Origin: an uncultured Acidobacteriota bacterium
GTDB taxonomy: Bacteria > Acidobacteriota > Thermoanaerobaculia > Gp7-AA8
Assembly (NCBI GenBank): GCA_963821585.1
Contig: CAWGEI010000003.1
Coordinates: forward strand, 3,832,407-3,896,406
Direction: 5' to 3'
DNA: 64,000 bases
Notes under the pieces: generated by a model
What the model was told of the DNA's origin: nothing
The model's database searches: none
The model's input: only the letters and a program-made list of their open reading frames with translations
Made by a program: the position numbers and the translations under genes
In this document: positions 1-64,000 of the stretch, in pieces
How the letters are laid out: every line of letters begins with the position of its first letter
Numbering within the stretch: position 1 is the stretch's first letter

Positions 1-106
1 GCACCTCGGCCTCCAACGCTCGCGTCGCGGACACGTACCACGCCGCGAGCAGACCGCCGACGCCGAGGAGGAGGACCAGGGCCGCGAGAGGAACGCGGAT
101 TTTCAT
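1..106 (-). CDS. sensor histidine kinase, N-terminal fragment; the gene runs past the window start
   Basis: Minus-strand ATG at 106 overlaps the regulator stop as ATGA. Encodes MKIRVPLAALVLLLGVGGLLAAWYVSATRALEAEV, a hydrophobic signal/TM start. Position directly downstream of the OmpR-type regulator suggests the cognate kinase. Confidence 0.4.
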   Translation of the reverse strand, partial: MKIRVPLAALVLLLGVGGLLAAWYVSATRALEAEV

Positions 107-795
107 GGGCTCCCCCACGCGTAGCCGGTCCCCTTCACCGTCACGACGATGCGCGGCTCGGCGGGCTCGCGCTCGATCTTCTGGCGGAGGTTGGCGATGG
201 TCATGTCGACGGTGCGGGTCTCGATCTCGTCTGCTGTTGTCGACGGCGCACCCCACACGGTCTGCAGCAACTCCGCGCGCGACACCGCGCGCGTGCGATG
301 GCGATGCAGCCAGCGGAGGATGCCTACCTCGCGCGGCGTGAGCGCGATCGCCGAACCATTGCGGCGCGCTTCGCAGCGCCCGAGGTCGAGGAGACAGCCG
401 TCGATCTCGACGCGCTCGGCGTCGGAGGGAGCGATGGACGCGCGGCGCCGCAGCGCCTCGATGCGCGCGAGGAGCTCGTTCGTGCCGAAGGGCTTGGTCA
501 GGTAGTCATCCGCACCGGCGCCGAGCCCCTTCACCCGCTCCTCCTCGGAACCACGCGCCGTGAGGATCAGGATCGGCAGCGCGGGCCGCGCCATGCGCAG
601 GCGGCGGCAGACGTCGACGCCGTCGAGGCGTGGGAGGGAGAGGTCGAGCAGGACGAAGTCGACGTCGGATTGCACGCCCCGCTCGACGCCGGCGAGGCCG
701 TCGGCCGCGGTCTCGACGGAGAAGCCGCGGTTGGTGAGCAGGTCGACGAGCGCCTCGCGAAGGGAGCGTTCGTCTTCGACGACGAGGATGCGCAC
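103..795 (-). CDS. OmpR-family response regulator (receiver plus winged-helix)
   Basis: Receiver motifs ILVVEDE...DLSLP...TAR then the C-terminal winged helix LTPREVGILRWL...TVKGTGY. The ORF track extends to a GTG at 828. The GTG at 795 gives the classic MRILVVEDE start, and 811-890 is a palindromic repeat. Confidence 0.85.
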   Translation of the reverse strand: MRILVVEDERSLREALVDLLTNRGFSVETAADGLAGVERGVQSDVDFVLLDLSLPRLDGVDVCRRLRMARPALPILILTARGSEEERVKGLGAGADDYLTKPFGTNELLARIEALRRRASIAPSDAERVEIDGCLLDLGRCEARRNGSAIALTPREVGILRWLHRHRTRAVSRAELLQTVWGAPSTTADEIETRTVDMTIANLRQKIEREPAEPRIVVTVKGTGYAWGSP

Positions 796-810
796 GGCAA
801 CAATCTTAGT

Positions 811-890
811 CCCCTCTCCCCGCGGCACGACCCCTCACCCTGACCCTCTCCCCACGCCCGCCGACCCCCACCCTGCGCGGGGAGAGGGGA
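811..890. repeat. GGGGAGAGGG/CCCTCTCCCC palindromic repeat cluster (family C)
   Basis: cccctctccccgcg ... cgcggggagagggg inverted repeat with internal ccctcacc/ccctctcccc motifs. The same motif family recurs at 38352-38590. Confidence 0.6.
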
Positions 891-920
891 CTGGGGGACG
901 GGTTATAGTCCCCCCGCGCC

Positions 921-1838
921 ATGATCCACATCCGCGGCCTCCGCAAGGTTTACGGCAACGTCGTCGCCCTCGACGGGCTGGACCTCGACGTCCATGAAGG
1001 CGAGATGTTCGGGCTGCTGGGGCCGAATGGCGCGGGGAAGACGACGACCATCGGGGTGCTGACAACGCGGGTCAAGCCGACGGCGGGGACGGCGCGGGTC
1101 GCGGATTGCGACGTGACCACCGAGAGCGTGAAGATGCGGGCGCGGATCGGCGTCGTGCCGCAGCGGCCGAATCCGGATCGGGGGCTCACGGTGCGCGAGA
1201 ACCTGGTCTTCCATGCGATGTACTTCGGGCTTGCGCGGTCCGAGGCGTCGCGGAGGGCGGATGCGCTGCTGGAGCGGCTGGACATCGAGGACAAGCGCGA
1301 CGCGAAGGTGGACGCGCTCTCCGGCGGGCAGCAGCAGCGGATGATGATCGCCCGCGCGCTGACGCACGAGCCGCGGGTGCTGTTCCTCGACGAGCCGACG
1401 GTCGGCCTCGATCCGCAGGCGCGCCTGGGGCTGTGGGACATCCTCCGCGACCTCCGCACGCAAGGGCGCACGGTGGTGATGACGACGCACTACATGGAAG
1501 AGGCGGATCAGCTCTGCGACCGGGTGGCGATCGTGGACCGCGGGAAACTGCTGGCGTGCGACACGCCGTCGGCGCTGCGGGCGCAGGCACCGGGCGAGAC
1601 CATCGTGGAGGTGACGTTCGACCGCGAGCTGGACTCGGAGACGCCGGAGATCGCGGGCGTGACGCGCACGGAGCCGCGCGGCACGGTGCTGCGCGCGTAT
1701 GCGCCGAGCGCGGCGGCGGCGATCCCGGCGCTGCTGGCGTTCGGCGAGTCGCGCGGCTACGCGGTGCGCGACATCCAGATCGCAAAGCCGAGTCTGGAGA
1801 CGCTGTTCATCTCGCTGACAGGAAGGAAGCTCACGTGA
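921..1838 (+). CDS. ABC transporter ATP-binding protein (ABC-2/DrrA-like)
   Basis: Walker A GPNGAGKTTT, ABC signature LSGGQQQR and Walker B VLFLDEPT. The stop overlaps the downstream permease start (GTGA). Confidence 0.9.
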   Translation: MIHIRGLRKVYGNVVALDGLDLDVHEGEMFGLLGPNGAGKTTTIGVLTTRVKPTAGTARVADCDVTTESVKMRARIGVVPQRPNPDRGLTVRENLVFHAMYFGLARSEASRRADALLERLDIEDKRDAKVDALSGGQQQRMMIARALTHEPRVLFLDEPTVGLDPQARLGLWDILRDLRTQGRTVVMTTHYMEEADQLCDRVAIVDRGKLLACDTPSALRAQAPGETIVEVTFDRELDSETPEIAGVTRTEPRGTVLRAYAPSAAAAIPALLAFGESRGYAVRDIQIAKPSLETLFISLTGRKLT

Positions 1839-2605
1839 ACGGACACGTGTTTGGTGCGCTGCTGCTGCGCGATGCGGTGGTGGCGAAGCGGGAGATCGTG
1901 GGGATCCTCCTCCGGACGCTGATGCAGCCCGTGTTGTTCGTGATCGTGTTCGGGCTGCTGCTGCCGAGGATGGGGATGATCCCGCCAGGCTACAACACGA
2001 CCATGCTGCCGGGCATCGCGGCGCTGAGCGCGACGATGGCGTCGATCTGGTCGGTGACGATGCCGCTGATCGCGGACTTCGGGATGACCAAGGAGATCGA
2101 AGACCGCCTGCTGGCGCCGGTGCCCATCGAGCTGATCGCGCTTCAGAAGATGTCATCGGGGATCATCCAGGGCGCGCTGGCGGTGATGATCGTGCTGCCG
2201 GTGGCACGCCTGCTGATGGGCCCCGTGCCGGGGCTGACGCTGCGCAATCTGCCGCTGCTGATCGGGGTGGTGTTCCTCGGCGGCGCGGTGTTCTCCGCGT
2301 TCGGCCTGTTCCTGGGGACGGCCCTGCAGCCGCAGCACATCTCGCTGATGATGCAGGTGATCTTCGCGCCGATGATCATGTTCGGCTGCACGTACTACCC
2401 GTGGCGCGGGCTGGATCACTTCCCGGTCATGAAGTACGCGGTGCTGATCAATCCGCTGGTGTACATCTCGGAGGGGATGCGCGCGGCGCTGACGCCGGGC
2501 GTGGATCACATGCCGCTGGCGGTCATCCTCGGCGCGCTGATCGGGATGACGTTGGCCTTCACGTGGCTGGGGCTGCGGGGGTTCCGGAAGCGCGCCATCG
2601 GTTAG
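1835..2605 (+). CDS. ABC-2 family transporter permease
   Basis: The GTG start overlaps the ATPase stop. Six predicted TM segments of ABC-2 type (VNGHVFGALLLRD...LINPLVYISEGMR). The longer 1106..2605 ORF runs out of frame across the ATPase and is spurious upstream. Confidence 0.8.
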   Translation: MNGHVFGALLLRDAVVAKREIVGILLRTLMQPVLFVIVFGLLLPRMGMIPPGYNTTMLPGIAALSATMASIWSVTMPLIADFGMTKEIEDRLLAPVPIELIALQKMSSGIIQGALAVMIVLPVARLLMGPVPGLTLRNLPLLIGVVFLGGAVFSAFGLFLGTALQPQHISLMMQVIFAPMIMFGCTYYPWRGLDHFPVMKYAVLINPLVYISEGMRAALTPGVDHMPLAVILGALIGMTLAFTWLGLRGFRKRAIG

Positions 2606-2638
2606 CGCTATCATTAGGGACCGGTCAGGTCCCACCCC

Positions 2639-4915
2639 ATGCCTACCCTGTTCGCGGGATCCCGCTTCCCCGGCGGCCGTGCGGCCGCGTGCGGGATCCT
2701 CCTCGCCCTCTTCAGTGTGACTGGGGTCAGACCCCAATCACACTTGACGGAGGAGCGCTACGCCGTGAACGCGGGCGGGTTGCGGGATCCGGGGGTGCTG
2801 GTCGGGGCGTCGGCGCACAGCTACGAGATTTACGCGGGCGGGCGGCTCATCGGGCGTTCGCGCGGCTGGTCAACGTCACTGCCGTTCGGATTCGTCGAGG
2901 TCTTTCGCGTGCCGCGCGAGGCCATCGCGGGAGACGGGGCAGTGCCCGTCACGCTGCGCGTGCGGAAGATCGACTGGCTCCCGGACGGCGTGAGCGGCGT
3001 CACCGCCGGCGAGTACAGGACGCTCGTAGACCGCGTGCGCGCGGGTTGGAGCGGGCTGCTGCTGCGGGAAGTCCCCCTGCTCGTGCTGGCGGCGCTGTTC
3101 GGGTTCGTGTTCCTGCACCACGTCCTGCTCTTCGCCCGCCGCCGCAAACAGGCCGAGCACCTCTGGTTCGGGCTCACGGCGCTGGCGTTCGCGATCAACA
3201 CGTTCGCCAGCACGTATTGGATCTACGAGCTCACGGACAGCCGGGCGATCGCGTCGCGGGTGGCCGATGCGAGCGGCCATCTGGCGGCGGCGTTCGCGAT
3301 CCAGTTCCTCTGGTCGTTCTTCGCGCGCCGGATCTCGCGGCCGCTGCGTGCGTATCAGCTCTCCCATGTCGCGCTGGCCGGGTTCGTGGCTCTGTGGCCG
3401 GACCTGCGTCTGGTGTTCGCGAGCGGCACCGCGCGCTGGTTGTGGCTGCTGCCGCTGCTGGTGCTGGCGGCGGTGCTGGTGCTGCGGGAGGCCTGGCACG
3501 GGCACGCGGAGGCGCGGATCATCGCCGCCGGCGGCGTGGTCATGATCGCCGTGCAGACCGCCGAACTGGCGCGCAACGTCCTTCCCGTGCGGTGGCCCTT
3601 CGACTTCTCGATCGCGGCGTTCGGGTTCGGCGTCGTGATCATCGCCATGAGCGTGGCGCTCTCGTTCCGCTTCCGCCGCGTCCACGATGAGCTCGACCAT
3701 CTCCGCCTGCGCCTGGAGGACGAGGTGGAGGAGCGGACGCGCGACCTGGCGGAAGCGCGCGACGAAGCGATGGCCGCCAACCGTGCGAAGAGCGAGTTCC
3801 TCGCGAACATCAGCCACGAGATCCGGACGCCGATGAACGGCGTGATCGGAATGGCGGAGCTGCTGGCGACGACCACCCTGACCGCGGAACAGCGCACGCA
3901 GCTCAAGGCCATCCAGGTCAGCGGGCGGTCGCTGCTGACGCTGCTCAACGACGTCCTCGAATTCTCCCGCCTCGAAGCGAAGACGCTGACCATCCAACAG
4001 GAGCCCTTCCTGGTGAAGCGCGTGGTCGACGACTGTCTGGAGATCATGGCGCCGCTGGCGCGATCGAAAGGTCTGACCCTGCGCTCTTCCATCGCGGAGG
4101 GCACGCAGATGGTGACGGGCGACGAGCACCGCACGCGGCAGGTGCTCCTCAACCTGCTGAGCAATGCGCTCAAGTTCACGACCGTCGGCCGGGTGGAAGT
4201 GACGACCGGCTCACGGACGCTGGAGGACGGGCGGATCGAGGTGCGGTTCTCGGTCAGCGACACGGGACCCGGCATCGCCCGCGAAGATCTCGACCGCCTC
4301 TTCGTCGCATTCCAGCAGGTCGACGGCTCGTCCAGCCGCCAATACGGCGGCGCCGGCCTCGGGCTCGCCATCAGCAAGCGGCTGACCGAGCTGATGGGCG
4401 GCGCGATCACCGTGGAGACCGCACCCGGCCGCGGATCGATCTTCCGGTTCACCCTCGTCGGCGAGCCCGGAGAGCTCTCCTTGCCGGCGCCCGACGTGGC
4501 ATCGCAACGCCGCCCGCCTGCAAAGCGTCCGCTGCGCGTGCTCCTGGCCGAGGATGAGGCGATCAACCGGATCGTGGTCCTCGGCATGCTGCAACACCTC
4601 GGCTACGAGGCCGACTCCGTGAACAACGGGGTCGAAGTCCTCGAGGCCCTGCAGCGGCAGATGTACGACGTCGTGCTGATGGACATCCAGATGCCCGGGA
4701 TGAACGGACTGGACGTCGCACGGCGCATCCGCGAAACGATGGGCGGCGTGCCGTACATCATCGCCCTGACAGCGCACGCGCTGTCCGGAGACCGCGAGCG
4801 CTGCCTCGCCGCGGGGATGAACGACTACCTGAGCAAGCCGCTGGCGCTGAACGACCTGCAGAACGCGCTGGCCATCATCGCGCGCGGCCCGGAAGCCGCA
4901 GGCTCCAGCTCATAA
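2639..4915 (+). CDS. hybrid sensor histidine kinase/response regulator with 7TMR-DISM type N-terminal sensor
   Basis: Signal peptide, extracellular domain and seven TM segments. HisKA H-box [12 protein letters not shown], HATPase DTGPGI...GGAGLGL and a C-terminal receiver [11 protein letters not shown]...[10 protein letters not shown]...SKPL. Confidence 0.85.
2714..2744. repeat. 33-bp palindromic element (family E) inside the kinase signal-peptide codons
   Basis: agtgtgactggggtc a gaccccaatcacact, a near-perfect palindrome. It is the same family as the perfect copy at 48917-48949 and is translated as [13 protein letters not shown]. Confidence 0.6.
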
Positions 4916-5016
4916 ATCCTCCGTCCCCCTCTGTGTGCTCTGCGCCTCTGTGGTGAATACGCCCATGCCTCGAGCGAGCTGATAGCATCATTGCCTCGAG
5001 CGAAGGAGCGAATCGC

Positions 5017-5466
5017 GTGAACCTCAAGATCTTCGTCGCGGTGGTCATTTTCACCCAGGGCTGTGCGACCGTGCACAACGGGCGTCACCAGGAGATCAGC
5101 GTCGTCAGCGATCCCGCCGGCGCCAACGTTGAGGTTCGGTGCGGGAAGATCCAGCCGGCGGCGGTGACGCCGACGACGGTTCGTCTGCCGCGCCGCGTCG
5201 AGCAGTGTTCGCTCACGCTGACGCGGCCCGGTTTTCATTCCGAGACGGTGGTGTTCCATGCGAGACCGAGCGGCTGGTTCTGGGCAAACTTCGCCGGCCC
5301 GATCATCGGCGGAGTGAGCAGTGCGACCCGTGACTCCGGCCTGGCGTTCATGGACTTCATTGTCGGTGCGCTTCTTGGCGGAGTCGGATTCGGCATCGAC
5401 GCCCTGACCGGCGCGATGTGGGAACTGGAGCCCGCCCAAGTAGAGCGCAAGCTCGTCCCGCAGTGA
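5017..5466 (+). CDS. hypothetical lipoprotein (PEGA-like beta domain plus Gly-rich C-terminus)
   Basis: Lipobox FTQGCAT after a hydrophobic N-terminus. AAGGAG RBS upstream. No confident family assignment. Confidence 0.5.
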   Translation: MNLKIFVAVVIFTQGCATVHNGRHQEISVVSDPAGANVEVRCGKIQPAAVTPTTVRLPRRVEQCSLTLTRPGFHSETVVFHARPSGWFWANFAGPIIGGVSSATRDSGLAFMDFIVGALLGGVGFGIDALTGAMWELEPAQVERKLVPQ

Positions 5467-5480
5467 GATCCAGGCCTCTT

Positions 5481-6089
5481 TCACGATTGCGCTTCGAGCG
5501 CTCTTCTGAAATCGCGCACGGCCTGGGTGAGCGTGTCGCGGTCGAGCATGGACGCCAGTAGTCCGAGGTCGAGGTCGGGAAGGAGGCGGCTGCGTTCCGC
5601 TTTCGCGAATCTCTCTCCTGCGAGAACGTAGACCTGGATCACCCCTTTGTGCCAGATCCAGACCTCGTCGACACCGAGTGTCTCGTAAAGCCGCAGCTTG
5701 TCGATGTTCCCCCGGCTCCATTCCACTTCGATAGCCAGCTGGGGGCGGTCGCACTTCGTCGTTCCGAAGATGTAGCACTCGTCCGCTTCCGCGCCCCGAT
5801 CCTTGCTGTGTCCCTTCAGAGTCCAACTGCCGAAGGGCGTTACTTCGATATCACGATCGATGCACCAGACCTCGAGAAGGTGTCCGATGAATGACTTGAT
5901 CTGCTCGTGATCTTTGGACGGACTCATGATCTCGAGCTCCCCCTCCAGGTAGTTGATGCGCGGAGCGGATTTGTCGCCACGGATCTCGAGCACGCGCTCG
6001 TAGTCTTCCCACGTCACATCGTGAAAGACGATGATCTGATCCGCACTCTGTGTGTCGTCGTGCTCGCGAAGCGCCAAAGCTCTCGACAT
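5481..6089 (-). CDS. Uma2-family (DUF820) putative restriction-endonuclease-like protein
   Basis: VTWEDYERVLE...RINYLEGELEIMSPS...H..I...LGVDEVWIW is typical Uma2. The start was chosen at the internal ATG (MSRAL) to avoid overlap with the divergent gene. The ORF track extends to 6164. Confidence 0.75.
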   Translation of the reverse strand: MSRALALREHDDTQSADQIIVFHDVTWEDYERVLEIRGDKSAPRINYLEGELEIMSPSKDHEQIKSFIGHLLEVWCIDRDIEVTPFGSWTLKGHSKDRGAEADECYIFGTTKCDRPQLAIEVEWSRGNIDKLRLYETLGVDEVWIWHKGVIQVYVLAGERFAKAERSRLLPDLDLGLLASMLDRDTLTQAVRDFRRALEAQS

Positions 6090-6162
6090 GGCGGAAAGTA
6101 TATCGCCGCCACCCGAACGGAACGCCCGCGAGGCGTGTTCTTCCGCTGCAAAGGAGTTTTGC

Positions 6163-6594
6163 ATGTTGCGAAGTCTGATGGTTGCGGTGCTGTTGTCGGT
6201 TTCCGTTCACGCCGCGGAGGCGGTCGATCCCGATGTGCTGGCGGTTCGCGAGGCGGCCTGGCGGGCGTGGTTCGGGGGCGATGAGGCGGCGCTACGCGCG
6301 ATGCTGCCGGAGGAGTTTCTCTCGATCGGTGCCGGCGAGGCGGAGATCTCGGATCGCGAGAAGGCGATCGCGTCGTCCCGTGAGTTCAAGGCCTCGGGGG
6401 GCCGGCTGGTGGCACTGGCGTTCCCGGAGACGCGCGCGCAGCGGTTCGGGGATACGGTCGTGCTGTACGGGAGCTACGAGGCGACGTTCGTCCGCGGGAC
6501 CGAGGAGACGCAGATGAAGGGGCGGTTGACGGAGGTGTTCGTGAAGCGCGGAGGGAAGTGGGTGCATCCGGGGTGGCACCTGGATCTGCGGTGA
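6163..6594 (+). CDS. SnoaL-like/DUF4440 (NTF2-fold) secreted protein
   Basis: AAGGAG RBS 7 nt upstream of the ATG. Signal peptide MLRSLMVAVLLSVSVHA. An NTF2-like fold is suggested by the W..W.GGDEAALRAML...KRGGKWV pattern. Confidence 0.55.
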   Translation: MLRSLMVAVLLSVSVHAAEAVDPDVLAVREAAWRAWFGGDEAALRAMLPEEFLSIGAGEAEISDREKAIASSREFKASGGRLVALAFPETRAQRFGDTVVLYGSYEATFVRGTEETQMKGRLTEVFVKRGGKWVHPGWHLDLR

Positions 6595-6650
6595 CGCGTC
6601 ATGGGGCAGACTCCGTTTAAACTGTGTCCCTACTTAAAAAAGGACCGGTC

Positions 6651-7640
6651 ATGAAACGCACGCTCTGCCTGCTGTTGCTCCTCCTCTCCACGCCTGCCTT
6701 TGCCATCACGATCAAGACCCTCGACCTCAACGTGGTCGACGACACCACGATCGAGATCACGGCGCCGGTCTGGGACGGCTCGAAGGCCGGACCGGTGCTG
6801 GTTGGCACATTCGAGTCGAAGTTCGACCGCAAGGTGGCCAACAAGCTCGCCGGCGGTTTCCGCAACGCGATGATGCCGAGCTACGACCTCGACCCGGGCC
6901 TCGACCTCGGCCAGGTGCTGGCCGAGGCGCTGCGCGCGGAGGGGACCAAGCTCGGCCTGTCCATGATGGCGCCGCAGGAAGCGAAGGCGCCGCAGTGGAC
7001 CATCGACGGCACGATCCACGGCGCCAACGTCGACATCCAGCACATGGGCTACGGGTCGCTGCTGTTCTACACGTATCTCGACGTGGACGTGCGCGTGACG
7101 AAGCAGGGCGCGGAGCCGGTCACACACCGCATCCGCCCGGCGCGGCTGTTCGTGATGTACAACGGCGGCATGGGGATGGGCGACGAGGTGCAGGCGGCGC
7201 TGGCGAAGATCGTCATGGTCGGCGCGCAGCAGATCCTGGCGCGCCTCAACCGCGAGCACTTCGAGGCGCCGGCTCTCCTGGCGATGGAGACGCGGCTCGC
7301 GGGGCTGAAGAAGATCGACGACCACGGCGAATCCGAGCTGCACGCCATCGGCCTTTCCGGCGTGCGCGGAGCGTCAGCGGCCCTGGCATCGCGGCTGGAG
7401 TCGGAGCGCGACGAAAATGCGCGCACTTCGATCGTCTACGCCCTCACCAGCCTCGGCGCGGAAGGGCACGTGCCGTTGCTCGTCCGGCGATTTGCGTCTG
7501 AGGATGACGACGTCCGTTACGCGACCATCATCGCGCTGGCCAGCGCGGGCACGCCGGAGGCGCTGGCGCTGCTCCGCGAAAAGGGAGCGAAGGACAAGAC
7601 GGTGATCATCCGGAAGCTTTCGGAGCGGTTGCAGCGGTGA
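6651..7640 (+). CDS. secreted protein with C-terminal HEAT/PBS-lyase-like repeats
   Basis: Signal peptide [19 protein letters not shown]-terminal repeats [24 protein letters not shown] / [23 protein letters not shown] resemble HEAT repeats. Confidence 0.5.
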
Positions 7641-7716
7641 TGCGCGTCCCGGCCGGCGAGGCGCCGGCGGAACGGCCGGCGGGGCGCCGGCACCACAGGG
7701 CCGGCGTCCCTACCGT

Positions 7717-8600
7717 GATTTGAATTTCGCGGTCAGATAGTCGCGGTTCATTCTGGCGATGAAGCTGACCGAGAATCTCCTTGGGGCAGACGGCTTCGCA
7801 TTCGCGGAAGAGGGTGCCGCTGCCGAAGTAGCTCTCCATGACTTCGACCATCTTCACGACGCGCTCGTACCGCTCGGGCTGGCCCTGGGGGAGGAGGCCG
7901 AGGTGGGAGACTTTGGCGGCGGTGAAGAGCTGGGCGGCCCCGTTGGGGCATTGGGCGACGCAGGCGCCGCACTGGATGCACTCGGCGGCGTCCATGGACA
8001 GTTCCTGGACCTGCTTGGGGATGGGGAGGGTGTTGGCTTCGACGGCGCTGCCGGTGTTGACGGAGATGTAGCCGCCGGCCTGGATGATCTTGTCGAGCGG
8101 GGTGCGGTCGACGATGAGGTCTTTGATGACCGGGAAGGCGCGGGCGCGCCAGGGCTCGAAGCTGCTGGCCGGTTTGTCCGCGCGCGTAGAACGTGCGCGA
8201 GACCTGCACGCCGCCGAACGAGCGGTTCTCCAGCGCGCCGCCGTATTCACGCGCCAGCGGCACGCCCTGGGCGAGGCCTGGTCGATGATGTTCACCGAGA
8301 GCTCGGCGAGACGATGGACGTTGCTCTCGCGGGAGCGGTAGTCGCCGCCTTTGATGGTGTCGTAGAAGAGGCGGTAGATCGAGTCGCCGTCGTTGCGGTA
8401 GTTCTTCGCCGCGTTGATGCCGCCCTGCGCGGCGATGGAGTGCGCGCGCCGCGGCGAGTCGTGGTAGACGAAGCACTTGACGTTGTAGCCGAGCTCCCCG
8501 AGGGTCGCGGCCGCTAGGATCGACTTGTCCGTCGTGACCAGCGTCCGCCCCTCGGCCACGGACTGCGCGATGAGAATGCGATCGAAGGGGTCGTCGTGAT
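7717..8600 (-). pseudogene. chimeric gene-remnant patch: vapC-like C-terminal fragment joined to an sdhA 5' fragment joined to the sdhB 3' half
   Basis: Roughly 8524-8595 encodes [22 protein letters not shown], the VapC C-terminal motif. Roughly 8150-8520 is about 90% nt-identical to sdhA at 15140-15500 ([17 protein letters not shown]...[26 protein letters not shown]) and shares the same 1-nt deletion after IIDQ. Roughly 7717-8140 matches the sdhB 3' half (CIQCGACV...CPKEI). The junction is at a gcggccgc sequence. Confidence 0.65.
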
Positions 8601-8626
8601 GGCGTGGCAGGGATGGGTGCACCGAT

Positions 8627-11600
8627 CTAGTGCGCTTCGTGGATCTCGCGCTCGATCCAGTCGAGGTCCCAGAAACGCAACGAGCCATCCTGCGCCCCGG
8701 AAGCGACCAGATTCCCGTGAACGGCGAGGGCACTCAATGGCGAGTCATGCGCAACCCAGCGACCCCACTCCACGCCGGTCGCGGCATTCCAGACGACGAT
8801 AGTCGATTCGCTCCCGGCGACGAGCCAACGCCCTTCTCGTGACGCGGCCAACAGGGTGATCCGACAGACAGGGCTCTTGACCCATTCCCGCGTCTCGCCG
8901 GTGGTCATGTCGGTTGCCAGGATGGAACAGAGACGAGCGGAAAAGAGCAATCGGCTATCGGCGGCGAAAACCCAGGGGCTGTTCACACAAGTCGTGGTCT
9001 TGATCGAAGGCACGAGAGCTCCGGTCGTTGCATCCCAGGCAGTGAAGCCGCACCCAGTCCGTGACTGTCCGTCGATGACGAGCAATTTGCTATCGGGGCT
9101 GAAGAGCGCGGTCTCCCGACCCGTCGTCGGCCACTCCGGTTCTGTCAGCGACGCCAATTGTTTGCCGGCGTCCAAATCGACAAGGTCCAGAAGGAGCCCG
9201 CCACCTGACAATCTTCCGCCGCCAGGCGTTTCAACAACTGGAGACCATACGTACGCCGCTCTTTTCCCGTTCGGACTCACAACGGCACCCCGAGCAGCCG
9301 CGATCGCGCGGTCATGGATGCTCGTCGTCGAAACGCCTTTCAGCCTGCTGTCGTCAGGAGTCGGAACAGCGATAGGACGTTCTTCGCGCCAAAGCTGGAG
9401 CCACTGGTCCTTTGCATTCGCGGGTCCCGAAATCGCCGCGCTCCACATTGTTCCCTGAGCATCGAACCAAGCGCGACAGCCAGGGAGAGATTTCTGGAAC
9501 TCCGGATTCCGCCCCGTCGCGAGAGCAGGCCGCACGTTCCAGATGGCGGCGGAGTCATAGCTCTGACTGGAAATGAATTTTGTTCCCTCCGGATTGAACG
9601 AAAGTGTGGTGGGCGGCTCTGCGCTGAAGAAAGCCGGGGCAGGTGGGGTGATTCTCCAAACTAACACGTGTGAGTTGCCGGTCGATAACTCAGCATGATC
9701 GTCACTCACTGTTAGATTGCTCCAAACACCATCCACGTTATCCGGATCCGTCACTTCACCTCCGCCGATCGTTGCGAGGAGCCTTCCGTCCGGGCTCCAA
9801 ACAGGCAGAGAATTCCCCGGAAGAGTGGCCACGAGGTCCCCGTTGCGGGCCCAGATCCGAACTTCTCCTTTCGTACCGACCTTGACCAGTGCCGCGAACA
9901 AGCTTCCATCGGAACTGAAGGACGCCGCCGTCGCGTTGAGAGTATGGGCGAGGAGGATGGCAGGTGGCGGCAGGGAGATTCGCACCTCTCGCAGAAAGGG
10001 CTCACCGGATACGAGCCGATAAAGCCGGAAGCTGTTCGTCCGCTTCTCCAGAATGGCGAACGCTCGCCCGTCGGGGCAGAGAAAAGACCAGCTATCGGGC
10101 TCGAGCTCCGTCGAAGCGATCGCACGATTGTTGGGAATGTCCCAAAGAAGGGCCATCGCGGCGGTACGAGGTCGACTCTCCATCTGGAGGAGTGCGACGT
10201 CACCGTTGCGGCTGAGGGCGCGAAACTCTGCGCTGGCAGGGCCTATGGTCCTCACCTTTTGAGTCACCACATCAACCTGTGCCAGACGTTCACCGCGATC
10301 GACCGTGAGATACGAGCCATTCGCCAGAAATGCCACGAGCTCGCCGTCGATTAGACGCGCATCGTGACTCGCCGTATCCACGATCTCGGAGCATCCTGAG
10401 GTCGCAACGTACCTGCGATCAGGACTCATGAGAGCGGCGGATCGCCGATCGTAGTAGCCGACACAGACCTCGTTGTGCACTGGAACGCGGGCGAGCTCCT
10501 TACCCGTGCGTGCTTCCCACAATACGACGGTCGAGCCTTCCCGCTCGCGGCGCTGCACGGAGACCACCTGTGATCCGGTACCGACGAAAGTCGGTTCCGG
10601 GCCCAGACTGCTCAAATCATCAGACGCGGTCAACTCTCCGAGCCAACGTCGAGAATCCGTATCCCAGACTCTCGTTCCGGTGCGCTCGGGCTTGCGCGTG
10701 TAGTCTCTACCCTTGATGACCAGCAGGCGGGAGTCCGCGCTGAACTGGTACCCGTGGACTGAGCCGAAAGGAATCCTGGACACCAATCGCGCACCCGGCG
10801 TGATCGCCATCTGGATCATCTCCTGGCGAAGCTCGCCGTCATTGCGGATTCTCGCCGCCCGGCGGAGCGCGTCCACCTCTCCAGCCTTGTCTCCGGCTGC
10901 GCGCTGCAATCGCGCCTGCTGCAGCAGAGATTGAAAGAGACGGCTGCGAAAGGCCACCGTGGAAGCGATCGTGAGCATCGCCACCACCACGAGCGCAGCG
11001 ATGGCCGTCGTTTGCCAGGGATGCCTCCTGCACCAGCGCCAGACCCGTACCGCCATTCCGATCCGCCGGGCGACGATCGGCTCTCCTCGCAGGAAGCGCC
11101 CGAGGTCGTCGGCCAACGCCTGCGCGGTCTGATAGCGACGCTGTGGATCTTTCCGAAGGGCGGCGAGACAGATCGTCTCCAAATCGCGACTCATCCCCTG
11201 ACGCAACTGTCGCGGCATCACAGGCTCGGCGTGAAGCACCTGCTGGACCGTTTCCAGCGGCGTCGGTCCCTGAAACGGCGGGCGCCCGACGAGGAGCTCG
11301 TAGAGAATGACGCCGAGGGCATAGACGTCGGTCGTTGGCCCGAGATTCTTCCCCCCTTCCGCCTGCTCGGGGGCCATGTAGCTCGGGGTTCCAAGCAGTG
11401 TCCCTGTAGCGGTCAGGCTCGAATGGCGATCGATGGCCCGGGCCAGGCCGAAGTCGGTGATGTGCAGTTGTCCGGCGCGGTCGAACAGGACGTTCGCCGG
11501 CTTCAGGTCGCGGTGAATGATCCCTTTGTCATGCGCGTACTGGATGGTCGCGGCGAGGGTCCGCACGTGTGCGGCCGCCACTTTCTCTTCCAGCGGCTTC

Positions 11601-12028
11601 CGTGCTGCCATCCCCGCCAGGCTGTCGCCCTCGATGTAGTCCATCGAGAAGTAGTGAAGGCCGTCCTGCTCTCCGATTTCATGAATGGCGACGATGTTCG
11701 GATGTTGCAAGCTGGCGGCAGCCGTGGCTTCGGCTCGGAAACGCTGCACCTCTTCGTCGGTAGCCACGATGCCGGGCTGCATCATTTTCACCGCGACGAT
11801 GCGGCCGAGGCTGAGCTGTCGCGCCTTGTAGACGACGCCCATCCCGCCGCGGGCAATCTCTTCCAGAAGCTCGTAGTCGCCGAAGTAGTGAAGCCTGGGG
11901 ACGAAGGACAAAACGTCTTTGGCTTCTCCTTCCGCGGCGAGACGCAGTAGACATGCCGGGCAGAGCCCGCGCGGGGCGTCGCTCCTCAGGTCGGCGCCGC
12001 AGTGATGACATCGTTGTGCACTGGTCAT
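8627..12028 (-). CDS. Ser/Thr protein kinase with N-terminal zinc ribbon and C-terminal WD40/beta-propeller repeats
   Basis: [12 protein letters not shown], then Hanks kinase motifs ([30 protein letters not shown]), a TM segment and a long WD40-like C-terminus. GGAG RBS before the ATG at 12028. Confidence 0.85.
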
Positions 12029-12091
12029 GGATTCGCTCCGCGGCCCCACGAGGCCGTTCCCACGCTCTTCTAAAGCAAAGGAGCGAGCTTG

Positions 12092-12823
12092 TTACACAGT
12101 GGACAGCAGATGACGGATCTCCGCTTCGACCGCCTCCGGATCATCGGGGTGTGGGAGCGTCTCCCTGATCTCCGCTCGAACCAGCTCGCGAAAGCGGGCG
12201 CGCATGCGATGGACGGCCACGCGCAGGGCTCCCTCGCTCATTTTCAGAGTCTGGCTGGCCTGGCTATACCGGACATCCCCATCGCCGATCATGAACGTTT
12301 TCAGCGTCTCGAAGAGGTGTGCTTTGCCGGCGGTCTCAAACTCCCCCGCCATGCGCTCCGTAGCGCGATGGAGAAGAGTGAGGGCCCACGTGCGCTCGTA
12401 GAAACTCTCGGGAGTCCATTCCGGCCGCGGTCCCGCCGTCCCGTATTGTGCTTCGAAGCTCTCGATCTCGTCGAGGCTGAGAAAAGAAGTGTCGGCCCCT
12501 CGCTTCTGCGATGTCCGGCGATCCCACTCATTCGCCAGGAAATTCTTTACGGAGGCCAGCAAGAATGAGCGGAATCTGCCACGCCCCGGATCGGCTCGAC
12601 GGAGAGACTGTTTCTCGAGAAGGCGCGTAAAGAAACCCTGGGTGAGATCTTGCGCATCGTCTCGCGAGAAACCGCGGTGTCGAACGTAATGGTAAATCGG
12701 ATGCCAATACGCCCGGCAGAGCGCGGCGAGCGCCTCGGCACCGACCAGATCGTCCTTCGCCGCGGCGAGCACGAGGCTCCAGCGCGTAGTGGTAAACCGT
12801 GCGTTCTCTTCCAGAGCCGGCAT
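12092..12823 (-). CDS. ECF-type RNA polymerase sigma factor (the class associated with Ser/Thr kinases)
   Basis: Sigma-70 regions 2 and 4 are recognisable ([20 protein letters not shown]... and [22 protein letters not shown]). It sits directly upstream of, and is co-oriented with, the WD40 kinase. Confidence 0.8.
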
Positions 12824-12863
12824 GACGGATGCGACGATTGTACGTCTCTCGCGATGGCGGGTT

Positions 12864-12960
12864 TAGAGTGCGGAGGCAATCTTCCGCTTTCGTATTCGGT
12901 CGCCTCGGCGCGAAAGGCAAACGAATAGGAAAGCGGAGGCGATTGCCTCCGCACTCCATA
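12864..12960. repeat. MITE-like element, family A (copy 1)
   Basis: Terminal inverted repeats gagtgcggaggcaatc...gattgcctccgcactccata, each arm carrying an internal hairpin. It lies between the sdhB stop and the ECF sigma start. Related copies are at 22827-22938 and 30581-30690. Confidence 0.7.
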
Positions 12961-12964
12961 AGCG

Positions 12965-13711
12965 TTAACGCGAGCGCGACTTCGCCACGAGGTAGTCGCG
13001 GTTCATTCTTGCGATGAAGCTCACCGAGATCTCCTTCGGGCAGACGGCTTCGCATTCGCGGAAGAGCGTGCAGCTGCCGAAGTAGCTCTCCATGACTTCG
13101 ACCATCTTCACGACGCGCTCGTAGCGCTCGGGCTGGCCCTGGGGCAACAGGCCGAGGTGGGAGACTTTGGCGGCGGTGAAGAGCTGGGCGGCGCCGTTGG
13201 GGCATTGCGGCGACGCAGGCGCCGCACTGGATGCACTCGGCGGCGTCCATGGCCAGTTCCTGGACCTGCTTGGGGATGGGGAGGGTGTTGGCTTCGACGG
13301 CGCTGCCGGTGTTGACGGAGATGTAGCCGCCGGCCTGGATGATCTTGTCGAGGGGGGTGCGGTCGACGATGAGGTCTTTGATGACCGGGAAGGCGCGGGC
13401 GCGCCACGGTTCGATAGCCACCGTCTCGCCGTCGCTGAAGTGGCGCATGTGGAGCTGGCAGGTGGCGGTGCCGCCGATCGGGGCCGTGGGCGACGCCGTT
13501 GATCATCATGCCGCACGAGCCGCAGATGCCTTCGCGGCAGTCGTGCTCGAAGTGGATCGGCTCCTCGCCCTTCTCGATGAGGTCGCTCGTTCACGACGTC
13601 GAGCATCTCCAGGAACGAAGCGTCGGGAGAGATGTTCTCGGCCTTGTACTCGACCAGGCGGCCTTCGGTGTCGCGGGATTTCTGCCGCCAGACGTGCAAA
13701 GTCAGATTCAT
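12965..13711 (-). pseudogene. sdhB: succinate dehydrogenase/fumarate reductase iron-sulfur subunit with at least four frameshifts
   Basis: N-terminus MNLTLHVWRQKSRDTEGRLVEYKAE, then [10 protein letters not shown] in a second frame, CIQCGACV in a third, and CPNGAAQLF...CPKEI back in the first frame. The cause is either pseudogenisation or local indel errors. Confidence 0.7.
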
Positions 13712-15635
<1,924 letters not shown>

Positions 15636-15640
15636 TCCGT

Positions 15641-16321
15641 TCACCTGACCAGTCCGAGGAGCACGCTCAGCGGGAAGGAGAGGTTGCCGGCCGTGATCAC
15701 CACCGCGAAGATGGTGGCGAATCCGCGGCGCCAGGCCTCGAACCGTTTGTGGGTCACGCCGAGCGAGCAGAACATCGCCTCGAGGCCATGGTAGAGGTGC
15801 AGGCCGAGGGCGAGGTTCGCGAGGATGTAGAAGGCCGAGATCCACCAGACCTGAAAGCCGGTGACGACGTTGTGGTAGACGTCGCCGTGGATGAAGGTGT
15901 CGCGCTGGACCCATCCCAGGGTCAGGTGGAGGAGGTGGTAGATGATGAAGAGCAGGATGATCACCCCGCCCCAGCGCATGGTCCGTGACGCGTAGCTGGC
16001 CTTGACGAAGTCGCGGTCGCGATAGGCGATCGGGCGGGCGGCGCGGTTCATCATGGTGAGCGCGAAGGCGGAGTGGATGTGGAAGATGACCGCGACGAGG
16101 AGCACGACGCGCGTGATCCACAGCACCCCTTCCCTCGGGAAGAAGGGCATGAGCAGGGTCCGGAGCGCCTCGGCGTACTCGTTGAGGTGGACGGCGCCGA
16201 GGTAGAGCTTCAGGTTGCCGATCATGTGGGTCAGGACGAATCCGAAGAGGATCAGCCCGGTCACGGCCATGACCGCCTTCTTGCCGACGGCGGAACGGTA
16301 GAGATTTGCCAACCACGTCAT
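15641..16321 (-). CDS. sdhC: succinate dehydrogenase cytochrome b558 subunit (Bacillus-type SdhC, five TM helices)
   Basis: [36 protein letters not shown]...[13 protein letters not shown]...[20 protein letters not shown]. The stop lies 5 nt before the sdhA ATG. Confidence 0.8.
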
Positions 16322-16413
16322 TCGGAGATCACCTCGCGCCGCATTCGGGCGGCATCGTATCAAGGATGGTCGCATGGTCAAGGACGAGCGAGGGCGGGCG
16401 GGTGTGACAGTCT

Positions 16414-16487
16414 CCGAGTCTTCCAGTCGCCGAGTCTTCGAGTCGACAAGGCCAAGAGGCTCGAAGACCCGACGACTCGAAGACTCG
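16414..16487. promoter_or_regulatory. direct and inverted repeats of CGAGTCTTC(C/G)AGTCG in the divergent sdhC / ABC promoter region
   Basis: ccgagtcttccagtcg, ccgagtcttcgagtcg, a partial ggctcgaagaccc, then the exact reverse complement cgactcgaagactcg. The region lies between the sdhC start (16321) and the ABC ATPase start (16558). Confidence 0.45.
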
Positions 16488-16557
16488 ACGTCCCTGACAT
16501 TCGTCATGCGCAGGTCCTGACGCCCTGCAGTGCCGCCGGAGCCCCGCCGGACGCATC

Positions 16558-17265
16558 TTGCACCCCATGATCGCTGCACAATTTTCCTCGGTCACGAAAC
16601 AGTACGGGATGGTCGAGGCTCTCAAGGGGCTGGACCTCACCATCAGACAGGGCGAACTGCTGGCTCTGCTCGGCGCGAACGGCGCGGGCAAGACGTCCGC
16701 AGTGCGCATCCTCCTCGGGTTGGCGAAGCCGACCGGCGGCGAGGTGCGTGTGTTCGGGGGCGACCCTCGCGACGCACGCACGCGCACCCGCATCGGGGCC
16801 GTTCTGCAGAGCGCGCGGGTGCCGGAGACGCTGCGCGTCCGGGAGCACATCCACCTCTTCTCCAGCTACTACCCGAATCCGATGCCGATGGACGAAGTCA
16901 TCGCCGCGGCGGGGCTGCAGGGGCTGGAGCGCCGGAAGTACGGGGAGCTGTCGGGTGGGCAGCAGAAGCGGGTGCTGTTCGCGCTCGCGATCTGCGGCAA
17001 TCCCGACTTGCTCGTCCTCGACGAGCCCACGGTCGGCCTCGACGTCGAGGCGCGCCGGGCGATGTGGAAGCAGGTCCGCGCGATCGTCGCCCGTGGAAAA
17101 GCCGTGCTGCTGACGACGCATTACCTCGCGGAAGCCGAAGCGCTGGCGGACCGGGTGGTGGTGATGCACCACGGAAACGTGGTGGCCGAGGGAACGCCCG
17201 CGGAGATCAAGGGCGACGCGGCGACGCTCGAAGATGCGTTCGTCGAGATGCTGGAGGCGTCATGA
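16558..17265 (+). CDS. ABC transporter ATP-binding protein (ABC-2 type)
   Basis: Walker A GANGAGKTS, signature LSGGQQKR and Walker B LLVLDEPT. The stop overlaps the permease start as ATGA. Confidence 0.85.
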   Translation: MHPMIAAQFSSVTKQYGMVEALKGLDLTIRQGELLALLGANGAGKTSAVRILLGLAKPTGGEVRVFGGDPRDARTRTRIGAVLQSARVPETLRVREHIHLFSSYYPNPMPMDEVIAAAGLQGLERRKYGELSGGQQKRVLFALAICGNPDLLVLDEPTVGLDVEARRAMWKQVRAIVARGKAVLLTTHYLAEAEALADRVVVMHHGNVVAEGTPAEIKGDAATLEDAFVEMLEAS

Positions 17266-18014
17266 AACTCTACCTGCTCGAGATCAAATACGAATTCCTC
17301 AAGGCCCTGCGGCTGCCGGCGTACTCGCTGCCGACGCTGCTGTTCCCCGTGTTCTTCTACCTCTTCTTCGGCGTGCTGTTCGGCGCGAAGCAGGCGGGGG
17401 CGGTGAGCATGTCCACGTATCTCGTCGCCACGTACGGCACGTTCGGCGTGATCGGCGCCGCGCTGTTCGGCTTCGGCGTGTCGGTGGCGGTCGAGCGCGG
17501 CCAGGGGTGGCTGGAAGTGAAGCGCACGACGCCGATGCCGATCGCGGCGTACTTCGTCGCGAAGCTGGCGATGGCGATGATCTTCAGCGCGATCATCGTG
17601 ACGCTGCTGTTCCTCATGGGCATGACCGTGGGCAACGTGGTGATGCCGTTCCTCACGATGGTGAAGCTGTTCACCGTGCTGGTCCTCGGCTCGATCACGT
17701 TCTGCGCGTTCGGGCTGGCGCTGGGGTTCTTCGCGGGACCGAACTCCGCGGCGCCGATCGTCAACATGATCTACCTGCCGATGGCGTTCATCTCGGGACT
17801 CTGGATCCCGATCGTGTTCCTTCCGAAGTCGATTCAGCAGATCGCGGTGTGGCTGCCGCCCTATCACCTGTCCCAGCTCGCGCTGCGGACGATCGGGGCG
17901 TCGCAGGGCGAGCCACTGGCGCTGCACGCGGGGGCGATGATCGCCGCGACGCTGCTCTTCGGCGCGATCGCTTACATCGGTTACCGGCGCGACGAGGGCA
18001 AGTTGTACGGCTAA
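17262..18014 (+). CDS. ABC-2 family transporter permease
   Basis: Six TM segments. MKLYLLEIKYEFLKALR...IVNMIYLPMAFISGLWIP. Confidence 0.8.
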   Translation: MKLYLLEIKYEFLKALRLPAYSLPTLLFPVFFYLFFGVLFGAKQAGAVSMSTYLVATYGTFGVIGAALFGFGVSVAVERGQGWLEVKRTTPMPIAAYFVAKLAMAMIFSAIIVTLLFLMGMTVGNVVMPFLTMVKLFTVLVLGSITFCAFGLALGFFAGPNSAAPIVNMIYLPMAFISGLWIPIVFLPKSIQQIAVWLPPYHLSQLALRTIGASQGEPLALHAGAMIAATLLFGAIAYIGYRRDEGKLYG

Positions 18015-18027
18015 ACTGGACGCTTCG

Positions 18028-19584
18028 ATGCGCTCCCTCGTCCCGCTCCTCCTGATGGTGACGCTCACTCTGCATGCGGATGACGCGGCGCGCGCGCTGC
18101 TGCAGAGCGGCGCCGCGCACGAGGACCTGGGGCGGATGGCGGAAGCAGCGCGCGACTTCGAGTCCGCGCGGCTCCGCGCGGAACGCTCCGGCGACCGCGC
18201 CACTCTCGGGAAAGCCCTGGTCGCCATCGGTTACCTGCACTACTACCGCGGCGAGATGAACGACGCGCTGGTCAAGCTGCAACGCGGTTATGACATCGCG
18301 CGGGAGCTTGGCGACGCGGCAGCCCAGCGCACCGCCCTGGATGCCATCGCGCACGTGTACGCCGATCCGATCGTCGCGCAGTACGACCGGGCCATCGAGT
18401 ACTACCTGCAGGTCCTCCCGCAGTACGAGGCCAGCGGCCCTCCCACCGAGGCGGCGGACGCTCTGTTCAATCTCGGCAGCACGTACGAGCGCAAAGGGGA
18501 TCTCGCGGCGGCGCTGGAGTGGTACCGCCGCGCCCTGGCTGCGGAGATGAAGCTGGGACGCGAGGGCGAGGCGGCGATAGTGAAGCGCTCCATCGGCGTG
18601 ACGCTCGGCAAGCTCGAACGGAACGCGGAGGCGCTGCCGCTCCTGGAGGAGGCGCTCCAGACGTTCATCGCGAGTAACAACCGTGAGGTAGCGATGCACA
18701 CGCGCCAGTCGCGCGGCATCGTCCTCCGGCGGATGGGCAACACCGCCGCCGCGATCGCGGATCTCGAGGCCACGCGCGGCTGGTTCACCGCGCAGAAGAA
18801 CACGCGCTTCCTCGAAAAGACGGAAGAGGAACTGGCCCTCGCCTACTCGGCGGCCGGACGGTGGCGCGACGCGTATGACGCACGCACGCGGCACGCGGAA
18901 CTGCAGCGCGAGCTGGCGGAGAAGCTGCGCGAGGAACACTCGTCGCGGCTGCGCGTGCAGTTCGACTCGGAGAAGAAGGAGCAGGAGAACCGCGCGCTCC
19001 TGCGCGACAAGGCGGCGGCGGAGCGCATCCGCAGGCTGCAGACGATCATCCTCGTGCTCGGCGGCGCCATCATCGCGGTGCTTGCCTATCTGATGGTACG
19101 GATGCGGATCATGGCCATGACGGACGAGCTGACGCGCCTGCCGAATCGCCGGCATCTGCTCGCGAACGCGGCGGCGGAGCTCCGGAAGGGGCAGCCGTTC
19201 TCGCTGATCGCCTTCGACATCGACCACTTCAAGCGGATCAACGACACGTGGGGCCACGCGGCCGGCGACGTGGTGCTGCAACGGGTGGCGCACGCGTGCC
19301 GCACGGCGCTGCGGCCAGGGGATCACATCGGACGCACGGGCGGCGAGGAGTTCACAGCCGTGCTGCCGTCGACACGCGAGCGGGACGGGATCCCGGTCGC
19401 GGAGCGCCTGCGGGTGGCGGTGGAGTCCGTCGACTGCACGGACATCGATCCGTCTCTGCGCGTGACGATCAGCCTCGGCGTCGCGGAGTGGCGCGCGGGG
19501 GACTCGCTGGAGCGCCTCGCCGCGCGCGCGGACGAGGTGCTGTATCGCGCGAAGGAGTCGGGACGGAACCGGGTGGCCGCATGA
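18028..19584 (+). CDS. periplasmic TPR-repeat sensor with C-terminal GGDEF diguanylate cyclase
   Basis: Signal peptide, several TPR repeats, a TM segment (IILVLGGAIIAVLAYL) and GGDEF motifs RLPNRR..DIDHFKRIND..GGEEF..SIGV. The stop overlaps the kinase ATG as ATGA. Confidence 0.85.
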   Translation: MRSLVPLLLMVTLTLHADDAARALLQSGAAHEDLGRMAEAARDFESARLRAERSGDRATLGKALVAIGYLHYYRGEMNDALVKLQRGYDIARELGDAAAQRTALDAIAHVYADPIVAQYDRAIEYYLQVLPQYEASGPPTEAADALFNLGSTYERKGDLAAALEWYRRALAAEMKLGREGEAAIVKRSIGVTLGKLERNAEALPLLEEALQTFIASNNREVAMHTRQSRGIVLRRMGNTAAAIADLEATRGWFTAQKNTRFLEKTEEELALAYSAAGRWRDAYDARTRHAELQRELAEKLREEHSSRLRVQFDSEKKEQENRALLRDKAAAERIRRLQTIILVLGGAIIAVLAYLMVRMRIMAMTDELTRLPNRRHLLANAAAELRKGQPFSLIAFDIDHFKRINDTWGHAAGDVVLQRVAHACRTALRPGDHIGRTGGEEFTAVLPSTRERDGIPVAERLRVAVESVDCTDIDPSLRVTISLGVAEWRAGDSLERLAARADEVLYRAKESGRNRVAA

Positions 19585-20693
19585 AAATGAATCTACGCCT
19601 GATCCCGCACGACACCGATCTCGGATGGACTCCGTGGGCGTGGACGGTCTACATCGTCCCGTACGTGCTGTCGCCGCTGTATCTCGACCGCTATGCGAAC
19701 GCCGGCGGCTGGCTGTTCTTCGGCGGGACGACGCTCGCGTTTCTGGCGATGTACTTCCGCAGCTACTGGGTGCGCGGCCGGGAGCTCTATCTGCTGTCGG
19801 CGGCGACGGTGGCGATGGGCATCGCGCTGTGGCCGCTCACGCACTCGGCGGGCGCGTTCTTCATCTACGGTGCGGGCATGCTCGGACACATCGAGCCGAC
19901 GCGGCGGGCGATGCGGCTCGTCGCAGTGATCGCTGCGATCATCGTTGCTGAGGCGTGGTTCCTCGACCGGAGCTGGTACAACGCGATCTGGCCGTTCTTC
20001 TTCACGATCCTGGTCGGTGCGCTGAACGCGCACTTCGGACAGGTCCACCGCGCGAACGCGCGGCTGCGGCTGGCGCAGGATGAGATCGAGCATCTGGCGA
20101 AGCTCGCGGAGCGGGAGCGGATCGCGCGCGATCTGCACGACCTCCTCGGCCACACGCTGTCGCTGGTGATCCTGAAGTCGGAGCTGGCGTCGAAGCTGGC
20201 GGAGCGGGATCCGGAGCGGGCGCGCGAGGAGATCCGGGACGTGGAGCGGATCGCGCGGGAAGCGCTGGCGGAGGTGCGGTCGGCGGTAACGGGGTATCGG
20301 GCCGGCGGGTTCACGCCGGAGATTCAGCACGCGCGGAGCACGCTGGCGACGGCGGGAATCACGTTCGAAGGCGACGTGCCCGCGAACGCGCAATTGCCGC
20401 CGGCGCACGAGGCGGTGCTCTGTCTCGCGCTGCGGGAGGCGGTGACGAACATCGTCCGCCATTCGGGCGCACGGCACTGCCGGATGTCGCTGCAGGTCGC
20501 GGACGCCGCGGTGACGATGCGCATCACGGACGACGGCCGCGGCGGCGACCAGCCGTTCGGTAGCGGGCTGTCCGGCATGCGCGAGCGCATGGAAGTCCTC
20601 GGCGGCACGCTCACGCGCGACGGCCGCCGCGGCACGACGCTCACGGTGTCGCTGCCGCTGGCCGCGGCGTCAGCGCAGGAGCGCAGCGCATGA
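19581..20693 (+). CDS. DesK/NarX-type sensor histidine kinase (HisKA_3)
   Basis: Four to five N-terminal TM segments, H-box ERERIARDLHDLLGHTLS, HATPase ALREAVTNIVRHSGA...TDDGRGG...GSGLSGMRERM. Confidence 0.85.
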   Translation: MKMNLRLIPHDTDLGWTPWAWTVYIVPYVLSPLYLDRYANAGGWLFFGGTTLAFLAMYFRSYWVRGRELYLLSAATVAMGIALWPLTHSAGAFFIYGAGMLGHIEPTRRAMRLVAVIAAIIVAEAWFLDRSWYNAIWPFFFTILVGALNAHFGQVHRANARLRLAQDEIEHLAKLAERERIARDLHDLLGHTLSLVILKSELASKLAERDPERAREEIRDVERIAREALAEVRSAVTGYRAGGFTPEIQHARSTLATAGITFEGDVPANAQLPPAHEAVLCLALREAVTNIVRHSGARHCRMSLQVADAAVTMRITDDGRGGDQPFGSGLSGMRERMEVLGGTLTRDGRRGTTLTVSLPLAAASAQERSA

Positions 20694-20710
20694 GCGGAGC
20701 GCCGTATGAA

Positions 20711-20770
20711 TGTAGGGCGTGGCTTCAGCCCGCCCTCCCCGTGGGGGGCGGGCTGAAGCCACGCCCTACA
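20711..20770. repeat. palindromic stem-loop element, family B (copy 1)
   Basis: tgtagggcgtggcttcagcccgcc-ctccccgtgggg-ggcgggctgaagccacgccctaca. Intergenic between the kinase and the regulator. Confidence 0.8.
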
Positions 20771-20796
20771 TTGCAACGCTCCGCTGGAGCGCAGCC

Positions 20797-21399
20797 ATGA
20801 TCCGCGTCGTCATCGCCGAAGATCAGGCAATGGTCCTCGGCGCGCTGGCGGCGCTGCTGGAGATCGAAGGGGACTTCGAGGTCGTCGGCCGCGCGCAGGA
20901 TGGCGAGGAGGCGCTGGCGATCTGCCGGGAGAAGAAGCCGGACGTGCTGCTGACGGACATCGAGATGCCGCGGCGCACGGGGCTCGAGCTGGCGTCGGCG
21001 CTGAAGCAGGAGAAGCTGCCGACGCGGGTGATCATCCTGACGACGTTCGCGCGTGGCGGCTATCTGCGCCGCGCACTGGAAGCGGGGGCGTCGGGGTATC
21101 TGCTGAAGGACTCCCCTGCCGAGCATCTGGCGAATGCGGTGCGGCGGGTGAAGGCCGGCGGCCGTGTGGTCGATCCGGAGCTGGCCGCGGAGGCGTGGAG
21201 CGAGCCGGACCCGCTGACGGACCGCGAGCGCCAGGTGCTGCGCATGGCCGGCGAGGGCCAGACCAGCGCGGACATCGCATCGGAGCTGCACCTGTCCGAG
21301 GGAACGGTGCGGAATTACCTGTCGGAGGCGATCAGCAAGCTGGGCGCGGGCAATCGCGTGGAAGCGGCGCGGATCGCCCGCGACAAGGGGTGGCTTTAG
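20797..21399 (+). CDS. NarL/LuxR-family response regulator
   Basis: Receiver MIRVVIAEDQ...LLTDIEMP, then a LuxR helix-turn-helix LTDRERQVLRMAGEGQTSADIASELHLSEGTVRNYLSEAISKLG. GGAG RBS. Confidence 0.9.
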   Translation: MIRVVIAEDQAMVLGALAALLEIEGDFEVVGRAQDGEEALAICREKKPDVLLTDIEMPRRTGLELASALKQEKLPTRVIILTTFARGGYLRRALEAGASGYLLKDSPAEHLANAVRRVKAGGRVVDPELAAEAWSEPDPLTDRERQVLRMAGEGQTSADIASELHLSEGTVRNYLSEAISKLGAGNRVEAARIARDKGWL

Positions 21400-21405
21400 T
21401 GTCTC

Positions 21406-21507
21406 TGTCATCCCGAGCGTCGAGCGAGGGACCTGGGCGGGCGGGGCGCCACACACATGCCTCGTGCCCCGCCCACCCAGGTCCCTCGCTCGACGCTCGG
21501 GATGACA
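21406..21507. repeat. 102-bp element with near-perfect 42-bp inverted repeats (family D), a putative bidirectional terminator or MITE
   Basis: tgtcatcccgagcgtcgagcgagggacctgggcgggcggggc - 18-nt loop - gccccgcccacccaggtccctcgctcgacgctcgggatgaca. It lies between the convergent regulator and nucleotidase genes. Confidence 0.7.
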
Positions 21508-21511
21508 GGGG

Positions 21512-22804
21512 TTAACGCTTTGCGAAAGCCTCGCTGAGAACTTCTCGTACTTTCAATCCTGACTGCGTCTTGTCGCACGCGAACACCTCTTTGTAGGCGA
21601 CGTGCGCGATGTAGTCCGTCATGGCGACGCGGTACGTGCTCTGTGGATCGACGGTCAGCGCAGTGACGTATGAGTCGGAACCGGCGGCGTCGAGCGCGCG
21701 CTGGAGCTGCGCGCCGCTCATCGTGCAGGCGACGATCTCGTTGTCGTACGGCATCGCCGCGCGGAGGATCTCCATGGTCAGCGGACCGGCCGGGAGGGGC
21801 TGGCGGAAACTGCTCTTCGTGGAGAGCGCGACGTCGGCCTTCGCGGCCTCGCGCATGACGTCGATGGTGCGGCGTGCGAGCGCCTCGGTCGACAGCGGCG
21901 CGTCGAGCTTGCCGATCACGGTGAAGAGGTCGCGATACTGCCGATCGCGCTCGAGCTCGCGCTGCATGGCCGCGACGCGCTTCGTTGTCCGCGCATCCTC
22001 GGGCAGCGATCCGTCGACGGGGATCAACCCGCCGCGCACGCTCGTCACCCGTCCCTCGGCCACCGTCACTTCCACGCGGCTGATGTAGGTGAGGTACTGC
22101 GACGGGGAGATGTACGTGGTGGTCGTATCGGGGATCTGGACGAGGTCGCGCTTCAGGTGACTGTGCGAACCGAAGATGAGGTCGATGCCGGGGACTTTGC
22201 GCGCCAGCTCGTAGTCGTCCTCGACTTCCTGATGGCCGATCATCACGACGACGTTCGCCTTCTGTTCGTCGCGCAGCACGCGCACGGCTTCCTTCGCGGC
22301 GGCGACGGGATCGCTGAAGGTCAGGCCCGGAACGTTGACGAGTTTCTGGAAGTCCGCGCCTGCCAGGGCGAACACGCCGACGCGGATGCCGCGGACGTCG
22401 AACGTGGCCGTGCCCTTGAAGCCGCTCGTGTTGGCACTGAGGATCGGATAACGCACGCTCTTCCGGCAACGCTCGAACGCGTCCCACCCGTAATCGACGT
22501 CGTGATTCCCAAGCGCCATGGCGTCGACGACACCGTTGAACCAGGACCATTCCGCGCACTGAAACTTGTCCGACCACGCCGGCGCGCCCTTGTTGACCGT
22601 GTCCCCCCCACTGAACACCAGCGCCCCGCCACGCTTCTGCGCCCGTAGATACCCGATCGCCCGCGCAACCCCACCCCGCTCGCCTTCGTCCGTGTAGAAC
22701 GGGAGGGCGTGGGAGTGGTAGTCGGAGAAATGGAGCAGGGTGACGGTGGTGTCGGCGGTCAAGGGGAAGGCTGTGAGGAGAAGGAAGAGCAGCTTGCGGA
22801 ACAC
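21512..22804 (-). CDS. secreted bifunctional metallophosphatase/5'-nucleotidase (UshA-like)
   Basis: Signal peptide. Calcineurin-like motifs (HFSDYHSH, GGDTVNKG, GNHDVDYG, GHQEV, GSHSH) and a 5'-nucleotidase C-terminal domain. Confidence 0.8.
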   Translation of the reverse strand: MFRKLLFLLLTAFPLTADTTVTLLHFSDYHSHALPFYTDEGERGGVARAIGYLRAQKRGGALVFSGGDTVNKGAPAWSDKFQCAEWSWFNGVVDAMALGNHDVDYGWDAFERCRKSVRYPILSANTSGFKGTATFDVRGIRVGVFALAGADFQKLVNVPGLTFSDPVAAAKEAVRVLRDEQKANVVVMIGHQEVEDDYELARKVPGIDLIFGSHSHLKRDLVQIPDTTTTYISPSQYLTYISRVEVTVAEGRVTSVRGGLIPVDGSLPEDARTTKRVAAMQRELERDRQYRDLFTVIGKLDAPLSTEALARRTIDVMREAAKADVALSTKSSFRQPLPAGPLTMEILRAAMPYDNEIVACTMSGAQLQRALDAAGSDSYVTALTVDPQSTYRVAMTDYIAHVAYKEVFACDKTQSGLKVREVLSEAFAKR

Positions 22805-22826
22805 GCGGGGAGTCTAGCAGGCCCGA

Positions 22827-22938
22827 TATGGAGTGCGGCGGCAAGGCCGCCGCTTTCGAATTCGTGTGGCGCGAGCAACACGCGCGCGGCTGACGGCAAA
22901 CGAATACGAAAGCGGCGGCCCTGCCGCCGCACTCCATA
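22827..22938. repeat. MITE-like element, family A (copy 2)
   Basis: tatggagtgcggcggcaaggccgccgctttcgaattcg ... cgaatacgaaagcggcggccctgccgccgcactccata. It fills the gap between the GerMN gene end and the nucleotidase start. Confidence 0.75.
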
Positions 22939-22959
22939 GATGCCTTCCGTACACGTCTA

Positions 22960-23730
22960 TTACGGCTGTAAAGCCAGCTTCTCGCTGCCGCCTGCTGTAA
23001 TCACGACCTTTTTTACAGACGGCAGCGTCTGCAGCGTGCGGGTCACGGACTCGCGGATCATTTGGGCCTGGCAGGAGCCGCCGACGTTCTGGAGGCGTTG
23101 GTTGAAGTCGACGGTGAGGACGCCGTCGCGGAGGTTGACGGATTCGACGCGGGAGCCGGACGGGAAGGGCGGGCCGGTGAGGAGGGTCTCGACGAGGAGG
23201 CGGGCGTGGGAGAGGGATTTGGGGATGCGGCGGGTGGTCGGGTGAACGGCGGTGCAGTTGGCGTCGGGGAGATACAACGTCGCGGCGATCAGGTCGACGG
23301 GATACGGGCGGGTCGTGGACACGAGATCCTGTTCGGCGCCGTCTTTGGCGGAGTATTCGAGGGCTTCGACGGTGATCTCGCCGCCGGGGTCGCGGGTCAC
23401 CCAGAGCGTGCCGCGATAGGGATTGTGATGGCCGATCTCTCCGGTGCTGGTGGTGAAGGTCTCGGAGATCAGCGCGCCGCGGGCGTCGCGGACGCGGAGG
23501 ACAACGTTGTTCTCGAAAGTGCGCGCGCGGCCGGTGACGATCACCGGGTTCGCCACTTCCACTGTGTCGAGATAGATGTTGCGCTCTACCGGAGCGGGCT
23601 GGGCGGGCGGCGAGGGCTGGGTGGATGGCGCGGCGGGTGGCGTGGCGGGTGGCGCTGAGGACGGCTGGCCGCACGCCAGGCACAAGAAACTTACAATAAT
23701 CAGTGACCGCACGTTGTATTCTCCCCTCAT
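22960..23730 (-). CDS. lipoprotein with a GerMN-like domain
   Basis: Lipobox FLCLACGQ, a Pro/Ala-rich linker, then a GerMN-like (sporulation/germination) beta domain. The N-terminal 117 aa of the ORF track are out-of-gene extension. Confidence 0.6.
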   Translation of the reverse strand: MRGEYNVRSLIIVSFLCLACGQPSSAPPATPPAAPSTQPSPPAQPAPVERNIYLDTVEVANPVIVTGRARTFENNVVLRVRDARGALISETFTTSTGEIGHHNPYRGTLWVTRDPGGEITVEALEYSAKDGAEQDLVSTTRPYPVDLIAATLYLPDANCTAVHPTTRRIPKSLSHARLLVETLLTGPPFPSGSRVESVNLRDGVLTVDFNQRLQNVGGSCQAQMIRESVTRTLQTLPSVKKVVITAGGSEKLALQP

Positions 23731-23749
23731 CTTCACAGGAGCCTGAAGC

Positions 23750-24823
23750 ATGAAACACACCTTCTTTGCTCTGCTCGTCTCCGTCAGCGCCTTTGCGCAA
23801 GTCCCGGTCGTCCAATCCATCATCCCGGACAAGGGTCCCGAATCCGGCGGAACGGAGGTCGTCATCCGGGGGATCAATCTCAGTACGCAGGTCGCCTGCA
23901 TCCTTCCCTGCCCGCCGCGGGTCGGCTTCGGCAACATCTTCGTCGACGCGACCGAGGTGTCGGACCAGCAGTTGAAGGCCACGACGCCCGTGCACTCCTC
24001 CGGAGTTGTCGACGTTACCATCGCCATCCCCGGACGGCCCAACCTGATCGTCGAAGACGGCTTCACGTTCGCCGACGACATCGAGAGCCCCTACGAGGCC
24101 GTGCTGCTGCCGCTGTATTTCCCGGGCATTATTCCGGGCGCCTTCGGCACACAGTGGGCAACGGATCTATGGATCCACAACGGCGGTACCGGGAGCGTTT
24201 CGATCGCCGACAAAGTCTGCCCTTCCACGACGCCCTGTCCGCCCGTCATTCCGGTGACCCGCCCGCTCGTCGCAGGCCATTCCCTCCACAATCCGACAGA
24301 GTTCTTCCGGCCGAGTCGCAACAATCCCAGCCAGATTCTGTACCTCTCCAAGGACGGAGCGAAGGACGTCTCGTTCGGATTGCGCGTGGCCGACACCTCG
24401 CGTCATGCGCTCAATGGCGGCACCGATCTTCCGGTCATCCGCGAAGGCGAGCTCCTGACCGGCACCGCGCAACTGCACAATGTCTCGCTGGAAAACAGCA
24501 CCTTCCGGATCCTGCTGCGCGTCTACGATTTGAGCTACAGCGAGGCGCAATTCGCCGTCCGCTTCTACCCGGCCACCCACGAGGACCCTCATCCGTCCGT
24601 CTACAGCCTGACGCTCACCGCCTCGACGCAGCGGCAGGCTCCGTTCCGCGCCGAGGCCGCGTACGCGGAGCTGGACATTGCACAGCTCCTCAACCTCCGC
24701 CTGGCCTGGCCGCAGGTGGCGCGCATCGAGATCGAGCCGCTGACGCCCGGCAGCCGCTACTGGGCCTTCGTCAGCCTGACGAACAACGAGACGCAGCTCG
24801 TCACGTTGATCACGCCGCAATAG
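23750..24823 (+). CDS. secreted protein with an N-terminal IPT/TIG domain
   Basis: Signal peptide MKHTFFALLVSVSAFA, TIG-like IIPDKGPESGGTEVVIRGINL, AGGAG RBS. Divergent from the GerMN gene. Confidence 0.55.
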   Translation: MKHTFFALLVSVSAFAQVPVVQSIIPDKGPESGGTEVVIRGINLSTQVACILPCPPRVGFGNIFVDATEVSDQQLKATTPVHSSGVVDVTIAIPGRPNLIVEDGFTFADDIESPYEAVLLPLYFPGIIPGAFGTQWATDLWIHNGGTGSVSIADKVCPSTTPCPPVIPVTRPLVAGHSLHNPTEFFRPSRNNPSQILYLSKDGAKDVSFGLRVADTSRHALNGGTDLPVIREGELLTGTAQLHNVSLENSTFRILLRVYDLSYSEAQFAVRFYPATHEDPHPSVYSLTLTASTQRQAPFRAEAAYAELDIAQLLNLRLAWPQVARIEIEPLTPGSRYWAFVSLTNNETQLVTLITPQ

Positions 24824-24827
24824 AAAT

Positions 24828-24861
24828 AAAAAGGGCGCACCGAGGTGCGCCCTTTCGTTTT
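24828..24861. terminator. bidirectional rho-independent terminator
   Basis: aaataaaaa-GGGCGCACC-gagg-TGCGCCC-tttcgtttt. A GC stem flanked by an A-run and a T-run, between convergent genes. Confidence 0.8.
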
Positions 24862-24878
24862 CGAGAACCGGAACCGCA

Positions 24879-25436
24879 TTATTTCTTGACGTCGCCCTGC
24901 ATCTCTTTGATCGCGGCTTCCCGTCCCTTTTCCTTGGCGATCTTCGCGTACTGCGCGCGCTTGTTCGCAGGATACCGGCGGACGAGGGCGAGATAGCGGC
25001 CCTGGAGCTGGCGCGACGCGAGCTGCTCGGGAGTGATCGCCGCACGGGCCTTGCGGCCGCGCTTCCGACCACCGGTTGCACCTTCAGGTGCGGGGGCGGC
25101 AGCGGCGGCAGTGGCGGGCGGACGTCCCGGCGGACGGCCAGGCGGGCGTCCCGGTGGGCGGCCCGGACGGCCGGGCGGGCGTCCCGGCGGACGGCCCGGC
25201 TTACGGCCGCGGCGCGCGGGCGCGGGGGCGGCGGCTCCGGCGGCAGCAGCAGCGCCGGCGGCGTCTTTCAGACGCGCGAGACGCTCCTCGAGATCAGTGA
25301 TCTCGCGGCCCATCTCCGACACATACCCGCTGATGTCATCTGCCGATACACGGCGGTCTTTGATCAAACGCTCCAACACGTAATGAGACTGACCCGGTGA
25401 AAGTGAACCCTGATATTGACGGCGTGGTCTTGCCAT
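24879..25436 (-). CDS. DNA-binding-like protein with an AT-hook-like (G/R)RPPG tandem repeat
   Basis: GAGGAGG RBS 9 nt before the ATG (MARPRRQ). Coiled-coil N-terminus. A central RRGRKPGRPPGRPPGRPGRPPGRPPGRPPGRPP stretch is encoded by a 12/15-nt tandem repeat at about 25095-25215. Basic C-terminus. Confidence 0.5.
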   Translation of the reverse strand: MARPRRQYQGSLSPGQSHYVLERLIKDRRVSADDISGYVSEMGREITDLEERLARLKDAAGAAAAAGAAAPAPARRGRKPGRPPGRPPGRPGRPPGRPPGRPPGRPPATAAAAAPAPEGATGGRKRGRKARAAITPEQLASRQLQGRYLALVRRYPANKRAQYAKIAKEKGREAAIKEMQGDVKK

Positions 25437-25560
25437 AAATGAAATCCTCCTCAACGACGCACAGAGTCTTGTGCAACATTACAGCCATTGTCAACCGAAA
25501 AGGACAGGGGGCGAGCCGTTTCCGGCTCGCCCCCTGCTTTTGACGATTGAATAACGCCGA

Positions 25561-27068
<1,508 letters not shown>

Positions 27069-27205
27069 TGAGATGGCTCCTGTTCGATTGCTTGTCCCGG
27101 CACCTGGGCGGGTCTTCCGGCGGCGCGCGGGCGGGGTACGAAGGACGGAATTCTAGCGCAAGACGAGTAGAATCGAGAGCAGACTCGGATCCAAAGAAGG
27201 ACAAC

Positions 27206-28261
27206 ATGTTCGAAACCTCAGCGGTGCCGCCGAAGTTCAAGGCGCGGTTTCCGGTCAAAGTGCCCTCGTTCTCGTTCCGCGGCGGGCGGATCCTCGGGTT
27301 TCTCTTCAAGATCCTGCTGGTGCTCTCTCCCCTGCTCTTCCTGAGAGGCTGCCTCATCACGTACGTCTCTCCCGACCAGATCGGCCTCCGCCAGATCTCT
27401 TTCGGGCCGAACAAGGGGCTCCAGAAAACACTGGTCAGCGCGGGCTATCGCCGGCAGATCCGCGGCTACGAGACGATCCGCACGTTTCCGCGCGACCTGC
27501 AGATCATCGACTTCACCAACAATCCGGCCGAGCGCGGCCCGGACCATCGCACCGTGGGCGCGATCAACGTCCCGACCGTCGACGGCTATCCGGTCGCCCT
27601 GGACGTCACGGTGATCTATCGCATTGCCGACCCGTTCAAGGTCGTCTCGCGGTTCGGCTTCGGACGCGCGTTCGAGGACAACGTCGTCATCCGCCTCACC
27701 GACCCCACGGTCAAACAGCACCTCGGCGAGCTCCGCGCCGAGGAGTTCTACCGCGACAAACGCCTGATCAAGGCACACCACCTGCGCGATGAGCTGGCCG
27801 CGGCGTTCCGCGAGAACGGGATCCAACTGGCCGACGTTCTCATCCGGCAGTACGACTATCCCGACACCTTTCAGTCGCTGACCGAACAGAAGAAGATTCA
27901 GGACCAGTCGGTGCTGACGAACCGCGCACTGGCGAAACAGGCCGAAGTCGAGACGCGGCTGAAACTGATGGTCGCGCAGGGACAGAACCTCATCAACATC
28001 AGGACTGCCGAATATCAGGCGCAGATCACCGGCATCAACGCACAACGCGAGCTGTATGAGCGGTCGCGACACGCCGAGGCGGACCTGCTCGTGCGCAAAG
28101 CCGAGGCCCAGGGGTCGGAGATGATCAACCGGTCGATGGAAGGGCCGGGATCGGAGAAGCTGCTGAAGCTGCGCAAAGGCCTCGCGCTGCTGAACAGCAT
28201 CAAGGGTCCGATCTACATCAACGACGATCCGACGGACCTCGGAAAGCTGGGAGGACAATAG
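27206..28261 (+). CDS. SPFH/band-7 (HflK/prohibitin-like) membrane protein
   Basis: N-terminal TM segment, SPFH domain and a coiled-coil C-terminus. AAGAAGGA RBS. Confidence 0.8.
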
Positions 28262-28263
28262 CC

Positions 28264-29277
28264 ATGAAAGCACTCGTGATCGCCATCGCGACGGTGCTGG
28301 CGCTGTCCGCCTGCACTCCTCATACGACCGAAGCGACCGAAGTCGGCGTGCGCTTCAACAAGATCACCCGCGCGACCGAGATCATGCAGCCCGGCGCGAC
28401 GTATTTCTTCACGCCGATCGTCAATGACTGGACGAAGTACGACACGTCGACGCAGAGCCTGATCATGTCGGCGAAAGTGGCGGGCGACAAAGGCGCGAAG
28501 GACGATCTGCGGTTCAAGACGCGCGACGGCAACGACATCGAGACCGACGTGACGGTGCGCTGGCGCATCGATCCGTCGAAAGCGCCCCATATCTGGCAGT
28601 TCTCCGCGCCTTCCACGACGACGCTCCGCGAGCGGATCGTCCGTCCGCAAGCGCGGGCGTATGTGCGCGACGTGCTCAATCGTCTGGATTCCGAGGAGTA
28701 CTACAACCCCGACCTCCGCTTCCGTGCGGCGAACGACGCCACCCGCATCGTCGGCGCGCACCTCTCGCCCTACGGCATCATCGTCGAGCAGGTCATCCTG
28801 GGCGATTTCTCGTTCAAGCCGGATTACCAGACCCTCATCAATCAGCGCAAAGAGGCGGAGAAGCAGGCCGAGAAGCTCGAGGCGCAGATCCTGGCGACGC
28901 AGGAAGCGAATCAGGCCAACCTGCAGACGAAGCTCGCGGAGCTGACGGAGCAGTTGACGCGCTCGCAGGGCGAGTTCGAACAGGCCAAGCGGGCGGCGGA
29001 CGCGTACCTCGTGCGCCGCGAGCAGGAAGCCCAGGCCGTGATCGCGGAAAAGACCGCGGTCGCCGAGGGAATCCGGAGAGAGCGGGCGGCGCTCAATGGC
29101 AGCGCGGGCGACGCGTATGTGAGTCTGCAGCTCATCGACGCGCTGCAGAAGAAGGAGATCCGCCAGATCCCGAGGCTGCCGGACGGAAACGTGATCATCG
29201 ACGGCAACAAGCTGTTGCAGCAGCTCGGCATTCTGCGGACGATCCAGCAACAGCAGGCGGAGCCGCCGCAGCAGTAG
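28264..29277 (+). CDS. SPFH/band-7 (HflC-like) lipoprotein, partner of the preceding gene
   Basis: Lipobox LALSACT, SPFH domain, long coiled coil. Tandem with the preceding SPFH gene. Confidence 0.8.
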   Translation: MKALVIAIATVLALSACTPHTTEATEVGVRFNKITRATEIMQPGATYFFTPIVNDWTKYDTSTQSLIMSAKVAGDKGAKDDLRFKTRDGNDIETDVTVRWRIDPSKAPHIWQFSAPSTTTLRERIVRPQARAYVRDVLNRLDSEEYYNPDLRFRAANDATRIVGAHLSPYGIIVEQVILGDFSFKPDYQTLINQRKEAEKQAEKLEAQILATQEANQANLQTKLAELTEQLTRSQGEFEQAKRAADAYLVRREQEAQAVIAEKTAVAEGIRRERAALNGSAGDAYVSLQLIDALQKKEIRQIPRLPDGNVIIDGNKLLQQLGILRTIQQQQAEPPQQ

Positions 29278-29286
29278 GATACCCCC

Positions 29287-29904
29287 ATGCTCAATATCGC
29301 AGGACCGGAGTACGACTTCGGGAACGTGGTCTTCGCCGTGCTCACGGAGTGCGAGCACCGGAGGCGCGGCTTCGACGACCAGGAGCTCGAGCAGCAGTTG
29401 CTCCACACGGCCCGCAAGAAGCTGGCGAAGATCAAGGCCGCGTATGACGAATTCGGCGGCGCGCCGTCGTACTGGGAGTCGCTGGAGACGGAAGTGCTGA
29501 AGACGGCCATGCCGCAGTACATGGTCGCGGCGCGGGAGATGAACGAGCTGGAGCGCGAGAAGTTCGGCGTATGGCGCGGCGGCGATCCGCTGGCGCGGAT
29601 CGCGTTCGCGGTGGGCGGGCTGCTGCTCGCGTGGCTGCTGTTCTTCGTGCCGTTCGTGAGGCTGTTCGAGGCGGCGTTCATGGTCACGCTGGTGGCGACA
29701 GGATTCTTCTTCCCGGACCTCAAGCGGTTCACGCACGAGCGGCGGCATACGCGCATGCTCAATCGGCTGGTGGCCGAGGCGGCGGCGTATCAGCAGAACG
29801 CGAAGCTGCACTACATGACGACCACGGACATCCGGGAGTCGTTCGCACTGAACTCACCGCCGCTGCCGTCCGAGCGCAGCGAGGCGGAGAAGATCGCGGA
29901 GTGA
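29287..29904 (+). CDS. hypothetical membrane protein (two TM segments)
   Basis: ORF with conserved operon position. TM segments AFAVGGLLLAWLLFFVPFV / FMVTLVATGFFF. Confidence 0.5.
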   Translation: MLNIAGPEYDFGNVVFAVLTECEHRRRGFDDQELEQQLLHTARKKLAKIKAAYDEFGGAPSYWESLETEVLKTAMPQYMVAAREMNELEREKFGVWRGGDPLARIAFAVGGLLLAWLLFFVPFVRLFEAAFMVTLVATGFFFPDLKRFTHERRHTRMLNRLVAEAAAYQQNAKLHYMTTTDIRESFALNSPPLPSERSEAEKIAE

Positions 29905-30578
29905 GCGTCCCTCGGATCGTGGCGATCGGCGGCGGCGGCTTCCTGATGGAGGACAACCCGCGCGTGGACCGCTGGATTCTCTCGCTGGCGCGGGGACGGC
30001 GCGTCCTCTTCGTTCCCACGGCGAGCGGCGACTCGGATTGGGCGATCTCGCGGTTTGACGACGCGTACCGGAAGCTCAATTGCAAGGCGTCGCATCTGCC
30101 GCTGTTCAACCGTCACCACGTGGATCTGCGCGAGGTCGTGCTGTCGCAGGACGTGATTTTCGTCGGCGGCGGCAATACGGCGAACATGCTCGCGGTGTGG
30201 CGGGTCCACGGCGTGGATGCGCTGCTGCGGGAGGCGTGGGAGTCGGGGATCGTGCTGTGCGGCGTGAGCGCCGGCGCGCTCTGCTGGTTCGAAGCGGGAC
30301 TGACGGATTCGTTCGGACCGGAGCTCCAGCCGATGCACGACGGGTTGGGGTTTCTGCCGGGGAGCTTCTGTCCGCACTACGACGGAGAGGGGCGGCGGCC
30401 GGGATTCACGCGCGCGGTTGCCTCGGGCGCGCTGCCGCCCGGGTATGGGGCGGATGACGGGGTGGGTGTGTTGTTCGAGGGGACGGCGCTGACGGATGCC
30501 GCGGCGTCGCGCCCTCGGGTTGGTGCCTATCGCGTTGAGCGCGATGGCGAGATACCGCTACCCACACGCCGGTTGTAA
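29901..30578 (+). CDS. peptidase E-like (S51 family) / type-1 glutamine amidotransferase-like protein
   Basis: The GTG start overlaps the upstream stop. IVAIGGGGF...LFVPTASGDS...VIFVGGGNTANML...LCGVSAGALCW is peptidase E-like. Confidence 0.65.
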   Translation: MSVPRIVAIGGGGFLMEDNPRVDRWILSLARGRRVLFVPTASGDSDWAISRFDDAYRKLNCKASHLPLFNRHHVDLREVVLSQDVIFVGGGNTANMLAVWRVHGVDALLREAWESGIVLCGVSAGALCWFEAGLTDSFGPELQPMHDGLGFLPGSFCPHYDGEGRRPGFTRAVASGALPPGYGADDGVGVLFEGTALTDAAASRPRVGAYRVERDGEIPLPTRRL

Positions 30579-30580
30579 TT

Positions 30581-30690
30581 TGGAGTGCGGCGGCAGCGCC
30601 GCCGCTTTCGAATTCACTTGTCGTCAGCCGCAACGGTTCCGCACTTGCCTCGCGAATTGGAAAGCGGAGGCGTTGCCTCCGCACTCCATA
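30581..30690. repeat. MITE-like element, family A (copy 3)
   Basis: ttggagtgcggcggcagcgccgccgctttcgaattc ... gaattggaaagcggaggcgttgcctccgcactccata. It exactly fills the gap between two convergent stops (30578 and 30691). Confidence 0.75.
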
Positions 30691-31149
30691 TCAACGCCTG
30701 TAAACCCCCTCTTCGCCGAAGAGTTTGGGGTTGTCCCGGTTCGCCTCGATCACCTTCAACAACCCCTCCCGATCGCGCGTCGTCTCCGGCACGACCTCCG
30801 TACGCACGGCGCGGATCGTCAGGCGCTTGCCGTCCTCGGACAACTTCCACTCGAGGAACACCCACTTGCGCTCGCTGTCATTGAGGTTCTGCACGGACAG
30901 CAACTGCAGTCCCGCGACGTCCGAGTGGAACGCGCGATAGAGGTCGCCGTTGTACGCGACGACGTAGTGCCGGTCGTCGTACAGGCGGATGTCCATCTTC
31001 TCGTCCTCGTCCGGCGCCGTCATCGTCCACGTCCCGGCGAGCCGCGCGTCCGCGGCGCGCGTCGGCTCCGCGGTCAAGGGGATGTCGTAGGTATAGGAGA
31101 ACAGCACGAGCGCGCACGCGAGGACGGTGATGGTCCGCATGGAGTACAT
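30691..31149 (-). CDS. hypothetical secreted protein
   Basis: GGGAGAG RBS, signal peptide MYSMRTITVLACALVLFS. No family recognised. Confidence 0.45.
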   Translation of the reverse strand: MYSMRTITVLACALVLFSYTYDIPLTAEPTRAADARLAGTWTMTAPDEDEKMDIRLYDDRHYVVAYNGDLYRAFHSDVAGLQLLSVQNLNDSERKWVFLEWKLSEDGKRLTIRAVRTEVVPETTRDREGLLKVIEANRDNPKLFGEEGVYRR

Positions 31150-31165
31150 GCTACTCTCCCGCGCC

Positions 31166-32503
31166 ATGGCAGAGTCCGTGCGGCGGATCCCCCTTCACAC
31201 GAAGATTTTGATCGGGCTGGTCGCGGGCGCGATCGTCGGCGGAACGCTGAACAGCGTTCTCGGCGCGAAGAACGTGAACCTGGCGTTCGTCACCGAGCAC
31301 ATCACGAATCCGGTCGGGATGCTCTGGATCCGCCTGCTGCTGCTCCTCGTCGTGCCGCTGGTCTTCTCCAGCCTCGTCGTGGGCGTGGCCGGCCTCGGCG
31401 ATCTGCGCCGCATCGGCCGGATCGGCGTGAAGTCGCTCGTTTACACGCTCATCGTCTCAGCCATCAGCGTCGTCATCGGACTCACGCTCGCCAACACGAT
31501 CAAGCCGGGCAAGCGCATCGATCCGGGGGTCAGCGCACTGCTCCAGGAGCAGTACGGCCAGGACGCCAAGGAGCGCGTCGAGACCGCCGTCAGCGGCGCG
31601 AAGTCCCCCGACACGCCGCTCCTCAAAGCGGTGAAGACGGTCGTTCCGACGAACATCTTCTACTCGGTCAGCCGCGAGACGCCGGACATGCTCGGGCTGA
31701 TGTTCTTCGCGCTCTTCCTCGGCATCTGTCTGACGATGGTCCCGTCGCTGACGGCGGCTCCGCTGATCTCGGTGCTGGAGGCGGTCTTCGCGGCGGTGCA
31801 GGCGGGCATTCAGATCGTGATGCGGCTGGCGCCGTACGCGGTGTTCTGCATGCTGTTCACGATGACGTCGCGGTTCGGGTTCGGCCTGCTGGTCAGCCTC
31901 GGATGGTTCGTCGCCACGGTGCTCCTCGGCCTGGCGCTGCACATGTTCGGCGTCTATTCGCTGTCCGTGTGGCTGATGTCGCGCATCAATCCCCTGGAGT
32001 TCTTCCGGCGGATCAAGACGGTGATGATCACGGCGTTCTCGACGTCGTCGTCGAACGCGACGCTCCCGACCGCGCTGCGGGTGTCCGAGGAGAACCTCGG
32101 CGTGCCGCGCGACATCAACTCGTTCGTGCTCACCGTCGGCGCGACGGCGAATCAGAACGGCACCGCTCTCTACGAAGGCGTGACTGTGCTGTTCCTCGCG
32201 CAGCTCGCGGGGGTGGATCTATCGATCGGGCAGCAGCTGATGGTGGTCTACCTGGCCATCCTCGGCGGCATCGGTACGGCCGGGGTCCCGTCGGGGTCGA
32301 TCCCGTTCATCATCGTCGTGCTCGCGCAGATCGGCGTGAATCCGGCGCTGATCGCCATCATCCTCGGCGTGGACCGTATCCTCGACATGTGCCGCACGGT
32401 GCTGAACGTGACGGGCGACCTCACCATCGCCACGTACGTGGCGCGGTCCGAGGGGGTGGAGTTGCTGAAGGAGACTCCAGTGCCGGCGGTCGTGGACCTT
32501 TAG
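31166..32503 (+). CDS. dicarboxylate/amino acid:cation symporter (DAACS, GltP/DctA family)
   Basis: Eight to ten TM segments and hallmark motifs SSSNATLP, NQNGTALYEG, GVPSGS...VDRILDMCRT. Confidence 0.85.
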   Translation: MAESVRRIPLHTKILIGLVAGAIVGGTLNSVLGAKNVNLAFVTEHITNPVGMLWIRLLLLLVVPLVFSSLVVGVAGLGDLRRIGRIGVKSLVYTLIVSAISVVIGLTLANTIKPGKRIDPGVSALLQEQYGQDAKERVETAVSGAKSPDTPLLKAVKTVVPTNIFYSVSRETPDMLGLMFFALFLGICLTMVPSLTAAPLISVLEAVFAAVQAGIQIVMRLAPYAVFCMLFTMTSRFGFGLLVSLGWFVATVLLGLALHMFGVYSLSVWLMSRINPLEFFRRIKTVMITAFSTSSSNATLPTALRVSEENLGVPRDINSFVLTVGATANQNGTALYEGVTVLFLAQLAGVDLSIGQQLMVVYLAILGGIGTAGVPSGSIPFIIVVLAQIGVNPALIAIILGVDRILDMCRTVLNVTGDLTIATYVARSEGVELLKETPVPAVVDL

Positions 32504-32547
32504 CGGTCAGTTAGAATGAGCCGTCCCATGTGACGGGTGCGACGGGT

Positions 32548-33558
32548 ATGCGAGCGGCCAACCTCAACCATGTCAAACGCCGCGTGCTGCAGCAGGCGGT
32601 GGCGGAGAACCTCGAGACCATCCGGGGATTGCCTCCGCGCGGAGCCCGTCCGGGGAATCTCCGGATGCGGCGATGGCTCCGCCGTGCGCCGTTCGTGCTC
32701 GTCCCGCTGACGCTGGCGGGGTCGACCTACGTGATGACGAACACCCCGCAGGCACTGCTGGGTAATCAGCCGATCCACGCCGCTCCGGCGGCGATCCTCG
32801 CGCCGCGCCCTCTGGTCGCGCAGGCCGAGGAGGCGGTATCCGAGACCGAGCGCGTGACGGCGACTGCGTTCCCGCTGGCGGTGCGGCGCGTGGTGCTCGA
32901 CGCGGGCCACGGCGGCACCGACCCGGGTGCCACCGCGGCGCAGCTCCTCGAAAAAGAGATCACGCTCGACATCGGCCAGCGGCTGCAGGTGCTGCTCGAG
33001 CGCGACGGGTTCGAGGTCGTCTCGACGCGCAATGCGGACCGGACCATTGCCTTGAGGGAGCGCGCGCGGGTCGCGAACCAGTCGCGCAGCGACATCTTCC
33101 TCTCCATCCACGTCAATGCGCTGATCAAGCACACCGAGGCGCGGGGGATCGAGACGTACTACCTCGGAGCGACGAACGATCCCAAGCTGACCCAGCTCGC
33201 GGCGGCGGAGAACACGGTGTCGGGCTATTCGATCGCCGACATGCGCGCGCTGCTGGACGGCGTCTACGCCGACGCGCGCCGCGACGAGTCGCTCGCGCTC
33301 GCGCACGCGGTCCAGAAGAGCCTCTTCGGGACCCTGCGCAAGACCGATCCGGGGTTGCAGAACTGGGGCGTGAAGCGCGCGCCGTTCCTGGTCCTGGTGG
33401 CGACCGACATGCCCGCGGTGCTCGCGGAAGTCGGGTGCATCTCGAACGAACACGAGGCGGTGATGCTGCGCCGTCCGGAGTACCGGCAGAAGATCGCGGA
33501 CGCGCTGTTCCTCGGCATCCGCGGCTATGCGAAGAAAGGGAGCGAGAAACATGGGTGA
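32548..33558 (+). CDS. N-acetylmuramoyl-L-alanine amidase (Amidase_3, AmiC-like)
   Basis: VVLDAGHGGTDPGA...SIHVNA...ETYYL...LVATDMPAVLAEVGCISNEHE. N-terminal TM segment. The start is ambiguous between the GTG at 32530 and the ATG at 32548. Confidence 0.8.
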   Translation: MRAANLNHVKRRVLQQAVAENLETIRGLPPRGARPGNLRMRRWLRRAPFVLVPLTLAGSTYVMTNTPQALLGNQPIHAAPAAILAPRPLVAQAEEAVSETERVTATAFPLAVRRVVLDAGHGGTDPGATAAQLLEKEITLDIGQRLQVLLERDGFEVVSTRNADRTIALRERARVANQSRSDIFLSIHVNALIKHTEARGIETYYLGATNDPKLTQLAAAENTVSGYSIADMRALLDGVYADARRDESLALAHAVQKSLFGTLRKTDPGLQNWGVKRAPFLVLVATDMPAVLAEVGCISNEHEAVMLRRPEYRQKIADALFLGIRGYAKKGSEKHG

Positions 33559-34570
33559 GGTCCTTCACGTCGGAATCGATCTCGGGACGTCCCGCAGCGC
33601 CATTTCGGCGTCGAACGGCGAGCGGTTCGTGGTCGACAGCTTCGTCGGCTGGCCGCTGGACATGGTGGCGAAGAAGGTGTTGAAGCGCGACGTGCTGATC
33701 GGCCACGAGGCCGTCGCGAACCGGACCATGCTCGACCTGCACCGCCCTCTCGAGCGCGGCCTGCTGAAGGAAGGGTCGGACAAGGACGTCGAAGCCGTGC
33801 GCGAGCTGCTGCGGCACCTGCTGCGGCTGGTGGGCGTGAACGGGAAGATCGACGCGTCGAACGTGCGCGCGGTGGTCGGCGTCCCGGCCGCGGCGCTGCG
33901 GACGAACAAGCAGTACCTGCGCAACGCCATGAAGGGCATCGTCGACAGCCTGCTGATCGTGTCGGAGCCGTTCGCGGTCGCGTACGGACTGGACGCGCTG
34001 CTGCACACGATGATCATCGACATCGGCGCGGGCACGACGGACTTCTGCGTGATGAAGGGCCGCTACCCCACGGAAGAGGACCAGCGCACGCTCACGGTAG
34101 CCGGGGACTCGCTCGACAACCAGTTGCTGAAGCTGGTGCAGGAGCGGCATCCGTCCGCGAACGTCACGGTGTACATGGTCCGCGAGTGGAAGGAGCAGCA
34201 CAGCTTCGTCGGCAGTGCCGGCGACCCGATCGTCGTGAAGGCGCCGGTGAGAGGCGTCCCGACGGACCTCGACATCACGGCGGAGATGAAGGCCGCGTGC
34301 GAGAGCATCCTCGCGCCGACGGTCGAGACCATGCTCGACCTGATCTCGCGCGTGGAGCCGGAGTTCCAGGAGCGCGTGCGGAACAACATCATCCTCTCCG
34401 GCGGCGGAGGCCTCATCCGCGGCCTGGCCGAGGCGCTGGAGACGGCGCTGAAGGCGGTGGGCGGCGGCAAGGTGCGCTGCATGAAGGACCCGGTGTTCAT
34501 CGGGTCGGACGGCGGTTTAGGCCTGGCCACGGACGCCCCGGAAGGGGACTGGGAAAAGTTGACGGCGTAA
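33551..34570 (+). CDS. MamK-family actin-like ATPase
   Basis: AAGGGAG RBS. Overlaps the amidase end by 8 nt. HVGIDLGTS...VVGWP...VGVPAAA...VSEPFAVAYGLD...IIDIGAGTTDFCVMKG...DQRTLTVAGD...ERHP...KEQHSFVG...ILSGGGGLIRGLA...VRCMKDP follows the MamK pattern (actin/Hsp70 fold). Confidence 0.8.
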   Translation: MGEVLHVGIDLGTSRSAISASNGERFVVDSFVGWPLDMVAKKVLKRDVLIGHEAVANRTMLDLHRPLERGLLKEGSDKDVEAVRELLRHLLRLVGVNGKIDASNVRAVVGVPAAALRTNKQYLRNAMKGIVDSLLIVSEPFAVAYGLDALLHTMIIDIGAGTTDFCVMKGRYPTEEDQRTLTVAGDSLDNQLLKLVQERHPSANVTVYMVREWKEQHSFVGSAGDPIVVKAPVRGVPTDLDITAEMKAACESILAPTVETMLDLISRVEPEFQERVRNNIILSGGGGLIRGLAEALETALKAVGGGKVRCMKDPVFIGSDGGLGLATDAPEGDWEKLTA

Positions 34571-34578
34571 GGGCTGCC

Positions 34579-34758
34579 GTCCGCTACGCGGACTAGTATC
34601 CGTGGCGCGCGTCTTTCCCCCGGCTGAAGCCGGGGTCTATTTTCTCTTGCCCGCTACGCGGGCTTTCTCCTTGCCTGCGTAGCAGGCTGCCAGACAATAG
34701 GCCCCGGCTTCAGCCGGGGCAACGAAGCGCGCATCGGAACGAGCCCGCGTAGCGGGCG
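34579..34758. ncRNA. cluster of six GC-rich hairpins of two alternating types (putative structured RNA or regulatory region)
   Basis: gtccgc-TAC-gcggac; ccccggc-TGAA-gccgggg; gcccgc-TAC-gcgggc; gcctgc-GTA-gcaggc; ccccggc-TTCA-gccgggg; gcccgc-GTA-gcgggc. It lies between the mamK-like stop and the hydrolase start. Confidence 0.35.
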
Positions 34759-34771
34759 ACAGAAAAGCACC

Positions 34772-35575
34772 ATGACCCGCGTTCTTGTGTTCCTGCTCGT
34801 CCTGCTGATCGCGATTCTCGCGTTTGCGCAGGTGCTGCGCCGGACGGGGATGTTCTTTCCGGACAAGTATCCGACCGGGCGGTGGAACGTAAGCGACTGG
34901 GTGGTTACCCCCACCGAACATTCCTTCGCAACGGACGTCCCGCTGCACGCCTGGTGGTTCCGGGCCGAAGATCCCAACGCGCCGGTGCTGATCTGGTTCC
35001 ACGGCAACGCCGGGAACCTCACCGATCGCGCGGAGATGTGCGCGGAGCTCGCGAAGCGCGGCGTCTCGGTCTTCATCTTCGACTACCGCGGCTTCGGCAG
35101 GAGCGGCGGGAGGGCGTCGGAGTCGCGGATCTTTCGGGACTCGCTCGCGGCGTATGACTACGTACGCAAACAGACGAAGAACGACATCGTCCTGTACGGC
35201 GAGTCGATCGGCGGTCCGTACGCGGCGTACGTCGCGAAGGAGCGCAAGCCGGTCCGGGCCGTGATCCTGGAGAACACCTTCCCCTCCCTCAAAGACCTCG
35301 GCAACGCGATCTACCGGCCGCTGCCGCTGGGGTGGACGGCGCCGTTCGCGATGCGCACGACCGCGTGGCTGAACGACGCGGGCGCTCCGGTATTGGTCAT
35401 GCACGGGCAACGCGATGCAGTGATCCCGTACGCCCTGGGACGCTCGTTATACGATGGCCTCCGCGTGCCGAAGGAGATGCTCACCTCGCACGCGGGTCAC
35501 TGCGAAATCCCATTGTTCGAAGCCGACCGCTACTACGAGACCGTCACCCGATTCATCAGGAAAGGACCCGCATGA
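34772..35575 (+). CDS. alpha/beta-hydrolase (prolyl oligopeptidase/BAAT-like) membrane-anchored esterase
   Basis: N-terminal TM segment, nucleophile elbow GESIGG, an HGxxD motif and C-terminal His (HAGHCE). Confidence 0.75.
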   Translation: MTRVLVFLLVLLIAILAFAQVLRRTGMFFPDKYPTGRWNVSDWVVTPTEHSFATDVPLHAWWFRAEDPNAPVLIWFHGNAGNLTDRAEMCAELAKRGVSVFIFDYRGFGRSGGRASESRIFRDSLAAYDYVRKQTKNDIVLYGESIGGPYAAYVAKERKPVRAVILENTFPSLKDLGNAIYRPLPLGWTAPFAMRTTAWLNDAGAPVLVMHGQRDAVIPYALGRSLYDGLRVPKEMLTSHAGHCEIPLFEADRYYETVTRFIRKGPA

Positions 35576-36999
35576 AACGTCTACTCGTATTCATCGCGCT
35601 CGCCGCAGGCTGTGCGACAACCACTCCACGGCCCGCTGTTGAACCTACACCCGTCGTAACCGCACCCACACCCACGCCCGCAGTGCAGGCCGAAGCGCCT
35701 CCCGCAGCACCGGCGCTGCAGATCCCCGTCGAGTACCACAAGCTCGACAACGGCCTGAAGGTCGTCCTCTCGCCCGACCACACCGCGCCGACCGTGGTCA
35801 TCGCGGCGTACTACGGCATCGGCTTCCGGGTCGAGCCGCGCGAGCGCACGGGCTTCGCGCACCTGTTCGAGCACCTGATGTTCCAGGGCTCGCAGAACCT
35901 CGGCAAGATGGAGTTCATCCGTCTCGTGCAGTCGAACGGCGGCGTGCTGAACGGCTCGACGCGCTTCGATTTCACGAACTACTTCGAGGTTGTCCCCGCG
36001 CACACGCTGCAGACGATGCTTTGGGCCGAGGCGGATCGCATGCGCGGCCTGGCGATCACGCAGGAGAACCTCAAGAACCAGCAGGACGTCGTGAAGAACG
36101 AAGTCCGCGTGAACGTCCTCAACCAGCCGTACGGCGGCTTCCCCTGGCTGGACCTGCCGCAGTACGCGAACACGAACTGGTACAACGCGCACAACTTCTA
36201 CGGCGACCTCACCGACCTCGACGCCGCCACGCTCGAGGACTCGCGCAAGTTCTTCCAGACCTACTACGCGCCGAACAACGCGGTCCTGACCATCGTCGGC
36301 GACTTCGATCCCCCGACCGCGCTCGCGTGGGTCCGCCAGTACTTCGACCCCATCGCCGCACAGCCGCAGCCCGCACCCGCGGACATCTCCGAGCCGCGGC
36401 AGACCGAGGAGAAGCGCGCGACGAAGACGGACGACAAGGCCACGCGGCCGGCGCTCGCGTTCGCATATCACGCGCCCCCGCAGGACACGCCCGAGTACTA
36501 CGCGATGGGCATCATCGATCAGATCCTCGCGGCCGGAAACGACAGCTGGCTGTATCAGGATCTCGTGCAGACCCGCGGCCTGACCGGTGAGGTCAACGCG
36601 TCGATGAACCTCCTCGGCAACATGTTCAACATCCACGGCCCCACGCTGTACATGACCTGGGTGTTCCACGACAACGACAAGACCGCGAACGAGATCCTCA
36701 GCGCCGTCGACGCGCAGATCGTGAAGCTGCAGACGCAGCCGGTCGACGAAGAGACGCTCCGCCGCGCGCGCGTGAAGATGCGCTCGTCGCTCTATGACTC
36801 GCTGGAGCTCTTCAACGGCTTCGGGCGCGCGGACCTGCTGGCGTCGTTCGCGCTCTTCTACGACGACCCCGCGAAGATCAACCGCATCGAGAGCGAATTC
36901 GCGAAAGTCACGCCGGAGCTGATCCAGCGCACCGCGCAGGAGTACCTCCGCCCGACGAACCGCACGATCCTGACGATCGTGCCGAGGAGCGCATCATGA
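35572..36999 (+). CDS. M16-family zinc metallopeptidase (active subunit, HxxEH)
   Basis: Lipoprotein signal, inverted zinc motif HLFEHLMFQG, an M16 C-terminal domain. ATGA overlap with the upstream gene. Confidence 0.85.
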   Translation: MKRLLVFIALAAGCATTTPRPAVEPTPVVTAPTPTPAVQAEAPPAAPALQIPVEYHKLDNGLKVVLSPDHTAPTVVIAAYYGIGFRVEPRERTGFAHLFEHLMFQGSQNLGKMEFIRLVQSNGGVLNGSTRFDFTNYFEVVPAHTLQTMLWAEADRMRGLAITQENLKNQQDVVKNEVRVNVLNQPYGGFPWLDLPQYANTNWYNAHNFYGDLTDLDAATLEDSRKFFQTYYAPNNAVLTIVGDFDPPTALAWVRQYFDPIAAQPQPAPADISEPRQTEEKRATKTDDKATRPALAFAYHAPPQDTPEYYAMGIIDQILAAGNDSWLYQDLVQTRGLTGEVNASMNLLGNMFNIHGPTLYMTWVFHDNDKTANEILSAVDAQIVKLQTQPVDEETLRRARVKMRSSLYDSLELFNGFGRADLLASFALFYDDPAKINRIESEFAKVTPELIQRTAQEYLRPTNRTILTIVPRSAS

Positions 37000-38351
37000 A
37001 ACGGACGCTTCTGAGCCTGCTGCTCGCCACCTCCGTACTCGCCCAGACCAAACAGGCGCCGCCCGCGCCGGGCACGCCGCGGGACTTCGCCATCCCCGAG
37101 ATCCGCAGGATCGAGCTGCCGAACGGACTGCGCGTCCGCCTCGTGCCGTTCGGCGCGGTGCCGAAGGCGACGGTGCGCGTCGTGACGCAGACAGGCAACC
37201 TCGACGAAGGCGCAAACGAAGTGTGGCTCGCCGATCTGGTGGGCGAGCTGATCCAGCAGGGCACCACGACGCGCACCGCGGAGCAGATCGCGCGCGAGGC
37301 CGCGCTGATGGGCGGATCGCTCGACATCGGCGTGAGCTCGAATCAGACCAACATCGTGATGGACGTCTTCTCCGAGTCCGCCGCCGGAGCGATCGCGCTC
37401 GCCGCCGACGTGCTGCGCAATCCGCGCATGCCCGAGGCGGAGGTCGCGCGGTTGAAGACCGACCTCGCCCGCAACCTCGCGCTGCAGACGAGCCAGTCGC
37501 AGTCGATCGCCGCCGCGAAATTCGCGTCGGTCATGTTCCCCGAGCACCCGTACGGCCGGTATTTCCCGACCGAGGCGATGCTGCAGGCCTTCACGATCGA
37601 CCAGGCGCGCACGTTCCACCAGCGCAACTTCGGCGCGGCCCGGACGTTCGTCTACGTCGTCGGCCGCTTCGACGCCGCGGCGGTCGAGAACGCCATCCGC
37701 ACGAGCTTCGGCGACTGGAAGCGCGGCGACGCGCCGTCGAAAGTGACCGTGTCGCCGGTGCGCAAGCGCGGCCTCTATTTCGTGGAGCGCCCGGGCGCCG
37801 TGCAGTCCACGGTCATCATCGGGCTGCCGACCATCAACGCGGCGGATCCGGAGTACCTCCAGCTCACCGTGATGAACTCGCTGCTGGCGGGCTCGTTCGG
37901 CTCGCGCATCACGTCGAACATCCGCGAGCAGAAGGGCTACACGTACTCCCCCAACGGCGCGGTGTCCACGCGCCTCGGCGCCGCGACCTGGGCCGAGACC
38001 GCGGACGTGACGACCAACGTCACGGGCGCGTCGATCAAGGAGATCCTCGGCGAGGTCGAGCGTCTCCGCAACGAGCCGCCGCCGGCCGCCGAGCTGCGCG
38101 GAATCCAGAACTACGTGGCCGGCACGTTCGTCCTGCCGAACTCGTCCCGCGGCGGAATCGCCAACCAGCTCGCCTTCCTCGACCTGTACGGCCTGTCCGA
38201 GGAGTATCTGCGGACGCTCGTCCAGAAGGTGTACGCGATGACGCCGGCGGACATCCAGCGCCTGGCGAAGACGTACCTCGACCCGGCGGCGATGTCGATC
38301 GTGGTGGTCGGCGATCCCTCGGTGCAGGAGGAGATCAAGGGATACAAGTAG
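36996..38351 (+). CDS. M16-family peptidase (partner subunit lacking HxxEH)
   Basis: Signal peptide and M16 N- and C-terminal domains without the zinc motif. ATGA overlap with the upstream M16 gene. Confidence 0.85.
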   Translation: MKRTLLSLLLATSVLAQTKQAPPAPGTPRDFAIPEIRRIELPNGLRVRLVPFGAVPKATVRVVTQTGNLDEGANEVWLADLVGELIQQGTTTRTAEQIAREAALMGGSLDIGVSSNQTNIVMDVFSESAAGAIALAADVLRNPRMPEAEVARLKTDLARNLALQTSQSQSIAAAKFASVMFPEHPYGRYFPTEAMLQAFTIDQARTFHQRNFGAARTFVYVVGRFDAAAVENAIRTSFGDWKRGDAPSKVTVSPVRKRGLYFVERPGAVQSTVIIGLPTINAADPEYLQLTVMNSLLAGSFGSRITSNIREQKGYTYSPNGAVSTRLGAATWAETADVTTNVTGASIKEILGEVERLRNEPPPAAELRGIQNYVAGTFVLPNSSRGGIANQLAFLDLYGLSEEYLRTLVQKVYAMTPADIQRLAKTYLDPAAMSIVVVGDPSVQEEIKGYK

Positions 38352-38590
38352 AGGGCGCGCCTCCTGTCCCCCTCTCCCCGCCGCGTAGACGGCGGGGAGA
38401 GGGTTAGGGTGAGGGGTCGCTCCTCGCACGAGGCACGTCCCCTCACCCGGCGCTTCGCGCCACCCTCTCCCCGCCCCGCCCTCCCTCCCGCGCGGGGAGA
38501 GGGGACCAGGGCCGTTCTCCTGCCCCCCGCCCCCTGCCCCCCGCGCCCTGCTGTAAGCATCCCCGTAAGCGGGGCGCGGTAAACTAGCGC
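38352..38590. repeat. GGGGAGAGGG/CCCTCTCCCC palindromic repeat array (family C)
   Basis: ccctctccccgccgcgtagacggcggggagaggg, cgcgcggggagagggg and similar. Several nested palindromes upstream of the Ser/Thr kinase. Confidence 0.6.
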
Positions 38591-38595
38591 CCCAG

Positions 38596-40503
38596 ATGCA
38601 GCCCGGCGAGATTCTCGACAACCGTTACGAGATCGTGAGGCAGCTGGGGGCGGGTGGCATGGGCGAGGTCTATCTCGCCACGCACACCCACCTCGGCAGC
38701 TCGCGCGTGATCAAAGTCGTCCACCCGCACATTTCCGGGAACACGGACGCCCGCGACCGCTTTCTCCGCGAGGCGCGCGCGGCGACGAAGGTCCATCACC
38801 CGAACGTCGCGACCCTGCACGACTTCTCCACGCTCGCCAACGGCGCGCACTACATGGTGTGGGAGTACATCGACGGCGAGAACCTCGCGCAGAAGCTGCG
38901 CTCGCGGGGCACGCTGCCCCCTCAGGAGGCCGTGCGGCTGGTGAGCCAGGCGCTGCACGGGCTGGAGGCCATCCATCGCGCGGGGATCATCCACCGCGAC
39001 ATCAGTCCCGAGAACCTGATGATCGCGCGCGAAGACGAATCGGTGAAGATCATCGACCTCGGCGTGGCCAAGGTCGAGGACTCCGAGGTGTCGCAGACCC
39101 GCACGGGCATCTTCGTCGGCAAGCTGCGCTACGCGGCGCCGGAGCAGCTCGGGTTCATGCCCGAGGACGAGAAGATCGACGCGCGGGCGGACGTGTATGC
39201 GACGGCGATGGTGCTGGTCGAGCTGCTGACCGGGCGTCCGCCGTACGAGGCGAAGTCGCCGCACGAGTATTTCATCCTCCACGCCAGCCAGGCGCCGATG
39301 AAATCCGTCGAGCTGCCGGCGGAGCTGCCGGGCAGCGCTGCGCTGCAGGCGGTGCTGGCGAAGGCCCTGGCGCGGAACCGCAACGACCGCTACACGACCG
39401 CGCGGGAGTTCGCGCTGGCGCTGGAGGAGATCGAGCGGACGCTGCCGGATCCTCGCGAGATGGCCACGATGGCCATGCCGTACGACGGCGACGAGACGAT
39501 GAAGCTGGGACGGAAGACCGTCGACACGCTGCACCGTTCGACCGTGATGTCGGGCGCGCAAGCGGCACCAGCTCCGCCGACCCTGGCGACGCCGCTGCCG
39601 GCCGCGATCCCCGCACCGCCGCAGCCGCCCGCTTCGCCACAGCCGGCGGCTCCGCCGACGGTGCTGACCCCGTTCCCGCAGCAACAGTTCGCGCAGCAGG
39701 CGCCGAAACAGGGCTCGATGCTGCCGCTGCTGATCGTCGTCGGCGTCCTGCTGCTGTTCGCGGGCGCCGCGGCGTTCGCGATGTACAAGTTCTGGCCGTT
39801 CGGGAAGCAGCAGGTCGCGGAGACGCCGACCACCACCCAGCCTGTTGTGACAACCACGACGCAGGCTCCGCCGAAGGCCTCGGAATCGACATTGACGGTG
39901 ACGTCGCCGGCGACGGAGACGGTGGTCACGACCACCACTGCCGCTCCCCCACCCCTGATCGTCGAGAACACGCAGACCACAGCCACGGCGCCGGTGCTGT
40001 CGTCGCCGGTGGTGAAACCGCCAGTGACGAAGCCGCCGGTGGTGGTCGTAGAGAAGCCAAAGCCTCCCGTAAAGGAAGACGAAGAAGAAGAAGCCGCACC
40101 CGAGGAGGAACCCGAACGGAGCGGCGGCTTCGGCGCGCCGACGTACGTCGACGGCGGCGATGACGACTACCGCAACGAGCGGGCCCTCACCGCGCTGCGC
40201 CGCGCCCTGCGCGGGACAAACGTCGTCGCCCTGCGCGCCGGCGGGATGACCCCGGAGCTCGCACGCGCGCTGCGCGAAGAGTTCCCCGACCTCCGCTTCG
40301 AGGCCGAGGCCGACGTCGTCATCCGCTTCGAAGGAAAGTTCGAGCGCCGCCCCCGCGCGTTGAAACGCCGGGCCGCGACGGCCACGGTGTCGAAGAACGG
40401 CCGCGTGATCTTCCGCTACCAGCTCCCCGACGAGGTGTACCGCGTAGGGATGTCGCCGGCGGAGTCGTTCGCGCGCGTGCTGGCCAATGCCATGAACGAA
40501 TGA
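38596..40503 (+). CDS. Ser/Thr protein kinase with a Pro-rich linker, TM segment and extracytoplasmic C-terminal domain
   Basis: Hanks motifs GAGGMGEVYLA, HRDISPENLM, DLGVAK, APEQ. A PAPP-rich linker, TM segment LPLLIVVGVLLLFAGAAAFAMY and a C-terminal domain of about 230 aa. Confidence 0.85.
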   Translation: MQPGEILDNRYEIVRQLGAGGMGEVYLATHTHLGSSRVIKVVHPHISGNTDARDRFLREARAATKVHHPNVATLHDFSTLANGAHYMVWEYIDGENLAQKLRSRGTLPPQEAVRLVSQALHGLEAIHRAGIIHRDISPENLMIAREDESVKIIDLGVAKVEDSEVSQTRTGIFVGKLRYAAPEQLGFMPEDEKIDARADVYATAMVLVELLTGRPPYEAKSPHEYFILHASQAPMKSVELPAELPGSAALQAVLAKALARNRNDRYTTAREFALALEEIERTLPDPREMATMAMPYDGDETMKLGRKTVDTLHRSTVMSGAQAAPAPPTLATPLPAAIPAPPQPPASPQPAAPPTVLTPFPQQQFAQQAPKQGSMLPLLIVVGVLLLFAGAAAFAMYKFWPFGKQQVAETPTTTQPVVTTTTQAPPKASESTLTVTSPATETVVTTTTAAPPPLIVENTQTTATAPVLSSPVVKPPVTKPPVVVVEKPKPPVKEDEEEEAAPEEEPERSGGFGAPTYVDGGDDDYRNERALTALRRALRGTNVVALRAGGMTPELARALREEFPDLRFEAEADVVIRFEGKFERRPRALKRRAATATVSKNGRVIFRYQLPDEVYRVGMSPAESFARVLANAMNE

Positions 40504-40562
40504 TGTAGGGCGTGGCTTCAGCCCGCCTCCCCGGGCAGGGCGGGCTGAAGCCACGCCCTACG
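40504..40562. repeat. palindromic stem-loop element, family B (copy 2)
   Basis: tgtagggcgtggcttcagcccgcc-tccccgggcagg-gcgggctgaagccacgccctacg, immediately after the kinase stop. Confidence 0.8.
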
Positions 40563-40818
40563 TGGCGTCCCGCCGCCCCCCGGGTGTGCCTTTCCGTCGA
40601 CGTGTCGTCCTCGGCCGGCTCCTCCTGCTTCCGTGCCCCTGCGGATTTCTGCATGGAGTTCCGTATCGTATCGAATGCATCCCATTTGCAACGATTTACA
40701 CTTTGCGACACAAAATTCTCTTGACCCTCATAGATCACAGGAGTACATTTAGGATCGCATGAGGCACGACGCCAAGGATCGATCCGGACAGCGTCCATTT
40801 CGAAAGAGACGACGTCTC

Positions 40819-41049
40819 TTCCGATGGAGACGATCCTGCCTTCGAAGGGGACGATTGAACTTTCGATGGAGACGATCGTGCCTTCGATGGAGACGATCGC
40901 GCCTTCGATGGAGACGATCGTGCCTTCGATGGAGACGATTTAGCCTTCGATGGAGACGATTTAGCTTTCCTTGGAGACGATTCAGCTTTCGATGGGGACG
41001 ATTGAGCTTTCGGAAGGGACGGTGTCCTCTTCGGAAGGGACGATGCCCG
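40819..41049. repeat. 21-bp tandem repeat array, about 11 degenerate units of CTTCGATGGAGACGATCGTGC
   Basis: Two overlapping frames stay open across it: a minus-strand (K/R)SSPSKA-repeat ORF (40735..41130) and a plus-strand RWRRSCL-repeat ORF (40759..41142). The G/C-rich third-position frame is broken by stops. Coding status is unresolved. Confidence 0.6.
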
Positions 41050-41159
41050 GTTCTTTGTGGACGTCGTCCGGAACCGCGAGGCCGCGCGCCGCCCGGGCTC
41101 CGCTCCCTGCGCCGCGCTCATCCACACCACATAAATGAATGAAAGGAGACCTAGTTATG

Positions 41160-41666
41160 GCAGATGCAACAGTAGTCTCACCCTACACGGAAGAAGCGAA
41201 GGTGCTGGTCGGATTGATCCACGCGGTTCGCGAACAGGTTCCGCGATTCACCCCGGAAGCGCCCGGCGAGGCCAGAGCCATGGCGGCGAAGGCCTCGGTC
41301 AGCGAGCAGTTCCTCGAGGCGGCCAGCGCCTCGATCCAGAAGTCGCCGGCCCTGGAGGCCATCTCCGGCACGCGTCCCGAGATCCTGCGCGACGCGTCCG
41401 CATTCGCGCTGGCCCAGCAGGCCGCGCTGACCGAGGCCGAGTCCCTGGTGCGCGCGATCGCCCATACGATCCGCGCCGCCAAAGCCGCGGCCGGAGAGAG
41501 CGCCCTCGACATCTACGCGATCGCCCAGCGCGTCGCGAAACGGAAAGACGGCGCCGAGCTCGTGCCGCATGTGAAAGACATGCGGCGCAAGCTCAACCTC
41601 GGACGTCGGAAGGCGAATTCAGAGCCCGCTTCCGACCCGTCCGTGAAACCGGCGCCGAAGGCGTAG
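41160..41666 (+). CDS. hypothetical Ala-rich protein
   Basis: AAAGGAGA RBS 8 nt before the ATG (MADATVV). Helical, Ala-rich, basic C-terminal tail. No family recognised. Confidence 0.5.
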   Translation, partial: ADATVVSPYTEEAKVLVGLIHAVREQVPRFTPEAPGEARAMAAKASVSEQFLEAASASIQKSPALEAISGTRPEILRDASAFALAQQAALTEAESLVRAIAHTIRAAKAAAGESALDIYAIAQRVAKRKDGAELVPHVKDMRRKLNLGRRKANSEPASDPSVKPAPKA

Positions 41667-41740
41667 TGTAGCAGCGCAAGTGGGTGGCGGGGAGTCCGAT
41701 CCTCCCCGCCACGGTCGCGCGAGGAGAGAAGAGCGGCGCT

Positions 41741-41923
41741 TCAGGAGATCTTACGGTGAACGACGGCGGGAGATTTCGGCTCTCCCTTCACCACTCTGCC
41801 TGAATTCTGCCGTTCGATATCCTGCAGATAAACGAAGAGAGCCTCGAGATCCCCGCCGAACTCGGCATCCAGCTGTCGCCGCGCTTCACGAGTCTCTTCG
41901 ACAATCGGATCTTCCATGATCAA
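41741..41923 (-). CDS. small protein downstream of the PIN toxin gene (possible antitoxin or partner)
   Basis: 60 aa, MIMEDPIVEETREARRQLDAEFGGDLEALFVYLQDIE. Its start overlaps the PIN gene stop by 4 nt. Confidence 0.35.
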   Translation of the reverse strand: MIMEDPIVEETREARRQLDAEFGGDLEALFVYLQDIERQNSGRVVKGEPKSPAVVHRKIS

Positions 41924-42381
41924 CCGTCCATGAACTCCTGCGGAGTATAGATCAACGGCGGTTCGAACCCATGACTCCGACAGATCGCGTTAACGCGCGG
42001 GATGGTCACCGCATTCGCGATGTGCGTGCAGTTCCACGTCAGAAGGTAGTCCAGCCCGTTCACCGCGGCCGTCGCGATGTGCAGCGCATCTTCGTTCGCT
42101 TTTCTCGGGACACCTGCTCCTGCCACCAAAGCAGCGGCAAGGTCGACAGCTTCGCGTGTCACTGGTGCAAGCCTGAGCTCTCGCGTTACGGCAAGACGTT
42201 GAGCGGCAACGACGGCGTCACCGCGTTGGGCTTCGCCCAACACGACAGCGGAGACATAGCACTCGAAGTCCTGGCGTCGCGTCTGCCACCATTGCTGCGT
42301 GAGCTCCTGATTCGACGCGACGCGAGGGTTCCTGCTGGGCCGAGCAACCAGGTAGCTGATAACACTCGTTTCGACGTACAC
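41920..42381 (-). CDS. PIN-domain (VapC-like) ribonuclease toxin
   Basis: VYVETSVISYL N-terminus and the C-terminal motif EDALHIATAAVNGLDYLLTWNCTHI. The ORF track extends upstream out-of-gene. The start was chosen at a GTG. Confidence 0.55.
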   Translation of the reverse strand: MYVETSVISYLVARPSRNPRVASNQELTQQWWQTRRQDFECYVSAVVLGEAQRGDAVVAAQRLAVTRELRLAPVTREAVDLAAALVAGAGVPRKANEDALHIATAAVNGLDYLLTWNCTHIANAVTIPRVNAICRSHGFEPPLIYTPQEFMDG

Positions 42382-42553
42382 CGTGGAAAGCACGAACAAC
42401 GCTAACTGATCGTGGCCTGGGAAAGGAAGTGAATAGACACCGGCAACAGCCACCGACAACTTGCGTGACCATGCTGCAAATCGAGCGATCGAGGCACTGT
42501 CGATATACTTTGTCAGGCGTCGCAAGCCACTGCCCTTTCGCCCCGGAGGTTCC

Positions 42554-42973
42554 ATGGCTGAACTGAAGACGAAGCAGACGGAAGCAAGCGTTGAGAAGTA
42601 TCTCGACACCATCGAGGACCCAAGACGCCGGGCAGACTGCGAGGCGATCTCCGCGCTCTTGAAGAAGGTCACGAAATTCGAGCCCAGGATGTGGGGGCCA
42701 AGCATCGTCGGCTTCGGCAGCTACCATTACCGGTACGAGACCGGCCACGAAGGCGACGCCGCTCTCGTCGGGTTCTCGTCCAGAAAACCAGAGATTGTTC
42801 TCTACATCGCAGATGCATTTGAATCACGCGAGGAGCTCCTGCAGCAGTTGGGAAAGCACAGGACCGGGAAGGTCTGCCTCTACATCAAACGGCTTTCCGA
42901 CATAGACGTCGGAGTGCTCGAGAAACTCATCAAAGCGTCCGTGGCAGAGGTACGTAGACAATATCCGTCGTGA
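42554..42973 (+). CDS. DUF1801 (YdhG-like) domain protein
   Basis: GGAGG RBS. MAELKTKQTEASVEKYLDTIEDPRRRADCEAISALL...MWGPSIVGFGSYHYRYETGHEGD...FSSRKPEIVLYI is a DUF1801 signature. Confidence 0.75.
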   Translation: MAELKTKQTEASVEKYLDTIEDPRRRADCEAISALLKKVTKFEPRMWGPSIVGFGSYHYRYETGHEGDAALVGFSSRKPEIVLYIADAFESREELLQQLGKHRTGKVCLYIKRLSDIDVGVLEKLIKASVAEVRRQYPS

Positions 42974-43009
42974 GGGCGGCGCCCGGCTCCCCCGAAAGGA
43001 ACATCCGTA

Positions 43010-43606
43010 ATGTCGAAAGTTGTCGCAATCATGTCCATGTCGCTCGACGGCTACGTCGCCGACCCCAACGATGGCGTGGCCGAAGTGTTCGACTGGTACT
43101 TCAACTCGGGCGACGTCGAATTCCACACCGGAGGGTCGGACCCCATGACGTTCAAGGTCTCCGGGCCGAGCGCCGAGCACCTTCGCGGTCTCACGTCCGG
43201 ACTCGGTGCCATGCTCACCGGCCGGCGCACCTTCGACGTCGCCCAGGGCTGGGGCGGCAATCACGCCTGGGGACCAGCCTTCGTCCTCACCCACCACATC
43301 CCCGCCGGATGGCCGCGCCCCAACTCCACCGTCCACTTTGTGACCGACGGCCTCGAAAGCGCCGTGAGCCAGGCCAAAGCCGCAGCCGCCGGGAAGTCTG
43401 TTGGAGTCCACGGCGCGGACACCATCCAGCAGTTGCTGAATGCCGGTCTCCTCGACGAAATCCACGTCGACATCGCGGCCGTTATCCTTGGCTCCGGCGT
43501 TCGACTCTTCGACCACCTCGCCGGCACGCCGGCCGTCCTTGGCAATCCGACGGTGATCCCGGGCGTCGGCGTTACCCACCTGCGCTACCCGGTACGTAAG
43601 GGGTAG
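43010..43606 (+). CDS. dihydrofolate reductase-like (RibD C-terminal domain) family protein
   Basis: VVAIMSMSLDGYVADPNDG...LTGRRTF...GNHAWGPAFVLTHH...VHGADTIQQLLNAGLLDEIHVDIAAVILGSG. Confidence 0.8.
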   Translation: MSKVVAIMSMSLDGYVADPNDGVAEVFDWYFNSGDVEFHTGGSDPMTFKVSGPSAEHLRGLTSGLGAMLTGRRTFDVAQGWGGNHAWGPAFVLTHHIPAGWPRPNSTVHFVTDGLESAVSQAKAAAAGKSVGVHGADTIQQLLNAGLLDEIHVDIAAVILGSGVRLFDHLAGTPAVLGNPTVIPGVGVTHLRYPVRKG

Positions 43607-43644
43607 TCCTGCCCCGCCACCGTTGCCGAGCCGGCCGTGGATTC

Positions 43645-43858
43645 ATGGCGATCGAGTCACGCAGCCGACGATCACTGGCTTACTGTACGGCCCTGCGAAA
43701 GGCGGGAGTTCACACGGAAATGCATCTGTATGGGAATGGCGGGTATGCATTCGGCCTGCGGCGCACCGGAGATGGTCGAGGACTGGCTGAAAGCGATCGC
43801 GATGATTGAGAGTAGGATTTCAGAGGGAGCATCTGACACACCTAGGTACTGCCGATGA
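43645..43858 (+). pseudogene. C-terminal remnant of an alpha/beta-hydrolase fold-3 (HSL-type esterase/lipase) gene
   Basis: Encodes only ...SLAYCTALRKAGVHTEMHLYGNGGYAFGL, then in a shifted frame EMVEDWLKAIAMIE. The N-terminal roughly 250 aa are absent. Confidence 0.4.
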
Positions 43859-44005
43859 GCACGCCCTCGAGCCCATCACGAAGTGGCCTGATCGCCAGCC
43901 GCAGCCACGAAAACTCCAGCCTCGTGATCTCCACTCCGGCACGTTCAGCGCACTGCCGGATTCCGCCAGGCCGAGCGAAGGCCAGGCTCCCCAACTCATC
44001 AATCC

Positions 44006-44842
44006 TTGGTGAGGCATAATCTGTTCGTGCTCAACAACGCTGACACTCCGGAACCACCCGGGAAGCAGGTTTTCCTAAGCTACCGACGACGTGTATCGGC
44101 ATTTGTGGCTCGATCGATCTATCAAAATCTGACTGCGTCCGGCTTCAACGTTTTTATGGATGTTGAAAAGGTCGATTCCGGTCGTTTCGAGAACGTCATT
44201 CTGAACGAGCTCGGTTGTCGCCCACATTTCATCGTCATTCTTGAGCCCGATAGCGTCCAAGGATGGCTGGATCCCGCCGATTGGTTGCGTCGTGCAATCG
44301 AGCGCTCCATCCAGCTTGAACGGAACGTCATTCCGCTCCTCGTCAATGGTTTTCAGTTTACGGAAGTGGCGGACTATCTTGTCGGGGATCTGCCAAAGCT
44401 ACGAGAGTACAACCCGTTGACGATTCCTCACGATTATTTCGACGCAGCGATGGAACTGTTGAAGACGCGTTTTCTACAACAGCCAACGCAACAGGAGCTG
44501 CGAATCAAGACCGCCGAAGAGTGGTTTCAAACGGCCGAACAACTTCGCGCGAACAATAACTTACCAGGGGCCGAACAAGCATATACTAAAGCTATCGAAC
44601 TGAACCCCGCGATGTCAGAAGCATTTTGTAATCGGGCAGTCATGCGTGCCCATCTACGCGACTACACAGGGGCGATGCGTGATTTTGATCATGCGATTTC
44701 GCTGGATCCAACAAGTTGGCAACTCTACAGAAACCGAGGGGATCTGAAGCAAACCCTCGGCGATGTACGTGGCGCAATCGAGGGCTATCAGCGGGGGTTT
44801 AACGGCGGCAGGACTCGCAAAGAATTGCTCGAAGACTACTAG
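44006..44842 (+). CDS. bacterial TIR-domain (TIR_2) protein fused to C-terminal TPR repeats
   Basis: KQVFLSYRRRVSAFVARSIYQNLTASGFNVFMD...RPHFIVILEPDSVQGWLDPADWLRRAIE is a TIR_2-like domain. C-terminal TPRs AEQAYTKAIELNPAMSEAFCNRAVMRAHLRDYTGAMRDFDHAISLDP. Visibly AT-richer codon usage than its neighbours. Confidence 0.7.
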   Translation: MVRHNLFVLNNADTPEPPGKQVFLSYRRRVSAFVARSIYQNLTASGFNVFMDVEKVDSGRFENVILNELGCRPHFIVILEPDSVQGWLDPADWLRRAIERSIQLERNVIPLLVNGFQFTEVADYLVGDLPKLREYNPLTIPHDYFDAAMELLKTRFLQQPTQQELRIKTAEEWFQTAEQLRANNNLPGAEQAYTKAIELNPAMSEAFCNRAVMRAHLRDYTGAMRDFDHAISLDPTSWQLYRNRGDLKQTLGDVRGAIEGYQRGFNGGRTRKELLEDY

Positions 44843-44922
44843 GTAATTATATCGGTAGGGCTTGCCGGCCTAACTTGGCGCGAAGCTGCCGCGGTCCGGC
44901 TTCGACTCGGCAGCCGAGCTGC

Positions 44923-45180
44923 CTACGTCTTCGCCAGCGTCACGAGATACCTATCCAGGATGCTCTTCGCTTCGGTCTGTCGCGCGATCATGTGACGATA
45001 GAGTGGCGACAGGCGCAACCGTCCGGGAGTCATTCCATTGCGGAGCGTCGTCAGGCACGCCTCAGCACCGATTACGCTTTTGGTCAGCCGAACAACTAAT
45101 TCGCGAAGCGCGCGAAGGTCGGACCCAGGCGGCCCGATCCCTTCAACATCCGTTGCCGCGAGAATACGTTCTAAGAGCAT
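44923..45180 (-). CDS. hypothetical small helical protein downstream of the TIR_2 gene
   Basis: 85 aa. Contains R-x6-H (RLSPLYRH), a weak HEPN-like hint only. AT-richer composition. Confidence 0.35.
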   Translation of the reverse strand: MLLERILAATDVEGIGPPGSDLRALRELVVRLTKSVIGAEACLTTLRNGMTPGRLRLSPLYRHMIARQTEAKSILDRYLVTLAKT

Positions 45181-45244
45181 TTTGTGTCGACGTAACTCGC
45201 GCCGGGCCGCGGCCTCGGCTTTTACGACATGTCGGCTGTTGCGA

Positions 45245-45874
45245 TCAGCTCTCGTGATCGTGCGAACAGAATGTCTCTAGGACGACCTTTGGCGCATCGA
45301 TTGACTTGGCGAGATCGGAGCAGAGGGTGAAGAGCTCCGTACGAATAGTCGGACTCGTCTCGGCGGAATTGGAGAGCCGCGAAACGACGCCAAAGTCTTC
45401 CTCGCGCTTTATCGGCCGAAGTACAGGTGATTGCTGAAGTAGAGCCGCTTTAAGTTGTGCCAAGGAATCCTTGAATCGCTCGTCATTGCGAAAATCAACA
45501 TAGAGGCGGCTCGCTACGAACGATGGTACCTGCGTTCCCGCGCGCAGAACAGGAATGTGGCAATCCACCGCATCGCCGTTCAGAACGCGTGATGACAGTA
45601 TGCTGCTTTCGTAGCCGACTCCTCCATGCCGCTGTTCTGACTTGCTGACGTATGGGGGCGTGACCACGATGACTATCCGGTCGCAACGGAGGCCCTCTTC
45701 CATGAAGTGCGTCAGGTCGCGGCCACCGTGTAGATCGTATTCGTCAAAGACGACATGGAACGTCGCATCCTCTTCGAGCGAGTTCGCCAACGCCGTCACC
45801 CACGAGGTGTGCTCATCGGAGTCTCGCGAATAAGAAATGAATATCGTAAGCACAACGCACCATTCGGGGTTCAC
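45245..45874 (-). CDS. stand-alone bacterial TIR-domain (TIR_2) protein
   Basis: TIFISYSRDSDEHTSWVTALANSLEEDATFHVVFDEYDL.GG.DLTHFMEEGLRCDRIVIVVTPPYVSKSE is a TIR_2-like alpha/beta core. AT-richer composition. Convergent with the TIR-TPR gene. Confidence 0.65.
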   Translation of the reverse strand: MNPEWCVVLTIFISYSRDSDEHTSWVTALANSLEEDATFHVVFDEYDLHGGRDLTHFMEEGLRCDRIVIVVTPPYVSKSEQRHGGVGYESSILSSRVLNGDAVDCHIPVLRAGTQVPSFVASRLYVDFRNDERFKDSLAQLKAALLQQSPVLRPIKREEDFGVVSRLSNSAETSPTIRTELFTLCSDLAKSIDAPKVVLETFCSHDHES

Positions 45875-45955
45875 TCCAGAATAGCAGAGGGAACACGCCC
45901 CTAACTCATCACAACTAACTCGCCGAAGCTGATGCGGCTCGGCTTCGGTACGGCG

Positions 45956-46291
45956 TTAGTCGTACAACTCCAGGACCACACGATCAACATCCGCAATGAA
46001 CTCTTCGATCACGGACACGTTCTGACGCAGCAGCCGTTCCACGGCGGCGCTGCTGCAGTTGCCGAGGCGCAGCCATACGACTTTCGGGGGTGCACCACGA
46101 AGGATTGCGAGCTCCGCAAAGTCGTTGTCTTTGGACACGATCACGAGGCCGTGCGTGCGGGCGTGGAACCAGATCTCAGGGTCGGCAGCACGGGCAAAGC
46201 CGAGCAGGCGCGTTTGGGTACTGCCGGGATAGAGATCTGCAAGTCGCGCAACGAGTTTGTGCGACAGGTTGTGGTCGAGCAGCAGCTTCAC
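45956..46291 (-). CDS. DUF5615 (PIN-like) family protein, putative toxin of a DUF433/DUF5615 pair
   Basis: MKLLLDHNLSHKLVARL...GLVIVSKDNDFAEL...PPKVVWLRLGNCS is a DUF5615 signature. 4-nt overlap with the upstream DUF433 gene. Confidence 0.75.
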   Translation of the reverse strand: MKLLLDHNLSHKLVARLADLYPGSTQTRLLGFARAADPEIWFHARTHGLVIVSKDNDFAELAILRGAPPKVVWLRLGNCSSAAVERLLRQNVSVIEEFIADVDRVVLELYD

Positions 46292-46512
46292 CCGTGAGAG
46301 ACCTTCGTCTTCCGTTCACGATCCGCGGCGTACGCGAGACAGGCACGGATGTCGTCCTGCGTGAGATCCGGGAAATCGGACAAGATCTCTTCCTCGGTCA
46401 TCCCTGAAGCGAGATACGACAGGACGTCGTATACCGTGATGCGAATGCCGCGAATGCACGGCTGCCCACCCCGCTTTCCGGGCTCGACGGTGATGATGTC
46501 TTCGTAGTTCAC
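46288..46512 (-). CDS. DUF433 domain protein, putative antitoxin partner
   Basis: ITVEPGKRGGQPCIRGIRITVYDVLSYLASGMTEEEILSDFPDLTQDDIRACLAYAA is a DUF433 signature. Confidence 0.8.
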   Translation of the reverse strand: MNYEDIITVEPGKRGGQPCIRGIRITVYDVLSYLASGMTEEEILSDFPDLTQDDIRACLAYAADRERKTKVSHG

Positions 46513-46684
46513 CTGTTCATCTTAGCAGGACGGAACGGAGCGGACCTGGTGCGTCAGGTGGGACGCGTGACACGCAACACAGCCCGCCGGTGCACGCGCG
46601 CAGCGTCAGACTGGGATCCGCGTGAGGGACACTGCGGTGGTGCCCGAACCTCAAAAGTATCGCGAGAACGTGTAACGTACCGAG

Positions 46685-47059
46685 TTGATCCCGAGCTTGC
46701 TTTTCACATCGCGATCTACACGTGAAGCATCCGATCGACATGTTGATCTTTCGGTACAGATACGCCTCAGGACCGCTCTTCGTCAGGAAGGAGCGCAGAC
46801 CTTCGTCGGCTCGCTTTACGAATTACTCGACGCTCATGCTTTGACTATTGTCGGGGGCGGTGACGAGCGATGGCGGATCGTCATCGGTCCTGGATCACCG
46901 GATTCGTCCGTGACTGAAGAACGTCGGCATCTCGTGGCAACATGGCTCCAGACCCGCGCGGAGGTGATCGCTTCTCACGTGGGTGTGGTTCGGACTGCGA
47001 CGGTGGGCGAGAGGGAGATGTTCGAAGATAGCTCGTTCCAAGACGAGGAAGATGAGTGA
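46685..47059 (+). CDS. hypothetical protein (acidic C-terminus)
   Basis: TTG-start ORF only. Mixed codon usage. No family recognised. Confidence 0.3.
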   Translation: MIPSLLFTSRSTREASDRHVDLSVQIRLRTALRQEGAQTFVGSLYELLDAHALTIVGGGDERWRIVIGPGSPDSSVTEERRHLVATWLQTRAEVIASHVGVVRTATVGEREMFEDSSFQDEEDE

Positions 47060-47106
47060 TCCCAGAGCGGTGGCTCCCCTCCACCAGCCGCCTCGCCACC
47101 GCACTC

Positions 47107-48393
47107 CTAGAATTTGAGGTCCGCGAGCGAGAGGAAGCCATCCGGCGCGACGGCGACGTTGCGCAGATGCGGTGCGTAGACGACGGTCGAATGGCCGTAC
47201 ACGAGCGGCGTCCACGGGATCTGGTCCTCGGCGCCCCAGACTGCACGCAGCGCGTCGAGGAAGTCCGCGGGATTGGGGGTCGCGGCGGTGCAGCCGCCGA
47301 GGGCGAGGTCGAAGGTGCGGTTGTGGAGGGCGGCGTGGTACTCGTCGTCGTTGCGGGCTTCGAGGACGGCCACGGAGACGCCCGCGTGCGCGAGCTGGCT
47401 CTGGATGGCGCTGGCGACGGCGGAGGGCTTGGGGAGGTACGGGCGCGGGGATGACGGGACGAGCAGGGTCAGCCTGGCCCCGACCTCGGCGCGCAGGTCG
47501 TTCCGGTCGCGGGCCGGAACCGGCGCCGCGTCTTGCATCGAGGGCGGGAGGACGCTCGTGGCAATGAAGGCGTCCGCGCCGCGGCCGTAGCATACGGACG
47601 CGAGCTCGCGGCGATCGAGGGCGGCAGCGATGCCGCGGCGGACGTCGACGCTCGACGTGGGAGGGCGGGTGGTGTTGAAGAAGAGCAGAGCGGTGGAGTT
47701 GCCGGGGTGGACGAGGGTCGTCAGTTCTCCGGGGTGCGTGGCCACCGGGGCCATCGCGGTCGTCAGGTCGATGGACTCCTGCCGCAGGGCGTGGAGGAGC
47801 TTGCGCGGCACGCCGTCGGCGTCGGGCGGGAAGACGGCGAAGCGCAGTTCCTGGATCGTGGTGACGGAGCGGTAGTACGGGTTGCGCACGAGGCGGATCG
47901 CCGGCGACAACTGCAGCAGGCGCAGGTTCGGGCGCTGGTCGAACATGAACGGGCCGGTGCCGTGGAGCTGCTGGGTTCTCTCCAGGACGATCGCGCACGC
48001 GCCGCGGGCGAGTGTCAGGGCGAAGCGTGGATTGGGCGCGGTGAGGCGGAACCAGATGCGGTTGCCACGGACGTCGATCGTCGCTTTGCCGGCGAGCACG
48101 GGTTGCAGGGAACGTGCGGCGATCTCGGGAGTGAGCAGCGTGCCGTCGGAGAAGCGCGCCTCGGGGCACACGGCCGCGGAGAAGAGGGTTCCGGCGTCGT
48201 CTTCCGCGCGCAGGGGCGCGAAGAGGGCGGCGGCCGGCTCGAAGATCTGGCCGAGGACGAGGGCGGTCGTGCCGGTCGCTTCGGCGCGCGGGTCGAGCGA
48301 TTCGATCGACGCGGCGATGCCGACGCGCAGCGTCTTCGGCATGCCCCAGGGGCTGGGCACAACTCCACCTGTTTGCTGAACCGACAAGTGCAT
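47107..48393 (-). CDS. ABC-transporter substrate-binding protein, family 5 (Dpp/Opp-like), orphan and without a clear signal peptide
   Basis: AGGAAGGA RBS before the ATG (MHLSV). LRVGIAASIESLDP...GTGPFMF... is an SBP_bac_5-like architecture. No adjacent permease or ATPase genes. Confidence 0.55.
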   Translation of the reverse strand: MHLSVQQTGGVVPSPWGMPKTLRVGIAASIESLDPRAEATGTTALVLGQIFEPAAALFAPLRAEDDAGTLFSAAVCPEARFSDGTLLTPEIAARSLQPVLAGKATIDVRGNRIWFRLTAPNPRFALTLARGACAIVLERTQQLHGTGPFMFDQRPNLRLLQLSPAIRLVRNPYYRSVTTIQELRFAVFPPDADGVPRKLLHALRQESIDLTTAMAPVATHPGELTTLVHPGNSTALLFFNTTRPPTSSVDVRRGIAAALDRRELASVCYGRGADAFIATSVLPPSMQDAAPVPARDRNDLRAEVGARLTLLVPSSPRPYLPKPSAVASAIQSQLAHAGVSVAVLEARNDDEYHAALHNRTFDLALGGCTAATPNPADFLDALRAVWGAEDQIPWTPLVYGHSTVVYAPHLRNVAVAPDGFLSLADLKF

Positions 48394-48510
48394 CTCGCTT
48401 TCCTTCCTGCGGAGTGGACCGGCACGCAGAGTACGCATCCCGCGTTACGGAATGATTACGCGGTGTCGTGTTTGGGGTGTCCGGTGTCGAACGAGGCAGG
48501 AGGGATTCTC

Positions 48511-48912
48511 ATGCGCGCACTTCGCAGCTCCGCGATTCAGTCCGACATCAACGTGACTCCGCTCATCGACGTGTGCCTGGTGCTGTTGATCGTTTTCATG
48601 GTCGTGCTGCCGGCGATGGTGAACGGCGTCGACGTGAAACTGCCGGAGACGTCGGTGAAGAGTCCGGTCGATTCGCGGGTGTTCCCGGTGACGGTGAAGG
48701 AGGACGGGACGGTGTATCTGGACACGCTGATCGTGCGGCACGAGGAAGTGTTGTCGTCGTTGCAGCGGCTGTACGCGAAGGCGTCGGCGCGGCCGATCGC
48801 GGTGCGGGCGGACAAGCGTGTGCAGTATGGCGAGTTGGCGAAGGTGCTCAGCGCTTGCCGGGAGGCGGGGTGGAGCGATGTGACGCTGGTGGGGGTGGAG
48901 CCGGAGGGTTGA
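48511..48912 (+). CDS. exbD: biopolymer transport protein ExbD/TolR, an orphan
   Basis: AGGAGGG RBS. INVTPLIDVCLVLLIVFMVV...LKVDVKLPET... is a typical ExbD N-terminus and periplasmic domain. No exbB or tonB partner nearby. Confidence 0.75.
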   Translation: MRALRSSAIQSDINVTPLIDVCLVLLIVFMVVLPAMVNGVDVKLPETSVKSPVDSRVFPVTVKEDGTVYLDTLIVRHEEVLSSLQRLYAKASARPIAVRADKRVQYGELAKVLSACREAGWSDVTLVGVEPEG

Positions 48913-48916
48913 AGTT

Positions 48917-48949
48917 AAGTGTGGTTGGGGTCTGACCCCAACCACACTT
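48917..48949. terminator. perfect 33-bp palindrome (family E), bidirectional terminator between convergent genes
   Basis: aagtgtggttggggtc-t-gaccccaaccacactt, directly after the exbD stop and at the stop of the minus-strand DUF433 gene. Confidence 0.7.
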
Positions 48950-49161
48950 TAGGCGAGGCAGGCGCGGACGTCTTCGACCGTCAGCTGCGGGTATTCGGCG
49001 AGGATCTCGTCGATGCTCATCCTCGAGGCGAGGAAATCGACGATCAGCGAGACCCAGATGCGATGGCCTCGGATGCACGGCTTTCCACCGCAGATCGCGG
49101 GATCGATGGAGATCCGTTGCAGCAGTTCCTCGTGTGTCATCGCTGGAAAAGTGTACGCCAA
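48949..49161 (-). CDS. DUF433 domain protein (orphan antitoxin-like)
   Basis: ISIDPAICGGKPCIRGHRIWVSLIVDFLASRMSIDEILAEYPQLTVEDVRACLA. No DUF5615 partner adjacent. Confidence 0.7.
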   Translation of the reverse strand: MAYTFPAMTHEELLQRISIDPAICGGKPCIRGHRIWVSLIVDFLASRMSIDEILAEYPQLTVEDVRACLA

Positions 49162-49274
49162 CTGGCAGCCGAAAGAGTTGCGCGCCCCCTCGCGACCCGG
49201 CGGCCGTTCCGCAGGGCCACCGGCCCGCAGGGTGCCGGCGGAACGGCCGGCTGGAAGCCGGCACTACAAACAAA

Positions 49275-49350
49275 CGTAGGGCGTGGCTTCAGCCCGCCCG
49301 CCCCGCCCGAGGGGCGGGCTGAAGCCGAGGGCTGAAGCCGCGCCCTACGT
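49275..49350. repeat. palindromic stem-loop element, family B (copy 3, with an internal 12-bp duplication)
   Basis: acgtagggcgtggcttcagcccgcc-cgccccgcccgagg-ggcgggctgaagccgagggctgaagccgcgccctacgt. Confidence 0.8.
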
Positions 49351-49361
49351 TTTGTAGCTGC

Positions 49362-52300
49362 TTACGACTCCACAAGGACCCGGAACTGGCGGGAGGCTAC
49401 GGTGAGCATGGCCAGGTCGACGGTGGGGCTGGCTTTGAATTCGTGCATGGTCTGGTCGAAGCGCTCGACGACGCGGGGGCGTTTGGCGAGCCAGGTGCCG
49501 ACGGGGTCGGCGGCGCCGTTGGACTCGGTGATCACGCGGGAGGCCAGGGTGCTCTGGTACGTGAACAGGTCGTCGACGAGGGCCTGGAGCGCGGACTTCT
49601 GCCAGGGGGTCTCGGCGGCGATGCTGTTGGTGGCGGCGCGCAGGCGGTCGAGGCCGAAGCGCGAGCCGACGCCGAAGTAGACGCGGGCGACTTCTTCGAC
49701 GCCGTGGTCGGCGTCGCGGCGGGAGATGCGGATGATGTCCATGGCGGAGGTCATCACGTCGAGGCTGGCCACGCGCTGCGCCAGCTCCTCGGGGATCCCA
49801 TCCTCCATCAGCTCGGCCTGGCGCACGCGTACGGTGCCGAGCATGGACGACGGGAGGATTTCGGTTAGGTGGTTCTGGATGGCGGCGATGCGCGGGCGGA
49901 ACTCGTTGGTGTAGGCGGCGAGGTCGAGCTTCTCGTAGCCGCTGCGCAGGAGCCAGAGGATGGCGCGCTCGAGGAGGCGCGCGACGGCGACCATCATGTC
50001 GAGCTGCACGCTGGCGGGAAGTTTGTTGTCGAGCGCTTCGATGTCCGACCACACGGTGCGGAGATCGAAGGAGTCGCGCATGATGATGAAGGCGCGCGCA
50101 ACGTCGCTGTACGACTTGTTGGTCTCGTCGCACATCTGCCAGGCGAACGTCGGCCGCACGCGGTTGATCATCGTGTTCGTGACGACGGTGGCGATGATCT
50201 CGCGGCGCAGGCGGTGGCGGTTGATGGCCGGACCGAAGCGGCCGCGCAGCAGTTCGGGGAAGTACAGCGCGAGGTCGTCGACGAGCTGGGCGTCGTCGGG
50301 GAGATCGGACCGGAGCAGGTCTTCGTACAGCACGAGCTTCGCGTACGCGAGCAGCACCGCGATCTCGGGACGGGTGAGGCCGACGCCGCGGGTGTGGCGC
50401 TCGGCGAGCGTCTCGTCGTCGGGGAGTCCTTCGAGGGAGCGATTGAGCTTGCCGGCTTTCTCCAGTCCGCGCATGAAGCGCGCCTGGACGTCGAGCAGCG
50501 CCTCGCCGATGGTCTGCACCACCGAGATCGCCTCGGTCTGCTCGTAGTTGTCGCGCAGCACGAGCTGGGCAACGTCGTCGGTCATCTCGGCGAGGATGGC
50601 GTTGCGCTCCTCGAGATTGGCGAGCTCGCCGTGCTCGATGGCGTCGTACAACGCGATCTTGATGTTGACCTCGTGGTCGGAGGTGTCGACGCCGGCGGAG
50701 TTGTCGATGGCGTCGGTGTTGATCTTTCCGCCCGAGAGCGCGTACTCGATGCGGCCGCGCTGGGTGAAGCCGAGGTTCGCGCCCTCCCCTACCACCCGGA
50801 CGCGCAGCTCCTCGCCGTTCACGCGGATGGCGTCGTTCGCGCGGTCCTTCGCGCTGGCGTGGTCTTCGTGCTCCGCCTTCACGTACGTGCCGATGCCGCC
50901 GAGCCACAGCAGGTCGGCGCGCGCGAGGAGGATGGCGCGCATCAGCTCCGCGGGCGTGACGGTCTTCTTCGGCAGCTCGAAGAGCTCCTGGACGATCGGC
51001 GAGACGGTGAGGCTCTTCGCGCTACGCTCGAACACCGCGCCGCCGGGCGAGAGCAGTTCGGGGTTGTAGCCATTCCAGTTCAGGCGGTTGTCGAACATCC
51101 GCTGGCGCTCGGCGAAGCTCCGCGCGGGATCGGGATTGGGGTCGACGAAGATGTGCGAGTGGTTGAACGCCGCGAGCAGCTTGATGTGCGGCGAGAGGAG
51201 CATGGCGTTGCCGAAGACGTCGCCGGACATGTCGCCGACGCCGACGCAGGTGAAGTCCTCGCTCTGCGTGTCGACGCCGAGCTCGCGGAAGTGGCGCTTG
51301 ACCGCCTCCCAGCCGCCGCGGGCGGTGATGCCCATGCCCTTGTGGTCGTAGCCCGCGGAGCCGCCGGACGCGAAGGCGTCGCCGAGCCAGTGGCCGTAGT
51401 CGGCGGAGATAGCGTTGGCGATGTCGGAGAACGTGGCCGTGCCTTTGTCGGCGGCGACGACGAGATACGGATCGTCCTCGTCGCGGCGCAGGACGTCGCG
51501 CGGCGGCACGATGGTGTCGCCGCGATGGTTGTCGGTGATGTCGAGCATGCCGCGCAGGAGGGTCTTGTACGAGTCGATGCCTTCCTGCTGGAACGCCGCG
51601 CGGTCGGCGGAAGGGTTCTTCACGACGAAGCCGCCCTTCGAGCCCACCGGCACGATGACGACGTTCTTCACCTGCTGGGCCTTCACCAGGCCGAGGATCT
51701 CGGTGCGGAAGTCCTCGCGGCGGTCCGACCAGCGGATGCCGCCGCGCGCGACCTTGCCGAAGCGGAGGTGGATGCCTTCCATCCACGGCGCGTACACGAA
51801 GATCTCGAACATCGGCCGCGGCGACGGGAGGTCCGGCACCGTGCGCGAGTCGAGCTTGAAGGAGACGTAGAGCTTGCTCTCCCCTTCCGCGTCGCGCTGG
51901 AAGTAGTTCGTCCGCAGGGTGGCCTCGATGAGCGCCACGTACAGGCGGAGGATGCGGTCTTCATCCGGGTTCGTGACGCGGTTGAGCGCGTCCTCGATCT
52001 GGGAGCGGATGCCGAGGGCGGCACCCTTGCGGCCCATGCCGACGTCGCCGATCGCCGGATCGAAGTAGTTCTTGAAGAGCTGCAGGATCGAGCGCGTGAT
52101 CGGCGGATGCTTCGCCAGGGTCTGCTGGATGAGCTGCTCGCTGAACGTCGCGCCGATCTGGCGGAGGTACTTCGCGTACGCGCGCAGCACCACGATCTCG
52201 TCCCACTCCAGCTCCGCGCCGAGGACCAGGCGATTGAAGCCGTCGTTCTCGGCCTGGCGCGTCCAGACCCGGAAGAAGGCGCTCTCGAACTTCGCCTTCA

Positions 52301-54188
52301 CCGAGGTGAGATCGTCCGGCATCCCTTCCGCGTCGACGTTGAAGTCGCGGATGCGCACGGTCTGGTTCGCCCCGTGGGGACGGACCTCGTACGGGACCTC
52401 GTCCAGCACCTTGAGCCCCATGTTCTCGAGGCGAGGCATGATCTCGGAGAGCGGCACGGCCGGACCGGCGTGAATGATCTTGCAGTGGACCTGGCGCTGG
52501 TCGGTGATGTGGCGGTAGAGGTCGACGACCAGCTCGTCCGTCGCGAGCACGTGCTCGACGTGGCCGACGTCGTACATCGCGGCGTCGGCGGTGAAGCGCT
52601 CCGCGTATGCCATGGGGAAGGCGCGCTTGTAGCGCTTGTGGAGATCGATGCCGAGCTCCTCGCCCTGCTTGGTGGTCAGCGCGTCGAGGAGGCGGTCGGA
52701 CCAAGTGCGGGCCACGTCGCCGAGCTGGGCTTCGACGCGGCGGATGTCGACGTCGGGGATCTTGCCGGGGGTCGTGCGCACGATGAAGAGCCCGCGCGCG
52801 AGCGCGGAGCCCGTGACGTGGTCGTACACGTGGGTGTCGCGTCCCTGGAACGCTTCCTCGAGGACCAGCTTCGCCTTCTCCTTGAACTCCGGCGTGTAGC
52901 GGTCGCGGGGGACGAAGACGTAGCAGGAGATGAAGCGCTCGAAAACGTCCTTGCGGGTGAAGAGGGCGACGCGCTGGCGCTCCTGCAGCAGGAGGACGCC
53001 GCGCGCGATCTCGAAGAGGTCGGCGTCGGTGATCTGGAAGAACTCGTCGCGCGGGAAGGTCTCCAGGATGTCGACCAGGGCCTTGCCGTTGTGCGAGCTG
53101 GGATCGAGGCCGGCGCGGTCGAGCACGCGCTTCGCCTTCAGGCGCAGCATCGGGATCTCGAACACACTGCGGCTGTACGCGGCGGAGGTGAAGAGGCCGA
53201 GGAAACGGTCCTCGAAGATCAGGTTGCCGCCGTCGTCGTAGCGCTTGATGCCGATGCGATCCATGGGCACCGGCTTATGAACGACACTGCGGTTGTTGGC
53301 CTTCGTGACGATGATCAGGTCTTTCGTCCGCGCGTAGGCGCTCTGCTCCGGCGAGAGCGCTTCCTTCGCGCGCTCGACCGATTCCGGGCGGATGTCCCGG
53401 AGGATGCCCAGGCCGGTTTCCGTGACCGGTCCAAGGTAGTCGCGGTCCCCGTGCGTGTCGAACGCGTAGCGGCGATGGCCGAGGAAGATGAAATTGCCGT
53501 CGTCCAGCCACCGCAGGAACTCCTTCGCCTCGGTCACTTCCTCCGGCGGCATCGGCAGTTTGGCGGTCTCCAGGTCTGCGGTGTCTTCCCGGAGCCGCGC
53601 GCGCATGGAGCGCCAATCCTGCACGGCCAGCCGGACGGTCCGGAGGGTGCTCTCGAGCGACGTCCGGATCGCCTCGAGCTCCGCGGGCTCGGTCTCCTGG
53701 TCGATCTCGACGTGCATGTACGACTCGACGATGGCTTCGGGAGGGGCGTGCTGGGTGTCGGTGATCTCGACGCGCTTGCCGCCGGAGTCGCGGACGGTGC
53801 GGATGACCGGGTGGAGGAGGAGGTGGATCTTGCGGTCGCGGCGGTGGATCTCGGCGCTGACGGAGTCGACGAGGAACGGCATGTCGTCGTTGACGATCTC
53901 GACGACGGTGTGCTCGAGACCCCAGCCGTTCTTTTCGGGTGTCGGGTTGAAGAGGCGGACGGTGGGCACGCCGGGCGTGCGCTGCGCACCGAGCTCCCAG
54001 AGGGACAGCGCGGCGCCGAGGAGAGTGTCGACGTTGGTGTAGATCACGTCATCCGGGGCGACGTGGGCGAAGTAGCGGCGCACGAAGTGCTCGACGCTCT
54101 CGGTCTGGTCGGGGTTCACGCGGCGGCGAGCCTCGGCCACCAGCCGGTCGACGAGGTCGACCAGGCGTTCTTCAGCTGTCATCGTCAT
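49362..54188 (-). CDS. gdh: NAD-specific glutamate dehydrogenase, large (about 180 kDa) bacterial GDH family
   Basis: 1608-aa uninterrupted ORF with the architecture of the large bacterial NAD-GDH family, including a Glu/Leu/Phe/Val dehydrogenase catalytic core in the middle. The long antisense ORFs opposite it are spurious. Confidence 0.9.
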   Translation of the reverse strand: MTMTAEERLVDLVDRLVAEARRRVNPDQTESVEHFVRRYFAHVAPDDVIYTNVDTLLGAALSLWELGAQRTPGVPTVRLFNPTPEKNGWGLEHTVVEIVNDDMPFLVDSVSAEIHRRDRKIHLLLHPVIRTVRDSGGKRVEITDTQHAPPEAIVESYMHVEIDQETEPAELEAIRTSLESTLRTVRLAVQDWRSMRARLREDTADLETAKLPMPPEEVTEAKEFLRWLDDGNFIFLGHRRYAFDTHGDRDYLGPVTETGLGILRDIRPESVERAKEALSPEQSAYARTKDLIIVTKANNRSVVHKPVPMDRIGIKRYDDGGNLIFEDRFLGLFTSAAYSRSVFEIPMLRLKAKRVLDRAGLDPSSHNGKALVDILETFPRDEFFQITDADLFEIARGVLLLQERQRVALFTRKDVFERFISCYVFVPRDRYTPEFKEKAKLVLEEAFQGRDTHVYDHVTGSALARGLFIVRTTPGKIPDVDIRRVEAQLGDVARTWSDRLLDALTTKQGEELGIDLHKRYKRAFPMAYAERFTADAAMYDVGHVEHVLATDELVVDLYRHITDQRQVHCKIIHAGPAVPLSEIMPRLENMGLKVLDEVPYEVRPHGANQTVRIRDFNVDAEGMPDDLTSVKAKFESAFFRVWTRQAENDGFNRLVLGAELEWDEIVVLRAYAKYLRQIGATFSEQLIQQTLAKHPPITRSILQLFKNYFDPAIGDVGMGRKGAALGIRSQIEDALNRVTNPDEDRILRLYVALIEATLRTNYFQRDAEGESKLYVSFKLDSRTVPDLPSPRPMFEIFVYAPWMEGIHLRFGKVARGGIRWSDRREDFRTEILGLVKAQQVKNVVIVPVGSKGGFVVKNPSADRAAFQQEGIDSYKTLLRGMLDITDNHRGDTIVPPRDVLRRDEDDPYLVVAADKGTATFSDIANAISADYGHWLGDAFASGGSAGYDHKGMGITARGGWEAVKRHFRELGVDTQSEDFTCVGVGDMSGDVFGNAMLLSPHIKLLAAFNHSHIFVDPNPDPARSFAERQRMFDNRLNWNGYNPELLSPGGAVFERSAKSLTVSPIVQELFELPKKTVTPAELMRAILLARADLLWLGGIGTYVKAEHEDHASAKDRANDAIRVNGEELRVRVVGEGANLGFTQRGRIEYALSGGKINTDAIDNSAGVDTSDHEVNIKIALYDAIEHGELANLEERNAILAEMTDDVAQLVLRDNYEQTEAISVVQTIGEALLDVQARFMRGLEKAGKLNRSLEGLPDDETLAERHTRGVGLTRPEIAVLLAYAKLVLYEDLLRSDLPDDAQLVDDLALYFPELLRGRFGPAINRHRLRREIIATVVTNTMINRVRPTFAWQMCDETNKSYSDVARAFIIMRDSFDLRTVWSDIEALDNKLPASVQLDMMVAVARLLERAILWLLRSGYEKLDLAAYTNEFRPRIAAIQNHLTEILPSSMLGTVRVRQAELMEDGIPEELAQRVASLDVMTSAMDIIRISRRDADHGVEEVARVYFGVGSRFGLDRLRAATNSIAAETPWQKSALQALVDDLFTYQSTLASRVITESNGAADPVGTWLAKRPRVVERFDQTMHEFKASPTVDLAMLTVASRQFRVLVES

Positions 54189-54285
54189 TCGGGTCTCTCC
54201 AGCCTAATGCGCGCCGTCAGGCGCTTTCGTCTACGTCGGCGGGTGAATATCACACTTCATCACGGATACAATCGCCGCGGGCCTC

Positions 54286-55065
54286 ATGCTTCCATTCGAG
54301 TCGCAGGTTGTGGAGATCTATGAGGATCTTCACCGGATTGCCCCCGGCGCGCTCGACCAGTTCCAGAGCCTGCCGTCCGCGAATCAGTATCGCAGGCTCT
54401 ACGAGCTGACCGCCGCTCATGTCCCGTCCGGACCGGGGGTGTCCGTGCTGGACTGGGGATGCGGCCGCGGGCATTTCACCTACTACCTCCTGCGCCGCGG
54501 ATACCGCGTGACGGCGTATTCGCTCGAGGACGCTCCGGAGCTGTTCGCGCGATTGCCGGCCGAGGAGCGGGAGCGGCTCACGTTTGTGCGCGGCGGCGAT
54601 CCCGCGGGCTTGCCGTTCGCGGACGGGAGCTTCGACGCCGTGTTCAGCGTGGGCGTGCTGGAGCACGTGCGCGAGCTGGGCGGCACGGAGCTGGAGAGCC
54701 TGATCGAGATCCGGCGCGTCCTGCGTCCGGACGGTCTCGTGCTCGTCTATCACCTCCCCAACCGGTTCAGTTCCATCGAGGCGCTGACCCGGATGATCTA
54801 CCGGCGGCACGACCCGCGGGAGGGATTCCGGTTTCACCAGTACCGCTTCACGGCCGCCGAGATCTCGCGGCTCACGGAGGCCGCGGGGCTTCGCCTGCGC
54901 GCGATCGGCCGGTACGGGTTTCTCCCGCGGAACTCGCTGAGCCGCCTTCCCGCATTCGCACGGGAGAGCCGGCGCGTCGCGTCGTGGATCAACGTCGCCG
55001 ACCTGGTGCTCGAGCGCGCGTTCTCGCCCGTCACCCAGAACTACTTTTTCGTCGCGGCCCGCTGA
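54286..55065 (+). CDS. class I SAM-dependent methyltransferase
   Basis: SAM motif I VLDWGCGRGHF, post-I acidic residue and motif IV FDAVFSVGVLEH. Confidence 0.8.
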   Translation: MLPFESQVVEIYEDLHRIAPGALDQFQSLPSANQYRRLYELTAAHVPSGPGVSVLDWGCGRGHFTYYLLRRGYRVTAYSLEDAPELFARLPAEERERLTFVRGGDPAGLPFADGSFDAVFSVGVLEHVRELGGTELESLIEIRRVLRPDGLVLVYHLPNRFSSIEALTRMIYRRHDPREGFRFHQYRFTAAEISRLTEAAGLRLRAIGRYGFLPRNSLSRLPAFARESRRVASWINVADLVLERAFSPVTQNYFFVAAR

Positions 55066-56516
55066 AATGGCGCGAGCTTGATCTCGAAGTAGTGGCGGCG
55101 GGCGATGTTCCAGAGATTGCCGCGCTCGCGGCGGAACATCCTGCCGGTCTCGGGCGTCGTCGTGACCTCCGCCAGCAGCCAGGCGTCTTTCGCGTCGTCC
55201 GGAGGCAGGGCGCGATCGTCGGGGACGTGGGTGTATCGCACGCCGGGAGCCTCGAGATCGAGAAAGACCAGCATCGTCTGGTCGACGAAGAGTTGTTTGC
55301 CCTCGCGCTGCACGAGCTCGGCCGCCGCCCGCGCGGCCAGTATGGACGGCGCGACCTCGTTGCGCACCGCCGTCAGCGCGGGGAAGGTGTAGACGAAAAA
55401 CGCCGCGACCATGGCCGCGGAGAGCATCCATTCGCGTTTCTTCGCCACGCGCGCGATGCCGTCGGCGAGAAAGAGCGCGAACATCGGCTGGTAGCCGATC
55501 GAGAAACGGCTGATGCTGTAGCGGTCGAGCATGAGCCAGGCGAAGACCGCGAACGGGGCAAAGGTCATCGCGTTCCAGAATAGCGAACGGTTGCGCTCGC
55601 GGAAGGCGCCGGCGATGGAGACGGCGACAAAGATCGAGGCGATGAAGCTGAGGACCGGCGCCTGGTACTGCTTGACGAAGAAGCGGTCGGCGATGCGCCA
55701 GAGCGGCGGACGGTCTTCGCTGCGGAAGGAGTCGACGCGGGCGATGTACTCGCCGTGCTTGCGGACCATGTGCTGGTACTCGTCCAGCGAGCCGGTCGCG
55801 TAGATCGCGCCGCCGAAGGCGGCACCGACGACCACGACGCCGATCAGCAACGCGACGAGGACCTCCCACCAGCGCCGCCGGCGCGTGGCGAGGAATCCGG
55901 GGACGAGTCCGATGAGGAGGTTCTGCGGACGGATGCCGATCGCCAGGGCGAGGAGCAGGGTGCCGAGCCAGTAGGCATATGTGGGAAACGTAGGGCGTGG
56001 CTTCAGCCCGCCCGCCCCCGGGGGAGGCGGGCTGAAGCCACGCCCTACGTTTCGCGCGCTTTTCAGCAGGAACGTGACCGCGAAGAGGACGAGGACGATC
56101 GACGGGATGTCGCTGAACGCGCCACCGCCGAAGAACCAGACGTTCGGGAAGAACGCGAAGAGCGCCGCGGCGGAGACGCAGGTCGCGAAGCGCAGGCGGA
56201 GCTCGCGGGCGAAGACGAAGACCGCCACGAACACGAGCATCGCGGCGATCACGTTGATGGTCTGCAGCGCGCGGAAGTCGTCGGGGACGACGAAGCGCAC
56301 CAGGCGCGCCAGGGCGATGAACACGGGGAAGCCCGGCGGATGCGGATGGTGCATGCGCACGTCGTAGTCGCGCATGGCCATCGTGAAGAGGGCTTCGTCC
56401 CACTCCCAGACGGTGCGGGCCACGGCCAGGAAGCGCGTCCCGGCACAGACGAGCGCGACGATCAGGAAGATCGTCCGCTGGCGCGGCGTGAGAGGCTCGG
56501 GTGGGCTGCTGAACAC
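55041..56516 (-). CDS. GT39/ArnT-PMT-like membrane glycosyltransferase carrying an apparent in-frame family-B element insertion
   Basis: Polytopic (about 11 TM segments) PMT_2-like protein. Codons for NVGRGFSPPPPGAGGLKPRPTF (55988-56050) are the family-B palindrome, translated in-frame within a loop. Confidence 0.65.
   Translation of the reverse strand: MFSSPPEPLTPRQRTIFLIVALVCAGTRFLAVARTVWEWDEALFTMAMRDYDVRMHHPHPPGFPVFIALARLVRFVVPDDFRALQTINVIAAMLVFVAVFVFARELRLRFATCVSAAALFAFFPNVWFFGGGAFSDIPSIVLVLFAVTFLLKSARNVGRGFSPPPPGAGGLKPRPTFPTYAYWLGTLLLALAIGIRPQNLLIGLVPGFLATRRRRWWEVLVALLIGVVVVGAAFGGAIYATGSLDEYQHMVRKHGEYIARVDSFRSEDRPPLWRIADRFFVKQYQAPVLSFIASIFVAVSIAGAFRERNRSLFWNAMTFAPFAVFAWLMLDRYSISRFSIGYQPMFALFLADGIARVAKKREWMLSAAMVAAFFVYTFPALTAVRNEVAPSILAARAAAELVQREGKQLFVDQTMLVFLDLEAPGVRYTHVPDDRALPPDDAKDAWLLAEVTTTPETGRMFRRERGNLWNIARRHYFEIKLAPFQRAATKK
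55988..56050. repeat. palindromic stem-loop element, family B (copy 4), located inside a coding sequence
   Basis: acgtagggcgtggcttcagcccgcc-cgcccccgggggag-gcgggctgaagccacgccctacgt. 63 bp equals 21 codons with no stop in the gene frame. Confidence 0.8.
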
Positions 56517-56522
56517 CTCGCG

Positions 56523-58661
56523 CTACGAACGCGTGTACGTCTGATAGAACTTCCCGTCGTGCGCGGCGAGGCGCTTGAGGGGCTCGTTCGGACGGAAGCG
56601 GGGGCCGATGCTCGACGAGAGCTCGTCGAGCCGCGAGACGATGTACGGGACCCCCAGGGCGTCGGCGTAGCGCAGCAGCCCGCCGCGGAACGGCGGGAAG
56701 CCCGTGCCCATGATCATGGCCAGATCGAGCTCGCCGGCCGAGGCGACGATCTTCTCGTCGAGGATCAGCGAGGCCTCGTTGATCATCGCCAGCACCATGC
56801 GCTCGACGACCGCCTTCGCGTCCGCTTCCTTCGGCGACCGGATGCCGAGGACTTTGTACACCGAGCTGTCGGGCCCTTTGCGCTTGCCGTCCTCGTAGAC
56901 GTACAGGCCCTTGCCGTTCTTCTTGCCGTGGCGCCCGTCGGCGTACAGCTTCTCCACCACCGTCGATTTCTGCATCCGCGCCCCGAACGCCTCGATCAGG
57001 ATGCCGGCGACCTTGGTGGCGACGTCGATGCCGACTTCGTCGAGCAGCGCCATCGGCCCCATGGGCATGCCGAAGTCGACCATGGCCTTGTCGAGCGACT
57101 CGATGGAGTTGCCTTCCTCGAGAAGGAAGCCCGACTCGTTCATGTACGGCCCGAGGATGCGGTTCACGACGAAGCCGGGGCCGTCGTTGCAGTAGACGAC
57201 CGTCTTGCCCAGCCTCCGCGCGAGGGCGGCGGTGGTGACCATCGCGATGTCCGAGGTCTTCTGGCCGCGGATGATCTCCACGAGGGGCATGCGGTCGACG
57301 GGATTGAAGAAGTGCATCCCGACCACGTTCTCCGGCCGCTTCGCCTCGGCCGCGATCTGCGTGATCGGAATCGTGGACGTGTTCGTGGCGAAGATGGCGT
57401 CGGGCCTGGCGAGCGCTTCGAACTCGGCGAGCACCTGGCGCTTGATGGGGATGCTCTCGACGACGGCTTCGATGACGACGTCCGCGCGCTGGAAGCCGCT
57501 CCAGTCGGTGGCGCCGGTGATGCGCGCGAGCTTGCGGGCCATCTCGCCGCGGGTCATGCTGCGGCGATCGACTTTGCGCCGCCACACTTTCGCGGCGGCC
57601 TTCATGCCGCCGCCGATGGCCTTCCAGTTGATGTCGCGCATGCGCACTTCGGCGTCGGTCTTGTCCGCGACGACCTGGGCGATGCCGCCACCCATGATGC
57701 CGGCGCCGAGGACACCGACGTACGAGACGTCGCGCGGCTTCGCGGCATAGGGGTCTTTCTTCGACTCTTCCATGAGGAAGAAGAGCTGCACGAGGTTCTT
57801 CGCAACGTCGTTGCTCACCAGCGACGCGGCCTCCTCGGCCTCGCGCTGCATGCCGCGCTCGACGCCCGCGGACATGGCGTACTCCATCACCTCGATCGCC
57901 TTCAGCGGCGCGGGGTAATGGCCTTTCGTCTGTTCGAGCACGGCTTTGCGGGCCTTGCTGAAGACGACGTTGCGCGCGATCGGGTTGCCTTCCAGGTAGA
58001 ACCTGGTGCGCGTGCCGCCACGGCGCTTGCCGCGATCGGCGAACTTCTTCGCCACCTGCAGCACGATCCCCGACTCCACGACTTCGTCGACGAGACCGGC
58101 ACGCTTCGCGCGCTTTCCGTCGAGCGCTCTGCCGTTGAGGATGATGTCGAGCGCCGCGGGCAGGCCGATGAGGCGCGGGAGCTTGCTGGTGCCGCCCCAC
58201 GCGGGAAAGATGCCGAGCTTCACCTCAGGGAGACCGATCTGCGCCTTCGGGGAATCGGACATCACGCGCCAGTCGCAGCTCAGCGCGAGCTCGCAGCCGC
58301 CGCCGAGGCAGACGCCGTCGATCGCGGCGACGGTGGTCTGCTTCAGCTTCGCCAACTTGGTGAAGACCTGCTGCCCCAGTGTCACGTACTGCTTCGCGCC
58401 CTCGACGCCCGTCACGGTCGTGAACTCCTGGATGTCCGCGCCGGCGATGAAGATGCCACGCTTGCGCGAGGCGATGATCAGCTTCTTCGCGTCGCTCGCG
58501 GCGACCGCGTCGAGCACGGAAGAGAGCTCGAGCAGCGTCGCGGACGACATCTTGTTCACCTTCTCGCCGGGGAGATCGAACCAGAGGATCGCCAGGTCGC
58601 CGTCGCGCTCGATGGAGAACGCGGAGGCGGAGGACACGGGGGCGGGTGCAGCAGAGGTCAT
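56523..58661 (-). CDS. fatty-acid oxidation complex alpha subunit (enoyl-CoA hydratase / 3-hydroxyacyl-CoA dehydrogenase fusion, FadB/FadJ-like)
   Basis: Crotonase fold (GIFIAGADI...GGGCELAL), then 3HCDH NAD-binding GVLGAGIMGGGIA and a C-terminal domain. ATGA overlap with fadD. Confidence 0.85.
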   Translation of the reverse strand: MTSAAPAPVSSASAFSIERDGDLAILWFDLPGEKVNKMSSATLLELSSVLDAVAASDAKKLIIASRKRGIFIAGADIQEFTTVTGVEGAKQYVTLGQQVFTKLAKLKQTTVAAIDGVCLGGGCELALSCDWRVMSDSPKAQIGLPEVKLGIFPAWGGTSKLPRLIGLPAALDIILNGRALDGKRAKRAGLVDEVVESGIVLQVAKKFADRGKRRGGTRTRFYLEGNPIARNVVFSKARKAVLEQTKGHYPAPLKAIEVMEYAMSAGVERGMQREAEEAASLVSNDVAKNLVQLFFLMEESKKDPYAAKPRDVSYVGVLGAGIMGGGIAQVVADKTDAEVRMRDINWKAIGGGMKAAAKVWRRKVDRRSMTRGEMARKLARITGATDWSGFQRADVVIEAVVESIPIKRQVLAEFEALARPDAIFATNTSTIPITQIAAEAKRPENVVGMHFFNPVDRMPLVEIIRGQKTSDIAMVTTAALARRLGKTVVYCNDGPGFVVNRILGPYMNESGFLLEEGNSIESLDKAMVDFGMPMGPMALLDEVGIDVATKVAGILIEAFGARMQKSTVVEKLYADGRHGKKNGKGLYVYEDGKRKGPDSSVYKVLGIRSPKEADAKAVVERMVLAMINEASLILDEKIVASAGELDLAMIMGTGFPPFRGGLLRYADALGVPYIVSRLDELSSSIGPRFRPNEPLKRLAAHDGKFYQTYTRS

Positions 58662-60472
58662 GCGGTGCCTTCGACGAGGTTCTCGTCGGCGTACAGCTTG
58701 TCGATGATGTGCTTGTACTTCGTGTCGATGTTCTTGCGCTTCACCTTCAGAGACGGGGTGATCTCGTCGTCCTCGATGGTGAAGTCGCGCGGGAGGAGGG
58801 CGAAGCGGCGGATCTTCTCCTGGCGGTCGAGGTTCTGGTTGAACCGGTCGATCTCGCCCTGGATCAGCGCCTTCACCTTGTCGTCGCTCACCAGCTGCTC
58901 GTTGTTGGTGTATTGCACGCCGAGCGCCGTGGCTTCGCGCTCGAGCTTCTCGAAGTTCGGGACGATGAGGGCGATGAGGAACTTCCGGCGATCGCCGATG
59001 AGCACCGGCGTCCCGACGTACGGCGACGACTTGAGCAGCGCCTCGAGCGGCTGGGGCGCGATGTTCTTGCCGTAGGCGTTGATGAGGATGTCTTTCTTGC
59101 GGTCGGTGATCTTGAGGAAACCGTCCTTGTCGATCTCGCCGATGTCGCCGGTATGGAACCACCCCTGTTCGTCGATCGACTGCGCCGTCGCCTCGGGGTT
59201 GTTCCAGTAGCCTTTCATGATGTGCGGGCCGCGCGAGAGGATCTCGCCGTCGGGCGCGATCTGCACTTCGACGCCGGGGATGATCGGGCCGACCGAGCCG
59301 ATGCGGCGCTTGTCCGGACGGTTCACGGCGATGACGGGCGAGGTCTCGGTGAGACCGTAGCCCTCGAGGATCTCGACTCCGGCACCGATGAAGAAGGCCG
59401 CGAGGTCGGCGGAGAGCGGCGCGCCGCCCGAGACGACGTACTTCACGTTGCCGCCGAGGCGCGCGATGATCTTGCCGAAGACGAGCTTGTCCGCGACGGC
59501 GGACTTGAGCTTCAGACCGAGCGGCATCGGCTTGCGGTCGACGCGGTACGGCAGCCGCTCTTCCGCGACCTTCAGCGCCCAGTGGAAGATCTTCTGGCGC
59601 GCTGGGGGCGCGGCGGCGACGTTGTCCATCACGCGCGCGCGCATCTTCTCGAAGAGGCGCGGCACGGCGGCGAAGTACTGCGGCTTGATCTCCTGCAGGT
59701 TGTCCGCGACTTTGGTGACGTTCTCCGCGTACGCGATCGTCCCGCCTTTGTAGAGGTAGAGGAAGTCGACCATGCGCTCGAGGATGTGAGAGAGCGGAAG
59801 GATGGAGAGGGCGACGTCGCCGGCCTGGATCGGGACGACGTCGCGCACGGTGGCGACGTTGCTGGTGATGTTGCCGTGCGTGAGCATGGCGCCCTTCGGG
59901 TTGCCGGTGGTGCCGGAGGTGTAGACGAGCGTCGCCAAATCGTCAGGCCGCCGCGAGGTGCGGGACTGCTCGAACCAGTTCGGGTTCGCCTTCTCGAGCT
60001 TCAGGCCGGTGTCGACCATCTCGCGGAAGGTACGCACTCCGTCGGGCAGCGGCTGTGGCGCATCGCACACGATGATGGTGTTGAGGGCCGGGACGTGCGA
60101 GCGGATCTCGAGGATCTTGTCGAGCTGCTCCTTGTTCGAGCAAATGACGGCTACGGTGCCTGCGTCGTTGAGGATGTACTCGATCTGCCAGCCGAGGAGC
60201 GTCGGATAGACGGGGACGGTGACCGCGGACGCGCAGAGGATCGCGAAGTCGGCGGTCGTCCACTCGGGCCGGTTTTCCGCGAGGATGGCCACGCGGTCGC
60301 CGGACTTCACGCCCAGGTCGTGCAGGGCGTAGGCGAGACCGTGAACGCCTTCGCGAAACTCAGAAACAGAGACGTCGTGCCACTGGTCGCCGCTCTTGTA
60401 CTTCATGATCGCGGGACGGTCGATGGCGACAGTCGTCGCGTAAATGTCGTTGAGCGTCTTGGGTTCCTGCAT
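58658..60472 (-). CDS. fadD: long-chain-fatty-acid--CoA ligase (AMP-binding)
   Basis: AMP-binding motif YTSGTTGNPKG, TGD and GWFHTGDIG, and a C-terminal lid. Confidence 0.85.
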   Translation of the reverse strand: MQEPKTLNDIYATTVAIDRPAIMKYKSGDQWHDVSVSEFREGVHGLAYALHDLGVKSGDRVAILAENRPEWTTADFAILCASAVTVPVYPTLLGWQIEYILNDAGTVAVICSNKEQLDKILEIRSHVPALNTIIVCDAPQPLPDGVRTFREMVDTGLKLEKANPNWFEQSRTSRRPDDLATLVYTSGTTGNPKGAMLTHGNITSNVATVRDVVPIQAGDVALSILPLSHILERMVDFLYLYKGGTIAYAENVTKVADNLQEIKPQYFAAVPRLFEKMRARVMDNVAAAPPARQKIFHWALKVAEERLPYRVDRKPMPLGLKLKSAVADKLVFGKIIARLGGNVKYVVSGGAPLSADLAAFFIGAGVEILEGYGLTETSPVIAVNRPDKRRIGSVGPIIPGVEVQIAPDGEILSRGPHIMKGYWNNPEATAQSIDEQGWFHTGDIGEIDKDGFLKITDRKKDILINAYGKNIAPQPLEALLKSSPYVGTPVLIGDRRKFLIALIVPNFEKLEREATALGVQYTNNEQLVSDDKVKALIQGEIDRFNQNLDRQEKIRRFALLPRDFTIEDDEITPSLKVKRKNIDTKYKHIIDKLYADENLVEGTA

Positions 60473-60530
60473 ATGTCCCCCTGCCCCGATTCATGTGCTG
60501 ATTGGAAGGCCGGGGGATCATAGCGCAAGG

Positions 60531-60638
60531 AGGGTTGGCGGTTCGTAGTTGACAGTTGGCAGTTGACAGTTGACAGGAGGCCGCCGCCCGCCCGCGAGGG
60601 CGGCCTCTCCTGTCAACTGCCAACTATCAACTGCCAAC
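60531..60638. promoter_or_regulatory. long palindrome built from tandem heptads GTTGACA/GTTGGCA around a GC stem (terminator of the ABC operon and/or operator in the fadD promoter)
   Basis: gttggcg gttcgta gttgaca gttggca gttgaca gttgaca GGAGGCCGCC -13 nt- GGCGGCCTCTCC tgtcaac tgccaac tatcaac tgccaac. It lies between the permease stop (60648) and the fadD start (60472). A TATGAT -10-like box lies downstream on the minus strand. Confidence 0.5.
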
Positions 60639-60647
60639 CGCCCCCGG

Positions 60648-62000
60648 TCAGGCCACGCGCACCCACCGCAGGAGCTCGGGAATGGTCGGCCGTTTCCCGT
60701 AGGACAGGATGCCGATGCGGAAGATTTTGGCCGTGACCCAGAAGAAGGCGGCGATGGTGGCGATGGAAACGGCGACGGACACGAGGATGTGCCACAGCGG
60801 CACGTCCGTGACCATCGCACGGACGAACATGGTGATGGGGCCGAAGACCGGGGACATCGAGAAGCCGACCGCGAACGGCGCGTCGGGGTTCAGGACGATG
60901 GGCATCATCAGGAACCAGGGGATCATCATCAGCAGCATGAGCGGCATGACGAACTGCTGCGCTTCCTTCTCGGAATTGCAGACCGCGCCGGCGATGGCGT
61001 AGACGCAGACGTAGGTCAGGTACGCCAGGACGAAGAAGATGAAGAAGTAGACGAAGACCATGGGGCGGATGAACTGCGTGACGTTGACGTCCGCCATCAT
61101 CAGCGTGGCCGCGCCGAACGCTCCGATCATGCCGACCATCGTCAGCCAGACGAAGATCTGTGTGAGACCAACAGCTGCGATGCCGAGGATCTTGCCGCTC
61201 AGGAGCTGCATCGGGGAGACGGAGGAGATCAGGACTTCGACGACGCGGTCGGTCTTCTCCTGCACGATGCCGCGCATCGTTTCCTGGCCGTAGACCAGCG
61301 ACGGGATCATGAGCAGCGCGGCGAAGATGAAGGCCACGAGGAAGTTCAACTCGCCGCCGGTCTTCTTCTCGCCGGACTTGGAGAGCTGCACGGCTTCGAC
61401 GGGGAGGTCTTCGAGCAGGTCGTTGACGAGCTCGGGGTTGATGCCGTTCGCGCGCAGGCGCATGCGCTGGAGCGATTTGTTCGCCAGCCGGGACATCCGC
61501 TCCTGTGCGATCAGGTCGGTGGAGGAGCGGCTGTAGTAGGTCATCTGCGTGTTTGGGTCATCCAAAGCGGACGCGGGGATGACGAACACGCCTTCGAGCT
61601 TGTCGGATGCGTCTTTGTCGCGGCCGAGGCGGTCGAGGTAGGGGCGCGTAGCGGCGTCGAGGTCTTTGGCGCCCGCCTGATTCACGTACTCGGTGCGCAT
61701 GTCGGTAGGGATTTCCGGGCGCCGCTGGCGGCCGCTCAGCGCCTTCCGCGCTTCGTCGGTGGCCGATTGCTTGGTCGCCTGCTCCTCGGGGGCGTTCGGC
61801 TTGGCGAACGCAGATTCGAGCTGCCCGGTGCCGTCGAGGACAGCGATGCGCTTGGAGCCCATCCCTTTCGCGAGGAGGAATCCCGGCAGGATGGTGATGC
61901 CTGCCATGAGGAACGGCAGGAGGATGGTCATGATGATGAACATCTTCTTGCGCACGGCCTGGAGGTACTCGCGCTTCATCACGGCGAACATCTTGTTCAT
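60648..62000 (-). CDS. ABC-2 family transporter permease (NatB-like, large periplasmic loop)
   Basis: N-terminal TM segment, extracytoplasmic domain of about 200 aa, then five C-terminal TM segments typical of ABC-2 permeases. Confidence 0.8.
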   Translation of the reverse strand: MNKMFAVMKREYLQAVRKKMFIIMTILLPFLMAGITILPGFLLAKGMGSKRIAVLDGTGQLESAFAKPNAPEEQATKQSATDEARKALSGRQRRPEIPTDMRTEYVNQAGAKDLDAATRPYLDRLGRDKDASDKLEGVFVIPASALDDPNTQMTYYSRSSTDLIAQERMSRLANKSLQRMRLRANGINPELVNDLLEDLPVEAVQLSKSGEKKTGGELNFLVAFIFAALLMIPSLVYGQETMRGIVQEKTDRVVEVLISSVSPMQLLSGKILGIAAVGLTQIFVWLTMVGMIGAFGAATLMMADVNVTQFIRPMVFVYFFIFFVLAYLTYVCVYAIAGAVCNSEKEAQQFVMPLMLLMMIPWFLMMPIVLNPDAPFAVGFSMSPVFGPITMFVRAMVTDVPLWHILVSVAVSIATIAAFFWVTAKIFRIGILSYGKRPTIPELLRWVRVA

Positions 62001-62948
62001 GCGTGGGCTCCTTCATGCGCGAGGGTTTCCGCATCCGCGAGGGTCTCGGCGCCGACTTTGGCGATGAAGATCTCTTCGAGCGAGGGCGCGGCGAGCTCGA
62101 AGCGGCGGATGCGCACGCGGGGCAGGCACGCATGGAGGATCTGCTGCGGATCGGCTCCCTCGGCGAGACTGAGCTCGGCGGAGCTCTTCTCGATGGAGGC
62201 CTTCCGCACCTCGGGAAGCTCGCTAAGAAAGCTGCCGTCGCCGTCGAAGTCGAGGTGGAGGGTGTTGCGGCCGGAGGAGCCGCGGACTTCGTCGAGGGTG
62301 CCTTCGAGGACGACCTTGCCGCGGTGGATGAGGATCAGCTCATCGGCCATCTTCTCGGCCTCCCCCATCATGTGGGTGGAGAGGAGGATGGTCTTGCCTT
62401 CCTGGCGCAGGTCGCGAAGGAGGTTGCGGACGAGGACCATGTTCACGGGGTCGAGGCCGGACTGCGGCTCGTCGAGGATGATCAGGTCGGGGTCGTGCAG
62501 GAGCGTCCCGATGAGCTGGACTTTCTGCTGGTTGCCTTTCGAGAGCTCCTCGACTTTGGCTTCGCGCTTGTCGATGAGCTCGAAGCGCTCCAGCCAGCCG
62601 TCGACTTTCTTGCGGATGTTGGACGGACGGCAACCTTTGATCTCCGCGAGGAAGACCAGCAGCTCCCACACCTTCATCTGCTTGTACAGCCCCCGCTCCT
62701 CGGGCAGGTACCCGATGCGATCGCGAAACGCCGTGCCACCGTCGCCGCCCAGCCACTGCACCTCGCCCGAGTCCGGCATGAAGATGCCGGTGATCATCCG
62801 GATCGTGGTGGTCTTGCCCGCACCGTTCCGGCCCGAGGAGACCGGTGATGGTCCCCTGCGGAACGGTGAACGAGATCCCATCCACCGCCCGCACCTCGCC
62901 GAACGTCTTCCTCACATCCCGAACCGCCAGAATGTCCGCCATGGCCAC
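61997..62948 (-). CDS. ABC transporter ATP-binding protein (NatA-like) with a +1 frameshift in Walker A
   Basis: MADILAVRDVRKTFGEVRAVDGISFTVPQGTITGLLGP | NGAGKTTTIRMITG...LSKGNQQKV...LIILDEPQSGLDP. An extra g in ccggaacgg splits the gene between two ORFs in the track. Confidence 0.75.
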
Positions 62949-63015
62949 CTTCTCGCCCCGGCATCAGCGCAGGGCGAGCGTATTGTACGGGCGGGTGGGG
63001 GTGGGGGTTGCGGAG

Positions 63016-63237
63016 TTAGGGGTTCTGCGGCGGCGGCGGGGGCGTCGGCACCGGCGGAATGGGGATATCGTCGTTCGCTGACACGCCGAAAAGCTTCTGA
63101 ATCTTCTTGATGACGTCAACGATCTGTCGGTAACGGCCGATGTGGTCCCGCTCTTGGGGCCGAGCGGATACAGCAGTAGGTAAAGCTAGCGCTACAGCAA
63201 GCACTATCGCTGCTGTGCGGCGAGAGTAAAACTTCAT
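63016..63237 (-). CDS. small secreted Pro-rich protein
   Basis: Signal peptide MKFYSRRTAAIVLAVALALPTAVSA. C-terminal PIPPVPTPPPPPQNP. Confidence 0.4.
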   Translation of the reverse strand: MKFYSRRTAAIVLAVALALPTAVSARPQERDHIGRYRQIVDVIKKIQKLFGVSANDDIPIPPVPTPPPPPQNP

Positions 63238-63305
63238 AAGACGCCCTCCTCAGGCTTTTTGATCAGGGGAGGGCGCGCCCTTGCCTAAGGGAGTGACGGA
63301 GAGGA

Positions 63306-64000
63306 TCAAATCCCTACCTCGAAGTTGGGCAAGTAAAGTTCAGGTGGCGGTGGGGCGAAGAGAAGCTCGGCATCGTCAGGAAGGCGGCGAATGTACTCGC
63401 GGACATGCTTCACGAGCACCGGAGTGGCCGTTCTGAGTTGGGCTGCCTCGTGAATGTATGAGAGAGCGGTAAGCGCCCGCGCCGTAGAAGCGACACCAGC
63501 CGCCTGGAACGACGACATTGCCTCGCGGCAAATCTCTTCGACCATGCCAAAACGTCCATCGACGAGGCAGAGCTCTGCGATATCCAGTCTGACTAAGGCG
63601 GCTTCGCTCGTCATACCAAGCCGATCGAAGTCATCTTTCAGTCTCTGAAGCCGAATGTGTGCTTCGTCGATCCGGCCGGAGCTTGCAAGGATCGCGGCGA
63701 CACTCCAGCGCAGTCGGGTGGACTCGGTGTGGATTCCGATCGTTTCAAACAGAACTGCCGCAGCTTCGTTGTGGTGTAGGGCGTCGTCCAGTCTGCCCAA
63801 GCTTGCCGTAGCAGTACCCGAGATTACCCAGGACTCGTGCATGCGTGTTTACATCATCGGTGCGACTGAGCCGCAGTTCGAGGTCCTCGAGGCAATCTCG
63901 CGCCGCCTCAAATTCTCCGCGCGTGAAAAGCAAATGCGTCTCGGCAAGACGAGCTGACGCAAGTCGGGTCGAATCTTCGAAACGGGTGAACGTCTCGGCG
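63306..64000 (-). CDS. TPR-repeat protein, C-terminal part; the gene runs past the window end and has a probable frameshift near 63840
   Basis: TPR-like helices in two frames (ARVLGNLGYCYGKLGQ upstream, SWVISGTATASLGRLDDALHHNEAAAVLFE downstream). Confidence 0.45.

Follow-up and report, generated by a model that had tools for sequence, protein, structure and literature searches.

Type B succinate:quinone oxidoreductases and fumarate reductases, such as SdhCAB of Bacillus subtilis with its single dihaem cytochrome b558, are encoded in the order sdhC-sdhA-sdhB. The same order is found in the window analyzed here, a 64,000-nucleotide stretch of DNA from an uncultured Thermoanaerobaculia bacterium. 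There, sdhC (15641 to 16321) encodes an intact, 226-amino-acid membrane subunit of the cytochrome b558 type and is followed, on the same minus strand, by the flavoprotein gene sdhA (13708 to 15635) and the iron-sulfur subunit gene sdhB (12965 to 13711). Unlike in described type B operons, however, sdhA and sdhB as deposited are broken by 20 single-base indels, while the sdhC frame is uninterrupted. We counted 17 of these indels in sdhA, 14 insertions and 3 deletions, and 3 in sdhB, all insertions (13583, 13478, and 13208). When the indels are removed, sdhA is full length at 637/638 codons, with one in-frame AAT insertion near its stop codon, and sdhB has 247 codons; neither frame contains an internal stop codon. 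SdhC matched TIGR02046 end to end at 187 bits (cutoff, 96), and the corrected proteins likewise matched their families in full and above the curated cutoffs: SdhA matched TIGR01811/NF005749 (1,178 bits against a cutoff of 866 for NF005749), and SdhB matched NF005746 (412 bits against a cutoff of 243). Corrected SdhB retains all three cysteine clusters, one of them CREGICGSC, and both corrected proteins are 93 to 98% identical to intact Thermoanaerobaculia orthologues. The dN/dS ratios after correction were 0.07 to 0.12 for sdhA and 0.065 to 0.13 for sdhB, compared to 0.084 to 0.09 between two intact orthologues. Directly past the sdhB stop codon, a GC-rich hairpin with a T-rich tail (GCGGAGGC-AATC-GCCTCCGC-TTTCC; 12928 to 12957, minus strand) reads as a probable operon terminator. 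Judged from its sequence, the locus is almost certainly the normal, functional type B sdhC-sdhA-sdhB operon of this bacterium.

The form of the indels is informative. Indels were called from alignments to four intact orthologues, L003 (JGI), L002 (GCA_964558905.1), L084 (GCA_036375075.1, a short-read k141 assembly), and L085 (Logan SRR23047315), with three-frame translation used as well. The initial annotation had reported at least ten single-base indels in sdhA and sdhB, and the comparison to intact orthologues brings the count to 20, namely, 17 insertions and 3 deletions, each of 1 nt and all within positions 13208 to 15374. None of the 20 is present in any of the four orthologues, and none falls in sdhC. 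As the initial annotation also stated, sdhC, a kinase gene (1,134 amino acids), and gdh (1,608 amino acids) are intact; their frames, and that of a sigma factor gene, are open and gave full-length domain or family matches. Moreover, a GC3 frame plot and long single-frame tblastx matches indicated no frame switching in the other genes of the window; an apparent second frameshifted zone in the GC3 plot at 40.5 to 46 kb consists of lower-GC, short accessory open reading frames and not of broken genes. Scans of the whole window for tRNAs and Rfam families gave no matches.

By simulation, the insertions do not behave as random events, though the P values are individually moderate (0.001 to 0.03). 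Fifteen of 17 do not duplicate an adjacent base (random expectation, 8.5; P = 0.001), 12 place a different base beside the wobble base (P = 0.03), and 10 imply a synonymous single-nucleotide polymorphism (SNP) (P = 0.012). All three deletions remove a wobble base. Several doublets spell out two alleles that are each found elsewhere: G[A]TC combines GTC of L003 with ATC of L085, GT[C]C combines GTC of L003 with GCC of L085, C[G]TC combines CTC of L003 with GTC of L002, and CAG[C] combines CAG of L002 with CGC of a partial second copy of sdhAB in the window. Homopolymer error was rejected, as only 2 of the 17 insertions extend a run under strict placement. The contexts of the 20 indels shared no common motif by eye that would suggest methylation, nor did the 20 sites share a slippery motif that would suggest programmed frameshifting.

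The partial second copy lies downstream of the kinase gene, where the initial annotation had described a 0.9-kb patch of sdhA and sdhB sequence. The patch is present (7710 to 8592), and its blastn matches to the full operon are direct repeats, with both copies on the minus strand. The sdhB' relic (7710 to 8159) comprises codons 99 to 247 and its own stop codon (TAG at 7712 to 7710), and the sdhA' relic (8158 to 8514) comprises codons 48 to 166; the 1,722 bp between sdhA codon 166 and sdhB codon 99 are absent. Positions 7735 to 8159 matched 12990 to 13414 at 96.0% identity (426 columns, 15 mismatches, 2 gaps), and positions 8158 to 8514 matched 15137 to 15494 at 93.9% (358 columns, 21 mismatches, 1 gap), such that the roughly 90% identity first given becomes 94 to 96%. 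Overall, the sdhB' relic is approximately 95.6 to 96.0% identical to resident sdhB, and the sdhA' relic is approximately 93.5 to 93.9% identical to resident sdhA and 94.4% identical to that of L003. The patch differs from the resident operon to the same degree as the sdhAB genes of other lineages do, and the differences fall mostly at third codon positions (14/22 and 20/28). Resident SdhA carries the lineage-specific replacements T51S, Y64F, S92C, L134F, and V150A, and the patch has the orthologue residue at each. The patch is in frame at NYQ|NDGD and CVA|QCPNG, where the full copy carries a +1, and the sdhB' relic has a +1 of its own (ATT|C TCG), where the full copy reads ATC. The relic also has a Cys213-to-Gly change at the first cysteine of the third cluster. 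A 1-nt deletion in SdhA had been described as common to both copies, in a motif that in fact reads NIIDQAVAQGVP, with Ala in place of Cys. Each copy is indeed one base short within a shared GCC|GTC codon pair, although the base that is lost differs (GC-GTC in the full copy and GCC-TC in the patch). Finally, the vapC-like 3' remnant of the initial annotation (approximately 8515 to 8592, minus strand) may be the end of a PIN-domain toxin gene, as it matched C-terminal profile positions 84 to 117 of the 120 in PF01850 with an E value of 0.023, below the cutoff.

How 20 indels came to lie in an otherwise conserved operon is best explained, in our opinion, by the way in which the sequence was made. 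We think it very likely that the frameshifts come from a consensus computed from two sdhAB templates and that the operon is normal, with a relic and an exchanged cassette alongside. The source lineage is uncultured, and its representation by a single contig of 5,030,005 bp implies that long reads were assembled; doublets at wobble and allelic sites are the signature of one consensus made from two slightly different templates. Assembly or polishing would have drawn on two templates with scattered point substitutions and, at SNP sites, would have written out the two bases together (+1) or left both out (-1); either a co-occurring strain or another copy of the genes might have been the second template. 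We infer template mixing from the form of the errors, and on sequence grounds, the indels are most likely consensus errors, the outcome that the initial annotation had named as speaking against its own reading of decay. One lesion may be real, namely, the -1 that the full copy and the patch each carry within the GCC|GTC pair.

Consensus errors from collapsed strains are known in long-read metagenomes. Flye-type assemblers have been reported to collapse strains of approximately 98.7% identity into one consensus (PMC8302730). As in such cases, the contig here is multimegabase and the organism uncultured, and the damage takes the form of a short, indel-only stretch in which insertions represent both alleles of a SNP. 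We found no published description of SNPs that systematically become +1 or -1 calls. Against a mixture of templates, consensus callers normally choose one allele at a SNP and would hardly be expected to make an indel of every variable site, and the damage is limited to sdhAB, with sdhC and the neighboring sigma factor gene unaffected. Exact protein look-ups with the sigma factor, SdhC, the frameshifted open reading frames, and corrected SdhB matched only the source contig, where the exact SdhC is recorded, and one Logan contig; they found no independent sdhAB copy from the same organism, corrected SdhB itself having no record. The Logan contig L001 (ERR11593400, 1,135 bp) ends 7 nt past the sdhB stop codon, and L169 extends only 117 nt into sdhA. 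The closest SdhA among 5.8 billion proteins, searched with whole corrected SdhA and with a 214-amino-acid piece that spans seven indels, was 93% identical, and thus no intact gene of the same species is on record. A search of genome contigs with corrected SdhA listed only distant SdhA proteins (84% or less), and neither the source genome nor a second operon was among the matches listed.

Taken at face value, the 20 frame breaks of the deposited sequence could mean that sdhAB is a redundant paralog that has truly become a pseudogene, and the -1 at the same codon pair in both copies could be read the same way, as could the five replacements in resident SdhA, at which the patch has the residue of the orthologues. 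We nonetheless regard pseudogenization as very improbable. The dN/dS ratios are those of functional orthologues and there are no nonsense codons, whereas a gene old enough to have gathered 20 indels should show many unconstrained substitutions. Moreover, bacterial pseudogenes are subject to a deletion bias and to indels in homopolymer runs, and here insertions outnumber deletions 17 to 3, every event is 1 nt, and 15 of 17 insertions are not duplications of a neighbor. No mutational process would be directed at wobble positions or at sites known to be polymorphic, yet that is where the bases were inserted, and sdhC and the operon terminator are unaffected. Thus, the decaying redundant SDH/FRD paralog of the initial annotation is not borne out, as constraint is not relaxed, stop codons are absent, and corrected products match their families over their full lengths. 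Errors of sequencing need not involve two templates, and the stretch might instead hold residual random long-read errors from one template that went unpolished because of locally low coverage or of short-read mapping made ambiguous by the patch or a second copy. An unpolished long-read consensus typically carries errors that are all indels, about 1 per 110 bp; furthermore, the edges of the damaged zone fall inside the two segments of which the patch holds a second version (15137 to 15494 and 12990 to 13414). Random or homopolymer errors, however, would not favor wobble positions or mimic the alleles of relatives, and most of the zone (13415 to 15136) has no repeat within the window, which makes a single unpolished template unlikely.

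A related concern is that the patch might itself be an assembly chimera in which reads of two strains were misjoined. Consensus problems are evident at the locus, and the patch contains one +1 of the doublet type (ATT|C for ATC). The patch, however, has a diverged sdhB 3' end with its own stop codon, a Cys-to-Gly change, and two illegitimate joints, features that assemblers do not usually produce. Moreover, in L084, an independent short-read metagenome-assembled genome, the kinase gene is followed by the same 11 nt with which the PIN remnant begins (CCATCACGACG), and a 36-bp piece of sdhB is kept at the equivalent position (8529 to 8564 of L084). A chimera is therefore extremely unlikely. The third-position bias of the differences, the lineage-level divergence, and the eroded trace in L084 all agree with the initial annotation that the patch is a scar of recombination, and we conclude that the sdhA'-sdhB' fragment is a genuine old relic of DNA rearrangement.

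Between the operon and the relic lies a two-gene signaling cassette. In ECF43-type systems, ECF sigma factors are genomically paired with Ser/Thr kinases, and in the EcfP/PknT pair of Vibrio, phosphorylation of the sigma factor has reportedly been shown. Similarly, an intact, 243-amino-acid ECF-type sigma-70 family factor (12092 to 12823, minus strand; PF04542, E = 2.8e-6) is encoded here upstream of, and in the same orientation as, an intact Ser/Thr kinase of 1,134 amino acids (8627 to 12031, minus strand; PF00069, E = 1.6e-54), the C-terminal region of which matches WD40/beta-propeller families and is sensor-like. Sigma region 2 was detected by PF04542 with no separate region 4 match in Pfam, and residues 30 to 213 matched TIGR02937 (E = 7.8e-10) at a score of 38.6, below the cutoff of 42.9. 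The kinase gene directly follows the sigma gene here and in L084, L166, L167, and L168, and a kinase domain starts no more than 700 nt downstream at 43 of 55 loci with distant sigma homologues. In L085, the sigma gene occurs without the kinase and is followed by an intact fitA/vapC-type pair. A search of metagenome contigs with the sigma factor returned only distant homologues (57% or less), and the sigma gene of L001 is 100% identical to the one here.

Unlike ECF43-type pairs and EcfP/PknT, the pair here behaves as a laterally exchanged cassette. The dS values between the window and L084 were 0.028 for sigma and 0.058 for the kinase but 0.337 and 0.398 for the flanking sdhB and SnoaL genes, such that dS in the cassette is 6- to 14-fold below that of its neighbors. 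Sigma and kinase together share 96.9% nucleotide identity with L084, and the sigma gene alone is 98 to 99% identical to those of L084 and L085. L167 and L168 carry the same cassette in unrelated surroundings, and its copies elsewhere (L166 to L168) lack the sdh fragment. In the window, it starts just downstream of the probable sdhB terminator. No integrase-like open reading frame was found between 7.6 and 12.9 kb, and no att site was seen. The low dS and the other contexts uphold the acquired signaling module of the initial annotation, and we conclude that the sigma and kinase genes form a two-gene cassette that is exchanged laterally.

How the relic arose can be outlined conditionally. The relic would be the remainder of a second sdhAB copy that was made when DNA bearing the cassette recombined into the region. 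The most economical route would combine one homologous end with one illegitimate joint inside sdhA, or else would be a Campbell-type single crossover, and the internal 1.7-kb deletion would have come afterwards; we infer this order of events from the arrangement that is left. As in the scars left by a Campbell-type single crossover or by homology-facilitated illegitimate recombination, the cassette is bracketed by direct repeats of sdhA and sdhB sequence, a truncated, dead copy lies on the distal side, and dS in the cassette is far below that of its surroundings. In contrast to such scars, however, the relic is as diverged as the allele of another lineage, and neither an integrase nor an att site is seen. 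Perhaps the cassette circulates among Thermoanaerobaculia as a small mobile unit without a recombinase and lands beside sdhB because a piece of the highly conserved sdhAB genes moves with it as its homology anchor, in which case the relic would be its footprint and the two templates would be coexisting haplotypes derived from import, but we consider this scenario quite improbable.

We conclude that the locus is artefact plus ordinary biology. The real biology that remains is modest and consists of a low-dS ECF sigma-Ser/Thr kinase cassette and a dead sdhA'-sdhB' relic. When +1 and -1 frameshifts are clustered in a housekeeping gene that is otherwise perfectly conserved, and the metagenome-assembled genome was built from long reads, the consensus should be suspected rather than decay. 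No reads are needed to follow up such a suspicion: the questions are whether, at wobble positions, the inserted bases look like the other allele of a SNP and whether constraint, measured as dN/dS, is still unrelaxed once the frames are corrected. If the frameshifts were accepted as written, complex II would be recorded as absent from this genome, and the metabolic reconstruction of Thermoanaerobaculia would be distorted.

The genes of the sdh locus all lie on the minus strand. An intact sdhC (16321 to 15641) precedes sdhA (15635 to 13708), sdhB (13711 to 12965), a GC-rich hairpin, the gene for an ECF-type sigma factor (12823 to 12092), and a gene encoding a 1134-amino-acid Ser/Thr kinase with a C-terminal WD40/beta-propeller region (12031 to 8627). 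Downstream of the kinase are a 3' remnant of about 78 nt (8592 to 8515), a weak candidate for a PIN toxin that matches the C-terminal end of the PF01850 profile (E = 0.023), and a relic in which a fragment of sdhA (8514 to 8158) is joined to a 3' fragment of sdhB with its own stop codon (8159 to 7710). The layout drawn in the initial annotation is borne out, with corrections. The relic and the resident operon share two direct repeats (8158 to 8514 with 15137 to 15494 at 93.9%, and 7735 to 8159 with 12990 to 13414 at 96.0%), and codons 48 to 166 of sdhA are fused to codons 99 to 247 of sdhB with the intervening 1,722 bp missing.

The resident sdhA and sdhB are interrupted by frameshifts. The closest SdhA proteins were used to retrieve two loci with intact orthologs, L003 (JGI; 91.6% nucleotide identity) and L002 (GCA_964558905.1; 86.5%), and the 90% cluster of the sigma factor led to two closer relatives, L084 (short-read MAG GCA_036375075.1) and L085 (a Logan contig from SRR23047315). 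In the alignment to L003 and L002, single bases are inserted at 17 sites and deleted at 3, every one of them within 13208 to 15374, and sdhC has no indels. L084 and L085 each contain an intact sdhB together with the 3' portion of sdhA, and none of the indels is present in the part covered. Removal of the 20 indels restores both genes to full length without stop codons; their products are then 93 to 94% (SdhA) and 94 to 98% (SdhB) identical to the orthologs and match NCBIfam models over their whole length, with scores far beyond the cutoff. Moreover, dN/dS is 0.07 to 0.12 for sdhA and 0.065 to 0.13 for sdhB; the intact ortholog pair gives 0.09 and 0.084, respectively, when compared with each other. 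We also note that AAT is inserted in frame at the 3' end of sdhA (13712 to 13720), within the region of the ATGA overlap with sdhB, where the protein ends in RSYNK here and in RSYK in all four orthologs.

The form of the indels is distinctive. Nearly every insertion can be read as two different bases occupying one codon position (e.g., GCG|C, TCG|C, CTG|C, GTC|G, CCC|G, CGA|C, and GCC|G), and the base lost in each of the three deletions is a wobble base. When 17 random insertions were simulated in the corrected genes, the observed set exceeded expectation in not duplicating a neighboring base (15 of 17 versus 8.5; P = 0.001), in falling at wobble contacts (12 versus 7.6; P = 0.03), and in implying a synonymous SNP (10 versus 5.0; P = 0.012). 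The most telling insertions are the doublets outside the wobble position: G[A]TC at 13478 (GTC in L003, ATC in L085), GT[C]C at 14226 (GTC in L003, GCC in L085), C[G]TC at 14525 (CTC in L003, GTC in L002), and CAG[C] at 15374 (CAG in L002, CGC in the relic).

Judging from these patterns, the 20 indels are most probably an artifact of a consensus drawn from two templates. Where such templates differ by point substitutions, the consensus can keep both bases or drop both. We favor this explanation because the indels match codon positions and alleles, the source is long read, and frame switching is confined to this locus: the GC3 frame plot, tblastx, and inspection found none from broken genes among the other genes of the window. 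The source contig spans 5,030,005 bp of an uncultured Thermoanaerobaculia bacterium and is therefore of long-read origin, and long-read metagenome assemblers can merge similar strains into a single consensus (PMC8302730). Some different technical error is an improbable source of the indels, and genuine pseudogenization of sdhAB is slightly less probable still. A gene that had drifted as far as 20 frameshifts should also bear numerous substitutions free of constraint, as well as nonsense codons; sdhAB has none. Natural mutation, moreover, is blind to codon position and to the alleles of other lineages, and its spectrum is unlike one composed entirely of 1-nt events, with 17 insertions to 3 deletions and with insertions that rarely copy a neighbor. 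Thus, the decaying, heavily frameshifted operon proposed initially is most likely not real, given unrelaxed dN/dS, the lack of stops, and the indel form.

By comparison with orthologs, the relic was not copied recently from the resident operon. In its sdhA part, identity is 93.5% to the resident gene and 94.4% to L003; in its sdhB part, identity to the resident gene is 95.6%, with 95.8% for L085 sdhB over the same columns. Differences from the resident fall at third codon positions in 14 of 22 and 20 of 28 cases, and at most replacement sites in its sdhA part the relic, not the resident, keeps the ortholog residue; the relic therefore diverged when the gene it belonged to was still functional. 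The changes that inactivate it came afterwards: two illegitimate joints, a one-base deletion, a one-base insertion, and a Gly in place of Cys213 in the third Fe-S cluster motif. Resident SdhA has five conservative lineage-specific replacements within 15137 to 15635 (codons 51 to 150; T51S, Y64F, S92C, L134F, and V150A), sites at which the relic agrees with L003 and L002; these could be genuine lineage changes or further consensus noise. The relic itself is genuine DNA rather than an assembly chimera because L084, assembled from short reads, matches the window for 35 nt past the end of the kinase gene, among them the first 11 nt of the PIN remnant, and retains 36 bp of sdhB (TTTCGCGAATGCGAAGCGGTCTGCCCGAAGGAG...) at the corresponding position, flanked by a second kinase gene and an antitoxin gene. 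The duplicate fragment is real but ordinary.

The sigma-kinase cassette contrasts sharply with its flanks in synonymous divergence. Between the window and L084, dS is 0.028 for the sigma factor and 0.058 for the kinase but 0.337 for sdhB on one side and 0.398 for a SnoaL-like gene on the other; against L085, it is 0.034 for sigma and 0.189 for sdhB. Three other loci (L166, L167, and L168) carry the cassette over exactly the span from sigma start codon to kinase stop codon (86 to 93% nucleotide identity), and in L167 and L168 its neighbors are quite unlike those here. The dS contrast and these other contexts support the earlier suggestion of an acquired signaling module. In the simplest history, cassette-bearing DNA would have recombined into the sdh region and left a truncated second sdhAB copy, which a later 1.7-kb deletion would have cut down to the relic; we infer this order of events. 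Neither a recombinase nor an att site is present at the cassette locus. The position that follows the cassette is a variable insertion site: where the relic lies here, L084 (5680 to 8948) carries a second, convergent 915-amino-acid Ser/Thr kinase and a PhdYeFM antitoxin. In L085, a fitA/vapC-type pair follows the sigma factor in place of the kinase. This sigma family is commonly paired with a kinase: a kinase domain lies directly downstream in 43 of 55 distant homologs, and the pair presumably resembles known STK-associated ECF groups. The mobile pair, too, is real but ordinary.

Other features of the window include a repeat of roughly 62 bp that forms a hairpin (ATGTAGGGCGTGGCTTCAGCCCGCCC...GGGCGGGCTGAAGCCACGCCCTACAT), probably a REP-like or terminator element, in four intergenic copies (20709 to 20772, 40503 to 40563, 49272 to 49352, and 55986 to 56052). 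A lower-GC stretch of short accessory open reading frames (40500 to 47100) encodes two TIR-like proteins (44006 to 44842, plus strand; 45245 to 45874, minus strand) and a PIN-like DUF protein (45956 to 46291, minus strand) and is possibly a defense or toxin-antitoxin islet. Frame switching in the GC3 plot made it a candidate second frameshifted zone, which was rejected as inspection found no broken genes. A membrane-anchored Ser/Thr kinase of 635 amino acids (38596 to 40503, plus strand) and an intact NAD-specific glutamate dehydrogenase of 1608 amino acids with all Pfam GDH modules (49362 to 54188, minus strand) are also encoded.

The search for an independent sdhAB from the same species found none, and the sole contig from the same organism is L001, a 1,135-bp Logan contig from ERR11593400. 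L001 is 100% identical to the window over 11823 to 12957 and stops 7 nt beyond the end of sdhB, where the low-divergence cassette has its left edge. Its end could mark a branch in the assembly graph (e.g., a cassette-free variant or a second sdhB context) or a gap in coverage. A 63-bp insertion in the spacer between sdhB and the sigma gene (approximately 12881 to 12943), with GCCTCCGC direct repeats on both sides, is missing from L084 and L085 and is real, since L001 independently carries it. The damaged zone both starts and ends inside the two segments repeated in the relic. Such limits would agree with a population in which some members carry a second, undeleted copy whose reads are aligned in split form, and equally well with a co-occurring strain whose sdhAB haplotype is locally divergent. 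Ultimately, the case is chiefly useful as a recognizable pattern by which consensus errors in long-read MAGs can be flagged when the reads are unavailable.

Follow-up and report, generated by a model that had tools for sequence, protein, structure and literature searches.

Four stem-loops of almost the same sequence recur in a 64,000-nt stretch of an uncultured Acidobacteriota genome (hereafter the window), and open reading frames crossing them repeat the same short peptides, which raises the question of whether these loci represent a conserved coding motif, transcription terminators or copies of a mobile element.

Four inverted doublets of one GTAG-headed hairpin

Searching the window with up to three mismatches recovered eight half-sites, arranged as four inverted pairs of a single 23-nt arm (GTAGGGCGTGGCTTCAGCCCGCC), vs. 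none in shuffled sequence by the same search, so that the four copies originally predicted are real (Table 1). Overall, the window holds four doublets and no singlet of this family (family B). The arms had been described as perfectly conserved, which is the case for seven of the eight, the exception being the right arm of copy 3 with its three mismatches. The loop was expected to vary between 8 and 14 nt; it does vary, but the spacers between the 23-nt arms measure 12, 11, 27 and 13 nt in copies 1 to 4, respectively. Similarly, the 12-bp duplication reported in copy 3 corresponds to a tandem with 12 identical bases, but with a period of 13 nt (GGGCTGAAGCCG(A)GGGCTGAAGCCG, 49316-49340).

All eight arms begin with GTAG, directly adjoining a small hairpin (GGGCG-T-GGC / TTCA / GCC-CGCCC). 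The predicted fold of a single arm (-8.3 kcal/mol, z -4.05) is ...(((((.(((....)))))))), in which GTA leads into a stem of 8 bp that carries a 1-nt bulge and is capped by a 4-nt loop. Since the arms face one another across the variable spacer, a complete unit can also form one long hairpin, and all four copies indeed fold as very stable hairpins, with energies of -58 to -69 kcal/mol as RNA (z -8.6 to -11.6) and -34 to -43 kcal/mol as DNA.

Table 1. Positions in the window of the four family-B copies, each delimited as an (A)AY...RT(T) unit, and of associated features.
Feature	Position	Strand	Description
Copy 1	20709..20772		AAT + GTAG arm 20712-34 + 12-nt spacer + arm 20747-69 + ATT
Direct repeat, left member	20678..20693	+	GGAGCGCAGCGCATGA (15/16 nt); duplicated kinase-stop/regulator-start junction around copy 1
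Direct repeat, right member	20786..20800	+	GGAGCGCAGCCATGA; includes the response-regulator GGAG and ATG
Outer stem	20694..20701		GCGGAGCG; pairs with CGCTCCGC at 20777-20784; additional palindrome flanking copy 1 and not part of the family consensus
Copy 2	40503..40563		Arms 40505-27 and 40539-61, 11-nt spacer
Copy 3	49273..49351		Arms 49276-98 and 49326-48; right arm with 3 mismatches
Copy 4	55987..56051		Arms 55990-56012 and 56026-48, 13-nt spacer; in-frame within coding sequence
Copy 4 host gene	55041..56516	-	491-aa GT39/PMT_2-like polytopic membrane protein

The proposed association with gene 3' ends holds for three of the four copies, all extragenic and 0-16 nt past a stop codon. Copy 1 lies between the stop of a histidine-kinase gene (20691-93) and the ATG of a response-regulator gene (20797-99), copy 2 shares its first base with the stop codon of a Ser/Thr protein kinase gene (38596-40503, + strand), namely the A of TGA (40501-03), and copy 3 follows an NAD-glutamate dehydrogenase gene on the minus strand, 10 nt downstream of its stop codon (49362-64). 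A single arm of a different GTAG REP family (49246-49267) abuts copy 3. The only copy within a real gene is copy 4, and the other copy-crossing ORFs are spurious high-GC ORFs.

The copies had also been judged not to be terminators, and this is upheld: no T-run follows the hairpin at any copy (3' flanks ATTGCAAC, GTGGCGTC, GTTTTGTA and GTTTCGCG), the terminator-like sites listed for 40000-57000 include none of them, and one copy is within a coding sequence. A known RNA family is likewise ruled out, as Rfam returned no match at or above the gathering threshold across the whole window. As for the peptides, they are a trivial consequence of the identical arm sequences. Each arm leaves two of its three frames open on either strand, and one frame is closed by a stop codon (TAG for the left arm and TGA for the right one), so the statement that every crossing ORF carries the same peptide applies as far as sequence identity goes, but not in the frame that stops (copy 1 reads NVGRGFSPPSPWGAG* in a + frame). 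Moreover, GRGFSPP and GGLKPRPT are read together only if the spacer length equals 1 modulo 3.

Abundance, boundaries and turnover of the family

We sampled the family through an exact 20-mer in public genome-contig and metagenome-contig collections, a selection that biases any comparison of conservation between doublets and singlets. At least 82 stretches with the 20-mer were recovered from genome contigs, mostly from three Thermoanaerobaculia MAGs (with dozens of stretches or more in each of two MAGs, among the matches listed), and at least 120 from metagenome contigs. Pooled, the matches listed include at least 143 unique doublets, mainly from Thermoanaerobaculia MAGs and soil contigs, with spacers in classes of 9-15, 26-29, 37-41 and 44-51 nt. 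Many apparent singlets stand next to the end of a contig or face a partner arm that has decayed, arms in tandem are present in one locus (L034), and in another (L128) an IS with a DDE_Tnp_1 transposase stands in the centre of a copy, the arms being 1.35 kb apart.

The boundary of the element is sharp and lies three bases outside GTAG. Across 264 half-sites, information content is ~2 bits along the arm (1.9-2.0 bits at positions 1-4), then 1.0 bit at -1, 1.7 at -2 and 0.8 at -3, and ~0 further out. Many high-GC copies are bounded by AAC...GTT, and those of one genome by AAT...ATT. Among 132 high-GC doublets, we detected neither a target-site duplication, with direct identity between flanks at chance (0.15-0.32 per position), nor flank complementarity past 3 nt. 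The left-hand base at -1 (C/T) varies independently of the right-hand base at +1 (G/A), and hence the two are not a duplicated target. Flanking direct repeats, which had been put forward as a possible mark of the copies, thus give no signal for the family; the 15/16-nt repeat around copy 1 is peculiar to that locus. Extended palindromic flanks, seen around some copies, were rejected as a family feature from the pooled doublets.

Within the arm, 79 of the 103 substitutions found in 138 freely varying partner arms fall at the 8 positions unpaired in the single-arm hairpin, and 66 of those at just two positions (50 at the bulged T9, 16 at loop C15). This concentration at unpaired bulge and loop positions points to each arm being constrained as a recognition hairpin.

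Copies turn over between related genomes. In L064 the site orthologous to copy 1 holds no element, the stop and start codons overlapping there as GTGA, and the insertion in the window is not clean, as it comes with an extra flanking palindrome and the 15/16-nt duplication. Conversely, L064 and L073 hold family-B doublets where the window has two other palindromes (I3 and I6), and across 16.5 kb of synteny all three family-B sites are lineage-specific, in genomes 82-89% identical. Other GTAG REP families occupy the same intergenic spots. The mobility suggested by the original prediction is therefore well founded, with many dispersed copies in relatives, reciprocal copies in a syntenic relative, and orthologous sites that are empty for copy 1 and, as detailed below, for copy 4.

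Perfect arm identity, however, is not by itself evidence of recency. An identical 23-mer is shared between species and is found, as doublets, even in AT-rich Methylococcales (Gammaproteobacteria), including a single-contig Methyloprofundus chromosome; the single-arm constraint bears on the same point. Gene conversion among copies, the other process first envisaged, is neither needed nor excluded.

Copies within coding sequences

Copy 4 is a true in-frame insertion in a working GT39-like membrane-protein gene, in which it reads NVGRGFSPPPPGAGGLKPRPTF on the minus strand. As Pfam returned no match for the host protein, we placed it through its 1251 homologues, many of them with PF13231. Most of these homologues have no insert at the copy 4 point (...LLKGxRD-RNAYWLGT...), and alignments show the site to be empty in the orthologue in L083 as well. 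Relative to the empty site the gene is 66 nt longer, with 73 nt standing in place of 7 nt, and its dN/dS against the empty orthologue is 0.165. The predicted structure of the protein is poor (mean pLDDT 50.7) and renders the insert as a low-confidence coil between two helices, hinting that the insert may form such a coil. Different palindrome families repeatedly hit this same membrane-protein loop.

More broadly, 18 of 123 doublets (14.6%) are intragenic, vs. 45.5% of random segments by the same criterion. A quinone oxidoreductase (L010) matches PDB 4dup on either side of a 27-residue insert, and the MenD protein in L021 likewise aligns on both sides of its insert. The intragenic copies are read in different frames (VGRGFSPP, CRAWLQPA, RAEATPY) and in both orientations, within unrelated proteins, which rules out selection for the encoded peptide.

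Intragenic palindromes are already known among GTAG REPs and the RPEs of Rickettsia. The latter stand in-frame in many unrelated genes that stay open, adding 20-30 residues (PMC3733652). Copy 4 and the L010 and L021 copies behave similarly, a resemblance in working only and not of membership: the sequences showed no similarity, the tag of RPE-4 and RPE-6 is CGTC rather than GTAG and their host lineage is another (PMC3733652), and family-B copies, unlike RPEs, are mostly extragenic.

Probable place of family B among REPs and REPINs

We consider it probable that family B is built from GTAG-tagged REP units in inverted pairs, i.e., a non-autonomous mobile palindrome of the REPIN type. As in the GTAG REPs of Stenotrophomonas (SMAG), Pseudomonas and E. 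coli (Di Nocera, De Gregorio and Rocco 2013, PMC3733652), a terminal GTAG stands beside a short imperfect stem-loop, whose 8-bp stem and 4-nt loop are inside the ranges known for GTAG REPs (5-13 bp for the stem and 2-20 nt for the loop, with dimers and intragenic units also known; PMC3733652). In both, inverted dimers dominate, spacers fall into classes and some of them are structured, and most units are extragenic near gene 3' ends, the typical location of REPs, with an intragenic minority in which dimers encode 20-30 residues (PMC3733652). Family B further shares with REPIN-RAYT systems (Bertels and Rainey 2011, PMC3116915) the pairing of inverted REPs into one hairpin, a large excess of doublets over singlets, the lack of a target-site duplication, IS elements inserted into copies, and singlets resembling decayed or insertion-split doublets (PMC3116915). 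The kind is already known, namely GTAG REPs paired as REPIN-like doublets, and the arm sequence itself is absent from the literature searched. The main hosts are Thermoanaerobaculia-like Acidobacteriota; the surveys consulted count REPs in a few Acidobacteriota and describe no family for Thermoanaerobaculia. Family B also differs from REPIN-RAYT systems in its high intragenic fraction (~15%).

Known GTAG REPs and REPINs suggest, by analogy, that the arms would be recognised as hairpins by a RAYT. RAYTs are HUH/Y1 tyrosine transposases, encoded by single-copy genes and akin to TnpA of IS200/IS605; such an enzyme would cut and rejoin single-stranded DNA and leave no target-site duplication. Copies would then build up where tolerated, i.e., just downstream of stop codons in the window (copies 1-3), and would also persist as in-frame inserts in protein surface loops (copy 4), surviving there because two of the three arm frames are open on both strands. 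Neither the window nor 205 further loci (1.56 Mb in total) yielded a cognate RAYT by tblastn with an E. coli RAYT probe or by two HUH/Y-motif regular expressions, so mobilisation by such an enzyme is put forward here by analogy; the hairpins may also act on mRNA. Linkage to a REPtron or RAYT, as in the known GTAG REP and REPIN-RAYT systems, was not found for family B in the sampled loci. The sole RAYT seen (L093, 2123-2709) is interrupted, in a 41% GC contig, and was rejected as the cognate enzyme, being flanked by a different GTAG REP (GTAGCCCGTATGAAGC...). ORFs between widely spaced arm pairs (L109, L099, L119, L092, L161) proved to be ordinary genes, and L128 was discarded as a REPtron, since it is an IS inserted into a copy. 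Assuming ~300 arms per genome, of which 2-4 flank the RAYT, the enzyme would be expected in about two of 200 loci, and failure to find it is therefore mildly informative.

It is unlikely that the hairpins are instead kept by the host for a role in RNA or DNA (e.g., mRNA 3'-end protection, uncoupling neighbouring genes in their expression, or nucleoid-protein binding), with mobility secondary. Their extreme stability and the three extragenic window copies 0-16 nt past a stop, as reported for REPs (PMC3733652), would suit such a role, which is also compatible with mobility. However, sites differ between genomes 82-89% identical, other palindrome families stand at the same spots, ~15% of copies are within coding sequences of unrelated proteins, and neither a T-run nor an Rfam match accompanies the copies.

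The gain and loss at orthologous sites in close relatives requires insertion or precise loss rather than conversion, which makes it very unlikely that the copies are immobile relics of an extinct element, left with no active transposase and with arms homogenised by gene conversion. Conversion would moreover not focus variation at the single-arm bulge and loop, and within a genome it cannot maintain one 23-mer in both Acidobacteriota-like and Methylococcales genomes. What speaks for relics is the lack of a RAYT in 1.56 Mb, along with the absence of REPtrons from some REP-bearing species (PMC3733652).

Another reading takes family B for a MITE that arose from a DDE-type IS by internal deletion, with the 23-nt arms as terminal inverted repeats and movement in trans by the transposase of that IS, in which case the outermost ends of the full-length parent IS would be GTAGGGCGTGGCTTCAGCCC. 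MITEs have terminal inverted repeats that are recognised by DDE transposases, and generate target-site duplications. Like Correia/NEMIS, ERIC and RUP elements, family-B copies are small, non-coding and dispersed, form hairpins and often share a transcript with neighbouring genes, the arms have a length (23-26 nt) that is usual for terminal inverted repeats, and the L128 DDE_Tnp_1 gene does lie between two arms. This IS nevertheless carries perfect inverted repeats of its own (TGCACTAACTTACG), immediately internal to the arms, and from its junctions (CCCATA / TATGGG) appears inserted into the copy centre. Given also that family B, unlike MITEs, has no target-site duplication in the 132 high-GC doublets, with independent -1/+1 bases, and that substitutions avoid the paired single-arm positions, which is unexpected for a double-stranded terminal repeat, we regard this origin as highly improbable. 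Finally, integron attC sites are imperfect palindromes bounded by AAC...GTT with 7-bp R boxes, and although many high-GC copies have these boundaries and lengths of 60-100 nt that overlap attC, an attC-like recombination site can be set aside almost with certainty, as nothing is conserved or complementary outside the AAC/GTT triplet, there is no unpaired central spacer, one genome is bounded by AAT...ATT, and the copies are dispersed and inside genes instead of forming cassette arrays.

If family B is indeed a set of REP doublets of the REPIN type, repeated stem-loops and recurring "peptides" would be explained together as one small mobile palindrome family, an explanation that guards against mis-annotating spurious ORFs across the copies, and GTAG-REP/REPIN biology would extend to the class Thermoanaerobaculia, knowledge of which comes almost exclusively from metagenomes. 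In its acidobacterial hosts the family also reshapes proteins, with ~15% of copies as in-frame inserts, and the comparisons above supply pairs of filled and empty sites, among them the conserved gene for a membrane glycosyltransferase-like protein, where the insertion is in-frame.

REPINs are described as vertically inherited within lineages, whereas the family-B arm is identical in two distant phyla. It is possible, if only as a tentative suggestion, that its presence in both GC-rich Thermoanaerobaculia-like and AT-rich Methylococcales genomes reflects cross-phylum transfer of a REPIN-RAYT system, or a mobilising enzyme common to both lineages; either would be a counter-example to vertical-only inheritance of these systems. 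The arm shared with Methylococcales offers a concrete test case for REPIN-RAYT systems crossing phyla.

Family-B copies, their ends and the constrained unit

The stem-loop of the original prediction is real: scanning for repeats and searching with mismatches allowed gave exactly eight matches to GTAGGGCGTGGCTTCAGCCCGCC in the window, seven of them exact, which form four inverted pairs (vs. none in 100 shuffles). The arms had been described as perfectly conserved between copies, which is true of seven of the eight, the right arm of copy 3 having diverged, and the internal duplication of 12 bp noted in that copy is present as a tandem with a 13-nt period (49316-49340). As RNA, copies 1-4 fold into long hairpins of -58 to -69 kcal/mol, far stabler than shuffled controls (-34 to -43 kcal/mol as DNA), and a lone arm folds (-8.3 kcal/mol, z -4.05) with GTA ahead of an 8-bp stem that has one T bulged out and TTCA as its loop. 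This single-arm layout is that of GTAG-tagged REPs (short palindromes), within the ranges of Di Nocera et al. 2013 (stem 5-13 bp, loop 2-20 nt, dimers predominating; PMC3733652), and the doublets, as two inverted arms making one hairpin, correspond to REPINs as defined (PMC3116915).

Positions of the family-B copies (including conserved boundary bases) and of the gene hosting copy 4
Feature	Position	Strand	Description
Copy 1	20709-20772		spacer between arms 12 nt
Copy 2	40503-40563		spacer between arms 11 nt
Copy 3	49273-49351		spacer between arms 27 nt
Copy 4	55987-56051		spacer between arms 13 nt
Copy 4 host ORF	55041-56516	-	491 aa; clear coding signature either side of element

Exact 20-mer searches of a species-representative genome collection and a metagenome collection yielded at least 82 and at least 120 stretches, respectively; among the matches listed for the former, three Thermoanaerobaculia MAGs supply most stretches and many lie at contig ends, where repeats are expected. 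Pooling gave at least 143 unique doublets, 132 from DNA of >55% G+C and 11 from DNA of 37-46% G+C, with four spacer classes, 9-15 (mode 13), 26-29, 37-41 and 44-51 nt. Information content is ~2 bits over the arm, 1.7 at -2, 1.0 at -1, 0.8 at -3 and ~zero farther out, the bases from -3 to -1 ahead of GTAG reading (a)A[C/T], and the flanks of the pooled doublets had no direct-repeat identity and no complementarity beyond three bases. The elements thus have sharp ends and no target-site duplication, which argues against a DDE-type MITE (an IS derivative with terminal inverted repeats) and fits single-strand HUH transposition. Among 138 partner arms free to vary, 50 of 103 substitutions were T to C at the bulged T9 and 16 lay at loop base C15, with only 24 at the 15 paired positions, so that the constrained object is each arm's small hairpin with its GTAG, not merely the long hairpin.

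Genomic position and turnover between related genomes

Copy 1 starts 16 nt past a kinase stop, between co-directional HisKA_3/HATPase_c and Response_reg/GerE genes; the first base of copy 2 is the last base of a Ser/Thr kinase gene's TGA, and copy 3 lies 10 nt past the stop of an NAD-glutamate dehydrogenase gene. No T-run follows any of the four copies and none was called terminator-like, in line with the earlier view that these are not ancient terminators, and Rfam gave no family matches anywhere in the window. Adjoining copy 3 is a solitary arm from a different GTAG REP family (GTAGTGCCGGCTTCCAGCCGGC, 49246-49267), and 260 nt downstream of copy 2 stands a 21-nt tandem array (40822-41012; 9.1 copies, 84% matches, consensus CGATGGAGACGATTGAGCCTT) within an ORF (40759-41142) that had no Pfam match.

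The window aligns at 82-89% identity over 16.5 kb with DASUSN010000202.1 of the Thermoanaerobaculia MAG SMAG_U1737 (loci L064 and L073). L064 lacks an element at the copy 1 site, where the stop codon of its histidine-kinase gene overlaps the response-regulator start within GTGA. The insert at this site in the window measures 92 nt and comprises the unit with ~15 mutually pairing nt per side (GCGGAGCG / CGCTCCGC); the 15/16-nt direct repeat on its flanks restores stop and start alike, and is peculiar to this locus, not a family feature. In reverse, family-B doublets of the relative (L064 4791-4884, L073 1399-1483) occupy sites at which the window has palindromes of other families (22827-22938 and 34599-34738). 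All three family-B sites of the syntenic stretch are therefore lineage-specific, and the proposal of mobility holds, copies having been gained or lost at orthologous sites. Unlike these sites, a 104-nt palindrome at 21405-21508 is present in both window and L064.

This last palindrome belongs to a separate repeat family: it is near-perfect (43-nt arms, 98% complementary, CTGTCATCCCGAGCGTCGAGCGAGGGACCTGGG...), 92% identical at the orthologous L064 site, and has copies in L025 and L053. The element at 22827-22938 recurs at 30581-30692 (81% complementary to each other) as a ~112-nt palindrome starting TATGGAGTGCGGCGGC..., with related sequences in L019 and, adjoining family-B arms, in L045 and L071. 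That at 34599-34738 is composite, with CCCCGGCTGAAGCCGGGG in its arms, inner hairpins and a GGCTGAAGCC core common to family B.

Reading frames and intragenic copies

Window G+C is 60-69%, so many of its ORFs are spurious; once real genes were separated from these by a codon-position GC filter, copy 4 was the only copy within a real gene. The same peptide had been reported for every ORF crossing a copy, which sequence identity and palindromy do produce, in a frame- and spacer-dependent manner: every arm has two open frames, the third holding TAG (left arm) or TGA (right arm), and a joint reading of GRGFSPP and GGLKPRPT needs a spacer length of 1 mod 3, which copy 4 has. The frame of copy 1 that reads GRGFSPP stops after GRGFSPPSPWGAG. 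Since intragenic copies across the family are read in different frames and both orientations (VGRGFSPP, CRAWLQPA, RAEATPY), the encoded peptide is not the selected object.

Counting as intragenic an element with an open frame through it and at least 60 strict-signature codons in the same frame on each side, 18 of 123 unique high-GC doublets (14.6%) qualified, vs. 45.5% of 59-nt segments drawn at random from the loci that carry them; the family is thus ~threefold depleted from genes, but far from excluded. Spot checks bear out single interrupted genes: a quinone oxidoreductase (L010) matches PDB 4dup along residues 2-103 and 138-350, with 34 query residues facing 7 of the structure, and MenD (L021) aligns on either side of the element. 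Further copies from these checks lie in genes for an AcrB-family transporter (L034), a glycogen-debranching-type enzyme, a YfhO-like protein, a class I methyltransferase and an Ogt/MGMT protein. These resemble the intragenic GTAG REP dimers of Opitutus terrae, Thauera and others, which encode 20-30 residues, and the Rickettsia palindromic elements, the classic case of intragenic palindromes (PMC3733652). In L034, three tandem right arms (~6810-6925, 27-nt period) beside the full doublet read GGLKPRPTS thrice.

Comparison with homologues shows that copy 4 was inserted, in frame, into a genuine coding sequence. The host protein has 1251 homologues, many with PF13231 (PMT_2/GT39-like) and most ~585 aa long, covering 96-99% of the query; in a 15-sequence alignment 10 of 14 read ...FLLKGxRD-RNAYWLGTLLL... 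where the window protein has NVGRGFSPPPPGAGGLKPRPTFPTY, and at DNA level L083, the nearest relative (protein identity 95%), has 7 nt vs. 73 nt in the window, a net +66 nt for the latter. A dN/dS of 0.165 between filled and empty orthologues agrees with continued purifying selection on the gene, and in a low-confidence AlphaFold model (mean pLDDT 50.7) the insert may form a coil between two helices. The closest homologues, P0002-P0004 (468-503 aa), end like the host in ...RAATK(K), all without ~95 C-terminal residues found in most homologues.

Another close relative (L084) carries a different long palindrome at the same codon position (GGCGCGCCGGCTGCCAGCCGGCC..., read GAPAASRP...RPASGRR), and P0008, P0013 and P0004 have related inserts or remnants. 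Because CCACATAY right of the insert is common to the window and L084 and absent from the empty allele, these sequences suggest that the site has been used more than once. The core of the in-frame L084 palindrome (~4170-4260), GCCGGCTGCCAGCCGGC, is similar to GTAGTGCCGGCTTCCAGCCGGC.

Proposed mobilising enzyme and distribution

GTAG REPs and REPINs are tied to genes for RAYTs (Y1/HUH tyrosine transposases), which as a rule are single-copy and have the same REP on their flanks (PMC3733652, PMC3116915), and some REP-bearing species are reported without such REPtrons (PMC3733652). No RAYT flanked by family-B arms turned up in the window or across 1.56 Mb of arm-bearing loci, so it is from arm anatomy that we infer a RAYT would mobilise family B. 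The sole RAYT detected (L093 2123-2709; 47-50% identity to an E. coli RAYT probe) is interrupted, in a contig of 41% G+C. Within L093 1900-2900, on this methanotroph-like contig, a small palindromic insert splits it into two frames, a different GTAG REP stands on both sides (GTAGCCCGTATGAAGC...GAATACGGG), and one family-B arm lies 2 kb off. A REPtron candidate with arms 1.35 kb apart (L128 1-1400) was rejected as an IS exactly at the centre of a family-B element, with a 379-aa DDE_Tnp_1 transposase, its own inverted repeats TGCACTAACTTACG and junctions CCCATA / TATGGG, the same habit as that of IS elements targeting REPs (PMC3116915).

The same arm, in doublets whose spacers (14-23 nt) and flanks are AT-rich, occurs in low-GC sources (a single-contig Methyloprofundus chromosome, Methylococcaceae MAGs, a Bathymodiolus methanotrophic symbiont and sediment contigs of 37-46% G+C), with CT ahead of GTAG vs. 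A[C/T] in high-GC DNA; a Verrucomicrobia MAG gave one single arm. These cross-phylum occurrences are those that match the 20-mer exactly. Some REP families are already known from several species (PMC3733652). As REPIN-RAYT systems are described as vertically inherited, the arm common to Methylococcales is the least ordinary aspect. In kind, family B belongs with the well-known GTAG-tagged REP dimers or REPIN-like units; as a sequence family it is previously undescribed. The exact arm had no match in the published literature searched, and the REP surveys consulted mention Acidobacteriota only in passing, with no family found described for Thermoanaerobaculia. Of moderate interest are the GT39-like in-frame copy, the apparent reuse of the loop there by palindromes of different families and the arm in Methylococcales.

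Further repeats in the window comprise another short family, a small palindrome AGTGTGACTGGGGTCAGACCCCAATCACACT in two copies 89% alike (2714-2748, 48914-48948), a palindrome of repeated GTTGACAGTTGGCAG units about a GC-rich centre (60537-60642), and direct repeats of 118-239 nt (93-98% identity), by which a ~740-nt segment (7775-8514) is duplicated as two pieces 5.3 and 7.0 kb off (13029-13414, 15137-15494).

Follow-up and report, generated by a model that had tools for sequence, protein, structure and literature searches.

REP elements are named for their extragenic location, and their movement and choice of target are still poorly understood. A palindromic repeat lying inside the open reading frame (ORF) of a membrane glycosyltransferase, in DNA from an uncultured member of the Acidobacteriota (Thermoanaerobaculia), raises the question of what kind of element it is, how it came to occupy that position and whether the gene has survived its arrival.

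Palindromic repeats of the 64-kb window

A scan of the window, by which the whole 64-kb stretch of DNA under analysis is meant, with the arm GGGCGTGGCTTCAGCCCGCC gave eight matches, arranged as four inverted pairs, where shuffles predict 0.03, and a GTAG head stands at the start of all eight arms. The four-copy palindrome family reported in the initial annotation is confirmed, with GTAG..CTAC cores as given in the first four lines below.

20712..20769, unstranded: family copy 1, 58 nt, in the intergenic gap from a histidine kinase stop codon (20691-20693) to a response regulator ATG (20797-20799)
40505..40561, unstranded: family copy 2, 57 nt, 1 nt past the stop codon of an ORF (40501-40503)
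49276..49348, unstranded: family copy 3, 73 nt, carrying an additional incomplete arm, 13 nt past the NAD-glutamate dehydrogenase (gdh) stop codon
55990..56048, unstranded: intragenic core, 59 nt, inverted REP units 55990-56012 and 56026-56048 with GTAG heads outermost and a 13-nt spacer
55985..56053, unstranded: full intragenic palindrome with GAAAC/GTTTC flanks, inverted repeat with 34-nt arms, 94% complementary

The adjoining stop and start codons bear out the intergenic position claimed for the other three copies, two of which lie 13 nt or less from a stop codon, and a flanking duplication (15-16 nt) was found at copy 1 alone. Two further palindromes, at 16415-16490 and around the gene at 21512-22813, were checked for an intragenic position, and both are intergenic.

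Both arms of the intragenic copy match the family arm with no mismatches, and its core is apparently the same as that at L023:2254 of another MAG, as judged from eight terminal bases per arm and the spacer. The element had been described as a perfect stem-loop of about 63 bp; it is a palindrome, but a near-perfect one, with an outer stem that is perfect over about 29 bp. The coding-strand RNA hairpin of 55985-56053 reaches -70 kcal/mol (z = -9.9, with none of 200 shuffles equally stable) and the whole element as DNA -39 kcal/mol, the DNA and RNA folds both having z of about -10 to -11. The intragenic element was not picked up by a simple scan for terminators, and Rfam gave only sub-threshold generic hairpin matches there (miRNA precursors, mraW).

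Insertion into the glycosyltransferase gene

The fourth copy lies within the ORF to which it had been assigned and leaves it free of stop codons, reading as ...KSARNVGRGFSPPPPGAGGLKPRPTFPTYAYW... in the protein.

55041..56516, minus strand: GT-C-fold membrane glycosyltransferase, 491 aa, with a WDEALF acidic motif after TM1

Comparison with orthologues demonstrates the insertion itself. The gap looked for exactly at the insert is present in 103 of 120 orthologues, which have a 15-residue loop and no insert, and the nearest empty allele (P0003, 95% identical) reads CTGAAAGGCGCGCGCAAT|CGCAACGCC at the insertion site, a clean 66-nt difference. The bounds below come from aligning P0003/L001 and seven further orthologues at both DNA and protein level.

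55983..56048, minus strand: net gain of 22 codons (66 nt), V157-P178, over the empty allele, read as VGRGFSPPPPGAGGLKPRPTFP

The length of 21 codons first proposed is therefore replaced by 22, as counted against the closest empty orthologue, and the interval 55988-56050 originally assigned to the element is off the codon register by one base. The window and P0002 share the right flank ACATATGCC (Thr-Tyr-Ala), where the empty allele has CGCAACGCC; on the aligned sequences, the exact edges and any target-site duplication at this copy are ambiguous. An unrelated loop in element-free orthologues, which the initial annotation had set against an insertion, is formally found in nine of the 119 other orthologues as unrelated sequence of 7-30 aa at the insertion site. 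The insertion reading is strengthened by this distribution, because dispersed palindromic repeats make up at least two of the three other insert types and all remaining members of the family lack such sequence.

In-frame copies in related genomes

The same family lies in-frame in many genes of related genomes. The matches listed place it in at least four MAGs of Thermoanaerobaculia, and the suggestion that it enters genes in-frame, as Rickettsia palindromic elements (RPEs) do, holds for 13 of 62 testable copies, which lie in real genes of related Thermoanaerobaculia MAGs, gene calls in these loci being based on a test of GC by codon position together with Pfam rather than on curated annotation. 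The MAG SMAG_U1737 alone has 10 of 23 copies in-frame in coding sequence (about 40% of sampled copies). The encoded peptides recur, always as VGRGFSPP...GGLKPRPT or as the other open frame. The element is flanked on either side by Pfam domains in ADH, GDE, MenD-like, GT4, AcrB, GGT and YfhO genes; further in-frame hosts are a methyltransferase and GT-C proteins, and the quinone oxidoreductase of locus L022 is longer than PDB 4dup by about 27 residues at the element. Core lengths of 58, 59, 60, 85, 95 and 97 nt all occur, and in-frame status is not inherent in element length because core length modulo 3 does not separate the intragenic copies. A 44-aa artificial REP-peptide query matched one 67-aa ORF in a protein database, and in a 30-aa HMMER scan four short ORFs scored 35-38 bits among 1.84 billion representatives; such a query is too short and too skewed in composition for these counts to be informative on frequency.

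Fate of the host gene

The host protein has 1255 homologues, and a neighbourhood of AMP-binding enzyme, FadB-like gene, host gene, methyltransferase (in most loci) and gdh recurs in orthologue loci. It was classed by predicted structure because Pfam assigned the window protein to no family, even after manual removal of the insert. The AlphaFold model has a pLDDT of 89.9 and a pTM of 0.91, and Foldseek retrieved ALG12, ArnT, AglB, ALG9 and Pmt4 (E = 3e-7 to 5e-4, TM-scores 0.46-0.56); the earlier designation as GT39/PMT-like stands as regards the GT-C fold but not by Pfam, where PMT_2 scores 25.4 bits in orthologues against a cut-off of 26.1. This sub-threshold match spans residues 59-212, a region within which the insert falls. 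Residues D40, E41 and A42 of WDEALF are invariant in a 20-sequence alignment, GC1/2/3 of the gene is 0.66/0.46/0.91, and dN/dS between the window allele and P0003 is 0.17 at a dS of 0.154. The host is one intact GT-C gene under purifying selection.

The favoured reading, which is held with high confidence, is that a REPIN-like GTAG REP dimer was recently inserted in-frame into this GT-C gene and is predicted to be read through as a 22-residue coil. The inverted dimer would have entered at the codon boundary after Asn156, in the short loop, rich in Arg and Lys, that joins helices 136-157 and 178-195 and probably faces the cytoplasm. The gain is of 66 nt and the frame of the palindrome is free of stops; therefore the gene stays open and the element would be read through, giving a Gly/Pro/Arg-rich coil of 22 residues. 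The insert is probably translated into protein, and it may persist because it is in-frame, lies in a permissive loop and keeps the positive charge of that loop. In the model it forms a coil between the two helices, where mean pLDDT in 10-residue blocks spanning 151-180 goes down to 82, 73 and 67. The most plausible view is that the insertion is a side effect of REP mobility that the gene tolerates, and not an adaptation.

It is unlikely that the glycosyltransferase was instead inactivated or crippled, its ORF being open through a chance in-frame event too recent for visible decay. The insertion is indeed young, because its arms are identical to the family consensus, it falls inside the region of the orthologues that matches PMT_2, and its mRNA hairpin is very stable; the insert-bearing protein could be impaired despite an intact ORF, and the hairpin might lower expression. 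Against a crippled gene, dN/dS is 0.17-0.21 over the whole gene in pairs that include insert-bearing alleles, although such between-genome values are blind to a very recent relaxation of selection. The nine other orthologues with 7-30 extra residues in the loop all have intact genes, and one of their three insert types has itself diverged in sequence. Moreover, the modelled coil leaves the fold undisturbed, and at least 10 other genes in a related MAG are open despite the same element.

Affiliation and mobilisation of the element

The element is an inverted GTAG REP dimer, REPIN-like, rather than a Rickettsia RPE. A single arm folds as GTAG plus GGCG-T-GGC / TTCA / GCC-CGCC, a bulged 7-bp stem with a 4-nt loop (-6.6 kcal/mol), and its assignment as a REP rests on this architecture and not on a statistic, because z is only -1.7. 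REP units have been described with stems of 5-13 bp and loops of 2-20 nt (PMC3733652). The inverted-dimer arrangement is common to the four copies of the window and to 34 dimers of related loci; degenerate heads (GCAG, GTCG, GCCG) occur on a few of the arms in those loci, the AAY/RTT ends are conserved across dimers, and solitary arms also occur.

GTAG REPs and REPINs are associated with RAYT tyrosine transposases (PMC3733652; Bertels & Rainey 2011, PMC3116915). No RAYT gene was found within the 64-kb window by motif regex and tblastn, and the same searches of the window and the fetched loci gave a sole positive, L054, from another Acidobacteriota genome, where a Y1_Tnp gene (PF01797, 35 bits) stands between two GTAG REPs as a REPtron. 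The right-hand REP of L054 matches the family scan pattern GTAGGGCGYGGCTTCAGCC, and homologues of the Y1 gene are named REP-associated tyrosine transposase; the best 120 matches to the L054 RAYT protein included none from the window's own 5.03-Mb chromosome. The element would owe its mobility to a Y1 transposase of the RAYT type that works on single-stranded hairpins.

Miniature inverted-repeat elements (MITEs) of 70-300 bp, with IS-derived terminal inverted repeats and target-site duplications, are also found within ORFs, as with Nezha in cyanobacteria, ERIC/IRU in enterobacteria and Correia/NEMIS in Neisseria. The present element resembles them as a small, non-autonomous inverted-repeat element with some copies in coding sequence and the frame kept, and it could be taken for an IS deletion derivative that a DDE transposase moves by way of its terminal inverted repeats, instead of a RAYT-moved REP/REPIN. 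Dispersal, the conserved AAY/RTT ends and the lack of a RAYT in the 64-kb window fit this alternative, which nevertheless appears quite improbable, since at 59-66 nt the element is shorter than MITEs usually are, the window and loci showed no IS with matching ends, and no consistent direct repeat flanks the 34 dimers. Each arm, moreover, has the GTAG head and small hairpin typical of REPs, single arms are found alone, and a related GTAG REP adjoins the Y1 transposase gene in L054.

The identification as a GTAG REP/REPIN is consistent with the GTAG head, short bulged stem-loop, inverted pairing, long hairpin and dispersal, with the window copies lying mostly just past stop codons. There are also differences. 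The spacer here is very short (12-13 nt), the intragenic share in one related MAG (SMAG_U1737) is unusually high, four insert types occur at one codon boundary, and no cognate RAYT was found within the window. The host here belongs to the Acidobacteriota (Thermoanaerobaculia), whereas the passages of PMC3733652 drawn on here name the acidobacterium K. versatilis for TIR elements only.

RPEs, of which RPE-1 to RPE-8 were reportedly described by Ogata et al. in 2000 and 2002, are AT-rich, RPE-1 being about 100-150 bp long, and to our knowledge they are confined to Rickettsia. The resemblance to RPEs suggested in the initial annotation extends to behaviour, both being palindromes in-frame in many unrelated genes and read as extra surface or loop peptides, but not to kind, the closest relative being a GTAG-tagged REP dimer. 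By description the element is set apart from RPEs as GC-rich, 59-66 nt long and ended by GTAG/CTAC and not CGTC, and there is no evidence of common descent. RPE-4 and RPE-6 have themselves been classed as CGTC-tagged REPs (PMC3733652).

Repeated occupation of one codon boundary

The codon boundary that carries the window element is occupied in other orthologues by at least three other insert sequences (T2, T3 and T4), two of them dispersed palindromic repeats, as the recurrence of T2 and T4 elsewhere in other MAGs shows. Copies of T2 differ at 3-4 of 90 nt, against 15-17% in the flanks (P = 6e-5 to 1e-3), and a neighbour-joining tree places T2 and T3 scattered among empty alleles. Similarly, different REPs are found at about the same recB site in two Xanthomonas species (PMC3733652).

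Such occupation could reflect co-option, in which the mRNA hairpin or the protein loop has a regulatory or structural role. Four insert types in different lineages at the same boundary are in keeping with a role of this kind, as are the three inserts of 22-30 residues, which are Gly/Pro-rich, and the positive charge that the window and T2 inserts add to the basic loop. It is nonetheless very unlikely, given that 103 of the 120 orthologues are free of inserts, that the inserts share no sequence similarity and vary in length between 7 and 30 aa, and that the same element lies within unrelated enzymes; tolerance together with a target preference is simpler. A preference for the centres of small hairpins or palindromes may be involved.

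A further step, put forward tentatively and with more doubt than belief, is that the boundary after Asn/Asp156 is a true integration hotspot and that REP dimers in some Thermoanaerobaculia colonise coding sequence at an RPE-like frequency. The four insert sequences, from at least three palindromic repeat families, would then have entered independently, some of them repeatedly, with targeting of the loop or centre of small DNA hairpins as a possible cause. Hairpin targeting is offered as a conjecture, because the hairpin at the reconstructed empty site is weak and not significantly more stable than shuffles (z = -0.6 to -2.1).

The last alternative, that the element splits two independent genes or that the long ORF is one of the many spurious ones of high-GC windows, can be dismissed, since orthologues align end to end across the site, the protein is modelled confidently as a single GT-C fold, GC3 is 0.91-0.96 in the same frame on both flanks, and gene order is conserved.

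Significance of the allele series

Intragenic GTAG REP dimers encoding 20-30 aa in-frame have already been documented in several species, foremost Opitutus terrae (Di Nocera et al. 2013, PMC3733652), and against the cases described there what is notable here is the apparent insertion hotspot. The locus provides a clean and dated case of a REP dimer, predicted to be read through, in an essential-looking fold, with an empty allele at a dS of 0.15 and arms equal to the consensus. It also provides a natural allele series of one gene, in which the same position is empty or holds half an element or one of four inserts, and this series could be used for inferring the target rules of REP and other palindromic insertions and for testing how membrane proteins tolerate new loops. 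If the hotspot and colonisation reading were true, a free-living, GC-rich lineage would be a second natural system for protein loops made by palindromes.

For annotation, a real protein can escape Pfam detection once a REP has inserted into it, and VGRGFSPP...GGLKPRPT is a marker of stretches derived from the element in proteins of Thermoanaerobaculia. Translation of 55983-56048 would yield peptides such as GFSPPPPGAGGLKPRPTFPTYAYWLGTLLLALAIGIR.

Palindrome family in the window

Four copies of one palindrome were described in the initial annotation, and all four are borne out: the GTAG-headed 20-nt arm GGGCGTGGCTTCAGCCCGCC has eight matches in the window, arranged as four inverted pairs, against a mean of 0.03 in shuffles. 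The copies can be aligned over ~60 nt and share the ends AAY-GTAGGGCG...CGCCCTAC-RTT, with a short central spacer as their variable part. The positions of neighbouring stop and start codons confirm that three are intergenic.

Copy 1: intergenic, with a kinase stop codon on one side and a response-regulator ATG on the other
Copy 2: intergenic, starting 1 nt past a stop codon
Copy 3: 49276-49348, 73 nt, intergenic, 13 nt past the stop of a large NAD-glutamate dehydrogenase gene
Copy 4, GTAG..CTAC core: 55990-56048, 59 nt, inside ORF 55041..56516 (minus strand)
Copy 4, full palindrome with GAAAC/GTTTC flanks: 55985-56053, 69 nt, 34-nt arms, 94% complementary

Copy 4 is thus a palindrome as described, short of the perfect stem claimed for it, and its folding energy as coding-strand RNA is -70 kcal/mol (z = -9.9). 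The length of copy 3 is due to an extra partial arm (GGGCGGGCTGAAGCC then GAGGGCTGAAGCCGCGCCCTAC), and a second, unrelated inverted repeat lies close to it at 49196-49254. On either side of copy 1, the kinase-stop/regulator-start junction is present as a direct repeat of 15-16 nt (GGAGCGCAGCGCATGA, 20678-20693; GGAGCGCAGCCATGA, 20786-20800), and an outer inverted repeat (GCGGAGCG, 20694-20701; CGCTCCGC, 20777-20784) also encloses the copy; the region 20678-20800 gives the impression that the insertion split an overlapping ATGA stop/start, which was duplicated afterwards. Other long intergenic palindrome families occur in the window at 21405-21508, 22827-22938, 60537-60642, 16415-16490, 12883-12937, and 25491-25550; two of these bracket the gene at 21512-22813, and that at 60537-60642 consists of heptamer repeats, a style shared with an insert in the orthologous glycosyltransferase P0018.

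Identity of the element

Folded alone, a single arm starts with GTAG and continues into a bulged 7-bp stem (GGCG-T-GGC / GCC-CGCC) with a TTCA loop, and the element consists of two such units in inverted orientation, 12-13 nt apart with the GTAG ends outermost. Two earlier studies describe this inverted-unit architecture for GTAG-tagged REPs and their dimers, or REPINs (PMC3733652, PMC3116915). Rfam gave no match at threshold for the element. When one genome per species was scanned, the matches listed included many contigs from at least four Thermoanaerobaculia MAGs, where the arm occurs mainly in inverted pairs; other phyla gave scattered matches. A locus of another, uncultured Acidobacteriota genome (L054) contains a 128-aa ORF that matches Pfam Y1_Tnp (35 bits against a cut-off of 23), whose homologues carry the JGI name REP-associated tyrosine transposase, and which is flanked by GTAGGGCGGCGTTTTAACGCCGCC on one side and by the reverse complement of GTAGGGCGCGGCTTCAGCCGCGCC, which fits the scan pattern, on the other; this arrangement is a REPtron. 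It lies at 6118-6628, with an N-terminally short, RAYT-like ORF (6190-6576) and two different GTAG REPs inverted around it. No RAYT or Y1 gene was found within the 64-kb window, so that mobilisation of the dimer by a RAYT is, for the window's genome, probable rather than observed.

Insertion into the glycosyltransferase gene

A REP dimer, probably mobilised by a RAYT, has inserted into the glycosyltransferase gene, where it would be tolerated and read through; of these steps, the insertion itself is well supported. Within the 491-aa ORF, copy 4 reads as ...KSARNVGRGFSPPPPGAGGLKPRPTFPTYAYW... with no stop, as the initial annotation had stated, and the interruption expected from comparison with orthologues was recovered: 103 of 120 aligned orthologues have the 15-residue stretch LLxGxR[DN]RNAYWLGT without an insert. 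The nearest empty allele, P0003 (95% identical in the alignment), reads CTGAAAGGCGCGCGCAAT|CGCAACGCCTACTGG and is shorter by 66 nt, which encode V157-P178 in the window, so that the net insertion is 22 codons rather than the 21 first counted. The three codons past the insert are ACATATGCC (Thr-Tyr-Ala) in the window and in the orthologue P0002, and CGCAACGCC (Arg-Asn-Ala) in P0003; such comparisons do not place the ends of the insertion with single-base precision.

The alternative that the element separates two independent genes does not hold, and the host gene is one unit: orthologues align end to end with the window protein, their loci share a recurring gene order (AMP-binding enzyme, FadB-like gene, glycosyltransferase, methyltransferase at most loci, gdh), and both flanks of copy 4 keep the coding pattern GC1 > GC2 < GC3 in one and the same frame. 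There are 1255 database homologues, the named relatives being Thermoanaerobaculia (Acidobacteriota) MAGs. Pfam does not detect the window protein, and orthologues fall just below the PMT_2 threshold (25.4 against 26.1 bits) over residues 59-212, a span that includes the insertion site. The dN/dS ratio is 0.17 relative to P0003 (dS 0.154) and 0.18-0.21 relative to more distant alleles. The insert is presumably translated.

An AlphaFold2 model of the window protein, computed from the 120-sequence alignment, has high confidence (pLDDT 89.9, pTM 0.91). In it the insert is a coil that lies between helix 136-157 and helix 178-195, and the mean pLDDT of 10-residue blocks across 151-180 drops to 82, 73, and 67. 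Foldseek against the PDB returned GT-C enzymes only (ALG12, ArnT, AglB, ALG9, Pmt4, AftB, DPY19). The helix count after the WDEALF motif and the Lys/Arg content suggest that the insert-bearing loop is cytoplasmic.

The window protein and its nearest relatives (P0002, P0003, P0004, P0012) end in ...LAPFQRAATKK (window 55041-55065; alignment A2 columns 517-643) and do not have the ~95-residue C-terminal domain of most 585-aa orthologues. The end of the gene overlaps a convergent methyltransferase gene (54286-55065) by 25 nt.

Behavior of the family in coding sequence

One intragenic copy out of four is an anecdote on its own, and every copy in the related loci was therefore tested for an open frame across the element plus 240 nt per side and for a coding GC pattern on both flanks. 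In-frame coding copies make up 13 of the 62 testable ones (window 1/4, SMAG_U1737 10/23, SMAG_U3271 0/9, SMAG_U4223 1/4, SMAG_U12094 0/2, elsewhere 1/20), which supports, for related genomes, the proposal that the family enters coding sequence in-frame. The element is read recurrently as VGRGFSPP...GGLKPRPT, or in other open frames as CRARLQPAP... and ...GRAEATPY, while the third frame of each arm is closed by a stop (TAG in GTAG, or TGA in GCTGAAGCC). Pfam domains lie on either side of the element, for example, ADH_N and ADH_zinc_N, or GDE_N_bis and a glycoside hydrolase domain; similarly, Glyco_transf_4 and Glycos_transf_1 flank a single REP. Pfam domains are also found in element-bearing AcrB, gamma-glutamyltranspeptidase, YfhO, MenD-like, and methyltransferase genes. 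A protein from locus L022 aligns with the solved quinone oxidoreductase 4dup in two blocks, with ~27 extra residues exactly at the element. Core lengths among the intragenic copies are not divisible by three; that these copies are in-frame is a matter of survival of the insertions rather than of a built-in length.

In an AcrB-family gene of SMAG_U1737 (L071:6811-6923), a single left arm is accompanied by three right arms in tandem, read as VGRGFSPPLPGAGGLKPRPTSGGLKPRPTSGGLKPRPTS, which shows that a REP unit has been amplified locally within coding sequence.

Repeated insertion at one codon boundary

An unrelated loop at the same position in orthologues would have spoken against an insertion; nine do carry a differing sequence of 7-30 aa at the codon boundary used by the window's dimer (T1), yet 103 of the 120 carry none.

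T2: 90-nt GC-rich palindrome GGCGCGCCGGCTGCCAGCCGG...CCGGCCAGCGGCCGGCGCGCC, in P0002, P0008, and P0009
T2 single unit: 27 nt, in P0013
T3: 24-nt insert, not established as a repeat, in P0004, P0016, and P0028
T4: 66-nt palindrome of CCAACCG repeats, in P0018

Both T2 and T4 belong to dispersed repeats, as their arms have exact matches of 25-28 nt in other MAGs, at loci unrelated to this one (L030, L066, L047). Neighbour joining clusters three alleles tightly, those of the window (T1), P0002 (T2), and P0003 (empty); T2 and T3 are each spread over three distinct parts of the tree, beside empty alleles. The three T2 copies begin at the same nucleotide of the gene and differ from one another at 3-4 of 90 positions, against 15-17% in 240 nt of coding flank per side (binomial P = 6e-5 to 1e-3). 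Near-identical inserts amid such divergent flanks are compatible with repeated recent insertion or with concerted evolution involving other copies, and do not fit a single old, vertically inherited T2 insertion.

The sister alleles P0008 (L003) and P0013 (L004:3001-4779) have the full 90-nt dimer and the 27-nt single unit at the same site, and either a dimer-to-monomer deletion or monomer-to-dimer growth has been caught in these related genomes.

Relation to known systems

PMC3733652 reports GTAG and CGTC REPs inside genes of several species, with the largest number of intragenic GTAG copies in Opitutus terrae, with over half of the intragenic inserts being dimers or groups that encode 20-30 aa, and with different REPs at about the same site in recB of two Xanthomonas species; the window case therefore adds to a phenomenon already described there. 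The same source equates the Rickettsia palindromic elements RPE-4 and RPE-6 with CGTC REPs (PMC3733652). The resemblance to RPEs that had been proposed holds for how the element works, but its closest family is the GTAG REP dimer: it is short and GC-rich, with a GTAG rather than a CGTC tag, and is RPE-like in action without being an RPE. In the literature searched, no Thermoanaerobaculia host for such intragenic REPs, no intragenic share as high as that in one MAG, and no allelic series with four insert sequences at a single codon boundary were found. The single case is ordinary for specialists, and the noteworthy part is the hotspot together with the frequency in coding sequence.

Permissive loops and target preference

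In P0049, yet another in-frame palindrome (~88 nt, 15-bp perfect stem GAGCGACAGGCGCCC; L102:1532-1619) occupies a second loop of this protein family, after the residue equivalent to 357, so that permissive loops explain part of the repeated insertion. Target preference may add to them. Beyond AAY/RTT, the flanks of T1 dimers are mutually complementary at 3.97 of 10 positions, against 2.55 ± 0.26 when permuted (0 of 2000 permutations reach the observed value), and some T1-family copies are centred in copy-specific 14-17-bp palindromes. REP dimers have been found inserted within small palindromes in other species, according to PMC3733652. A small hairpin, in whose loop the insertion point would lie at the 3' edge, could form at the reconstructed empty site, and the stability of this hairpin is not significant; targeting of hairpins is accordingly put forward as a hypothesis.

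The orthologues P0045 and P0097 carry inserts of 31-36 aa at the same second loop as P0049.
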